A stretch of DNA of 44,674 nt from Thermodesulfovibrionales bacterium (GCA_044450345.1 JBIOIY010000017.1:1-44674); one strand, 5' to 3'. Counted from the first letter of the stretch, positions 1-44,674 are shown. A program made the numbers and translations. Notes: a model not told the origin generated them from the sequence alone.

Positions 1-15
1 CATCATTTTCTGAGC

Positions 16-44
16 TTGACTGTCGCCGCATCCGGAAGTATGCT
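16..44 (+). promoter_or_regulatory. Putative sigma70 promoter for the SagB-family gene
   Basis: TTGACT (16-21), 17-nt spacer, TATGCT (39-44), followed by a GGAGG-containing RBS region before ATG at 81. Confidence 0.5.
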
Positions 45-80
45 GGGGGGAAGATAGTCGGGGAGGAAGGAATATCAAAC

Positions 81-845
81 ATGGATCGATCATCGCGAGA
101 CAGGTTCCGTGACTTTCTGAAGGATACGGTGAGGCAGAAGGTTGATTTCAGTAATACCGATCAAAACAGAGGGATAGCCCCGCCGCCTCTCGAAAAACCC
201 GTCCCTGCCGGAGCTCAATTAATTGATCTCGTCCCTGCTGAAAAACTGCGCGATATTTCAGTTATGGATGTCTTTACCGCAATTGTCCGCAGAAGGAGCC
301 GCCGGGGTTTCAATCCGGTTCCGCTGACGCTGGAAGAGCTTTCCTTTCTGCTATGGGCTACCCAGGGGGTCCGGAAGATTGCTGCGCCGGGTACCGCCTT
401 CAGAGTCGTTCCGTCTGCAGGATGCCGCCATGCACTTGAGACGTATCTCTGCGTTTTTAATGTTACGGGAATTGAGGAGGGGATATATCGCTATCTGCCG
501 GTTGAACATCAGCTTCTGCCGGTTTCGCAGCCGGCGCAATTGTCCTCCCGGATCTCTGAAGCGGCCCTGGGCCAGGATTTCGTCGGGAAGTCCGCTGTTA
601 CGTTCATATGGACTGCCATACCCTATCGGATGGAGTGGAGATACGACATAGCCGCACACAAAGTCATTGCCATCGATGCGGGTCATGTCTGCCAGAACCT
701 CTACATCTCCTGCGAGGCGATCCATGCGGCCACCTGTGCGGTTGCCGCCTATGATCAAGAATTGATGGACGGCCTTCTGGGTGTTGATGGGACCGAGGAG
801 TTCGTCATCTACCTCGCACCCGTTGGAAAGGGTAAGGGAGAATGA
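81..845 (+). CDS. SagB/ThcOx-family FMN-dependent nitroreductase-like oxidoreductase
   Basis: Motifs RRSRR, LSFLLWATQG, RVVPSAG, DAGHVCQNLY; standalone with no YcaO partner. Confidence 0.85.
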   Translation: MDRSSRDRFRDFLKDTVRQKVDFSNTDQNRGIAPPPLEKPVPAGAQLIDLVPAEKLRDISVMDVFTAIVRRRSRRGFNPVPLTLEELSFLLWATQGVRKIAAPGTAFRVVPSAGCRHALETYLCVFNVTGIEEGIYRYLPVEHQLLPVSQPAQLSSRISEAALGQDFVGKSAVTFIWTAIPYRMEWRYDIAAHKVIAIDAGHVCQNLYISCEAIHAATCAVAAYDQELMDGLLGVDGTEEFVIYLAPVGKGKGE

Positions 846-963
846 GAAATTATTGCGCCGCCATCCACCATCTCTAAAAATTGTCCCCCTGTGATGCAGG
901 AGGTTACATTGCTTTTGTCAGGTAAAAATGACAGGTGTGCATATTTTTTTGATGCGACCCTAT

Positions 964-1009
964 AAAACCTGTCCCTCCCCCATAAGGGGGAAGGACAAGG
1001 AAGGGTTTT
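964..1009. terminator. Hairpin between convergent genes, probable bidirectional terminator
   Basis: aaaacctgtccctccccc-ataa-gggggaaggacaagg...gtttt, an imperfect GC-rich stem with A and T tails. Confidence 0.5.
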
Positions 1010-1011
1010 GC

Positions 1012-2979
1012 CTAATTGACAAATGCCGTGACGCTGCTAATTTTATTCTGCGATGGGTCATAAACCTCGCCACTCGGGGGATCGACACCTGAGACGGCAA
1101 CAGTGTAGGTCCCTACAGCGAAGATAGTAAATGCCGCGCTGAAGTTGCCATTCAAATCGGTTGTCACAGCGGCCGTCTGTCCTCCTGTAAGAGTCAAATG
1201 TACTGTTGCACCGGATGTATTCCCGGTGGTTGATGTGGTTGATATAGATCCTGTAACATTGATTACACTGTAGGTGGGGAATGAGGTAAAAGTAAGGTCG
1301 AGTGATTGAATAAAAACATTAGTCGGCGGCGTAACGGGAATCACACAGCCACCGAAAAGAGCATTTTGATCTATTGGAGGGGATGCGATGCCATTGGAAG
1401 AGATCTGGACTTTGCCGTCTCCATTTGGGTTGAAAAGGGCATCTACGCTGTTGTTGCTATCGATAGCGTTGTTCACGCGTAATTCCCCACCAGAAATCGA
1501 ATTCTGCGGGGAGAAAATAAAGTTGGTGGCCTTCAGGTTAACAAGACTACGGGTGCAGCTGTTATAGGTCCAGCCGCGGGCATTGTAAGTTGTAGAGCCC
1601 GTAGTCCTGTCCTCGTTCAAGCGTACAAGGAAGTCGAATTTCTTCAACTCATACGGTGTAGAATTGCCTTGCATAGTGAAACTGCCTTTGGCAAAGCCGT
1701 TCAGCCGTAATTCGCTATCCATGGAAGTAGTCGAAAATGTTTTAACCTCTCCGCATATATTCATGTTCCACGTCATATCCCAGTGCGGAGTTATCGCCTC
1801 CAAGTCAATTAATTGCACTCTATATTTCATGGGTAGCGAGGAAAAACCATTTTTTACCGTGGACATAACAGCGCCATTCAGTACCATAGATTGGAACTGG
1901 TATTGAGCGAAGTTGGTTGTGCATTGTATGTCGCCGCTAATGGCCTCACATACGTCTACGGAAGAGCCGCCATAAGCGCTATTACGGGTGACCGGCGGAC
2001 CTCCGACCTGCAGCGTCAGATAGAAGGGCGCATAGGAGTTCAAATTGGCAAACAGCTGCGTTTCGTATGAAGCGGGCCCTACTGATCCGGCAACTGCCTG
2101 TGGTGCATTCGTGCTGCTTAAAGGTAAATTCGGAATTATACGGGTAAGCTCGAATGAAGGTGAAAGTGGATCTGGTTGGTCGTTAGGATCAAAAACACCA
2201 ACGCCCGTACGGGAATTATTATCACGAGACCAACGGAAATCCGGAATGAGTAGCAAGGATCTGTCCAATGTCCACTGTGAAATGAGGGACAAATTGTTAA
2301 ATCTTGCTCTTGGTGGTGATGTCAGCAGCGCAGTATCCCGATCCTGCGCATTATCCAGTGACAAATAGTGGTTTCCGCCTGCCACGGGTCGAATTACTGA
2401 CCAGGAGGTGGCATACGTATCACCGTTGAATTTTGCCGCAGCGTAGAGTTTCAGATTGTTGACATCTACGATCCCCGTAGCGTCATTTCCGCTCTGCCCG
2501 AAGATTCCGACCGTAGCCCCCGGGGAAGTCGCAGTAGTACCCGATGTAGAAACTGTCCCAGTCGCTACTATCGGTACAAATGGCGTTCCATTTGTGGGGT
2601 CCAAGAGAAAATTCGTGACGGAAAAATTGAATGCCCCATTGGGGACCGGAACATCAAAGGTCGTAATATATTGGAATGTCTGCCCCGTGTAAGCAATCCC
2701 GTTTAATATCAACAGGGCAGGGTTGCTCGATGAATTGGCACCCTGAAGATTTGTCGTAGTAATCTGGACGGTTCCCTGAGCGGTAGAAAGGTTATTTAAG
2801 CAGGCGAAGTCAAGGTTAACAGGCACTGGTAGCCCGGCCACAATCTCGTCCGTGACTACCGTAGGAACATTGCTATTCATAGAACATACGAATTGTGTGT
2901 CAGCCGAGGTTGTCGTACCCGCAAAGCCTGTTATACCGATGAGAATGATCATAGTCAAAACAACTTGTTTTGAAAACAT
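1012..2979 (-). CDS. Secreted Thr/Asn/Ser-rich hypothetical protein with a C-terminal Ig-like (carboxypeptidase-regulatory-like) beta domain
   Basis: 655-aa ORF with an N-terminal signal peptide, a GGGGG RBS, several Cys, and the C-terminal pattern GATVHL...TTDLNGNF...GTYTV. Confidence 0.65.
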   Translation of the reverse strand: MFSKQVVLTMIILIGITGFAGTTTSADTQFVCSMNSNVPTVVTDEIVAGLPVPVNLDFACLNNLSTAQGTVQITTTNLQGANSSSNPALLILNGIAYTGQTFQYITTFDVPVPNGAFNFSVTNFLLDPTNGTPFVPIVATGTVSTSGTTATSPGATVGIFGQSGNDATGIVDVNNLKLYAAAKFNGDTYATSWSVIRPVAGGNHYLSLDNAQDRDTALLTSPPRARFNNLSLISQWTLDRSLLLIPDFRWSRDNNSRTGVGVFDPNDQPDPLSPSFELTRIIPNLPLSSTNAPQAVAGSVGPASYETQLFANLNSYAPFYLTLQVGGPPVTRNSAYGGSSVDVCEAISGDIQCTTNFAQYQFQSMVLNGAVMSTVKNGFSSLPMKYRVQLIDLEAITPHWDMTWNMNICGEVKTFSTTSMDSELRLNGFAKGSFTMQGNSTPYELKKFDFLVRLNEDRTTGSTTYNARGWTYNSCTRSLVNLKATNFIFSPQNSISGGELRVNNAIDSNNSVDALFNPNGDGKVQISSNGIASPPIDQNALFGGCVIPVTPPTNVFIQSLDLTFTSFPTYSVINVTGSISTTSTTGNTSGATVHLTLTGGQTAAVTTDLNGNFSAAFTIFAVGTYTVAVSGVDPPSGEVYDPSQNKISSVTAFVN

Positions 2980-3494
2980 CGTTTACCCCCTTCTTTATGC
3001 GGTGCCATGCCCGCAATATGGTTTCTAATGGTTCTCCAATGAACTACCCCGTAGCGGAGCATCGAGGTGTCCCTTGATCAAAGTCTATGCGCAAGCTCAG
3101 GTGATGTCAATACGGACGGTAATCAAAAAATATTGCAGAACATCCTGCTTGAACTTAACCCAAAAAATGCTTTTGAAATAGGTGTACCTGTAGAAGTCGT
3201 CTGTGGAGTTGAGAGGCAAGAGTCCTTCCTCTTCTAAGGAAGTCAGCGCCTTTCAAATCTGCTGCAATGGTGTTTGTTGCTTCCGGAAATAGATAAAAAT
3301 ACTGCATCATTTTAACTGGCAGGAGATTTTTTCAGCTAATTGTTTATAACAGGAGGATTACGCCGGTTGGCAACATCATCCATCCTATTGCATGCCTTAC
3401 AGCTCTCATACAGTTAGTCAATGATATTCGATAATGGCGGTGAATCTGGAGAATTAGGTATGTTTTCATCCTCTTGGGCAAGGCACGTTTTTTT

Positions 3495-3731
3495 TTACTC
3501 ATGACGCAGGGCGACAATCGGGTCCAGCTGTGTGGCCTTCCACGCCGGATAGAAGCCGAAAAAGATGCCTACGCCGATGGCGAACAGAGGAGAGACGATG
3601 AGGGCTTCAAGAGGAATGGACACAGACCATCCCAAGACATTCCCAAGAATGAAAGAGCCGGCCACGCCGACAAAGACCCCAATGAGACCGCCGAAAAGGC
3701 TCAACATGACCGCCTCCCCGAGAAACTGACG
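3495..3731 (-). pseudogene. C-terminal fragment of a MacB/FtsX-like ABC transporter permease
   Basis: Reads QFLGEAVMLSLFGG...GIFFGFYPAWKATQLDPIVALRHE, a hallmark MacB C-terminus; the N-terminal part is missing. Confidence 0.8.
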
Positions 3732-3779
3732 ATTGTTCCGGATATTGCTATGCCTGACCGGCCATGCTACACTTAGAGC

Positions 3780-4019
3780 ATGGAAAAGAAAAGAACGAAA
3801 CCAGCAGACATCGATGTCATGGCATTTAATATAGCCCGGCCTATTAACAAAGAATCAGAAGCACAGGAAGAACCCGTCAAAGAAAAGAACCCTGCCGCTG
3901 TTGCCTTCGGTCGCCTTGGAGGTTTAACGGGCGGGAAGGCAAGAGGCGAAAGCCTCTCCGCAAAGAAGCGCAAAGAGATAGCGCAGAAAGCTGCCCAAAA
4001 GCGTTGGTTGAAACAGTAA
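3780..4019 (+). CDS. Small basic protein of the KNPAAV..GG.KGG type, often annotated histone H1-like or RNA-binding
   Basis: KNPAAVAFGRLGGLTGGKARGESLSAKKRKEIAQKAAQKRW. Confidence 0.7.
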   Translation: MEKKRTKPADIDVMAFNIARPINKESEAQEEPVKEKNPAAVAFGRLGGLTGGKARGESLSAKKRKEIAQKAAQKRWLKQ

Positions 4020-4375
4020 CCCTCCGCTCGTCTCATAACACCGGCAATGGAAGCTCCGAGTCCTTCGCGCCTTAAGTTTGTATTTAACCGCGACTAACTT
4101 GCAGAACATCTCCATATCCCCGGTATGTCTTTTCCAGACAGCGTGCACGGTCTTCATATCAGTCTATTCATATTCTTGACCTATCCTGTTTTCTGAACCG
4201 GCCGGCAATGGCCTAAGACAGATATCCTCTGTCGGTTTATAATCGAAATACTCAATGAGGGCATTTGCCTTGAATCCATCAGATGTGATGGAATATGGAG
4301 TCGGTCTTGAAGAAAAGAGGGCAAAATTCGATAATAGTACTCGAAAGAACCGGCTCATAAAAGGGGACATTACTA

Positions 4376-5563
4376 ATGATAAGAAAAGCATTGCTCCTGA
4401 AAATCTTCAATGCGGCGTATATGCAGCGCTGGAACGACAAGGTGCGGCCCGTGGAACTTGTCGAACTGGACAAGCAGGCCCACAAGATGATCATCGCCTT
4501 TTTTTTGGGGAAGTTCGAGGAAGGGAACCCCGGCTTCGACTGGATAAAAGTGATCGAAGGCGGCCTTTTCGAGCTTCTTCAGCGCCTCGTGATTACCGAC
4601 CTAAAGCCGCCCATCTTTTATAAGATCAAGGCCGATAAGGAGAAATATAAGCAGCTTAACGAGTGGTTATTCAAGGAGATCGGATCGGTCATATCGCCTA
4701 TGGGAAAGGATTTTGCGAAAAGGTTCAGAGAGTATTTCTCTGCTTCCGAGAAAGGTCTGAACAGGCGGGTCTTGAACGCTGCTCATTACTATGCAACAAA
4801 ATGGGAATTCGATATTATCGAACGCGCCAATCCCGGCGGCTACGAAATCGCTTCGATAAAACAGGACCTGGACCGGAAGCAGGGAGAGTATTCAGACCTG
4901 AAGGGGATGGCGGGATTGAAAGAGAATGCGCGATATAGGGACTTCCTCGACCTCTGCGGACAGCTCAGGTTTCAGACACGGTGGTCAAACCTGCACCGCA
5001 TTCCGAAGACATCGGTGATCGGACATTCGCTGTTTGTTGCGCTGCTTTCTTATTTGTTCTCAGTGCAACTGGGCGCATGCAGCAGGCGGCGCATCAACAA
5101 TTATTTTACCGGGTTGTTTCATGATCTTCCCGAGGTCCTCACCCGTGACATCATCTCCCCTGTGAAGAGTTCGGTGGAAGGGCTGGACGAACTTATAAAA
5201 GAGTACGAAAAGGAACAGATGAATAAAGAGGTCTACGGCCTGATCCCCCGCGCCTGGCACAAGGAGATAAGGATGTTCACCGAAGATGAATTCGCCGGCG
5301 TTATTCATCTCAACGGGAAACGCAGGAAGGTATCAAGCGCCGACATTAATGAAAAGTACAATGAAGACCGCTTCAATCCCCGCGACGGCGAGCTTGTAAA
5401 GGCGGCGGACGGCCTTGCCGCGTTTATCGAGGCCCATGTCGCAATCAGGAACGGCAGCCGGAGCCACCAGTTCCAGGAGGCTAAGGTGGCGTTCAAGAAC
5501 AAGTACGGCAGGGCGAATATCGCAGGGATCAATTTCGGGGAGATCTATGCGGATTTTGAATAA
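4376..5563 (+). CDS. HD-domain phosphohydrolase, YfbR-like with a tandem HD fold
   Basis: Two related halves (MQRWND...H and QTRWSN...SVIGHS...FHDLPE...AAD); intact HD only in the second half. Confidence 0.8.
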   Translation: MIRKALLLKIFNAAYMQRWNDKVRPVELVELDKQAHKMIIAFFLGKFEEGNPGFDWIKVIEGGLFELLQRLVITDLKPPIFYKIKADKEKYKQLNEWLFKEIGSVISPMGKDFAKRFREYFSASEKGLNRRVLNAAHYYATKWEFDIIERANPGGYEIASIKQDLDRKQGEYSDLKGMAGLKENARYRDFLDLCGQLRFQTRWSNLHRIPKTSVIGHSLFVALLSYLFSVQLGACSRRRINNYFTGLFHDLPEVLTRDIISPVKSSVEGLDELIKEYEKEQMNKEVYGLIPRAWHKEIRMFTEDEFAGVIHLNGKRRKVSSADINEKYNEDRFNPRDGELVKAADGLAAFIEAHVAIRNGSRSHQFQEAKVAFKNKYGRANIAGINFGEIYADFE

Positions 5564-5594
5564 ACAGATGCGCATTTCGCCTTGCCGGCGTATC

Positions 5595-6371
5595 CTACAG
5601 TCCGGCGTCCATGGCGCATCTGAAGCCCATGTCGTCATCCCGTTCAACAATATATTCGTGGCCCGGGTCGCCTGCGCGGAGGCTCAGGGGGCGGCTGTAC
5701 CACGAACCTCCTTTTAGGACGAGGTCGTCGGTCCATTCCCTCACGTTCCCCGCCATGTCCATTGCGCCGTAGGGCGATCTTCCTTCAGGGAAACTCCCGA
5801 CAGGCGCGATTTTTTTGAAGCCGTCAATCTTTCCTCCGTCATCCGAGTTCGCCTTGGTGCCGTCCCATTTGTCGCCCCACGGATACGTCCGCCCATCTAC
5901 ACCCCTTGCCGCCTTTTCCCATTCGGCGCTTGAGGGCAATCTCTCTCCGGCCCATCTGCAGTATTCGACCGACTGCCCCCAGGTTACCCCCACTACAGGA
6001 TAGTTGCCCATGTCCTTTGCGGTGTACCATCCCTTGCCTTCTTGATGGAACGTGGCGGGATAATCGGTGTTCCAGGAAGGGTCGCCGCAACCCCCCGCGT
6101 TCACGCACCTGTGATACAACGCGTTAGTAACCTCATAGACATCGATGTAAAATGACTTGAGATAGACTTTCCTCAGCGGATTCTTTTCGCTCAGCGGTTC
6201 GCCTTTTTTTAGTCCCATAATGAACTCGCCTTCCGGGACGAGGACCATCTCCGCACCGTCTCTGCCAAGGACCACACTATCGGTTGCCGTGGATCGAGAA
6301 GCGGCGAGCACGACTGACGCGCACAGAAGTGAGAAAAACATATAGCGCAATTTCTTCACCGGGAAAATCAT
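5595..6371 (-). CDS. FGE-sulfatase (SUMF1-like) domain protein, secreted
   Basis: Signal peptide; motifs VPEGEFIMG, YEVTN, RLPSSAEWEKAARG, SPYGAMDMAGNVREW, GFRC. Confidence 0.85.
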   Translation of the reverse strand: MIFPVKKLRYMFFSLLCASVVLAASRSTATDSVVLGRDGAEMVLVPEGEFIMGLKKGEPLSEKNPLRKVYLKSFYIDVYEVTNALYHRCVNAGGCGDPSWNTDYPATFHQEGKGWYTAKDMGNYPVVGVTWGQSVEYCRWAGERLPSSAEWEKAARGVDGRTYPWGDKWDGTKANSDDGGKIDGFKKIAPVGSFPEGRSPYGAMDMAGNVREWTDDLVLKGGSWYSRPLSLRAGDPGHEYIVERDDDMGFRCAMDAGL

Positions 6372-6436
6372 ATTGGGGATATCTTATACGACTTTTTGAA
6401 AAACGCAAACTGATTTCGGGTATAATTGTGATATAC

Positions 6437-7744
6437 ATGGAGAATAACTCTGCTGAAAAAGCCTTTTTTACCCTCTTTGAGCTCAATACCATCATAAAGT
6501 CCGCGATAAGCAATGTCTTTCCCGGCGCATGCTGGGTGGCTGCTGAGATCGCGGAACTCAAGTGCAACCAGAAGGGCCATTGCTATCTCGAACTCGTGGA
6601 GAAGGAAGACGAAAAGACGACCGCCCAGATAAAGGCGACGATATGGTCCTACGAATACAGGAAGCTCGGCAATAAATTCGAGAAGTCCGCGGGAGAGACG
6701 CTGAAACCGGGGATGAGGGTGCTGCTGCGCGTTGAGGTGACCTTTCACGAGGTCTATGGCCTGAGCCTCAATATCAGAGACATCGATCCAGCCTATACGC
6801 TGGGCGAAATGGCGCGGAAGAAAAAGGAGGTCATCGACCGTCTCAGGAAAGAAGGGATTATGGATATGAACAAGTCATTACCCCTGCCGCTGGTTCCGCA
6901 AAGGGCCGCGGTGGTTTCGTCTCCCACCGCCGCAGGGTACGGCGATTTCTTCAAACAACTCGACAATAACCTCTATGGGTATAGGTTCACACACGTGCTC
7001 TTCCCGGCCATTATGCAGGGACAGGAGGCCGAAAGTTCCATCATCTCCGCCCTAAACAAGATAAGAAAAGAGAAGGAACTTTTCGACGTGGTCGCGATCA
7101 TCAGGGGAGGGGGCTCGGTCATAGACCTGAACTGCTTCGACGGCTATGAGGTCGCGTCGCATGCCGCGCGGTTTCCCTTGCCGGTGATAACGGGCATAGG
7201 ACATGAAAAGGACGATACGGTGGTAGATATGGTCGCCCATACTAAATTGAAGACGCCTACGGCCGTGGCTGAATTCCTGATATCGGGCCTCAGAAGCTAT
7301 GAGGAGAATGTCATCGGTCTGCGCGACAGGGTCTATAAGGAGGCCGTGCGGTCGCTGAGAGATGAAAGATATAGGTTCGATTCCCTGATACACAGGGTAT
7401 CTTTTATCCCGCTTCGGATTTCTGCGGTCCATACGAACAAACTCGCAGCTGTCCGGAGCGACCTTGAGAGCAGGGCGGTCCGGATACTTGCGAGAGAGGA
7501 ACACAGGACCGGCGCCATCAGACAGGCGATGAAACACCTCGATCCCGCCAACGTGCTCAAGAGGGGTTACAGTATTACGCGGCATAAGGGCAGGGTCCTC
7601 AAGAACGCAGCGGACCTGAAGAAGTGGGCGGTCATAGAGACGAAACTCTGCAGCGGGGAAGTCACGAGCATAGTCCAGGACAGAAAGGAGACGGTGAAGA
7701 GTGAGCAAAGGCAAACAGATAACCTACTCCCGGGCCTTGAGTGA
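6437..7744 (+). CDS. xseA: Exodeoxyribonuclease VII large subunit
   Basis: OB-fold GHCYLEL, RGGGS, VITGIGHEKD, TPTAVAE, LKRGYSI; likely start is ATG 6437 rather than 6284; adjacent to xseB. Confidence 0.9.
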   Translation: MENNSAEKAFFTLFELNTIIKSAISNVFPGACWVAAEIAELKCNQKGHCYLELVEKEDEKTTAQIKATIWSYEYRKLGNKFEKSAGETLKPGMRVLLRVEVTFHEVYGLSLNIRDIDPAYTLGEMARKKKEVIDRLRKEGIMDMNKSLPLPLVPQRAAVVSSPTAAGYGDFFKQLDNNLYGYRFTHVLFPAIMQGQEAESSIISALNKIRKEKELFDVVAIIRGGGSVIDLNCFDGYEVASHAARFPLPVITGIGHEKDDTVVDMVAHTKLKTPTAVAEFLISGLRSYEENVIGLRDRVYKEAVRSLRDERYRFDSLIHRVSFIPLRISAVHTNKLAAVRSDLESRAVRILAREEHRTGAIRQAMKHLDPANVLKRGYSITRHKGRVLKNAADLKKWAVIETKLCSGEVTSIVQDRKETVKSEQRQTDNLLPGLE

Positions 7745-7949
7745 ACTTGAAAAGATAGTGAGTGAGATAGAGTCGGAGGAGACGGACCTTGATGTCCTTT
7801 CGGAGAAGGTCAAGAGGGCTGCGCATCTCATCAAGTTCTGCAGGGCCAGATTGAGAAGCACGGAGGAAGAGGTAAAAAAGGCGCTGTCGGAGATCGAGGA
7901 AGGGACCGTATCCGAAGGTCCTGCGGAAGAAGAGATAAACGGGTACTAG
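7701..7949 (+). CDS. xseB: Exodeoxyribonuclease VII small subunit
   Basis: ALSELEKIVSEIE...CRARLRSTEEEV, overlapping the end of xseA. Confidence 0.88.
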   Translation: MSKGKQITYSRALSELEKIVSEIESEETDLDVLSEKVKRAAHLIKFCRARLRSTEEEVKKALSEIEEGTVSEGPAEEEINGY

Positions 7950-7965
7950 CCCGTTTTGGTGACCC

Positions 7966-9480
7966 ATGCAAGAATGGTTCGGAGATGCCTGTTACCGTGA
8001 TCTCTTCGAGGATTCGAGGGACGCGGTGTACGTTTCCTCGCGGGAAGGTAATATCCTTACTCTCAACAAGGCAGGAATCGAGCTTTTCGGCTATTCGCGT
8101 GGAGAAATGGTAGGAATGGATATACGCGCGCTTTATGCGGACCCGTCTGATCGCGAGAGGTTCCAGCGTGAGATAGAGGCCACCGGCGCCGTGAAGGATT
8201 TTGAGGTGGCGCTCCTGAGAAAGGACGGGGCCAGGATAATCTGCATCATCACCTCCACAGTGCGAAGGTCTCCCGAGGGCGCGATAATCGGTTACCAGGG
8301 CATCATAAGGGACGTGACCGCCTATAAAAAGGCTGAAGAGGCGTTGCGCCGGTCAGAGGAGAAGTTTTCGAAGATCTTCAGGTCGAGCCCTGATTGGATG
8401 GCGATCAGCGCGCTTGAAGACGGCCGCCTTATCGATGTGAATGACGCATTTCTCAGGATTACCGGATATTCCCGGAACGAGGTCATCGGCAAGACATCGG
8501 CCGAACTCGGCCTCTGGGTCGATCTTGAAGAAAGAAGGCGGTTCGTTGAATTGTTGCACGAAAAAGGAGAGATGAGGAACCACGAAGCGAAGTTTCGTCT
8601 AAAGTCCGGGGAGGTCCGCATATTTCTAAGGTCCGCCGAGTTGATCGAACTCGATGGAGAGACCTGCGCAATAAATATTACGCGGGACATCACCGAACGT
8701 AAGCGCGCGGGAGAGGAGATCAAGAAACTCAACATGGAACTCCAGCAGCGGGTGGCGGAGCTCATAGGGGCGAACAAGGAACTTGACGCCTTCGGACATT
8801 CCGTTTCCCACGACCTCAGGGCCCCGCTTATTACGATAGGGGGTTTTTCCAGGAGACTTCTCAAAAATTATTCCGATGTCCTCGACACAAGGGGAAGGGA
8901 GATGCTGAAGTCAATACAGTCGAACGTAGGGAAGATGGAGGACCTCATTAATGACCTTCTCACCTTTTCGAGGTCAGGCCGGCAGGCGATCAAACTCGAA
9001 GAAGTGGACATGACGGGGTTGGTGAAGGCCGTGTTCGAAGAGCTGATGACAGGGGCCCGGGGGCGGACGGTCGAACTGAAAATGGGAGAACTTCTTCCGG
9101 CATTTGCCGACCGTGGTTTGATAAAACAGGTCTTGATAAACCTCCTTTCGAATGCCCTGAAGTTCACGCGGCCGCGTGAGGAGGGGCAGATTGAGGCCGG
9201 CAGCAGGAGGGAAGGCGAGTGGGTCGAATATTATGTAAAAGACAACGGAGTGGGGTTCGATATGAAGTTTGCTGAAAAGCTATTCGACGTATTCCAACGC
9301 GCCCACAGTACAGAAGATTTCGAGGGCACAGGCATAGGGCTCTCGATAGTCCATCGCATCATTACGCGTCACGGCGGCCGCCTCGGGGCGGAGGGAAAGG
9401 TCGGCGAAGGGGCCGCGTTTTATTTCACGCTCCCCGCAGATCGAAGAAGGGAAGAGCCGATCAGTACGCCGGCCTCATAG
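7966..9480 (+). CDS. Cytoplasmic sensor histidine kinase with two PAS domains
   Basis: Two PAS/PAC repeats; H-box SHDLRAPL, N-box NLLSNALKF, G-boxes DNGVGF and GTGIGL. Confidence 0.92.
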   Translation: MQEWFGDACYRDLFEDSRDAVYVSSREGNILTLNKAGIELFGYSRGEMVGMDIRALYADPSDRERFQREIEATGAVKDFEVALLRKDGARIICIITSTVRRSPEGAIIGYQGIIRDVTAYKKAEEALRRSEEKFSKIFRSSPDWMAISALEDGRLIDVNDAFLRITGYSRNEVIGKTSAELGLWVDLEERRRFVELLHEKGEMRNHEAKFRLKSGEVRIFLRSAELIELDGETCAINITRDITERKRAGEEIKKLNMELQQRVAELIGANKELDAFGHSVSHDLRAPLITIGGFSRRLLKNYSDVLDTRGREMLKSIQSNVGKMEDLINDLLTFSRSGRQAIKLEEVDMTGLVKAVFEELMTGARGRTVELKMGELLPAFADRGLIKQVLINLLSNALKFTRPREEGQIEAGSRREGEWVEYYVKDNGVGFDMKFAEKLFDVFQRAHSTEDFEGTGIGLSIVHRIITRHGGRLGAEGKVGEGAAFYFTLPADRRREEPISTPAS

Positions 9481-9545
9481 GACTTTCCGGAATCGCCGTT
9501 AATCTCTCACCTATTCACTACTTGCAATTCACTTTTCACTGAAGT

Positions 9546-10745
9546 TTAGATCGGCGAGAATTCCTTCCCGAGCAATTCTTTTCCAATGATGATCTTCATG
9601 ATATTCATTGTGCCTTCGGCGCCGACCAGATATGAGGTCACCCCCCGCAGACCCCTTTCGAGTCCGGCCTCCTTGGTATAGCCGTATGCTCCGTGCCAGA
9701 CCATTACGTCCTTGATGATCTCGAAGGCGGCCTGCGGAGCCATGAGCTTCGCGAGCGCGACCGCTTTGTTTGTCTCGCTCCTGCTGAACCTGTGTTCACT
9801 GTAAAAGCGGTCGAGCATCCACGCTGCCCTGTACACGTGCATCTTCGCCGACTCAAGTTTTGCATAGTCCTCTGCCAGCTGGAATTGTATGCCTTCGAAC
9901 TTCCCTATGGAGGTGCCGAAGACCTTTCTTCGCTTGATATGGTCAATGCCTGTTTCGAGCACTTTTTCCGCGGCCCCTGTGCAGGCGGCGGCGACGAGCG
10001 TGCGCGCACAGTTGAACCCTTCCATGGCGTAGGAGAACCCCTTGTTCCTTTCACCGATGAGAAAGTGTTCGGGTATCTCGGCGCTTTCGATCTTTATGAA
10101 GCCGTTTGATATGCCCTCCCTGCCCATCTGTCGTGAAGCGCCGACAGTAACTCCCGGATTATCCTTTATAGGAAGATAACAGAGCGAAAGGCCCTTATGC
10201 CCGAGAGAAGGGTCTGTCTTCACTATCGTTACAAAACCTCCGCCGTATTCGGCGGCCTCTCTCACCCCGCTTATGAATATCTTTGTGCCGTTTACGATTA
10301 GCCTGCCGTCCTTCCTAACCAGAGAGGTAGAAGTGGAGGCGATGTCAGAGCCGCCGGTAGCCTCAGTCGACGCAATGCCGAGGAAGGTCCTCCCTTTTAC
10401 CACGCCGGGAAGGATTTCTTCTTTTGCCCTTTCCGTCCCGTACCTCTCGAGGAGAAATCCCCATCCCGCCTCCACTAAATAGTATACGGCGACGGCCATG
10501 CTCGTATCGGCCCTGGCGATCTCTTCGGCGGCTATTGCCGCCTTCATAAAATTTGCGGCAGTACCGCCGTATTTGTGCGAAACCGTTATCCCCAGCAGGC
10601 CGGCTTCAGCCATATCTCTGATGATGTCAGGAGGGATCGCCGCCCCTTCATCGATCTCGCGGCCGCGCGGCGCGATCTTCTCATCACAAAATGCTCTGAC
10701 GGACTTTCTGAAAAGCTCCTCTTCTTCTGAATATGAAAAATCCAT
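9546..10745 (-). CDS. Acyl-CoA dehydrogenase
   Basis: STEATGGSD, NGTKIFIS, RKVFG, HGAYGY, AEGTMNIMK. Confidence 0.9.
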   Translation of the reverse strand: MDFSYSEEEELFRKSVRAFCDEKIAPRGREIDEGAAIPPDIIRDMAEAGLLGITVSHKYGGTAANFMKAAIAAEEIARADTSMAVAVYYLVEAGWGFLLERYGTERAKEEILPGVVKGRTFLGIASTEATGGSDIASTSTSLVRKDGRLIVNGTKIFISGVREAAEYGGGFVTIVKTDPSLGHKGLSLCYLPIKDNPGVTVGASRQMGREGISNGFIKIESAEIPEHFLIGERNKGFSYAMEGFNCARTLVAAACTGAAEKVLETGIDHIKRRKVFGTSIGKFEGIQFQLAEDYAKLESAKMHVYRAAWMLDRFYSEHRFSRSETNKAVALAKLMAPQAAFEIIKDVMVWHGAYGYTKEAGLERGLRGVTSYLVGAEGTMNIMKIIIGKELLGKEFSPI

Positions 10746-10787
10746 CTTTTCACCCCGCTCTCAATTTTTGGCAACTTACGACTTTGT

Positions 10788-10911
10788 CAGGAGGTAGAGT
10801 ATGGTGTCGGAGCAGCTTCTTTTATCCCGATGAATATCGGGAGGAAAGCCCTCCGAGGACCGACTGCATGTCTGACCGAGAATGAGCGACGACACTATGC
10901 GCCAGCTCCTG
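10788..10911 (+). repeat. Structured dispersed element, copy A (most divergent)
   Basis: Outer stem caggag..gtatggtgtcg / cgacactatgc..ctcctg encloses GAGCAGCTT...GCCCTCCGAG...CGAGAATGAGCGA; nested palindrome TCCCGATGAATATCGGGA. Confidence 0.7.
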
Positions 10912-11026
10912 CCTTATACAACCTCTATGCAATGAGGAATCATCAGACTAGAATGCCGCAAAAATCCTGATATACTGTGACTGATAACACTATATCACGA
11001 AAAAAGATATGTTTTGAGAGGGCTAT

Positions 11027-12193
11027 ATGACTGAAGAAGTTGTTATCGCAAGCGGGGTGAGGACGGCCGGCGGCAGCTTCGGCCGGGGGTTTAAGGACGT
11101 GCCTGCTCCGCGTCTTGGTGCGGTTGTCATACAGGAAGTGCTCAAGAGGGCTAAGGTAGGCCCCCGGGATGTCGATGAAGTCATAATGGGGAACGTTATA
11201 TCCGCGGGACTTGGACAGAACCCTGCGAGGCAGGCTGCGATATATGCCGGGCTGCCCGCGGAGGCGGGGTCCTTTACAGTGAACAAGGTCTGCGGCTCAG
11301 GGCTGAAGGCGGTAATGCTTGCAGCTCAGGCGGTTAAGGCCGGGGACGCGGATGTCATAGCTGCAGGAGGCATGGAGAATATGAGCGCCTCTCCCTTTTT
11401 GTTAAGGGCGATGAGATGGGGTGCGAGGTTTGGGCACACCCCTGCCGTCGATGCGATGATCAACGACGGACTATGGGACGTCTATAATGATTTTCATATG
11501 GCGATGACGGGCGAGAGGGTCGCCGTGAAGTACGGGATAACGAGAAGGGAGGCGGACGAATTCAGTCTCCTGAGCAATCAGAGGGCCTTTGCGGCAACAC
11601 AAGAGGGAAGGTTTCGGGAGGAGATCATACCGGTCGAGGTGCAAGGCGTCTTTGTCGACAGGGACGAGTGTGTGAGAGGTGACACGACGCTCGAAAAGCT
11701 GGCCGCACTTGCACCGGTATTCAAGGAAGACGGCATCCTCACCGCGGGAAATTGTTCGAAGCTCAGCGACGGCGCTGCCGCGGTTGTCGTGATGTCGGCA
11801 AAAAAGGCGCGGGAGTTCGGCATCATCCCGCTCGCTAGGATAATCGATTATGCGATCGGCGGAACAAGGCCGGAGGACGTGATGGAGGCCCCAATACCTA
11901 CAGTGAGAAAATTGCTCAAGAAGACCGGCTTTGCTGTTTCGAACATCGACCTTTTCGAACACAACGAGGCTTATTCTACCGCTTCGGTTGTCGTAGGGAG
12001 GGAACTGGGTATTCCGCGGGAAAAGATGAATGTGAACGGCGGCGCGGTTGCGATGGGGCATCCCATAGGGTGCAGCGGCGCAAGAATACTGGTCACACTC
12101 CTTTATGCCCTGAAAAAAAGTGGTCTTAAAAGAGGGCTTGCCACGCTATGCCTCGGCGGAGGAAACGCGCTGGCCATGATCGTGGAGAGATAG
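11027..12193 (+). CDS. Acetyl-CoA C-acetyltransferase (thiolase)
   Basis: NKVCGSG catalytic Cys, NEAY, GHPIGCSG, CLGGG. Confidence 0.93.
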   Translation: MTEEVVIASGVRTAGGSFGRGFKDVPAPRLGAVVIQEVLKRAKVGPRDVDEVIMGNVISAGLGQNPARQAAIYAGLPAEAGSFTVNKVCGSGLKAVMLAAQAVKAGDADVIAAGGMENMSASPFLLRAMRWGARFGHTPAVDAMINDGLWDVYNDFHMAMTGERVAVKYGITRREADEFSLLSNQRAFAATQEGRFREEIIPVEVQGVFVDRDECVRGDTTLEKLAALAPVFKEDGILTAGNCSKLSDGAAAVVVMSAKKAREFGIIPLARIIDYAIGGTRPEDVMEAPIPTVRKLLKKTGFAVSNIDLFEHNEAYSTASVVVGRELGIPREKMNVNGGAVAMGHPIGCSGARILVTLLYALKKSGLKRGLATLCLGGGNALAMIVER

Positions 12194-12195
12194 GG

Positions 12196-13365
12196 ATGTT
12201 TTATATAAAGGAGCAGCGGAACATCATCGATATGTTTCATTCGGATGCGGGGGAGTACCACTCGCTCCTTGAATCGATAGGCGGCTTCTGCGAAAAGGAG
12301 ATACTGCCGCGCGCAAAGAGGACCGATCAGGAGGAGATATTTCCGAAGGATGACCTGGCGAAGGTGGCGGAGAGGGGAATCTTTGCGCTCCCTTTTCCGG
12401 GACAATACAATGGAGGAGGGAAACCATTCCCTGTCTATATCGCTGCGCTTGAAATGCTCGCGAAGGCATGCGCGAATACTGCCCTGCATGTCTCTATCCA
12501 GGGGATGATCTGCGAAGGCATAAGGCTTTTCGGCGATGAAAAACAGAAAATGAGGTTCCTGAAAGAGGAGGGGCTTGTCGAGGGAAGGAGCCTAATAGCC
12601 TTTGCGCTGACCGAACCGTGCTGCGGCTCGGACGCAAAGGCGATCCAGACGAAGGCCGTGCTTACAGGAGACGGGTACATCCTGAACGGCAGCAAGATGA
12701 TGATAACGAACGCGGGGGAATCGGATTTTGCCCTGGTATTTGCCAGGACCGATAAGGGAATCTCTGCATTTGTCGTCTCTGCGCGGACGCGGGGCTTCAA
12801 CGTGATGAAGGCTATCCCCAAGCTCGGATTCAGGGGAAATAAACTGGCCGCCATTCATCTTGAGAAATGCGAGGTCGCAAGGGAAGACCTGCTTGGGGAA
12901 GAGGGCAGGGGCCTGGAATACGCAATACATATCCTCAATTCCGGAAGGATGACAATCGCCGCGATAGGCGTGGGCATCGCACAAGCGGCATTCGAAAAGT
13001 CCGTTCTTTACAGTAAAAAGAGGAAGGCTTTCGGCGAGAGTATCGCACACTTCCAGCTTGTGCAGGAAAAATTGTCGGACATGGCCACCCAGATAAGCGC
13101 TTCAAGGCTCCTCACCTGCCACGCCGCCTTCCTGAAAGAAAAAGGGGTGGACATTGCGCTTGAGGCATCTAAGGCGAAACTCTTTTCTTCCGAGACGGCG
13201 ATAAGGGTTTGCGATAATGCGATACAGATACACGGGGGATATGGGTACACTGACACGTACGATGTCCACAGGCACTGGCGGGACGCCAGGCTCCTTACGA
13301 TAGGGGAAGGCACTTCCGATATGCTCAGACTTCTGATCGCGCACCTGGCACTTAAGGAGGAGTAG
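12196..13365 (+). CDS. Acyl-CoA dehydrogenase, butyryl-CoA dehydrogenase-like
   Basis: FALTEPCCGSD, NGSKMMITN, RKAFG, QIHGGYGY, IGEGT; start ATG at 12196. Confidence 0.9.
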   Translation: MFYIKEQRNIIDMFHSDAGEYHSLLESIGGFCEKEILPRAKRTDQEEIFPKDDLAKVAERGIFALPFPGQYNGGGKPFPVYIAALEMLAKACANTALHVSIQGMICEGIRLFGDEKQKMRFLKEEGLVEGRSLIAFALTEPCCGSDAKAIQTKAVLTGDGYILNGSKMMITNAGESDFALVFARTDKGISAFVVSARTRGFNVMKAIPKLGFRGNKLAAIHLEKCEVAREDLLGEEGRGLEYAIHILNSGRMTIAAIGVGIAQAAFEKSVLYSKKRKAFGESIAHFQLVQEKLSDMATQISASRLLTCHAAFLKEKGVDIALEASKAKLFSSETAIRVCDNAIQIHGGYGYTDTYDVHRHWRDARLLTIGEGTSDMLRLLIAHLALKEE

Positions 13366-13422
13366 TACATATGCGTGCGGTCTCTTCTGATGTGTCGCAT
13401 CCAGTGGGAAGTGAGTGAAGAC

Positions 13423-14271
13423 ATGGAGATAGGAAAAATAGCGGTGATAGGAGCCGGTATCATGGGCGGGGGGATAGCCCAAACCGCTGCCCAGAGCGGG
13501 TTCGACGTTCTGCTAACGGATATGTCGGAGGAATATGCTGCCGCCGGTCTCTCGAAGATAAAGGATAGACTTGAAAAACGGGCAGCAGAAGGTAAAATCG
13601 GTTTCGGGGAGAAAGAGAAGATACTCTCAAGTATCGAAATATCAGCGCGCCTGGAAGATTGCCGCAAGGCAGACCTTGTCATCGAGGCCGTGACAGAGAG
13701 AGAGGATGTAAAGATAAAGATATTCAAAGAGCTGGATAGAGTCTGTCCCGCCGAAACGATTTTCGCCACCAATACCTCGACCATCCCGATCACGAGACTG
13801 GGCGGCGCAACGAAAAGGCCGGAACGTTTTATCGGCATGCACTTCATGAACCCGGCATATAGTATTCGGCTCGTTGAGGTGATCAGGGGTATGGGTACTT
13901 CGGAAGAAACGGTAAATATCATAAAAAACGTTTCCGGAAAAATGGGAAAGACCGCAGTAGTCGTCGAAGATTCCCCGGGCTTTGTATCAAACCGGGTGCT
14001 GATGCCGATGATAAACGAAGCGATATTCTGCCTGCAAGAGGGTTTATCCACAAAGGAGGGAATCGATGCGGTCATGAAGCTCGGGGCAAACCATCCGGTG
14101 GGCCCGCTCGAACTCGCGGACTTCATAGGCCTGGACACATGTCTCGAAATACTGGAGATACTCGAGGCTGAGTTGGGAGAGAAGTTCAGGCCCTGCCCGT
14201 TGTTGGGGAAGATGGTTGCGGCAGGCAAATTTGGGAGAAAAAGCGGCGGGGGATTTTATGGATACCGGTAG
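13423..14271 (+). CDS. hbd: 3-hydroxybutyryl/3-hydroxyacyl-CoA dehydrogenase
   Basis: GAGIMGGG Rossmann motif, ATNTS, GMHFMNP, PGFVSNR, GRKSGGGFY. Confidence 0.9.
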   Translation: MEIGKIAVIGAGIMGGGIAQTAAQSGFDVLLTDMSEEYAAAGLSKIKDRLEKRAAEGKIGFGEKEKILSSIEISARLEDCRKADLVIEAVTEREDVKIKIFKELDRVCPAETIFATNTSTIPITRLGGATKRPERFIGMHFMNPAYSIRLVEVIRGMGTSEETVNIIKNVSGKMGKTAVVVEDSPGFVSNRVLMPMINEAIFCLQEGLSTKEGIDAVMKLGANHPVGPLELADFIGLDTCLEILEILEAELGEKFRPCPLLGKMVAAGKFGRKSGGGFYGYR

Positions 14272-15031
14272 AGCGATAATAGTCGAGCGGGAAAATGAGA
14301 TCGGAAGAATTATCCTTTCGAGTCCGGAAACTTTGAATGTTCTCGATACCCCTGCACTGAGTGCCCTTCAGGAAGCAATGGCTGATCTGGAGGAAGACCA
14401 GCGGACAAAAGTTGTAATTATCTCAGGCGTAAAGCATTTTTGCGCAGGGGCGGACATCAGGGAGATGAAAGACAAAAATCAGGAAGAGGCAGAGGCATTT
14501 GCAAGGCTGGGACACCAAGTATGCGATACGATCGAGAGTATGGAAAAACCGGTGATAGCTGCGATCTGCGGCTATTGCCTCGGCGGGGGATGCGAGGTTG
14601 CGCTCGCCTGCGATATCAGACTGGCCTCCGAAGATGCGAAGTTCGGCCAGCCCGAGGTCAATTTCGGCCTTATTCCGGGATTTGGCGGGACGCAGCGGCT
14701 GACAAGGTTGGTGGGCATCGGGAGGGCGAAGGATTTAATTTTGACGGGGCGCATTTTTGACTCGGGAGAAGCCGAATCCATGGGGCTTGTCAACAGTGTG
14801 GTAAAAAACGATGAACTTCTTCATAAGGCCGATGAGACGGCAGCAGCGCTTTTGCAGAAGGGTCCTCTTGCCCTTGGAGCGGCAAAGAAGTTGATTAACG
14901 GAAGCCGGGAGATAAAGAGGGGGCTTGAGATCGAAATCGCCTCTTTTTCAAAATGTTTCGCCACCGAAGATCATAAAGAAGGCATCAATGCGTTTCTCGG
15001 CAAAAGGCCGCCGAGATTCAAAGGCAAATAA
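14258..15031 (+). CDS. crt: Enoyl-CoA hydratase (crotonase)
   Basis: FCAGADI, LGGGCE, FGQPE..G.IPGFGGTQRL. Confidence 0.88.
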   Translation: MDTGRAIIVERENEIGRIILSSPETLNVLDTPALSALQEAMADLEEDQRTKVVIISGVKHFCAGADIREMKDKNQEEAEAFARLGHQVCDTIESMEKPVIAAICGYCLGGGCEVALACDIRLASEDAKFGQPEVNFGLIPGFGGTQRLTRLVGIGRAKDLILTGRIFDSGEAESMGLVNSVVKNDELLHKADETAAALLQKGPLALGAAKKLINGSREIKRGLEIEIASFSKCFATEDHKEGINAFLGKRPPRFKGK

Positions 15032-15094
15032 TACAAAAAAAGTTAATAGTGAGAAGTAGGCGGTACGTAAGCGGTAGGGGAAAGTCAGAAACCT

Positions 15095-15631
15095 CTATTT
15101 CTTATCTTTTTTCGAGATATACCAGATCGCGGCAGCTCCGGCGAGGGTCGCGGCACCGGCCCCGATGCCTATCTGCCACAACTTCTTCCTCTCCATTATT
15201 TTTCTCTCGACTATCTTTCCATATCTCTCAGCAACCAGTTCGCAGTGTCTCACATCCTCTTCGGAGAAGCCGAATATAGAGACAAGTATATCTATCCTCT
15301 CTTCTATAACCTCCTGCAGGAGAGACCAGTAACGGACTTTGGGCATCGAGGACCTGTATCTCCTCATCTCTTTTTCTGTTGAAATCGACTTAAGGAACCT
15401 TTCGAGCAGGGTCTTGTCGGCGCCCCGATAGATCGGCAGTTCCGGGTCGTCGATTCTCCGAAGAAAAGGCCACTGGCATTCTTCCTCTAACTTGAAAAGC
15501 TCGGGCCAGGACCTCTTCCCGAGGTGACGGAAGATTACCGACTTTTTCACCGAATAGTAAAACTTCTTAAGCTCTCCTTCGGTGAAGCCCGTATCTTTAA
15601 AAATGGCCGACAGTTCTTTAAAATGAATCAT
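15095..15631 (-). CDS. Hypothetical protein with a C-terminal membrane anchor
   Basis: 178-aa ORF with a hydrophobic tail IGIGAGAATLAGAAAIWYI followed by basic residues; overlaps the upstream YkgJ gene. Confidence 0.6.
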   Translation of the reverse strand: MIHFKELSAIFKDTGFTEGELKKFYYSVKKSVIFRHLGKRSWPELFKLEEECQWPFLRRIDDPELPIYRGADKTLLERFLKSISTEKEMRRYRSSMPKVRYWSLLQEVIEERIDILVSIFGFSEEDVRHCELVAERYGKIVERKIMERKKLWQIGIGAGAATLAGAAAIWYISKKDKK

Positions 15632-16475
15632 TCTCTCTGCTCTTATGCGGTGACCTTAAGCCAATTGTATCATGCGCTTCGCCATTTCGCGACCCATCCA
15701 CGAGGTGAATCCTGCCGTTTCTTTCCCTGACCGCCATCCCCCTGCAAGCAAGTAGGGCGAAGATCGGGCGGCCTAAGATAAACAGTTCAACCGCCAGAGG
15801 CAGCGCAAAAACGGAAACGGCTTTGGAGCGGATATAGAGGTCCTTCCGGACAAGTTCAGCCAGTTTCTTGAGGGGCGTTGCGTTGTCTGATTCCTCAGAG
15901 AAAGTAGAAAGTATGGTTTCCATTTCCAGGACAGAACATGTCTCTTCATGGTCCTCGATAAACTTCAATATCGGGTCCCCGGGATTGATGATATCCGCGC
16001 GTTTCAGGGTGTCTTTGTATATGACGGATAAAAGTTCCCTGGTGTCCCAGCATTTCAGGATACGGCATTCTAACGGCCTGTGAGAATAAATCATGCACGC
16101 CGCCCCTTCTTTATTCAGAAAAATGCATTCCCAGCTCTTGCTATTACCCGCGATCTTGATGAGTTCCTCCGGTATCGGCTGCAGAGTCTCGCCGGTCGGG
16201 CCATAGGCGAGTTCACCCTTTCTGAGGGTGATGAGATGGTGGGTTCCTATGTGTCCTTCACGGATAATCCGTCCGTCCTCAGCATGGAGGGTCGGCCCCC
16301 CTTTTGCGCAGCAGGTCGCACACCTTATACAGCTTGTCCGATTTGTTGAAATCTTATTCATCGATAACAGTGGTTGTAGTGTCCTGCGTTCCGCATCCTC
16401 ATTAAAATACCATTCCCGACCGATAATTGTCTTGTTCTTATTGTTTCGGCGGGCAAAAAGATCAGGAATCGTCAT
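15618..16475 (-). CDS. YkgJ-family cysteine-cluster (CxxCxxCC) protein
   Basis: CIRCATCC...CIFL...CMIYSHRPLEC; true start may be ATG 16361. Confidence 0.8.
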   Translation of the reverse strand: MTIPDLFARRNNKNKTIIGREWYFNEDAERRTLQPLLSMNKISTNRTSCIRCATCCAKGGPTLHAEDGRIIREGHIGTHHLITLRKGELAYGPTGETLQPIPEELIKIAGNSKSWECIFLNKEGAACMIYSHRPLECRILKCWDTRELLSVIYKDTLKRADIINPGDPILKFIEDHEETCSVLEMETILSTFSEESDNATPLKKLAELVRKDLYIRSKAVSVFALPLAVELFILGRPIFALLACRGMAVRERNGRIHLVDGSRNGEAHDTIGLRSPHKSRENDSF

Positions 16476-16534
16476 GTGTGATACTATATGACGGTTAGAC
16501 AGAGTTTAAATCGAGAGAACCGGAGCCGCAAAAA

Positions 16535-17722
16535 ATGTATCTGACATCATTTATACACCGAAAAGCATTGTTCGACATCGCCGAACGCTGGTTCTGCAAT
16601 TGCCTTGAACCGGGCGATGCGCGGGCACTCACGGAGATTCTTATCTGTGATGGCTTCGTAGTCGGCGAAACCCTGGTGGCGCTGGCCAAGCGGCTCGCGG
16701 ACGTTACTCATGGGAGGCCCTTTTATCAGAGACATATTCGCTTAAAGGGGGAACTTCGGGACCTTATCTGTCTCGATGACAGGGACGCGACCCCGAGGAT
16801 GAAGGAGCTTTTCAGGCGGTATCGGGAAAACCCTGATTATTATTATCGGGAGGCGCCTATTAGCGGGGTGATGTGCCTTGACGAAGAAGACCGTCTGCTC
16901 GGCTTGCTGAGGATAAAGAGGCCGAAAAGGATCGCTGAAAAGGCGAACCGGAGAATCGCTGAGTGGATTTTTGAAAATGTCCTCGGGAGGGCCCAAGAGA
17001 TGGCCGAGGAGAGGGCGAGACTATCCGGTGTCCCTTTCGAAAGATTTGTGACTCCTGCGGAAGAAATGATGAAAGAATTCGTACGGGCCGAAGAATTTAT
17101 TGCCCGGAGCTTTAGAGACGGTGCAATCAGGTTCGACAAGACCGCGTTAACGATACAGGATGTGGGCGCTGTTAAGATTGTGGCCGACAGCGAGGAGCTG
17201 AAAGGCCTGGAGAAGACTCTGGCGGCGGCTCCGGACATCACCATCCTTGAAAGGGAAGATTTCCGCGGAGATTATCAGGCCACCAACCTGGTCCTTGAGG
17301 TGCCATGGGACGCTGAACATGTCTGTCGAAGATATAGGGAGTGCAGGGCTTGGGAAAAATACCTGGGCAGGGGAATCCCGGAAAAGGACCTGATAAAGGG
17401 TTTGGAGCCCTTCCTGGTTGATGCAGAACCGCAGATACACATAGAGTTGATTCTCTCCACGTTTCCTGACATGGTTGAATCGGAGCTTGGAAATAGTATC
17501 CATGAGAAGAGGATAATCGCACAGAGGGACAATAAACGCTACAAAGGATATATCCCAATGAACGTGGAGTTTCTTGTGGAATCCCTTTTTGCAGTGGGCT
17601 TCAGCCCGAGGACCGATATCGACCAGGTACCGATAAAGCTTTGGGGGAGGTACCTGCCTGAGACAATGAGTTCCTATATCCGGAAATTACATAACCTTCC
17701 GGAACATGATCTCTTCCATTAA
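16535..17722 (+). CDS. Conserved hypothetical protein with a divergent RelA/SpoT-type nucleotidyltransferase motif set
   Basis: 395-aa ORF with RIK..RIAEK, QDVGAVKIV, GDYQATN, IELILST..MVESELG...H in the synthetase motif order. Confidence 0.55.
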   Translation: MYLTSFIHRKALFDIAERWFCNCLEPGDARALTEILICDGFVVGETLVALAKRLADVTHGRPFYQRHIRLKGELRDLICLDDRDATPRMKELFRRYRENPDYYYREAPISGVMCLDEEDRLLGLLRIKRPKRIAEKANRRIAEWIFENVLGRAQEMAEERARLSGVPFERFVTPAEEMMKEFVRAEEFIARSFRDGAIRFDKTALTIQDVGAVKIVADSEELKGLEKTLAAAPDITILEREDFRGDYQATNLVLEVPWDAEHVCRRYRECRAWEKYLGRGIPEKDLIKGLEPFLVDAEPQIHIELILSTFPDMVESELGNSIHEKRIIAQRDNKRYKGYIPMNVEFLVESLFAVGFSPRTDIDQVPIKLWGRYLPETMSSYIRKLHNLPEHDLFH

Positions 17723-17852
17723 GGATGCGGCTTGCGGCGGCGTCTCTTTGCACAAAAATATTGTCCGGGACATCATAGTAAAAAAATTACGGCAAAAAAG
17801 TGCGCAAAAAGCCAAAAATGGTCTAAAATAAAAATAAGAGTTAAATCACTGA

Positions 17853-18038
17853 TTGGAGAATATCTTGGAAAAGAAAACGTGTCTTGAGTGTTTCAATCTC
17901 ATCCGCACCCAAAACAATAAAGTTAAATGCATATCACCGGTAGGCAAGTTGAAGAAAGAGTTGCCGTCGAATACGCTTCCCAGGTCGTTTGAGGTTCTTG
18001 CCGAGAACTGTCCGGGGTATAGTACGGAGGAGGACTAA
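17853..18038 (+). CDS. Small Cys-containing hypothetical protein
   Basis: 61 aa, CLEC...C...C, TTG start; fills an otherwise empty intergenic gap. Confidence 0.4.
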   Translation: MENILEKKTCLECFNLIRTQNNKVKCISPVGKLKKELPSNTLPRSFEVLAENCPGYSTEED

Positions 18039-18136
18039 GTCCCTCCTTTTGCCTCTCCTTAGTGACTTCTGACAAAGAGAATGCGAGGTTTTCGGTTCAG
18101 GATCTGAAACTGTGCAAGATGTGTGTGTATCCAGGG

Positions 18137-18769
18137 TCAGAATAGCCGCCATCCCCTGCTGATCTTTCTCGTGTCCACTCCACGGTAGTTTCCCCTCTTC
18201 AGCAGTGTGATGAAATTGTTGTGATCGATCCTTTCCGTGAATCCGGTAAAACAGGACCCGACTTCCCCAGGCTCATGCGCGTCGGACCCGCCGGTGTAAG
18301 GGATGCCGAGGTCCTCTGCTGTTTCCACGGCTTTCTCATTAAAGGCGGCCGGGTTGGCACCGTTAAAGCCTTCGATGGCGCACAATCCGGGCAGGGTCAG
18401 CACCTTTTCTCCCAGGCTGTTTCCCCGCCTGTAGGGATGAGAGGGAATGACAATGCCTCCGGCCCGGTTGACGATATTCAATACCTCCTCTATAGGAGCA
18501 TGCGGGCCCAGGAGCATGTCAGTATCGACGCCGAAGATCAGACAATGTCCCTCTTCCGAAGAAAACTCGACACCCCTGAATATCGTGATCGCATCCCTGT
18601 ATTTTTCCTTCAGCGCCTCTACGGGTTCGGACGCCTCGTAAGAGTAATGTTCGGTAAATGCTATCCCGTTTAATCCCAGTTCTACGGCCCGGATAACGGA
18701 TTCTTCCGGCTCCGAGTCGGTATCTCCGCTATATTTTGAATGAACGTGAAGGTCTATCTTAAACCGCAT
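18137..18769 (-). CDS. PHP-domain metal-dependent phosphoesterase
   Basis: DLHVHS, TEH, GVE..S..GH, SHP, GGSDAH. Confidence 0.88.
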   Translation of the reverse strand: MRFKIDLHVHSKYSGDTDSEPEESVIRAVELGLNGIAFTEHYSYEASEPVEALKEKYRDAITIFRGVEFSSEEGHCLIFGVDTDMLLGPHAPIEEVLNIVNRAGGIVIPSHPYRRGNSLGEKVLTLPGLCAIEGFNGANPAAFNEKAVETAEDLGIPYTGGSDAHEPGEVGSCFTGFTERIDHNNFITLLKRGNYRGVDTRKISRGWRLF

Positions 18770-18796
18770 TTCTTATCATACCAGGGAAGAGGGCCT

Positions 18797-19507
18797 TCAG
18801 AACAACCGAGAGAGAAGGGCCGGCACTGCGCATTCCACGCTCAGGACCCTTTCTCCCATACGCACCGGCAGAAACCCGCAGGCACTGAACTTTTCTATCT
18901 CGTAGGGGATAAAGCCGCCTTCGGGACCTACGGCAAGAGTTGCGCGCCCCTCTATGCCTCGCGGACAAAGTGCGGAAGCATGCGGATGGGCAAGCAAAGG
19001 GAGGGTTCCCTTAATTATGTCCGGCAGTTCATCTTCGACAAAGGGTTTAAAAAGGGGACGGGCGATGACATCCGGCATAATGGTATCGCGCGCCTGTTCA
19101 AGTCCGAGGAGCAGCTGTCTTTCAATGTTTTCTTTTTTCAAGACAGGGCTTTGCCAGAAGCTTTTTTCCACGCGGTAAGAATTGATGAGTATGATCCTCT
19201 TCACTCCCATTGAGCTCGCGGTGATAAGAGTCCTCTTGAGGACCTTGGGTCTAGGGAGGGCGAGGATAAGTGTAATAGGAAGCGCCGACGGAGGGGCGAG
19301 ACCCAACCTCACATCCATTTCAAGGTACTCGCCGGTGAGCTCCGTGATTCTGCCCTTGCCCCTCTCACCCCCTAACATGCCCACGCAGAGTTCATCTCCA
19401 GGCGAGGCGCGATGGATTTCAAGGACGTGTCTAAGACGGCGTCCTTCAATCCGGGCCGTCCCGGGGTTTTCCACAAAATCTTCCTCACGGAGGAGAATAA
19501 GATTCAT
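18797..19507 (-). CDS. rsmE: 16S rRNA m3U1498 methyltransferase
   Basis: AVGPEGGF and GERVLSVECA SPOUT motifs; EQARD. Confidence 0.88.
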   Translation of the reverse strand: MNLILLREEDFVENPGTARIEGRRLRHVLEIHRASPGDELCVGMLGGERGKGRITELTGEYLEMDVRLGLAPPSALPITLILALPRPKVLKRTLITASSMGVKRIILINSYRVEKSFWQSPVLKKENIERQLLLGLEQARDTIMPDVIARPLFKPFVEDELPDIIKGTLPLLAHPHASALCPRGIEGRATLAVGPEGGFIPYEIEKFSACGFLPVRMGERVLSVECAVPALLSRLF

Positions 19508-19624
19508 ATCCCTCGGCTCTTAGGAACGGTCAGTCCCTTATTCAGGATCATATCGACCATTATTTTTCTGTCCTGATAAAGCAGTCTTCCGGCCATTCTG
19601 CAAATATCCAATGATCGCTATGGA

Positions 19625-20182
19625 CTACTGCCACTTATCATAAGAGACGATCTCACTGAGAGGTTTTCTCGGTGGGCCATCCTTCTTTTCTTCAAGAGGA
19701 TAGCCCAAAGGGAACAACCCGGCGATGCGTATATGCGCCGGCACGCCGAGCAGGTCGCGCAGTTTCGGCTCGTCAAAGACCCCGACAAAGACAGTCCCCA
19801 GCCCGAGGGCGCGCGCAGAAAGCATAAGCGTCTGGGCCGCGATGCCGATGTCGGTCATATAATAATGCTGGTCCCATAGGACCCCCGACTTTGAGGGGTC
19901 GGCGCACGCGACGATTATGACCGGCGCCTCTGCCAAGCCTTTCTTTGCAGGGTTTGCTTTATATCCGACGGTTGAAAAGAAAGACTCGACATAGGACAGT
20001 TCGCTTATCTTTTCTCTGACTGTCCGGTCTTTCACTACGATGAAACGCCAGCATTGGAAATTTGCCCAGGACGGTGACATGCGGACCGATTCCAGAAGTA
20101 CATTCAGCTTGTCATCCTCAACAGGTTTGTCCTGAAACCTCCTGACGCTCCGTCTTGTCTTGATCGCCTCTAAAGTATCCAT
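19625..20182 (-). CDS. Nitroreductase family protein
   Basis: [31 protein letters not shown]. Confidence 0.88.
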
Positions 20183-20270
20183 ATGATGTCCCCCTTTTTC
20201 CGCTCTGCCTGTAATCGATAATAACCTATTTGACTCAAATAATTCTTAACTGGCAGTGCCTTTGTTATTG

Positions 20271-20298
20271 TTGACAAAAAAGGATCTTGTGATACGGT
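20271..20298 (+). promoter_or_regulatory. Putative sigma70 promoter upstream of the DUF488 gene
   Basis: TTGACA, 16-nt spacer, TACGGT preceded by TG; GGAGGT RBS downstream. Confidence 0.4.
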
Positions 20299-20358
20299 GT
20301 AGATAGGACACTTTTAAAAAAGAGAAAAGGTTGACTGTCAAAATACGGAGGTGAGTGT

Positions 20359-20793
20359 ATGATCCGGATAAAAAGAGTATATGAGCCGTCAGCACCGGAA
20401 GACGGGAAGAGAATCTTCATAGACAGGTTATGGCCGCGGGGCATCAAAAAGGAAGACGCAAAAATCGACGAGTGGATAAAAGAAATCGCGCCGAGCACAG
20501 AGTTGCGGAAATGGTTCTCCCACGATCCCGCTAAATGGCCGGAGTTTAGAAGACGTTACAAGAGGGAATTGGGTGAAAGATCGGATCTTGTAAAACGGCT
20601 TATTGAAGAGGCGAAAAAAGGGAAGATTACCCTTCTCTTTGCGGCGAAAGATACCGAACATGCAAACGCCGCTGTTTTGAAGGAAGTTGTGGATCAGTCG
20701 ATGACCGGTGCGCAGGGGAACAAGATGAAGCAACAAAAACCCCAAAAAAGATTACGGCATTCCCGGCTAAGAATCAGAGAGCAGGAAATATAA
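20359..20793 (+). CDS. DUF488 (YeaO-like) protein
   Basis: IKRVYE, DRLWPRGIKK, IAPSTELRKWFSH, NAAVL. Confidence 0.88.
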   Translation: MIRIKRVYEPSAPEDGKRIFIDRLWPRGIKKEDAKIDEWIKEIAPSTELRKWFSHDPAKWPEFRRRYKRELGERSDLVKRLIEEAKKGKITLLFAAKDTEHANAAVLKEVVDQSMTGAQGNKMKQQKPQKRLRHSRLRIREQEI

Positions 20794-20955
20794 ATGGTGA
20801 GTGTGGTTTTGCACGTGTTGATGTAAATGTAATATGCGTGGTCATGGCACCTCCGAGCTCTGTTTCATATGTATCAGACCCGCAAAGGGTATAGAATCGT
20901 CTTTAGAAGTGTGGTAAGATTTCTACAACTAAATTATCCTGAGAGGTGTCGATAC

Positions 20956-22011
20956 ATGCCTGAAAAGACGATCGAATCATTCAGTGTCAAACGCCTTGAA
21001 ATTCTTGGTGAGACGGGAGACGCGGATGCTGCCCTTATGCCTCCACTGTCGGATGGACAGATCAGGGAACTATATGAGTTGCTGGTTATTTCCCGGACCT
21101 TCGACGGCCGCGCACTGAACCTTCAGAGGGAAGGCAGGCTCGGCACATATGCGCCGGTGCTGGGGCAGGAGGCGTCGCAGGTAGGCAGCGCCTATGCCTT
21201 CGACAAGACCGATTGGCTCTTTACCTCATTCAGGGAAATGGCCGTCTTTATGACTATCGGTTATCCGATGCATATGATTTTCCAGTACTGGGCAGGCGAC
21301 GAGCGTGGTATGAAGGTCCCGGACGACCTCAATATCTTTCCGATCTCTATCCCCGTGGGGACCCATATTCTCCATGCGGTCGGCGCGGCGATAGCGATGA
21401 AATACAAGGGCGACAAGAAGGCTTCAGGGGTATATTTCGGGGACGGCGGCACGTCCGAGGGTGATTTCCACGAGGGGATGAACTTCGCGGGCGTATTCAA
21501 AGCGCCGGTCGTTTTTATCTGTCAGAACAACCACTGGGCGATATCCGTGCCGAGGGAAAAACAGACGGCTGCGAAAAGCCTGGCCCAAAAGGCAATCGCC
21601 TACGGCTTCGAGGGGATACAGGTTGACGGCAACGATGTCTTTGCCGTTTACAAGGCGACGAAGGATGCGGTGGACAAGGCGAAAAGAGGGGAAGGCCCCA
21701 CACTGATAGAATGCGTTACCTACAGGATGGCGGACCATACGACTGCTGATGACGCCTCCAGATACAGGGCCAAAGAACTTATAGAGGCGTGGAAGCCGAA
21801 AGACCCCATATTGAGAATGAAGCTCTTTATGGAGAAGAAGGGCATATGGACGGAGACCTATCAGAAGGAGCTGGAGGAAAAGTCTAAGGCCAGGGTTGAT
21901 GAGTGGGTCAGGTTGGAGGAGTCAGTCGAACGCCCGGATCCGAAGGACATGTTCCTGTACACCTACGAAAAGCCGACCCCGCGACAGATCAGAGAGATGG
22001 GGGATTTCTGA
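20956..22011 (+). CDS. pdhA: Pyruvate/branched-chain 2-oxoacid dehydrogenase E1 alpha subunit
   Basis: TPP motif FGDGGTSEGD...QNN, YRMADHTTADD; start ATG 20956 after GAGAGG; substrate not determinable. Confidence 0.85.
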   Translation: MPEKTIESFSVKRLEILGETGDADAALMPPLSDGQIRELYELLVISRTFDGRALNLQREGRLGTYAPVLGQEASQVGSAYAFDKTDWLFTSFREMAVFMTIGYPMHMIFQYWAGDERGMKVPDDLNIFPISIPVGTHILHAVGAAIAMKYKGDKKASGVYFGDGGTSEGDFHEGMNFAGVFKAPVVFICQNNHWAISVPREKQTAAKSLAQKAIAYGFEGIQVDGNDVFAVYKATKDAVDKAKRGEGPTLIECVTYRMADHTTADDASRYRAKELIEAWKPKDPILRMKLFMEKKGIWTETYQKELEEKSKARVDEWVRLEESVERPDPKDMFLYTYEKPTPRQIREMGDF

Positions 22012-22012
22012 T

Positions 22013-22975
22013 ATGCCGAAAATGAACATGGTCCAGGCGATTAACCTTGCGCTTAAAGAAGAGATGCAGAGGGACAAGAATGTGGTGATCCTCGGGGAAG
22101 ACGTGGGCAGAGACGGGGGCGTTTTCCGGGTGACCGAAGGGCTTCTCGACTTGTACGGTGCGGAGCGGGTGATGGACACGCCCCTGGCCGAATCCGGGAT
22201 CGTCGGCACGGCCATAGGCATGGCGGCATACGGGCTGCGGCCGGTCGCCGAGATCCAATTTATGGGTTTCATCTATCCCGCGGTCGATCAGATATTCAAT
22301 CACGCCGCCAGGATACGTTCGCGCTGTCGCGGAAGGTACACCATTCCCCTCGTCGTGAGGGCACCTTATGGCGTCGGCATAAAGTCGCCGGAGCACCATT
22401 CGGAAAGTTCCGAGGCGCATTTCTGTCATATGCCGGGTATAAAAGTGGTTGTCCCTGCGACTCCGTACACCGCCAAGGGGCTGCTTATCTCATCGATCAG
22501 GGACCCGGACCCGGTGGTATTTCTCGAATCGACGAGGCTCTACAGGATGATAAAAGAAGATGTCCCGGAGGGCGAATATATCCTTCCTCTGGGGCAGGCG
22601 AGGGTTGTCCAGGAGGGCAGACAGGTCACGGTCATTTCCTGGGGCAGCATGCTTCACAGGGCGGTGCAGGCGGTGAGCGCTATTGATGCGGAGGTGATAG
22701 ACTTAATGACCCTTCTGCCCTTCGATGAGGAGACAGTATTTAAGTCCGTAAAAAAGACCGGCAGGGTCGTGATCGTGCAGGAGGCCCCGAAGACAGGCGG
22801 TTTCGGCGCCGAGATTTCGGCCTCCATTGCGGAAGATGCGATGCTGTATCTGAAAGGGCCTATTAAGAGGGTGACGGGCTATGACGTGGTATTACCTCTT
22901 CCTAAGCTGGAAGATTACTATATGCCGACGGTAAACAGGATAAGAAAAGACATCGAAGAGGTTTTGAAATATTGA
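22013..22975 (+). CDS. pdhB: 2-oxoacid dehydrogenase E1 beta subunit
   Basis: GEDVG..GGVFRVT, DTPLAE, EIQF, EHHSES. Confidence 0.87.
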   Translation: MPKMNMVQAINLALKEEMQRDKNVVILGEDVGRDGGVFRVTEGLLDLYGAERVMDTPLAESGIVGTAIGMAAYGLRPVAEIQFMGFIYPAVDQIFNHAARIRSRCRGRYTIPLVVRAPYGVGIKSPEHHSESSEAHFCHMPGIKVVVPATPYTAKGLLISSIRDPDPVVFLESTRLYRMIKEDVPEGEYILPLGQARVVQEGRQVTVISWGSMLHRAVQAVSAIDAEVIDLMTLLPFDEETVFKSVKKTGRVVIVQEAPKTGGFGAEISASIAEDAMLYLKGPIKRVTGYDVVLPLPKLEDYYMPTVNRIRKDIEEVLKY

Positions 22976-23029
22976 TCGGGGCGCCAAGTATGCAAAAGAG
23001 AAACTACGTTTGAGAAAGGGTGATAAAAA

Positions 23030-23839
23030 ATGATAAAAAATATTTGTCGATTTGAGTGGCTTGTGGTTGTTTTTCTTCTCCTGTTCCCCTTGTTGTCGCA
23101 AGCTGCGGAAACGCAGCTGGAAGAAAAATCCGCCACCGCGGTCGCGGATGAAGCGCCGACGGACGGGCCGAGTGAGGACATGCAGGAAGAAGGGGGAATC
23201 GTCGATCCCCTCGAACCCTGGAACCGCGTTATGTTCACCATTAACGACAGGCTCTATTTCTGGCTGATGAAGCCGACGACAAAGATATACAACACCTTTA
23301 TACCGGAATGGGGCCGCATCAGGGTGCGCAATGTCGTGCATAATGTAGCCACGCCTGTCCGGTTCGTCAATGCGGTACTTCAGCTGAAGTTCCATGCTGC
23401 CGTTGGCGAACTCGGCCGTTTTGTCGCAAACACCGTCGGCGGGCTCGGAGGCATGTTCGAGGTCGTCAAGGATAACCCGCAGATCGGCACAAGCGACCGG
23501 GACTTTGGGCAGACCCTCGGAAAGTACGGGATACCCGACGGCTTCTATATCATCTGGCCTTTCCTCGGTCCCTCTTCTTTCAGAGACAGCATAGGGATGG
23601 CAGGAGACGGATTTTTGACCCCTGAGAGTTATATTACTCCCTTTTGGGACTCGGTGGCTGTCCAGGCGTACGAAAAGGTAAACGATGTTTCCCTCAGGAT
23701 CGGTGATTACGAAGACTTCAAGGAATCCGCCATCGATCCTTATATCGCGATGAAGGACGCCTATTATCAGTACAGGAAAAGCAAGGTAAAGGAAGAACCT
23801 TACAGCGGTCCGCTGTTCAAAGAAAAAGACCGCCCTTAG
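23030..23839 (+). CDS. mlaA: MlaA/VacJ-family protein
   Basis: DPLEPWNR, RFVANT.GG.GG, DFGQTLG, PFLGPSSFRD, DPY. Confidence 0.88.
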   Translation: MIKNICRFEWLVVVFLLLFPLLSQAAETQLEEKSATAVADEAPTDGPSEDMQEEGGIVDPLEPWNRVMFTINDRLYFWLMKPTTKIYNTFIPEWGRIRVRNVVHNVATPVRFVNAVLQLKFHAAVGELGRFVANTVGGLGGMFEVVKDNPQIGTSDRDFGQTLGKYGIPDGFYIIWPFLGPSSFRDSIGMAGDGFLTPESYITPFWDSVAVQAYEKVNDVSLRIGDYEDFKESAIDPYIAMKDAYYQYRKSKVKEEPYSGPLFKEKDRP

Positions 23840-23899
23840 TTTAGGAGAACTCTTCGGTCACGCACTATTCATAAATTTCCTGGCTCCGGAAAGATATTT

Positions 23900-24040
23900 A
23901 GGCCGGACGGGGTGTGGGAGCGGCTTCATTTTCCGACCTGCCTGCCGGCAGGCAGGTAGTCTGATAACCTGGTTATCTGATATAAAGAGGAAAATGCCTC
24001 GGAGCGTAGCGAGAATGAGCGACGATACCCTGTCCAGTCT
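23900..24040 (+). repeat. Structured dispersed element, copy B
   Basis: Outer stem aggccggacggggtgt / ataccctgtccagtct; core GAGCGGCTT-CATTTTCC...GGAAAATG-CCTCGGAGCGTAGCGAGAATGAGCGA; nested ACCTGCCTGCCGGCAGGCAGGT and GATAACCTGGTTATC. Confidence 0.85.
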
Positions 24041-24073
24041 CTGAAAACGAAGCCTATACTAATAGTGGCCTGG

Positions 24074-24691
24074 CTACTTCGTTTCCTTAAGGGTCTTGTT
24101 CTTCAGCTTTTTGACGAGTTCTTCGTATGAAGACGAACGGATGATCTGGCTAAACTGGCTCCTGTAGTTGTTGACGAGACTTACCCCCTCTACGATGATG
24201 TCATAAGCCTCCCACTTGTCTGCCTTCTTGAATATCCTGTATTCGACCGGGATCTCGGCCTCCTGTGTCTTGACGATCTTCGTCCTGACTACCGCGTATT
24301 GGCCGGTTATCTTCTCATCCAGATATACGATCTTTTCGTTTTCATACCTCTCGATCTTCTTAATATATGTGCTTTCGAGCAGGTCAGAGAAAAGGGTGAC
24401 GAACTCTTTCCGTTCCTCCGGAGTCCTCTTGCTCCAGTTGAGGGCCAAAGAGCGTTTCGCCATTTCTTCGAAATCGAACCGCTTGTTGACGATCTCTCGT
24501 ATCTTTTTCTCCCTGAGTTCTCTGTGTTCCGGTTTTTTGAGTTCTTTGTTGTTTAAGACATCCATCACGGCGTCGACGGTCTGCCTCACCTGGTCAGTGG
24601 CCTCACCCGCAATAGCCTGCAGCGGCCTTATCGAGAGGAAGGAAAGGCAGATCAAAAGGACAACGGACAATCTTGAAATCGGACGATTCAT
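24074..24691 (-). CDS. mlaC: MlaC/Ttg2D phospholipid-binding protein
   Basis: FDFEEMAKRSL, WEAYDIIVEGVSLVNNYRSQF. Confidence 0.9.
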   Translation of the reverse strand: MNRPISRLSVVLLICLSFLSIRPLQAIAGEATDQVRQTVDAVMDVLNNKELKKPEHRELREKKIREIVNKRFDFEEMAKRSLALNWSKRTPEERKEFVTLFSDLLESTYIKKIERYENEKIVYLDEKITGQYAVVRTKIVKTQEAEIPVEYRIFKKADKWEAYDIIVEGVSLVNNYRSQFSQIIRSSSYEELVKKLKNKTLKETK

Positions 24692-24703
24692 TTGAGGTCC
24701 CTC

Positions 24704-25144
24704 CTATACCTTGCCGAAGACGTATTTAGAGATGAGCGATTCTATATCGACGGCGGATTCGGTGTCCATTATCCTTCCGCCGGCAGTGATATACTTCTCC
24801 GACGCCCCGGGGGTGACCTGCACGAATTTTTCTCCTATGAGTCCCTGCGTCTTTATCGAAGCGATAGAGTCGTCCTGCAGTGTTACGCCTTTGTTGATCT
24901 CGAGGGTCAGGAGCGCCTGATATTTATCCAGGTTGACATTCGTGACTTTCCCGATCGAGACCCCGGCGATCTCGACACTGGCCCCCGGCTTTATCCCTCC
25001 GGCCTGGTCGAATTCGGCATAGACTATGTACCCTTTACTGCCGAAGACTTCGAGGCGGCCGAGTTTTACGGAGATGTAGGCAAGCGAGAATATGCCTATG
25101 AGCAGAAAGAACCCCACCGCCGTTTCAAGATCGATCTTCTTCAT
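24704..25144 (-). CDS. mlaD: MlaD MCE-domain protein
   Basis: N-terminal TM, GASVEIAGVSIGKV, IKTQGLIGEKFV, DIESLISKY. Confidence 0.92.
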   Translation of the reverse strand: MKKIDLETAVGFFLLIGIFSLAYISVKLGRLEVFGSKGYIVYAEFDQAGGIKPGASVEIAGVSIGKVTNVNLDKYQALLTLEINKGVTLQDDSIASIKTQGLIGEKFVQVTPGASEKYITAGGRIMDTESAVDIESLISKYVFGKV

Positions 25145-25166
25145 AATTCTATCGTTGACCCCGCAA

Positions 25167-25913
25167 TTACATTACTTCTATCGGCCCTTCGAGCGATCCC
25201 GAGATGAACTGCCGCACATAAGAATTCTTAGAATTTCTGAACTCTCCCGGCGTCCCGAACTCGATTACAGTACCATTGTATAACATGGCCACTTTGTCTG
25301 CAACATCGAAAATCTCGGGGATCTCATGGCTGATGATCACCCCGGCAAATCCATACTTCTTGTGAGTGTTCACAATCAGCCGGTGTATCGAGCTCGATAT
25401 GATCGGGTCGAGCCCCGTAGTCGGCTCATCGAAGAGTACTATGGCCGGTTCTGTAATCAGGGCGCGGGCGAGGGCGACCCGCCTTTTCATGCCGCCGCTG
25501 ATTTCTGCCGGATATTTGTTGCCCATCTCTTTGAGGCCTACGTCTTCAAGCGCATGCCATACACGTTCCCTGATCTCGTCCTTATGGAGCTTTGTTTTTT
25601 CTCTCAGGGGAAAGGCTATATTAGCGTAGACTGTGAGGGAGTCAAAGAGTGCGCCTTCCTGGAAGACAACGCCGAATTTGTTGCGTATCGCGTCGAGTTC
25701 TCTTCCCCGGGCGGTCGTGATGTCCACACCTTCGATCAATATCCTTCCCTTGTCGGGTTTGATGATCCCTATAAGATGTTTCAGCAGGACACTCTTGCCG
25801 CTGCCGCTCTGTCCGACGATCGCCACCAGTTCCTTATTGCCTATCTGGAGATTGAGGCCGTTTAAGACCTTCTGTCCGTCAAATGCTTTTCTAATATCAA
25901 CAAGCTTGATCAT
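25167..25913 (-). CDS. mlaF: MlaF ABC transporter ATPase
   Basis: Walker A GQSGSGKS, ISGGM, DEPTTGLDP. Confidence 0.92.
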   Translation of the reverse strand: MIKLVDIRKAFDGQKVLNGLNLQIGNKELVAIVGQSGSGKSVLLKHLIGIIKPDKGRILIEGVDITTARGRELDAIRNKFGVVFQEGALFDSLTVYANIAFPLREKTKLHKDEIRERVWHALEDVGLKEMGNKYPAEISGGMKRRVALARALITEPAIVLFDEPTTGLDPIISSSIHRLIVNTHKKYGFAGVIISHEIPEIFDVADKVAMLYNGTVIEFGTPGEFRNSKNSYVRQFISGSLEGPIEVM

Positions 25914-25923
25914 GCGGTGGCCT

Positions 25924-26733
25924 TCAGATGAGGACGGACCCCAGAAAATAGTCCCATATAAGTATGAGCACGGAGGAAAGAACGACGGCCGATGTCGTTG
26001 ACTTGCTGACGCCTTCGGCGCCGTAGCCCGTAAAATAGCCCTTATAGCAGCAGACCCATGATACGATGACGCCGAAACTGAGCGACTTGTATAATCCTAC
26101 CCTGATGTCCTCCATGCTGACGAAATTCTCCATCTGCGAAAAATAGGTGCCGGAACTCAATCCCAGCAGATTTACTCCTACACAGTATCCACCGTAGATA
26201 CCGATGAGGTCGAAGATCGCTGTGAGCAGCGGGAAGGTGATGAGGGCGGCGATGATATTCGGCGAGATCAGATACCGTACCGGGTTCAGCGCCATTGAGC
26301 TCAGCGCGTCTATTTGTTCCGTGATCCTCATGATGCCGATCTCGGCGGTGAGTGCTGAACCCGCCCTGCCGGTGACCATGAGTGCGGAAAGAACAGGGCC
26401 AAGTTCCCTGATTATTGAAAGTGCGACTGCAGGTCCGAGCATCGCCTCGGAACCGAATTTTCTGAGTGTATAAAAGATCTGAAGCGAAAGGACCATGCCG
26501 GTGAAGGAACCCGTCAATAGGATGACGACCATCGACTTACTGCCGAAAAACCGTATCTGTCTGATGAGCACGCTGAACTTGAAGGGTGGCCTGAAGACGA
26601 TGTAGACCGCCTTCAGAAGGAAGATGAACATCTGCCCAAGTTCTTTCAGGAGGGAAAGAAACCACACGCCTATGCCGCGTATGCAGACTGTCATGTCCAC
26701 TATAGTCATATCGCGGCCGTTGCCTGCCAACAT
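25924..26733 (-). CDS. mlaE: MlaE permease
   Basis: RELGPVLSALM.GRAGSA..AEIG.MR.TEQIDAL; exact start uncertain. Confidence 0.92.
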   Translation of the reverse strand: MLAGNGRDMTIVDMTVCIRGIGVWFLSLLKELGQMFIFLLKAVYIVFRPPFKFSVLIRQIRFFGSKSMVVILLTGSFTGMVLSLQIFYTLRKFGSEAMLGPAVALSIIRELGPVLSALMVTGRAGSALTAEIGIMRITEQIDALSSMALNPVRYLISPNIIAALITFPLLTAIFDLIGIYGGYCVGVNLLGLSSGTYFSQMENFVSMEDIRVGLYKSLSFGVIVSWVCCYKGYFTGYGAEGVSKSTTSAVVLSSVLILIWDYFLGSVLI

Positions 26734-26849
26734 TTTCTCGGTTCGGAATATCCGGTCCTCACAACAATAAGTTTATTCGATTATTCTATTGCATGCAATG
26801 CCTGAGTAACGTGCCGAAGCTTGAAAAGAAACGAAAACCCTGCCGGTGT

Positions 26850-27758
26850 TTACATCTGCTCGACGGCGTATCCTTTTTCCGTGAGTAATTCGACAATGCC
26901 CTTTTTTCCCACGAGGTGTCCTGCGCCGACTATGACGAAGCAGGTGTCTTTTGAACGGAGGATTTCCTCGATCTTGGCCGTCATGCTTCGGGTTCTTGCA
27001 TAGATCAGTTTTTCATAGACCGGGGCCATCGCCCGGTCTTCGACAGCGCTTTTTGACAGCATCGACTCCAGTCCCGCAGCATCTCCGGCCTTCCATAGAC
27101 GGACCAGCCTGTCCGATTCACTGCCCAAGGTATCCAGCTCTTTTATCGTATAGACCAGGAACGCATCCTGTTCCGAATCGGAGAAATTGCTGAGAAGGTC
27201 CACCTGCTGGTCAAGACTTTCCAGCTCAATAACTCTCTTTTGGCCTGCCTTCGAGAGGAAATGCATGTCGATCCCGTATTGGGGTTCAAACCCGGATCTA
27301 AGCAGTTCGAGTGCGGTCAGTGTCAGGGCCAGAAACCAGGACTTCTCCTTCTCGAGGATTTCGCTGGGAAGACCATATTTGCCGAACTCCCTCGTAACGA
27401 GTTCGTAAGTCTGACGCGAGACATGTTTGTCGAGCGTGTCTTCGCCCGGATAAAATACGCCCTCGATGAACTTCGAGAAGTAGAGTTTGTCAGGGTCGTT
27501 CACGTTCGCCTCGACCGCCAGGACGTTCGATCTGCTGAAAGCGTCTTCTATCGCGATATTTAACGGATAAGCGTCTTTTCTCAGGTAATGGACCGAACCC
27601 AGGAGGTAGACCGTGGCGGTCTTCGACTGGACCTTCCACATGAAGTTTTTTTGAGATGCTGGTTCGGCATGCCGGGGGCTCAGAAACCCGGCAGATACGA
27701 AGACAATAAAAAAGACGGACAATAATCTCAGAATCTTATTTGTCGTGGGCGGTTTCAT
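26850..27758 (-). CDS. TraB/GumN-family protein, secreted
   Basis: YLLGSVH, GID, LES, FVIVGAGHLVG. Confidence 0.88.
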   Translation of the reverse strand: MKPPTTNKILRLLSVFFIVFVSAGFLSPRHAEPASQKNFMWKVQSKTATVYLLGSVHYLRKDAYPLNIAIEDAFSRSNVLAVEANVNDPDKLYFSKFIEGVFYPGEDTLDKHVSRQTYELVTREFGKYGLPSEILEKEKSWFLALTLTALELLRSGFEPQYGIDMHFLSKAGQKRVIELESLDQQVDLLSNFSDSEQDAFLVYTIKELDTLGSESDRLVRLWKAGDAAGLESMLSKSAVEDRAMAPVYEKLIYARTRSMTAKIEEILRSKDTCFVIVGAGHLVGKKGIVELLTEKGYAVEQM

Positions 27759-27808
27759 ATGAGCAAATTATACCACATGCCCTACGGCTCATCCGGCCTA
27801 TATTTTCA

Positions 27809-27973
27809 TGCAGGAAGAAGGGGACTGTCTTTGAGCGGCTTCAATTTCTCGTATTGCCGCCGCAGGCCAAGCGAGAAATTGCCCCGGAACTTGCCCGCCT
27901 GAGGCGGGCAAGCGACCTGCCTGCCGGCAGGCAGGGAATGAACGAAAAGATTGTTCCCTTCTCCTTATCTGCA
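27809..27973 (+). repeat. Structured dispersed element, copy C
   Basis: Outer stem agaaggggactgtcttt / aaagattgttcccttct; core GAGCGGCTTCAATTTCTCG...CGAGAAATTGCCCCGGAAC..GCGA..GAATGAACGA interrupted by CTTGCCCGCCTGAGGCGGGCAAG and CCTGCCTGCCGGCAGGCAGG. Confidence 0.85.
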
Positions 27974-27992
27974 CTGCTGCGAAGTTTGCAAA

Positions 27993-28021
27993 TTGACTGC
28001 CATGGCCCCTCGTGTTATCCT
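27993..28021 (+). promoter_or_regulatory. Putative sigma70 promoter of the E2-ACD operon
   Basis: TTGACT, 17-nt spacer ending TGT, then TATCCT; GAGGAGG RBS before ATG 28068. Confidence 0.5.
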
Positions 28022-28067
28022 TTTTAGTAAAGATTGCAGCATCTCAAACTTCTGACGAGGAGGGCCT

Positions 28068-29276
28068 ATGCCGTTTAATTTTGTGTTGCCTGACCTGGGC
28101 GAGGGAATTACCGAGGGAGAGGTAAGAAAGTGGATAGTCAAGGAAGGTGACAACGTGGAGGAACATCAGACTGTCCTTGAGATAGAGACGGACAAGGCGG
28201 TAGTAGAAGTGCCATCACCGAAAAAGGGCAGGGTGCTGAAGATAAATAAAGATGTGGGCGAGATCGCCAAGGTGGGCGAGGTCCTTATGACAATCGCTGA
28301 GGAGGGCGAGGCGGCCGAAGAAAAAAAGCCTGCTGAAGAGAAAAAGACTGAAGGGAAGAAAGAGGAAAAGGAAAAGTCGGTCTCGGTCGTAGGTGTGTTG
28401 CCTGAAGAAGAGGAAGAAACAGTGCTTGCGACGCCGGCGGTCAGGGCAGCGGCGAGGGAACTCGGCATAGACCTTTCGAAGGTGAAAGGGACGGGTCCGG
28501 GTGGAAGCATCACAAAAGAAGATCTCACCGCGGCGGCCCCGCCCAAGGAAAAAAAGGCAGAGGACGTGTTTGGTCCTGTAGAGCGGATACCGCTCAGGGG
28601 ACTCAGGAGGACGATCGCCAAGAACCTCATAGCCTCGCAAAAGACTACGGCATTCGTGACCGGCATGAACGAGGTCGACATAACGGACCTTTGGGACCTC
28701 AGGGAAAAGGAGAAAAAGTCCCTGCTCGAAAAGGGAGTCCATCTGACCTTTCTCCCCTTCTTTATCAAGGCGGTGATCCATGCGCTGGCGGAACACCCTA
28801 TGCTCAATTCCTCCATCGACGACGAGAGGGAAGAGATCATCATAAAGAAATACTATGCGATCGGGGTTGCGGTGGACACACCCGACGGCCTTATGGTCCC
28901 GGTCATAAAGAACCCGGCCGGCAAGACGATCCTCGAACTTTCGCTCGAGATCCAGGGACTGAGTGTCAAGGCTAGGGAAAGAAAAATTAAGCTCGAGGAG
29001 ATGAAGGGAGGCACCTTCACGATCACGAACTACGGCCATTTCGGCGGATATTTTGCGACTCCGATCATCAACTATCCCGAGGCCGCAATTCTGGGGACCG
29101 GCATGATTACCGAAAAGCCATGGGTAAAGAACGGAAAGATTGTCGTACGGAAGATACTCCCGCTTTCGCTCACATTCGACCACAGGGTGACCGACGGCGT
29201 CGACGCATCGAGGTTCCTTGCAAAGGTTACGAGTTATCTGGAGGACCCGGCCCTGATATTTATCGAGAGCGCATGA
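28068..29276 (+). CDS. pdhC: Dihydrolipoamide acyltransferase (E2)
   Basis: Lipoyl motif ETDKA, peripheral subunit-binding ATPAVR..GTGPGG.I, catalytic DHRVTDG. Confidence 0.88.
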   Translation: MPFNFVLPDLGEGITEGEVRKWIVKEGDNVEEHQTVLEIETDKAVVEVPSPKKGRVLKINKDVGEIAKVGEVLMTIAEEGEAAEEKKPAEEKKTEGKKEEKEKSVSVVGVLPEEEEETVLATPAVRAAARELGIDLSKVKGTGPGGSITKEDLTAAAPPKEKKAEDVFGPVERIPLRGLRRTIAKNLIASQKTTAFVTGMNEVDITDLWDLREKEKKSLLEKGVHLTFLPFFIKAVIHALAEHPMLNSSIDDEREEIIIKKYYAIGVAVDTPDGLMVPVIKNPAGKTILELSLEIQGLSVKARERKIKLEEMKGGTFTITNYGHFGGYFATPIINYPEAAILGTGMITEKPWVKNGKIVVRKILPLSLTFDHRVTDGVDASRFLAKVTSYLEDPALIFIESA

Positions 29277-30607
29277 ATCCTCTCCGTCCTCTTTTCGAGC
29301 CGAAGTCAGTCGCCCTGGTTGGAGCTTCCCATTCGGAGACGAGACTCGGCGGGGTTGTGCTCAAGAATCTCCTGAGGTTCAAAGGGAAGGTCTATCCCGT
29401 AAACCCTAAATACGACGAACTTATGGGGATCAGGGCGTATCGGGAAGTCTCAGATATCCCGGAGCCTGTAGACCTCGCACTTATCCTGAGGCCGGCCCCC
29501 GAAGTTCCTGAAATACTGAGGGAGTTCAGGAGGAGGGCGAGGTCTGTGATCGTGATGAGCTCCGGATTTGCGGAGGTGGGCGAGACCGCGCTCCAGGACG
29601 AGGTGGGTCGCATCGGTAAGGAATCCGGTTTCAGGACGGTGGGGCCGAACTGCATGGGGCTATATAATCCCCACAAGGCACTCGACACGTTCTTCCTTCC
29701 GCAAGAAAGACTCAGAAGGCCGAAGAGAGGCAACGTGGCGATAGTCTCTCAAAGCGGCGCGATCCTTTCCTGTCTTCTCGGGGCGGTCAGGGATGCCAAT
29801 GCCGGCGTGTCGAAGGCGATAGGGTACGGTAATGCCGTCGATGTGGCGGAAGCGGACCTTTATGAATATCTTGCATATGACAAAAAGACCGAAGTGGTTA
29901 TTTCATATATAGAGTCAGTGGACGACGGAAGAAAGTTCATCGCGAGGGCGAAGGAATTGACCGATAAGAAACCGCTTCTTATTCTCAAGGCGGGCAAGGG
30001 GTCGAGCGGTCAGGCGGCTGCTTTCTCGCATACCGGCAGGCTTGCGGGAAGGTACGAGGTCTTTCATTCTATAGTCAGACAATTTGGTATCCGCGAGGTC
30101 GCAGATTTCGATGAACTTTTGGACGCGACCAAGGCGCTGTCGTATCAAAGGCCGTCGAAGGGAAACAAAGTATGCATAATTACCAACGGCGGCGGGTCCG
30201 GAGTGCTTGCAGCGGATGAATGTATGAGGCAGGGACTTGATGTGGTCGGCATATCAGGAGAGACGAAGGCCCGCCTTCAGCATCTCTTTCCTCATTTCTT
30301 TGTGGTCAATAACCCGGTAGACCTGACCGCCCAGGTGAGGGACGAAGATTATGTGACGGTGCTCAGGGAACTCGCAGACGATTACGACGGTTTTTTACTT
30401 ATCTCCCTTCCGAATGTCTTCGGTATTACCGAAAAGCTCGGCGAGCTGCTGACGGCGGCAAAGAAAAACCTGAATAAGCCAGTCACCGCCAATATAGCCC
30501 AGAGCGGGATTACCGGAAAAATCACTTCTATGCTCGAACGGGCGCTGATACCCGTCTACCCTTCACCTGAACGGGCGGTAAGGGGACTCAAGGCGCTGTT
30601 GTCTTAG
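29273..30607 (+). CDS. ADP-forming acetate/acyl-CoA ligase alpha-subunit-like protein
   Basis: PKSVALVGAS, GPNCMG, SQSG, phospho-His SHTG, TNGGG.GVL; ATGA overlap with E2; no ATP-grasp domain. Confidence 0.85.
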   Translation: MNPLRPLFEPKSVALVGASHSETRLGGVVLKNLLRFKGKVYPVNPKYDELMGIRAYREVSDIPEPVDLALILRPAPEVPEILREFRRRARSVIVMSSGFAEVGETALQDEVGRIGKESGFRTVGPNCMGLYNPHKALDTFFLPQERLRRPKRGNVAIVSQSGAILSCLLGAVRDANAGVSKAIGYGNAVDVAEADLYEYLAYDKKTEVVISYIESVDDGRKFIARAKELTDKKPLLILKAGKGSSGQAAAFSHTGRLAGRYEVFHSIVRQFGIREVADFDELLDATKALSYQRPSKGNKVCIITNGGGSGVLAADECMRQGLDVVGISGETKARLQHLFPHFFVVNNPVDLTAQVRDEDYVTVLRELADDYDGFLLISLPNVFGITEKLGELLTAAKKNLNKPVTANIAQSGITGKITSMLERALIPVYPSPERAVRGLKALLS

Positions 30608-30671
30608 CCCCGGAATGCAACACTCTTTGTCTTAGTTTTGTTTATACATAGATATGATCGCTATGCGGATA

Positions 30672-30792
30672 ATGCCGCATAGGACTTTTTTTGAGCGGCT
30701 TCAATTTCTCGTATTGACCCCGCCGCAGGCGGGTCGAGAAATTGCCTCGGAGCGGAGCGAGAATGAGCAAAAAAAATAGTCCTATACGGCAT
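30672..30792 (+). repeat. Structured dispersed element, copy D
   Basis: Outer stem atgccgcataggac-T7 / A8-tagtcctatacggcat; core 30693-30768 differs from copy E at only about 3 positions. Confidence 0.9.
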
Positions 30793-30878
30793 ACTCTCCC
30801 CAAACCCCCGGGATTTTGTCCGCAAAACCGTATGATTTTTAAAGACAATATTCACAATTTGCATTATAATTACATAAG

Positions 30879-31601
30879 ATGAAAAAAGGTATTTACATAC
30901 TTCCTAACACACTTACCCTCTGCGGCATGTTCTTTGGGTTCTTTTCGATTCTCAACGCCATCAAGGGAAACTACGTGGATGCTGCATGGGCCATTTTTAT
31001 TGCGGGTGTCTTTGACGGACTCGACGGCTGGGTCGCGCGGCTCACGAACAGCACCACGAGATTCGGCATAGAACTCGATTCCCTTTCCGACCTTGTCGCC
31101 TTCGGGGTTGCCCCTTCTGTGCTGGTCTATAAGTGGGCCATTGCCCCTTTCGGCAGGATAGGGTTTGCAGCCGTTTTTCTCTTTACGGCCTGCGGCGCAT
31201 TGAGACTTGCGCGGTACAACGTGCAGATGGGGTCTACGGAATCGAAGGCATTTACCGGCATGCCCATACCGGGGGCGGCAGGGGTGCTGGGGGCGCTTGT
31301 GCTTTTCTACGATGATATCTGGAGGGCGGTACCGGAAAAAAATGTATTCATGCTGATCCTTACCATATTTCTTTCCATTCTGATGGTCAGCACCCTCAGG
31401 TTTCACGGCCTGAAAGAGATAGACTTCAAAAAGAGGAAACCCTTCTGGCTTCTGGTAGCTATTGTCGTGGTTTTCGTTGCGTTCGTGATCCATCCTCCCG
31501 TGGCGCTCTTTATTTTTGCGATGATCTATCTTGCATGGGGAATTATTGAAAATATATACTTGATGTATCGTAAAGGAAAAAGAGAGGTCAGCAAAGGATA
31601 G
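30879..31601 (+). CDS. pssA: CDP-diacylglycerol--serine O-phosphatidyltransferase
   Basis: LPN.LT, DGLDG.VAR...FG.ELDSLSD, LRLARYN, FTGMPIP. Confidence 0.92.
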   Translation: MKKGIYILPNTLTLCGMFFGFFSILNAIKGNYVDAAWAIFIAGVFDGLDGWVARLTNSTTRFGIELDSLSDLVAFGVAPSVLVYKWAIAPFGRIGFAAVFLFTACGALRLARYNVQMGSTESKAFTGMPIPGAAGVLGALVLFYDDIWRAVPEKNVFMLILTIFLSILMVSTLRFHGLKEIDFKKRKPFWLLVAIVVVFVAFVIHPPVALFIFAMIYLAWGIIENIYLMYRKGKREVSKG

Positions 31602-31604
31602 ATC

Positions 31605-33110
31605 ATGAGAAAGGTAACGATTTTCGATACGACCTTGCGCGACGGAGAGCAGTCGCCGGGGGCGTCCATGAATGTAGAGGAAAAGATCCAGGTGGCCAAA
31701 CAGCTTGCCAGCCTGAAAGTGGATATCATCGAGGCAGGATTCGCAATAAGTTCTCCCGGAGACTTCGAGGCTATTAGGAGGATAGGCGGGGAAATAGAAG
31801 GGCCGGTCGTCTGCAGTCTTGCGAGGGCCAAAGAGGAAGACATCAAGAGGGCGTGGGAAGCGTTGAAGAACGCACCGAAAAGGCGGATCCATACCTTCCA
31901 TTCCACCTCGGATATCCATCTGAAATACCAGTTCAAGGTGAGCAGGGAGGAAGCGTTGAAGAGGTCGGTTACGATGGTGCAATTGGCGAGAAGCTTTGTG
32001 GAGGATGTCGAATTCTCCCCGATGGACGCCACGAGGACGGAACTCGATTACCTGCTGGACGTGGTGGAGGCGGTGGTCGCGGCAGGGGCCTCTACTGTGA
32101 ATATCCCGGACACGGTCGGCTACACTATCCCGCGCGAGTTCGGTGAGATCATCGGTGCGATCAAAAAAAGGATAGGCGAAAAGGCGGTGATCTCGGTCCA
32201 CTGCCATAACGATCTCGGGCTTGCGGTCGCGAACTCCCTGGCCGCGATAGCGAACGGCGCCGGACAAGTGGAGTGCACTATTAACGGCATCGGCGAGAGG
32301 GCCGGGAACTGTTCCATGGAAGAGGTCGTCATGGCTTTGAAGACGCGAAAAGACTTCTTCAACGCAGAGACGGGCATCAATACAAAGGAGATTATCCGCA
32401 CGAGCAGGCTTGTATCAAAGGTAACGGGCATCCCTGTCCAGCCGAATAAGGCGATCGTGGGTGCAAACGCCTTTGCCCACGAGTCGGGCATCCACCAGGA
32501 CGGCCTCTTAAAGGAGAAGACCACCTATGAGATCATGAGGCCCGAGGACATCGGACTGCAGAGCACAAAACTCGTGATGGGAAAACACTCCGGCAGGCAT
32601 GCCTTCAAAACGAGATTGAAGGAATTGGGCTATGCGCTGAACCAGGAAGAACTGGACAACCTCTTCGATAGGTTCAAGCGGCTTGCCGACCAGAAAAAGG
32701 ACATATACGACGAAGACCTGGAGGCGCTTGTATCAGAGGCGACAGCGAAGACGCCTGAACGTTACAGCCTCGTGGACCTGAGTATTACGAGCGGTCTTGC
32801 CCAGAAACCTACGGCGATGGTCAAGGTGAAGATTGGAGACGAGATCTTTGACAGGATGGAGCATGGTGACGGGCCTGTGGATGCCACGTATAAGGCGATA
32901 GTCGCCATCACGAAGACGAAAAGCACGCTGAAGAAATTCGAAGTGAAGAGCATCACGGGCGGCACCGATGCACTCGGCGAGGTCTCGGTTTCCCTGGAAG
33001 AAGAGGGCAGGGTCGTGAGGGGCAACGGTGCCGACACCGACATCATCGTTGCCGCAGCAAAGGCCTATATAGACGCCTTGAACAGACTTGCGTCGCGGAA
33101 GAGCGCATAA
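31605..33110 (+). CDS. leuA: 2-isopropylmalate synthase
   Basis: DTTLRDGEQSPG, HCHNDLG, GIGERAGN, HESGIHQDG, C-terminal regulatory domain GPVDA. Confidence 0.95.
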   Translation: MRKVTIFDTTLRDGEQSPGASMNVEEKIQVAKQLASLKVDIIEAGFAISSPGDFEAIRRIGGEIEGPVVCSLARAKEEDIKRAWEALKNAPKRRIHTFHSTSDIHLKYQFKVSREEALKRSVTMVQLARSFVEDVEFSPMDATRTELDYLLDVVEAVVAAGASTVNIPDTVGYTIPREFGEIIGAIKKRIGEKAVISVHCHNDLGLAVANSLAAIANGAGQVECTINGIGERAGNCSMEEVVMALKTRKDFFNAETGINTKEIIRTSRLVSKVTGIPVQPNKAIVGANAFAHESGIHQDGLLKEKTTYEIMRPEDIGLQSTKLVMGKHSGRHAFKTRLKELGYALNQEELDNLFDRFKRLADQKKDIYDEDLEALVSEATAKTPERYSLVDLSITSGLAQKPTAMVKVKIGDEIFDRMEHGDGPVDATYKAIVAITKTKSTLKKFEVKSITGGTDALGEVSVSLEEEGRVVRGNGADTDIIVAAAKAYIDALNRLASRKSA

Positions 33111-33205
33111 AGGACCTGCGAAGGAGCGCTGCAGAAAAACGGTTTTATTTTACATATATATTATCATAGCGCAAATTTAAAATACTGTTAATACGGAGGA
33201 AAGAC

Positions 33206-35632
33206 ATGCCGCCCAAACCACTCAGCAGCGAGGAACTTTATTCGTGCTGCGATCCTGCACTGTTTACGTTCTCGACCACTGACGAACTTCCTGAACTCAC
33301 GGAAACAATCGGTCAGATCAGGGCGTTGAACGCGATCGATTTCGGGCTGAATCTCGACAGCAAGGGCTTTAATATATATGTCTTGGGTGAAAACGGAACG
33401 GGGAAATCCACGACTATCAAATCGATCCTGAACAAGAAGGCGGCGGGAGAGCCGGTACCAACCGACTGGTGCTATGTGTACAATTTCAAAGATCCAGACA
33501 TACCGCTGACGATATCCATGGAACCTGGAAGGGCCTCGGTGTTCCACAAGGACATGGAAGAGCTGATAAAGATCCTTAGGGTCGAGATACCGAAGATATT
33601 CGAATCGAAGGAGTATGAGAAACAGAAGAACAAAATACTGGAGGAGTTTCAGCAGAGGCAGAAAGAGATGTTTTCGGGTCTGGAGGAAGAGGCTCACTCC
33701 AAGGGGTTTTCGATACGAAAAACGGTCAGCGGGCTGATGATAGTGCCTATCAAAAAGAGCGGAGAACCCCTTACTGAGGAAGAGTATGAGGCGCTCGACG
33801 AAAAGACGAGGGAAAAGATCGACGAGATCGGCAAGGGGCTCCAGGAGAAATTGAACGATGTCGTCCGCGAGGTGCGGGAGAGTGAAAAGAGCGTGAAGAA
33901 CGCCCTGTCGCAGCTCGAGAGGGAGGCGACGCTCTCCGCGGTCGGTCACTTCATGGAAGAGATGAAGAACAAGTACAGGGACAATGAAAAGATAAGCGCG
34001 TACCTCATGGCCGTGACAGAGGACATTCTCGAACATATCGATGACTTCAAGGTCCAGGAAGAGCAGACACCTCCCCTTCCTTTCATGAGGATGCAGAAGG
34101 CAGAGCCCACGTTCACGCGATATATCGTGAACGTGCTTGTTAACAATGGGGACTGCTCCGGGGCTCCCTGTGTATTTGAAAGCAACCCGACGTATTTCAA
34201 CCTCTTCGGACGGCTTGAATATAAGTTCCAGTACGGCGTAGCGACTACCGATTTTTCGCTGATAAAGGCCGGGTCGCTGCACAAGGCAAATGGCGGCTAT
34301 CTTGTGATCAACGCCCTTGATCTCCTGCGGAACCTCTTCTCCTATGAGACGCTGAAGCGGGCGCTCAGAAACAGGGAGATTAAGGTGGAGGACGTCTGGG
34401 AGCAGTACCGGCTTATGTCTACAACGACGCTGAAGCCCGAGGCGATCCCTCTTAATGTGAAGGTCATTCTCATCGGCAACCCTTATCTCTACTATATGCT
34501 TTTCAGCCTTGACGAGGAATATCGCGAGCTGTTCAAGGTGAAGGCCGATTTCGACAGCAGGATGGACAAGACCGCAGAAACGGTGGGGAAATATGCTGCT
34601 TTTGTCGCCAGCACCTGCAAACAGGGGAAATACCTTCCCTTCGACAGGTCCGGCGTCTCGAAGATAGTAGAGTACGGATCGAGACTGGCAGAGCATCAGG
34701 GTAAATTGTCCTCAAGGTTCAGCGAGATCGCCGACGTGATCAGGGAGGCCAATTACTGGGCGAAAAAGGCGGAGAGCGGTATAGTCAAGGACGATCATGT
34801 GGAAAAGGCCCTGAGGGAGAGGATTTACAGGGTCAATAAGATAGAAGAACGTCTGCAGGAGATGATCGTAGAGGGGACCCTTATCGTCGATACCGAAGGC
34901 GAGAAGGTCGGCCAGATCAACGGCCTCGCTGTTATGGGGATGGGGGACTACCAGTTCGGGAAACCTTCGAGGATCACCGCGAGTACCTATGCAGGCAAGG
35001 CAGGCGTCGTCAATATCGAGCGCGAAACGAAGATGAGCGGCAGGATACATGAAAAAGCGATACTCATCATCACCCATTTTGTCAATAGCACCTATGCCAG
35101 GAAGAAGCCGATAAGTTTTTCCGCCTCTATCACATTCGAGCAACTCTACGATATGGTAGAAGGCGACAGCGCCTCATGCGCCGAACTCTATGTGATACTC
35201 AGCAGCCTTGCCGGCATCCCCTTAAAGCAGAATTTTGCGGTCACGGGGTCTATGGACCAGAACGGAGATGTCCAGCCCATCGGCGGCGTCAATGAAAAGA
35301 TAGAAGGATTCTTCGACCTCTGCAAGGTCCGCGGGCTTGACGGCATGCATGGGGTGGTCATACCGAGGAAGAACGTGATACATCTCATGGTCAAGCAGGA
35401 GGTCGTGGACGCCGTAAAGGAAGGCAAGTTTTTTATCTACCCGATAGACAAAGCCGGTGAGGGGATGGAGATATTCACCGGCATGCCGATGGGGGAACTG
35501 AGGGATGACGGGACGTATCCTGAAGGCACGGTAAATTATCTCGTGGCGAAGAGGCTTGCGGAGATATCCGAGGCGATGAAGGACAAGAAGGACGAGTCGA
35601 AGGACAAAGATAAAGAAAATAATGACAAATGA
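33206..35632 (+). CDS. Lon-like ATP-dependent protease (LonB/LonC-type, S16)
   Basis: Walker A GENGTGKS, coiled-coil insert, GSLHKANGG, GDSAS catalytic Ser, GGVNEKIEG Lys. Confidence 0.88.
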   Translation: MPPKPLSSEELYSCCDPALFTFSTTDELPELTETIGQIRALNAIDFGLNLDSKGFNIYVLGENGTGKSTTIKSILNKKAAGEPVPTDWCYVYNFKDPDIPLTISMEPGRASVFHKDMEELIKILRVEIPKIFESKEYEKQKNKILEEFQQRQKEMFSGLEEEAHSKGFSIRKTVSGLMIVPIKKSGEPLTEEEYEALDEKTREKIDEIGKGLQEKLNDVVREVRESEKSVKNALSQLEREATLSAVGHFMEEMKNKYRDNEKISAYLMAVTEDILEHIDDFKVQEEQTPPLPFMRMQKAEPTFTRYIVNVLVNNGDCSGAPCVFESNPTYFNLFGRLEYKFQYGVATTDFSLIKAGSLHKANGGYLVINALDLLRNLFSYETLKRALRNREIKVEDVWEQYRLMSTTTLKPEAIPLNVKVILIGNPYLYYMLFSLDEEYRELFKVKADFDSRMDKTAETVGKYAAFVASTCKQGKYLPFDRSGVSKIVEYGSRLAEHQGKLSSRFSEIADVIREANYWAKKAESGIVKDDHVEKALRERIYRVNKIEERLQEMIVEGTLIVDTEGEKVGQINGLAVMGMGDYQFGKPSRITASTYAGKAGVVNIERETKMSGRIHEKAILIITHFVNSTYARKKPISFSASITFEQLYDMVEGDSASCAELYVILSSLAGIPLKQNFAVTGSMDQNGDVQPIGGVNEKIEGFFDLCKVRGLDGMHGVVIPRKNVIHLMVKQEVVDAVKEGKFFIYPIDKAGEGMEIFTGMPMGELRDDGTYPEGTVNYLVAKRLAEISEAMKDKKDESKDKDKENNDK

Positions 35633-36552
35633 ATCACGCTCTGTGGTTCCTGCAATGTCTGCTCGTCGTAATCGTCACGCTTCCTATAGCGCTGTTGCCT
35701 TATAGACTGGCCCTCAGGGTCGGCGGTCATCTCGGTGAACTGCTTTTCCTTTGCTGGCGGAGCAGGCGAAAGATAGCGATAGAGAACCTTAAGGCGGCCG
35801 TCTCAAGGAAAGCACTGACGATCAGCGCCACCCCCGAAGATGTCATAAAGGAGAATTTCAGGAACCTCGGAAGGTCTTTTGTGGAAGTAGTGAAGATCTA
35901 CTACGGACTCGGCGATCACATAATCAGGGGCGTCAAGATCAGAGGGGCGGAGAATTTCGTGAGGGCTAGCAGGAAGGGTATGGGGACGCTCATCATTACC
36001 GGCCATTGCGGGAATTGGGAGCTCAACGCCCTTGCAGCCGCCGGAAACCTGACGAAGATACATGTTGTGGCAAGGCCTATTGACAACCCTTATCTTAACC
36101 GGCTTGTAGAAAAAACAAGAAGGAAATACGGCAATAGGGTGATATATAAAAAAGGCGCGCTCAAGAAGATATTGTTCGCCCTTTCAAAAAACGAGACCGT
36201 AGTGATACTTATGGACCAGAGCGTTGTAATATCCGAGGGGGTCATGGCCGATTTTCTCGGGAAGAAGGACTATACGATCAAGACACCGGCCCTCATAGCC
36301 TTTAAGGCAGGATCACCGGTTCTGCCGGCTTTTATCAGGAGGTCCGGGGACGGTCATATAATAGAGATCGGCGAGGAGTTGATTCTCGACAGGTCCGATG
36401 GCGGCGAAAAGACAGTGTACGCCAATACAGTAAAAATGTCTCAAAGCATAGAGGAATACGTGAGACAAAACCCGGCGGAATGGCTTTGGATACACCGGAG
36501 GTGGAAAAGGATAAGTGATCCGGCAGTGAGTGCGGAGAATTCTTCCCAATAA
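35629..36552 (+). CDS. Lipid A late acyltransferase (LpxL/HtrB family)
   Basis: GHCGNWE, MDQ, PAEWLWIHRRWK. Confidence 0.88.
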   Translation: MNHALWFLQCLLVVIVTLPIALLPYRLALRVGGHLGELLFLCWRSRRKIAIENLKAAVSRKALTISATPEDVIKENFRNLGRSFVEVVKIYYGLGDHIIRGVKIRGAENFVRASRKGMGTLIITGHCGNWELNALAAAGNLTKIHVVARPIDNPYLNRLVEKTRRKYGNRVIYKKGALKKILFALSKNETVVILMDQSVVISEGVMADFLGKKDYTIKTPALIAFKAGSPVLPAFIRRSGDGHIIEIGEELILDRSDGGEKTVYANTVKMSQSIEEYVRQNPAEWLWIHRRWKRISDPAVSAENSSQ

Positions 36553-36603
36553 AGCCGGGGACGGTCTTCTCCGAAAAATTGTTATTAAACCATAAACGGC
36601 CTG

Positions 36604-36642
36604 AAAAAAGCACCTGTCAATTTTGACAGGTGCTTTTTTTTT
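36604..36642. terminator. Rho-independent terminator, bidirectional-looking
   Basis: aaaaaa-gcacctgtca-attt-tgacaggtgc-ttttttttt, a perfect stem downstream of the lon-lpxL genes. Confidence 0.88.
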
Positions 36643-36718
36643 AGGATGGCTTTTTAATGAATGATAGTCGGGAAAGAACAGGATGTTCTCACGTTATGGG
36701 GGAAATGCGGAGGGGAAA

Positions 36719-37189
36719 ATGAAGCACCATGGGATTACTCTCATCGAATTGGTCGTTGTAATGTCTGTCATCGGCATTCTCACAGTTGCCCTGGGGTTTG
36801 AATATTACGACTGGGGGAAAAAGTTTGCGGCTGAAAAGATCACAAAAGAGCTCTATACGGACATGATGCATGCGAGGATGATGGCTATTACGCGAAGCCG
36901 CGAACATTACGTCATCCTTGGGGCAAGGTCTTATTCGGTCGTTGAGGACACGAACGATAACGGGGACTACGACGTCGGCGACGCAGTGCTCCCGTCGTTC
37001 CCCAAATCCGTTTCCTATCCGTTGGACTGGAACAACAAGTACGCCGTGAGTAAAACCACCTTTGACAGAAGAGGGATCATCTCAGGACTGAGAACGATAT
37101 GGGTCACTGAGATCGACGCGGACTTTAATTGCATTAAAGTATCGATGGGAAGGATCATTATGGGACAGCATGACGGTACGGAGTGTTAG
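36719..37189 (+). CDS. Type IV minor pilin / GspH-FimT-like prepilin
   Basis: Class III signal G^ITLIELVVV with E5; ARMMAI; C-terminal Cys pair; GGAGG RBS before ATG 36719. Confidence 0.85.
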   Translation: MKHHGITLIELVVVMSVIGILTVALGFEYYDWGKKFAAEKITKELYTDMMHARMMAITRSREHYVILGARSYSVVEDTNDNGDYDVGDAVLPSFPKSVSYPLDWNNKYAVSKTTFDRRGIISGLRTIWVTEIDADFNCIKVSMGRIIMGQHDGTEC

Positions 37190-37273
37190 GCGAAATAAAT
37201 GGCGGGAGTAATATACAAGGCACTAGACTTGCTCTAAGTATTTTCATTATTACGAGAAGTCCTGAAAAGCATA

Positions 37274-38266
37274 TTAGCGGCACTGGGAATTGTCTACACA
37301 CCTCACATCCGGCTCTAAGTGCCCTCCGTAATAATAATATCCGTGCGCGGGACAGCCGCCTGTACAGGAATTCTTGTTGGGGCAGGAACCGTTCGCACAA
37401 CTGTTGACTCTGCAATGCCTGAACAGATCGAGCTTAGGGTTTGTCCATATCGTGAAAAGGCTGTCGTCAAAGATATTACCCAGATTGAACTCTTCGAAGT
37501 GCTGAAAGAGGTTGCAGGGGTATACAGAACCGTCCGGCATCACCGCGAGTTTGCGGACACCACCTGCACAGCGGACCCCTTCGGGGAGCGATTCTTTTTC
37601 GAAGCATGAGGTGTTTACCCTTAAGATCTCCACATACGGGTTATTCCGCTTTAGCTCCTCATGAAACTCCCTGAAGGCGCAGTAGCCTAATGCGGCATTT
37701 CTCAGTGTTGTGTCACGAGTCATGAGGTCCATATGGATAAGGCAATAACGTTTTACTCCCATTTCCTGAATAAGGGTGACGATGTCCTGGATATCTGCCA
37801 TGGTTTCTCTGCTGACCACTGTCTTTACAATCGGGTCGAGCCGGGATGAAACGAGTTCGGCGACACTCGCGACTGCGCGATAGAAATGATGGGAATTGGT
37901 CATGCGGTTGTGTTTCTCTTCAGTGCTGCCTTCCAGCGATACACCGATATTGAACTTTTCAGGGTCCAGGGCAGCAAACAACTCCATCATGTCCGGGGTG
38001 CTGCCATTTGTGCTCAGGTTGACCGACCTGCCGCTCTTTATTGCGATATTTACAAAATCGGGCATCCAGTCGAGAAGAAGCGGTTCTCCGCCCATGATAT
38101 CGATTTCTCCGATACCGTGACATGAGAGGATGTCCAGGAGTGTGAGGGCGTTGTCGAATGTCATGTCAGCCGTGCAAGTGTGAAAAGGATTAAAACAGAA
38201 CCCGCATCTCTGATTGCACCTATAAGTCGGATAGAGCTGGATGAACTGAGGTAGGGTGAATTCCAT
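37274..38266 (-). CDS. Radical SAM protein with SPASM domain
   Basis: CNQRCGFC, GGEPLL, CAGG...GSVYPC, C...C....CTGGC. Confidence 0.9.
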   Translation of the reverse strand: MEFTLPQFIQLYPTYRCNQRCGFCFNPFHTCTADMTFDNALTLLDILSCHGIGEIDIMGGEPLLLDWMPDFVNIAIKSGRSVNLSTNGSTPDMMELFAALDPEKFNIGVSLEGSTEEKHNRMTNSHHFYRAVASVAELVSSRLDPIVKTVVSRETMADIQDIVTLIQEMGVKRYCLIHMDLMTRDTTLRNAALGYCAFREFHEELKRNNPYVEILRVNTSCFEKESLPEGVRCAGGVRKLAVMPDGSVYPCNLFQHFEEFNLGNIFDDSLFTIWTNPKLDLFRHCRVNSCANGSCPNKNSCTGGCPAHGYYYYGGHLEPDVRCVDNSQCR

Positions 38267-38270
38267 CGGA

Positions 38271-38846
38271 TTACAGGCCCACGAGGGTCTTGCCTGCCTC
38301 GAAGGCGTCTGTCAGACCGGTCGGATGGTTAAGGATCGCACCTTTCGCATCGACGCCGAGAAAACTAAGCACTTTGTGCTCGCCGACGCTTACCGTCCTG
38401 AAGAATGCCTTTGCAGTTGCATCTGCGCATTCGACACCGACTTCCTTTTTCATTCCGCCGACGACGATAAGGAGCCCCTTGCGGCCATATTCACCTGGAG
38501 AAATCGGTTTCTTTAGGAGGTATTTTTCGCACCAGAAGCTCTGGCAGCGGTCTATCATCGCCTTTGATTGAGCCGAAAGGCCGAAGAAGAAGATCGGAGA
38601 GGCGAAGATGATCCTGTCTGCCGTCCTTATCTCCGGGTATATCTTCGTCATGTCGTCGTCAAGTATGCATTCGCCTGTCTTCTCGCACCCGCCGCAGTCC
38701 TGACAGGGCCTTATATTCATCAGGTTGAGGGTAAAGGTAGTAACGTCCCCGCCGGATGTCTCCTTCACTCCCTTTATCGCTTCTTTCAGGAGTAATTCGG
38801 TGTTGCCGTCTTTTCTGGGGCTTCCGAGAAACGCGATTGTCTTCAT
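38271..38846 (-). CDS. Iron-sulfur flavoprotein / flavodoxin-family protein
   Basis: GSPRKDGNT, CQDCGGC...C, ASPIFF. Confidence 0.88.
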   Translation of the reverse strand: MKTIAFLGSPRKDGNTELLLKEAIKGVKETSGGDVTTFTLNLMNIRPCQDCGGCEKTGECILDDDMTKIYPEIRTADRIIFASPIFFFGLSAQSKAMIDRCQSFWCEKYLLKKPISPGEYGRKGLLIVVGGMKKEVGVECADATAKAFFRTVSVGEHKVLSFLGVDAKGAILNHPTGLTDAFEAGKTLVGL

Positions 38847-38927
38847 ATAAGAACATTATAGCAGGACGGAGGGCTGCGGTCGATTCCATACAGAAAATAA
38901 TCTCAAGCCGCATTATTCGATTCGCGG

Positions 38928-39045
38928 ATGCAGGAGGGTGCTATCTTCTCGCTCATTCTCGCGCCGCTCCGAGGCAATTCTCGACCCGCCTGCGGCGGGT
39001 CAATACGAGAAATTGAAGCCGCTCGAAGACAGCCCCCTCCTGCAT
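38928..39045 (-). repeat. Structured dispersed element, copy E (inverted)
   Basis: Minus strand reads atgcaggagggggctgtcttc-GAGCGGCTTCAATTTCTCGTATTGACCCGCCGCAGGCGGGTCGAGAATTGCCTCGGAGCGGCGCGAGAATGAGCGA-gaagatagcaccctcctgcat. Confidence 0.9.
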
Positions 39046-39108
39046 ATAAGGGATACGGTTAATGGGGTTTGATAAATAGTAGGGCTTGACTAATCAAACC
39101 GCTACACT

Positions 39109-40326
39109 CTATTTAAACTGTGCGTGGTACTCCTTTACCCTCCTGGCGAACTCCTTTCCGAATTCGTAGCACTTCTGATCGTCCTCCGGAGCCGGCCTGT
39201 AAAGCGCCTCTACCCCGGGCTCGACGGTCTGTAGTTTCATCGCCTTCAGCCATTCATAGGCTTCTTTCACCGCTCCTCCGCCCCAGCCGTAGCTCCCGAA
39301 GGCGCCGGCGATCCTGTCTTTTGGCCGGAGGCCGGTAACGTGCTGGAGGAACTCAGCCACTGAAGGGAACATCTTGTTGTTCAGCGTCGGCGTTCCTATC
39401 AATGTCCCCCTGGCCTTCCAGAACTCCTTGATCGCGGTGGACATCGGCGTGGCCCTGAGCTTGATGACCTTGCAGTCCACCCCCTCTTCTTTTATGCCGC
39501 GCATGAGGGGGAGCGCCATCATCTCTGTGCTGTGCCACATCGTGTCGTATATTATCGCCACACTGAGGTTCGCCTTGCCAGTTGCCATGTCCATATACAT
39601 TTTCAAGACCTTGCCCGGGTCCCTTCTCCAGATGATGCCGTGGTCGGGCGCGATGATCTCTATCTCGAGGCCGAGTTTCTGGATCTCTGCAACCTTGTTC
39701 TTTATGATGCTGCCGAACGGCATGAGGATATTTGCGTAATAGTCGATGACCGAGTCTTCGAGTTCCGAGACAGACGCGCACTCTATGAACTCGTCGTCGA
39801 ACCTCGCAGAGGTGGCAAGATGCTGGCCGAATCCGTCCTGGCTGATGAGGATCTTGTCTTCCTTGACATAGGTCATCATCGAATCCGGCCAGTGGAGCAT
39901 CGGCGTTTCGATGAAGAGGAGGTTCCGCTTGCCGATAGTGAGTGTGTCGCCGGTTTTTACGGTCTTGATATTCCATGAGGAGATGTCGAAGAACCTCGCG
40001 AGCCCCTTCTTGCCCTTCTCCGAAATGTAGATCGTCGCGCTGGGCGCAAAGGCCATGATCCTGTCCAGGCTGGTCGCGTGGTCGTTTTCGATGTGGTTGA
40101 TAATCACGTATTCTATCTTTGAGGGATGCACGATTTCAGTCACATTGTCGAGCATGATCTCGCTGAAGTCGTGTTTTACCGTATCGAGAAGGGTGATTTT
40201 CTCGTCCATGATGAGATAATTGTTGTATGTTGTTCCGTTGGGGGTCACGTAGCCGTGAAAGTCTCTCACAGCCCAGTCTATTGCCCCGACCCAGTAAATA
40301 TTGGGTTTTATCTGCGTTGCGTTCAT
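39109..40326 (-). CDS. fprA: Flavodiiron protein (A-type flavoprotein; O2/NO reductase)
   Basis: GTTYN.Y, HIENDH, LHWPD, D.FGQH, PDHG, flavodoxin domain FGSYGWGG. Confidence 0.9.
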   Translation of the reverse strand: MNATQIKPNIYWVGAIDWAVRDFHGYVTPNGTTYNNYLIMDEKITLLDTVKHDFSEIMLDNVTEIVHPSKIEYVIINHIENDHATSLDRIMAFAPSATIYISEKGKKGLARFFDISSWNIKTVKTGDTLTIGKRNLLFIETPMLHWPDSMMTYVKEDKILISQDGFGQHLATSARFDDEFIECASVSELEDSVIDYYANILMPFGSIIKNKVAEIQKLGLEIEIIAPDHGIIWRRDPGKVLKMYMDMATGKANLSVAIIYDTMWHSTEMMALPLMRGIKEEGVDCKVIKLRATPMSTAIKEFWKARGTLIGTPTLNNKMFPSVAEFLQHVTGLRPKDRIAGAFGSYGWGGGAVKEAYEWLKAMKLQTVEPGVEALYRPAPEDDQKCYEFGKEFARRVKEYHAQFK

Positions 40327-40421
40327 GGCGCCTCCTAATGTCCGTAATGGTATATCGTGATAAACTTGGTTTTGTGAAAATTATAGCAGAAGAGGGAGAG
40401 CTACGCTATTATGCGGAAAAA

Positions 40422-40480
40422 TGTTATTCCACTGATTTCGGCTATATATTCCGGCCACCTGTTCCGGTCAATTCGGCCAC
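40422..40480. mobile_element. Probable orphan IS21-family terminal relic
   Basis: Starts with TG and carries tandem imperfect repeats TTCCACTGATTTCGGCTA / TTCCGGCCACC / TTCCGGTCAATTCGGCCAC; no istA/istB; sits at a compositional boundary. Confidence 0.5.
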
Positions 40481-40596
40481 TCTATTATCAATGCACAATT
40501 CAACCTGCAGTATTGCCCCAGCTTTTGCAGAGTCCACCACGCTGATATTTTCAGCAAACCGAAACTCTATCAAGAGTACAATCGGAATTAACCACC

Positions 40597-41544
40597 TTAT
40601 TTATTCGCATAGTCATAATTAGCGAGATTGAGACCAATATCCTTTGCATATTTGTACACAGGGTCGTAATCTTTATCCGTTGTTTCGATAAATCTCCCGG
40701 CCCCGAAGTTCTTCAAAACACTTCTGCCGTTCGGATCATTGTGCATGTTTAAGAGTACATCTTTCAGTTTTTTTTTGACGGAATCATCGAGGTCTTTTCT
40801 CACTGCGAGGCCATTCTCCGGCACATCAGGAGACATATCAAGAATAATGAGTTCGTTCTTTATTCTGTTATCAGTCTGTGCCATTCTCTCGAATACCGTA
40901 TTTTTGGCGGCACCTATATCCGCCCTTTTATTGAGAACATCGTTTATTGCATCGCCATGGGTTCCCGCAAAATAGGTCTCACTCAAATAAGTTTTGTAAT
41001 TCTTAATCCCGTGCTTTTCAAAATACGCCAAAGGGTGCAGGTATCCCGCCGTGGTCGCCTTATCCACAAACGCAAATTTTTTTCCTCTCATGTCCTTCCC
41101 AGTTCTTATGCCGCTGTCTTTTCTCACAAAGAGTAAGCCGTGATAAGTGGATATGCCATCAATGTATTCAGGCCTTGCCAAGACTTCAAGCCCTAATTTT
41201 GAATGTGCCAGTGCGTAGGTAAAACTTCCAAAAAAGGCGCCATCCAGACCAAGAGAGAAAAAGTTATCAATGACGTTACCATACTGGGTGAGAGCCTTCA
41301 GCTTTATCTTCGCACCGACCTTATCAGAGAGATAGTCAGCAAGTGGTTCATACCGGTGCATCTCCTCGAATATGTTCTGCTCGGGAACAACACCGATCAC
41401 AAGGACTTTCTCTTGGGATACCTTCTTTGGAGGGGTCGTCTCTGTCTTGGTACAACCCGTCAAGATAGACAAGAGGAAGCAAATTATAAGAAATAATGTG
41501 GGCATGCCTGAGTACATGTTAAAGGTTTTGTCACTGGATTGCAA
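40597..41544 (-). CDS. PhnD-like phosphate/phosphonate-family substrate-binding lipoprotein
   Basis: Lipobox LTGC; GKKFAFVDKATTAGYLHP, FAGTH, DYDPV; no permease or ATPase beside it. Confidence 0.85.
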   Translation of the reverse strand: MQSSDKTFNMYSGMPTLFLIICFLLSILTGCTKTETTPPKKVSQEKVLVIGVVPEQNIFEEMHRYEPLADYLSDKVGAKIKLKALTQYGNVIDNFFSLGLDGAFFGSFTYALAHSKLGLEVLARPEYIDGISTYHGLLFVRKDSGIRTGKDMRGKKFAFVDKATTAGYLHPLAYFEKHGIKNYKTYLSETYFAGTHGDAINDVLNKRADIGAAKNTVFERMAQTDNRIKNELIILDMSPDVPENGLAVRKDLDDSVKKKLKDVLLNMHNDPNGRSVLKNFGAGRFIETTDKDYDPVYKYAKDIGLNLANYDYANK

Positions 41545-41690
41545 GAGTTATTCACGCTTACCTGCCCTATGAATTTTGCGGCCTTGTACCGGAAACAAAC
41601 GGGTATCATTTATCGAAACTGTTGCGGTGTACAAGGAAGTTATCAAACGAAAAATACAAAAGGGTCGGTGGGCCTGCCCGTGCACTCGCA

Positions 41691-41717
41691 CCCAAAAAGT
41701 CTGGACGACTTTTTGGG
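41691..41717. repeat. Intergenic palindrome within a GC-rich patch
   Basis: CCCAAAAAGTC-tggac-GACTTTTTGGG, a perfect 11-bp stem. Confidence 0.6.
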
Positions 41718-41853
41718 ACCCCTCGTCCCCGATCCCGGCACAGCGCGACGGCTCGCCTCGAATCGTTTAGTTCCCCGACAAACCGACAGATACGAGAATT
41801 TGAAACAGTTAAAGATTACCGCTTCTATCACGCAACAAAAAAGGCGAATAATC

Positions 41854-42243
41854 TTATCTCGCCCTTTTTGAGTTAATATTTGAATGTTCGATTCTTACGC
41901 TCTTCTCTGTCTCCTTAAATGATAGGGCTGAAAGCTCCTCACCTAAGATTTCTTGATCGAAAGGTCCTTTACCGGTGACATCGTACGTGTCAGCCCCCTC
42001 CGACAGAGCTGGAATAGGTATTATCTCATCTCCGTTATGGGCCTCGATTTCCAGCCATAATTGCCTGAGGTCTGCGCTCCCCGATGGCATTTTATGCCCT
42101 GTCATTGAGTTGTCAACAAAAATATAGATTTTCATTTCATCACCTTGCGACGCAAAGGGCTTTTCTGTTTCTATATGCAGTGTAATATCTCCGGTCCCCA
42201 CAATCTGGGTTTTGGAACGTGACCCAGGGAAGCGGTGGGTATA
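41854..42243 (-). pseudogene. Internal fragment of a cytochrome c554-like multiheme protein
   Basis: Frame reads YTHRFPGS...VDNSMTGHKMPSG...RQLWLEI; no CxxCH or signal peptide; in-frame stop shortly upstream. Confidence 0.55.
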
Positions 42244-42537
42244 GCAACTGGAAGATGGATTATTTAGACAGGCATGTTATGTCGCTGCCTAAAGACAGAG
42301 ATGGCACTAGAAACAATTATTTATTTTTTATGGTAGGTCTTGCTTATGGCTGGCCGTTTCTCCTGGGGAATTGAAGCAATTTATCGAAAGATGCGACAAG
42401 TTAAAGCCCATCATCGACAAACTGGAGCCGACAGAGAGAAAGGTCTATCTAAGAAGACTGGAGATGTGCAGGGAACTTTTTGTTTTTACGCTTGCATCAA
42501 AAGAGAAGAAATAAGCTCTAAGGATTCTTGTCGCTCT

Positions 42538-43326
42538 CTAATACCTCATCGAAGGGTGGCATTTTTTACAGTCATTAAGAGGAAATGCTATCCGCAGATG
42601 ACAGAACCCGCAGAACTCGCCGTTCAAAATACGTATCATCGAGAAATGTTCGGTGGTTTTTTTCTTTATATTAAAAATATCGGGATGACAGTTGGCGCAA
42701 TCCAGCCATTGCACATGTGCCTTATGTGGAAAAACAGCCGGTGGAATGAGGGACATCTCTGCAGCCAGTGTAAGGGTCTTGTCCAGCCCTATAGGTTGAG
42801 AACCCCCTGACAGACTCCCCTTTGGTTTTATTAATCCTTTTTCCAGGGCCTTAACCCAATCGATTTCATTGCCGTACTTTGCCCGGGGAAGGTTTTTCTG
42901 AAGTGCCAGGAATTTTTCCCCGTTGGAGCTTTGGTTAGCGTTGTGGCACCGCTTGCAGTTGTCCCCTTCGTCGTCTTTTGGGGAGAATGCAATTTTGCCG
43001 TTATGGCACACCGTGCAGTATCTGTTCTCCATCTTTCCGTTGTCGCAGACAACACCCGTTTCATCGGCCTTCATTGCAAACTCAAGTTCACCATGGCATA
43101 CCCTGCAGGTATACTTTGGCCTGTGGACCCAGTGAGAGACAATAACAGGGGTCATCTCACCTCCTTTTGCTGAAGTTCCTCTCATCAATATGTCACCATA
43201 CTCTTCAGGGGGTGATAAAATAGGGAGTTTGACATCGCCGTGGGAGAAAGCCAACTTAGCCAGGAGCCCAAAAACGGCGATAAAGAGAAAGCCCGCGACG
43301 AAACTTCTTGATATGCCTTTCTTCAT
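42538..43326 (-). CDS. Periplasmic hexaheme cytochrome c with two c7-type triheme domains
   Basis: Signal peptide; six CxxCH motifs (CRVCH, CTVCH, CKRCH, CANCH, CGFCH, CKKCH). Confidence 0.88.
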   Translation of the reverse strand: MKKGISRSFVAGFLFIAVFGLLAKLAFSHGDVKLPILSPPEEYGDILMRGTSAKGGEMTPVIVSHWVHRPKYTCRVCHGELEFAMKADETGVVCDNGKMENRYCTVCHNGKIAFSPKDDEGDNCKRCHNANQSSNGEKFLALQKNLPRAKYGNEIDWVKALEKGLIKPKGSLSGGSQPIGLDKTLTLAAEMSLIPPAVFPHKAHVQWLDCANCHPDIFNIKKKTTEHFSMIRILNGEFCGFCHLRIAFPLNDCKKCHPSMRY

Positions 43327-43410
43327 ACTTAAATATTACCGCTTGGCAGTGACAATAGCTACACCTAAAACAGGCCATATTTCATATCACTGACGTGATA
43401 TAAAAATACA

Positions 43411-43429
43411 TGGTGCCGAAGGGGGGACT
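43411..43429 (-). mobile_element. tRNA 3'-end fragment (Leu-like), probable att site
   Basis: Minus strand AGT-CCCCC-CTTCGGC-A-CCA matches T-loop end, T-stem, acceptor strand, discriminator and CCA; no 5' tRNA half upstream. Confidence 0.7.
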
Positions 43430-43608
43430 GAGTCCTCAGGTATGAGAGCACGCAACTATTGAATATTTACGTCAGAAATAAACAGTGGCAACGAAAAAGC
43501 TAAGGGGGCCAGCCGTTTTTTTGCCGCGTCCCTCTTGAGCGAATAGTTATGCCAAACAGTTCCGGTAAGGACGGTGCCCAAATCAAGAAAATGGGGTAAA
43601 AGTGACGT

Positions 43609-44418
43609 CTAAGGTTCAATCCAGCCCCATTTTACAAAAATTTCTTTCCCCTCAGCCGACTGCAGAAAATCGGCAAACTCCTTAGCCAATGCCTTCTGCT
43701 CTGACCGATTTGTTAGTCCGATAGCGCATGAGCGATAAATCGTGTTTTCAGGCTCGGTGTTGACAATGTCGGCAGAAGCAGGATTCTCCTTCTGCCAAAT
43801 AGTCCAGACGAGCCAACCATCATAGCTCAAATCGCTATCCCATATCTTCATTGCTTCGTCGCTATTGGCTGCAAATAAACCGATGTTGCGGCGTATGCCG
43901 TCAACAAGTTTGACACTGCCTGTTCGGCCTGCCACATCCTCCCACATTCCGACCTGTCCGGCTCCTTCAACCACAAGAATCTTAACGCCCGGTCTGGCAA
44001 GGTCTTTAATGCCTTTGATACCCTTAGGATTACCCGGACGGACGAGAATTGCCGAAGGTCGCAGGTAAAGGGTTCGGATTGTTGGAGTGTCGATTAGTCC
44101 GGGAACATCCTTTCGCACGAAATCGGTCATCATATACTCGGAACTGCTGAAAATCAGGTCAGCATCCTTCATTGCCAGATCTTTCCAGATCCATGTCGGG
44201 CCGGCAGTTATCCCCACCATAGTTCCTTTTTTGGCTCCGAATACCTTCGCAGCTTCGCGCATTGCCGGGGCGGGACCGCCTGTACCATAAACTTTTAAAA
44301 TGATCGCCGCTTTTTCAGCAGAAGCCGATTGCTGTGCAATTGCAGATGGTACGACCAGGGCCATCAGTAATGCTGCAAGCGCTATTCGAAAGCTGAACCT
44401 GATTACTATATGTTTCAT
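43609..44418 (-). CDS. AcfC-like periplasmic substrate-binding protein (sulfate/molybdate-binding fold)
   Basis: Signal peptide; VYGTGGPAPAM, LYLRPSAILVRPGNPKGI, GAGQVGMWED, IYR, FVKWGW. Confidence 0.8.
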   Translation of the reverse strand: MKHIVIRFSFRIALAALLMALVVPSAIAQQSASAEKAAIILKVYGTGGPAPAMREAAKVFGAKKGTMVGITAGPTWIWKDLAMKDADLIFSSSEYMMTDFVRKDVPGLIDTPTIRTLYLRPSAILVRPGNPKGIKGIKDLARPGVKILVVEGAGQVGMWEDVAGRTGSVKLVDGIRRNIGLFAANSDEAMKIWDSDLSYDGWLVWTIWQKENPASADIVNTEPENTIYRSCAIGLTNRSEQKALAKEFADFLQSAEGKEIFVKWGWIEP

Positions 44419-44674
44419 AATACCTTCTCCTTTCGTTTCGTTATATTATTCAGTTTTCCCCCATCTTGCTAATCATAGCATAACAATTACTATACGAAAT
44501 GTCGTATTTTCCGATAATTTAAAACACCTTAGCAGAAAACAAAATATTCGAGAAGACAAAAAAAACATAAAATCAGACTGGTAAGATTTGTGCATTTCGT
44601 CTTTTGTGATAATAGTGACCAAAAAGCGAATATTCGCATTAGGGAATTTGTCCGTGTTGATTTCCGAGTATACC

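Follow-up and report, generated by a model that had tools for sequence, protein, structure and literature searches.

Correia/NEMIS, ERIC, RUP, BOX and QMITE2 are bacterial MITEs that fold into long hairpins. More generally, PMC10969869 describes bacterial MITEs as small, non-coding, multi-copy and intergenic elements with TIRs and a short target duplication, which are moved in trans by the transposase of an IS, whose transcripts or strands fold into stable stem-loops, and whose copy numbers are patchy as a result of bursts and decay. We found that a stretch of DNA of 44,674 nucleotides from a Thermodesulfovibrionales bacterium (GCA_044450345.1, JBIOIY010000017.1:1-44674; the window, in what follows) contains five repeats that are probably copies of one such small non-coding mobile DNA family (MITE), with a structured, Y-shaped interior and, where intact, IS1380-type ends. 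The copies in the window are best read as old, end-eroded relics, and the element is an unusual variant of a familiar bacterial repeat, not yet a proven new RNA gene.

The coordinates of the copies were obtained with a covariance model (R1) and the neighboring genes were named by NCBIfam; both the placement by this model and the ORF map bear out the initial annotation, which had recognized five copies, all of them between ORFs. The fold runs in the order P1, junction GAGCGGNTT, P2, CCTCGGAG, P3, CGAGAATGAGCGA and P1′, and the shared architecture that had been described recurs in the copies as a long P1, GAGC(G/A)GCTTC, the P2 hairpin, CC(T/C)C(G/C)GA(G/A), the P3 hairpin, CGA..GAATGA(G/A)C(G/A)A and P1′. 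Copy A (10790..10909, plus strand) belongs to a subfamily with TTTTATCCCGA..TCGGGAGGAAAG as its P2 and lies between divergent genes coding for an acyl-CoA dehydrogenase-like protein (minus strand) and a thiolase (plus strand). Copy B (23898..24042, plus strand) lies between convergent genes for an MlaA-like (plus strand) and an MlaC/HpnM-like protein (minus strand), and has an optional module, a perfect palindrome of 20 nt (23937..23956), nested in the loop of its P2. The same module is inserted in copy C (27813..27965, plus strand; flanked by divergent genes and some 100 nt upstream of one for a 2-oxoacid dehydrogenase E2) between the CGA and GAATGA of the 3′ junction (27916..27935). Exact copies of this palindrome number 11 genome-wide and are nested in no fewer than four different repeat families, and nested palindromes of several unrelated families are plentiful in this genome. 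Copy D (30673..30791, plus strand) occupies, in sense orientation, the spacer from an acetate-CoA ligase-like gene to the next plus-strand ORF. Its parts, all on the plus strand, are the 5′ arm of P1 (30672..30692), the 5′ junction GAGCGGCTTC (30693..30702), where a tandem GA/GA mismatch against the 3′ junction may form, with GC:GC pairs after it, the P2 hairpin CAATTTCTCG...CGAGAAATTG with an inner hairpin (30702..30744), the middle junction CCTCGGAG (30745..30752), a minimal P3 in which CGGAG forms a C-GNA-G triloop (30753..30757), the 3′ junction CGAGAATGAGCAA (30758..30770), and the 3′ arm of P1 (30771..30792). Copy E (38929..39044, minus strand) is likewise in sense orientation, between two minus-strand genes and downstream of one coding for a flavorubredoxin-like protein.

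Comparison with congeners points to mobility, although their spacers at the five sites are too diverged for exact boundaries or duplications to be read. Thus, the site of copy A holds a copy of the same subfamily in inverted orientation in G004 and is empty in G006 and G003; that of copy B is empty in G004, G006 and G001; that of copy C is filled in G004, in the same orientation and with the same P1 but with a different P2b and P3, and is empty in G006 and G001; the spacer of copy D holds an oppositely oriented copy in G006 and is empty in G004; and the site of copy E is empty in G005. The initial annotation had proposed looking for empty sites at orthologous loci, and across the five sites we recovered such empty sites along with filled and inverted ones (among G001 and G003 to G006), that is, a presence/absence polymorphism. 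Strain-level differences were also seen: positions 23867-23993 (copy B) are missing from a variant strain represented among the public DNA runs (an imprecise skip), contigs give an imprecise skip over 30599-30825 around copy D, described as 'between not known', and in other strains 38861-39114 (the region of copy E) is swapped for 1598 other letters (again an imprecise skip). The DNA contigs of the public runs break at copies. The large genome-wide family that had been anticipated from the density in the window was recovered both with nhmmer and with the covariance model R1, each of which found 35 copies in the whole genome (G000, 3.19 Mb); one extra copy, short and degenerate, is present on contig C2. 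The window is denser in copies, at 5 in 28 kb, than the genome as a whole, which averages about 1 per 91 kb. Across the genus the copy numbers are 35, 82, 5, 0, 39, 0, 33 and 1 (G001 has 82 and G004 39; G003 and G005 have none), which, together with the filled, empty and inverted orthologous sites, indicates that the element is mobile. The family further reaches the MAGs of relatives. All copies are intergenic and lack an ORF, with a core of 110-165 nt that, with the ends, comes to about 165-215 bp.

The ends of the element became apparent from its complete members, which consist of a TTAG 4-bp duplication, a 17-bp TIR (CCCAYWTWATTCATAAA), a short spacer, the central Y module of 110-160 nt, another spacer and the second TIR. 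Such complete TIR-Y-TIR units are found in G001, G011, G015 and G017, on contig C22 of G000 and in many MAGs. The TIR pattern was detected in 16 of 41 relatives, versus 2 hits for a reversed control pattern. It co-occurs with the Y module: 15 of the 41 genomes, which are not independent of each other, have both, 11 only the Y module, 1 only the TIR and 14 neither (Fisher p=0.002). Among 24 TIR-bounded copies that the search pattern required to have TTAG as the left 4-mer, 17 carry TTAG on the right too and just 1 has CTAA there, the 4-mer expected of an inverted repeat; since the sequence is constant, TTAG is read as a duplication with a target preference. An alternative origin of TTAG as the stop codon of the upstream gene was rejected, as it applies to only 2 of the 24. 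The identity of the ends emerged from a locus in a related MAG (L559), where the same TIRs surround a 1.66-kb element with two ORFs that match PF13701 (E-values 2.4e-70 and 2.2e-75). These ORFs are halves of a transposase interrupted by a stop between them, and each half passes the NF033539 model for the IS1380 family transposase (193.7 and 196.2 bits; cut-off 180). An uninterrupted IS1380-family transposase frame, of 438 aa, is present in G020 (contig C171). The same IS end is found at at least five contig ends of a genome of the same family (G019). Because the same 17-bp ends bound both the Y copies and an IS1380-family IS, the best reading of the family is that of a MITE. This revises the initial annotation, which had favored selection on structure rather than MITE copying, whereas the Y modules of relatives sit between 17-bp TIRs with the TTAG duplication. 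The likeness to a known IS end, which it had named as grounds against novelty, is present in the flanks, which carry the IS1380-family ends, and absent from the structured core.

Most copies in G000, all five of the window among them, lack a TIR that can be clearly recognized. Their flanks nevertheless retain a weak TIR signal in the correct orientation (paired Wilcoxon p=2 × 10–4), with 11 versus 3 of 70 flanks reaching at least 14 matches out of 21. The 5′ flanks of copies A to E have 11, 14, 12, 14 and 14 matches out of 21, where 14 is the 99th percentile of random sequence. Accordingly, we regard as marginal both a candidate eroded left TIR of copy B (ACTATTCATAAATTT; 23864..23878, plus strand; 14/21) and a candidate read by eye on the 5′ side of copy E (39068..39089, minus strand; 14/21); another read by eye on its 3′ side (38902..38923, minus strand; 12/21) is weak. 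No IS1380 transposase was found in G000, a MAG that is 91% complete; IS copies are often left unassembled in MAGs. Given this and the mostly eroded ends, the 35 copies of G000 are probably immobile relics of past bursts. The MITE is presumably mobilized in trans by an IS1380-family DDE transposase, as suggested by the shared ends, and we predict that it is on these ends that such an enzyme acts. The Y interior does not derive from the IS and shows no likeness to the interior of the one at L559; its shape is conserved, with junction bases that do not vary, across hosts that differ widely in GC content. In our reading, the Y is kept since such a fold, specific to one strand, benefits the element: it might draw the two ends toward each other in DNA that is folded or extruded, or it might render insertions inside operons tolerable.

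In the Y itself, three helices meet at a junction of about 30 fixed bases and covary across phyla and GC contents. In an alignment of 33 copies, RNAalifold predicted 32 pairs, 29 of which show double (compensatory) changes. Pairing cells amount to 90.9%, versus 70.2% in shuffles and 40-52% with the partner slid, and there are 213 double-change cells versus 68, with the observed value being reached in 0 of 500 shuffles. The initial annotation had deduced paired, covarying helices around fixed junctions, and this inference is thereby upheld. Its hint of more G-T than A-C oppositions also holds in the larger set, with, by a hand sum, 66 G.U versus 15 A.C in P1 and 83 versus 25 over all helices, with the proviso that these cells are not independent, being inherited by related copies. 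Similarly, the strand-specific fold it had suggested is seen in 120 of 129 copies, in which the GAGC-first strand has the more stable fold, with mean folding energies for the two orientations of -61 and -53 kcal/mol, that is, a strong hairpin either way. By contrast, P1, which had been described as comprising four unrelated sequences, falls into recognizable types common to several copies and genomes. Young copies share whole P1 types, yet cores that are 85-95% identical also occur with differing outer P1 sequences; the notion that the outer P1 arms are target-derived, to which such unrelated arms on similar cores gave rise, is thus weakened. Stems that differ in sequence and still pair could also arise without any function, if arm-to-arm correction of palindrome mismatches (through hairpin-templated repair or template switching) keeps stems perfect and spreads changes to both arms. 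Consistent with this are the different outer P1 sequences on those near-identical cores, the abundance of nested palindromes of unrelated families in the genome, and, by our own reading, stems in related copies within one MAG, some of which are perfect despite differences at 6 of 20 positions. However, such correction leaves unexplained why conservation is highest at the unpaired bases of the junction, why G.T exceeds A.C on one strand, and why the outer stems of old orthologous copies are decaying; we therefore deem it very improbable.

The MITE reading, in its plain form of copying alone, likewise leaves two things unexplained, namely the invariance of the junction across phyla and the perfect pairing in TIR-less copies. 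Covariation strongly supports the helices not only in G000 but also in a set of 96 copies taken from other MAGs (element GC 37-72%), in which AGCGG.TT of the junction, a string absent from the search pattern, is more than 90% conserved. At up to 2 mismatches, no hit to the TIR was recovered in 11 relatives that carry the Y, among them G004 with its 39 copies, and the shared TIR was present in 0 of 18 inspected copies from high-GC MAGs of other phyla. In these 18, P1 is perfect and copy-specific and P2 and P3 covary too; the P1 stems of TIR-less copies in Planctomycetota-labelled and other MAGs are perfect, copy-specific and 20-27 bp long. Such copies would lie beyond recognition by the transposase, and plain decay would not have preserved their stems. 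This opens the way to another explanation, in which the Y module is itself a functional structured nucleic acid, and only certain lineages have it riding in MITEs. If it works as RNA, candidates are a ribozyme, a processing signal and an RNA bound by protein; if as folded single-stranded DNA, a site of recombination or nicking. Beyond the invariant junction amid three covarying helices, this range of GC, the perfect stems without TIRs and the strand preference, it would account for the optional hairpin modules always lying at loops or junctions, so that the fold is preserved, and for the short forms of P3 being C-GNA-G in 15 of 18 cases, with GNRA or UNCG loops scarce. We assume, judging from DNA mini-hairpins, that this loop pattern leans to DNA over RNA. 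Against it, the swing in copy number from 0 to 82 inside one genus indicates that the host does not need the element, the outer stems decay in old orthologous copies, there is no matching Rfam family, and no protein partner was found among the Y1 transposase and IS110 examined. A functional RNA faces the further difficulty that, in operons, it is mostly the template strand that can fold (41 versus 12) and that a separate promoter would have no space, which makes a GAGC-first RNA product unlikely for most copies. On balance, we hold a functional module of this kind to be rather unlikely. A more specific version, in which the Y core is a new class of single-stranded nucleic acid with about 30 invariant bases and an activity of its own (for example, a self-processing RNA or a folded-DNA site on which an enzyme of the host or of the element acts), spread across phyla by hitch-hiking on MITEs and selected after the decay of the ends, strikes us as unlikely.

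The ORFs that flank the copies are housekeeping operon genes, and no transposase, integrase or RT was found among the 150 scanned of the 239 listed. Copies fit tightly in operons: the median distance is about 17 nt from the preceding stop codon and 22 nt to the following start. In tandem-gene contexts, antisense copies outnumber sense ones 15:6 in G000 and 26:6 in other MAGs (pooled 41 versus 12, p=8 × 10–5); in the second data set, copies between convergent genes are sense to the nearer gene in 6 cases and antisense in 3, which differs from G000. The antisense excess in operons would reflect selection against the stabler GAGC-first fold in mRNA. The tight fit of the copies between genes of real operons could mean that hosts have adopted them as REP/ERIC-like intercistronic hairpins, which stabilize the upstream mRNA or attenuate read-through. 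The strong hairpin in either orientation agrees with such a role, as do the stable stem-loops that PMC10969869 reports for MITE transcripts in general. Yet the orthologous operons of congeners do without copies, terminator sites are no commoner than in shuffles (25 versus 18.6 ± 4.4 in a simple scan, which for promoters likewise gave no excess over shuffles), and neither the invariant junction bases nor the one-strand folding preference is explained thereby. Hence, we consider adoption by the host improbable and retain the MITE with a structured interior as the preferred reading.

Searches for matches to the element and for other mobility partners were negative. Against 4227 Rfam models, no match was obtained at the gathering score over the window and none at E≤10 on the five copies, in line with the initial annotation having recognized no named RNA family. 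Y1/RAYT (PF01797) was rejected as a partner, as its counts run opposite to the copy number (Spearman -0.98, n=8 genus genomes, not independent). IS110 was rejected too: its counts track the copy number within the genus only (2 × 2 test over 41 genomes, p=0.18), and the ends of a 1.5-kb copy pair in G000 are unrelated to the Y element. A DUF772/IS5-type transposase, guessed from a short N-terminal peptide at a contig end in G021, was likewise dismissed: with up to 4 mismatches allowed, the TIR adjoins the gene at 0 of 18 PF05598 loci, and a search for other copies of this contig end found none. A conserved flank motif does not mark a gene start, as no ORF follows it. The literature covered does not describe the Y element or its core strings, and PMC12306157 has no bearing on it.

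These results explain a conspicuous unannotated repeat in operon spacers across a whole order of anaerobic Nitrospirota, whose metagenome assemblies it breaks, and link it to an IS1380-type transposase. The covariance model and the TIR pattern allow copies to be masked or annotated. If the fold aids transposition or acts as RNA or DNA itself, the element would be a rare example of a MITE whose cargo, and not its ends, is under selection.

Among known systems, the small self-cleaving ribozymes and other multi-copy structured RNAs of Rfam (hammerhead, twister, pistol, hatchet, HEARO and others) resemble the Y element in combining a conserved junction core with variable helices; however, the Y copies match none of the Rfam models. 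In integrons, the folding strand of attC is antisense to the genes and the sites come just after ORFs. The attC sites, of about 60-140 nt, also conserve structure above sequence and fold on one strand, but, in a comparison of genomic context and ends, the Y copies are dispersed over many contigs in both orientations, with no array or integrase context, neighbor housekeeping operon genes and end in IS1380-type TIRs. The REP/REPIN-RAYT systems are alike in that their repeats are intergenic palindromes, frequently located where genes end, and fold in a strand-specific way; in contrast, there are 0 Y1_Tnp hits in G001 and G004, with 82 and 39 Y copies, respectively, and 6 each in G003 and G005, with none, and the one RAYT-like gene inspected in G000 has a different flanking palindrome. 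The likeness to the IS1380 family lies in the 17-bp ends and the TTAG duplication, which are equal in the 1.66-kb element, though the Y elements are without a transposase and their interior is unlike that of the IS. Finally, the hairpin MITEs have in common with the Y elements that they are small, non-coding intergenic repeats with TIRs, a short duplication and stable stem-loops; unlike in those, the interior of the Y element and not its ends is most widely conserved, occurring also without TIRs, and it forms a three-way junction with a marked antisense bias in operons.

Reading all five places in the window bore out the common architecture that the initial annotation had claimed for copies A (10790-10909(+)), B (23898-24042(+)), C (27813-27965(+)), D (30673-30791(+)), and E (38929-39044(-)). 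Each presents, in order, a long P1, GAGC(G/A)GCTTC, the hairpin P2, CC(T/C)C(G/C)GA(G/A), the hairpin P3 (very variable in size), CGA..GAATGA(G/A)C(G/A)A, and the return strand of P1; we refer to this three-armed repeat as the Y element, with its GAGC-first strand as the reference. The consensus fold computed with RNAalifold on 33 aligned copies from the host genome (G000; 3.19 Mb, 86 contigs, 51% GC) comprises a P1 of 19 bp, a tandem GA/GA mismatch followed by GC:GC, a P2 base of 8 bp, and a CUC/GAG helix beneath P3. The helices covary as proposed: compensatory double changes were seen in 29 of the 32 pairs, 90.9% of the cells are paired (70.2% when shuffled, 40-52% with the partner slid), and the 213 double-change cells (68 in the control) were attained in 0 of 500 shuffles. 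Consistent with its not being a named RNA family, no Rfam model reached its gathering score in the window or E<=10 on any of the five copies. P1 had been described as unrelated sequences that always pair, and of this the pairing holds, while the unrelatedness does not. Different outer P1 sequences may indeed sit on cores 85-95% identical, among which mean P1 identity is 0.30-0.33 over the outer 12 nt and 0.56-0.67 over the inner 12 nt; in the young copies of the congener G001, P1 falls into a few types shared between copies, and it therefore belongs to the element.

Motif searches of the host genome recovered 19 copies, an nhmmer profile 35 at E<1e-8, and a covariance model built on the 33 aligned copies (R1) again 35, with an extra short degenerate copy on contig C2; the predicted large genome-wide family is thus real. 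The copies are clustered, with 5 in 28 kb of the window, which is contig C17, and 4 in 20 kb on C1. Seven congeners hold 82, 5, 0, 39, 0, 33, and 1 R1 copies, and R1 matched 18 of 24 additional family members and 7 of 16 genomes from other families of the order. In an even phylum sample (22 candidates scored per genome) it matched 11 of 150 other genomes at E<=1e-6, 8 of these in the same order. We also compared orthologous spacers among congeners, whose genes are about 75-84% identical and whose spacers are too diverged for exact boundaries, and found the sites empty, filled, or inverted. Site A carries the same subfamily, inverted, in G004, is empty in G006 and G003, and has a different repeat in G001; site B is empty in G004, G006, and G001; site C is filled in G004 in the same orientation with the same P1 and different P2b and P3, and empty in G006 and G001; site D holds an oppositely oriented copy in G006 and is empty in G004; and site E is empty in G005. 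In related strains from public DNA runs, contigs break at Y copies, one contig lacks 23867-23993, truncating copy B, and 38861-39114 at site E is replaced by 1598 other letters. In such strains 36982-37089 is likewise replaced by 102 other letters, and these replaced stretches constitute strain-level variation beside copy E; at the place corresponding to the site E region, G004 carries three ORFs in about 4 kb. We also noted two head-to-head copy pairs, 48-75 nt apart (C10:25272-25599 and C56:7146-7444), the latter with a single TIR-like motif between its two copies.

For an independent set, we searched public genomes with a pattern restricted to the middle and 3' junctions, obtaining at least 129 stretches, mostly in MAGs labelled Nitrospirota or Thermodesulfovibrionales, and some in MAGs labelled Planctomycetota, Latescibacterota, Gemmatimonadota, Desulfobacterales, or candidate phyla. 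R1 matched 96 of the first 100 loci (93 of the 96 over the whole model), and the GC content of the independent copies ranges from 37% to 72%. In an alignment of the 96, fitted to R1 and with 3' junctions fixed by the search pattern, 94.2% of the cells are paired (66.6% shuffled, 40-49% slid), with 804 double-change cells versus 222 in the control and a covariation score of 0.707 versus 0.204; the 5' junction AGCGG.TT is >90% conserved although absent from the pattern. The GAGC-first strand is the more stable in 32/33 host and 88/96 foreign copies under RNA parameters, and in 30/33 and 88/96 under DNA parameters. By hand sum, the helices of the host copies hold 83 G.U versus 25 A.C cells (66 versus 15 in P1), an excess with a binomial p=2e-8 that is overstated, many cells being inherited between related copies. 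The earlier hint of a strand-specific fold from an excess of G-T over A-C holds.

A fixed-orientation motif is common to the flanks of G001 copies and some host copies. Among the 96 foreign copies, TTCATAA is found in the 5' flank of 9 (its complement in none) and TTATGAA in the 3' flank of 10 (its complement in 1). The corresponding terminal inverted repeat (TIR) pattern TTAGCCCAYWTWATTCATAA (<=2 mismatches) was found in 16 of 41 relatives, often in inverted pairs 190-260 nt apart, against 2 matches overall for the reversed control. Both TIR and Y element occur in 15 genomes, Y alone in 11, TIR alone in 1, and neither in 14 (Spearman 0.66; such tests overstate, as the genomes are related). 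The complete unit reads TTAG, the 17-bp TIR CCCAYWTWATTCATAAA, a 5-12 nt spacer, P1 with the core and P1', an 8-12 nt spacer, the inverted repeat, and TTAG. Among the 24 TIR-bounded Y elements retained after removing redundancy, 17 have TTAG as the right-hand 4-mer and 1 has CTAA, the inverted-repeat expectation; therefore, this is a 4-bp duplication with a target preference. Relative to the TTAG strand, the Y module faces one way in 12 and the other way in 12. Of ten elements listed from the TIR-bounded set, four, all from other phyla, have the same ends around another interior, as does one in G012. Elements with IS1380-type ends and unrelated interiors include L494 (G012:C85:42-250), L534, L547, L597, and L604, some in MAGs labelled Zetaproteobacteria, Achromatium, or Gammaproteobacteria. 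In the host, the copy on C22 has both TIRs and TTAG, and most copies are without a clear TIR. Host flanks score higher against the TIR consensus than random windows (p=3e-11 for 5', 1e-4 for 3', with composition bias possible) and than themselves when read in the wrong orientation (paired p=2e-4; 11 versus 3 of 70 with >=14/21 matches). Copies A-E score 11, 14, 12, 14, and 14 of 21 in their 5' flanks (random 99th percentile, 14), such that their putative TIR remnants are marginal at best.

These ends led to a known class of transposon. In a Nitrospirota-labelled MAG (locus L559), Y-element ends surround 1.66 kb containing two ORFs (237 and 225 aa) separated by a stop, both of which match PF13701 (E 2.4e-70 and 2.2e-75) and pass the NCBIfam model NF033539 "IS1380 family transposase" (193.7 and 196.2 bits, cut-off 180). 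The element flanks thus match the end of a known IS, and between the interior of L559 and the Y module itself we found no likeness. In G019, a genome from the same family, this IS end is repeated at five contig ends (125 nt, 99-100% identical), with a shorter match in the interior of a sixth contig, so that genome holds several copies of the IS, left unassembled. PF13701 is present in 7 of 41 relatives and was not found in the host, a 91% complete MAG, an assembly type that often misses IS copies. The duplications generated by IS1380 elements are 4-5 bp long. The best-supported reading is accordingly that the Y element is a MITE belonging to an IS1380-type element, with a Y interior that is structured and strand-specific, and that the five window copies are its old relics; the partner transposase would move the element, and the host copies are probably immobile. 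The initial annotation had set selection on RNA or ssDNA structure against MITE copying: structure and covariation stand, and the opposition to a MITE falls with the TIRs, TTAG, and IS1380 partner.

Plain MITE copying nevertheless leaves several observations unexplained. In 18 copies from high-GC MAGs there is no common TIR and P1 is perfect over 20-27 bp, differing from copy to copy; a purely DNA-level correction of one arm by the other is an alternative here that would be compatible with a MITE origin. In one Planctomycetota-labelled MAG, P2 and P3 also vary with compensation between copies having identical junctions, and G004 has no TIR match (<=2 mismatches) despite its 39 Y copies. A functional RNA or ssDNA module merely riding in MITEs is a further, likewise non-exclusive reading. 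Equally unaccounted for is the C-GNA-G triloop that makes up 15 of the 18 short P3 forms, along with the scarcity of GNRA loops and the absence of UNCG loops among longer P3 arms; by analogy with DNA mini-hairpins, this pattern leans weakly towards a DNA fold.

As described initially, all five window copies lie between ORFs. Their neighbors are unremarkable genes of metabolism, encoding acyl-CoA dehydrogenase, thiolase, Mla proteins, E2 acyltransferase, an acetate-CoA ligase subunit, LeuA, and flavorubredoxin. With ORFs predicted crudely, each of the 35 host copies is intergenic. Of these, 15 lie antisense and 6 sense between tandem genes, 10 between convergent, and 4 between divergent genes. 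Sixty-one non-redundant copies from other MAGs (2.5-kb flanks) comprise 26 antisense and 6 sense in tandem contexts, 9 convergent, 4 divergent, 10 inside crude ORFs, and 6 at locus edges, with a tight fit inside operons (median distances of about 17 nt from the preceding stop codon and 22 nt to the following start). Pooled tandem contexts give 41 antisense versus 12 sense (p=8e-5); in convergent contexts, 9 of the 10 host copies run antisense to whichever gene end lies nearer, and in the other set the split is reversed (6 sense, 3 antisense). The antisense excess may arise because mRNAs carrying the more stable fold are selected against; the fold asymmetry itself tracks the element's own strand, regardless of the direction of neighboring genes. 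Flanking genes include trpE/G, aromatic amino-acid, rhamnose, ABC transporter, and two-component genes, and none of the 150 flanking ORFs (of 239) scanned with Pfam was a transposase, integrase, or reverse transcriptase. A REP-like hairpin adopted by the host is a third reading that need not exclude the MITE, and any role of the Y fold is putative.

The element also hosts smaller modules. A perfect 20-nt palindrome is nested in the P2 loop of copy B (23937-23956) and at the 3' junction of copy C (27916-27935) and others; with 11 exact and about 20 near copies in the host (C1, C4, C9, C22, C23, C25, C40, C76, and the window), also at the apex of at least 3 other repeat families (at least 4 unrelated hairpin families in all), it resembles either a mobile mini-palindrome that nests in other repeats or a module common to several families. 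Three copies have an optional 27-nt hairpin at the border of the 3' junction and P1' (C23:23781-23807, C44:8324-8350, C2:41474-41504). Separately, a second host repeat family of at least 10 copies (C4:61335, C4:89588, C9:1827, C10:852, C11:39087, C12:25013, C25:22068, C38:12670, C72:10854, C79:6189) has a G-rich arm, the 20-nt palindrome, and then ...GGGGGCGTTATCTTAAG, and a third has arms CATTCCCGC/GCGGGAATG. At C32:15800-16560, a RAYT-like Y1 transposase gene (about 228 aa) lies between inverted copies of a GGGACACATCCC-type palindrome, apparently a REP/RAYT pair in its own right, with no relation to the Y element. Two copies of a 1.5-kb IS110-family element are 90.6% identical (C69:168-1688, C27:17391-18913), one followed by a short tandem repeat of its own end (GGGTGTCCTCTAAAT). 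In the window, a strong hairpin at 36547-36699 with A and T runs on both sides, weakly matching several Rfam sRNA families by chance, is likely a bidirectional terminator.

The literature on the host group's repeats, the core strings, and IS1380 MITEs, consulted mostly as abstracts, yielded no description of the element. In kind it is a foldable bacterial MITE; its unusual feature is a junction core conserved across phyla, independent of the TIRs.
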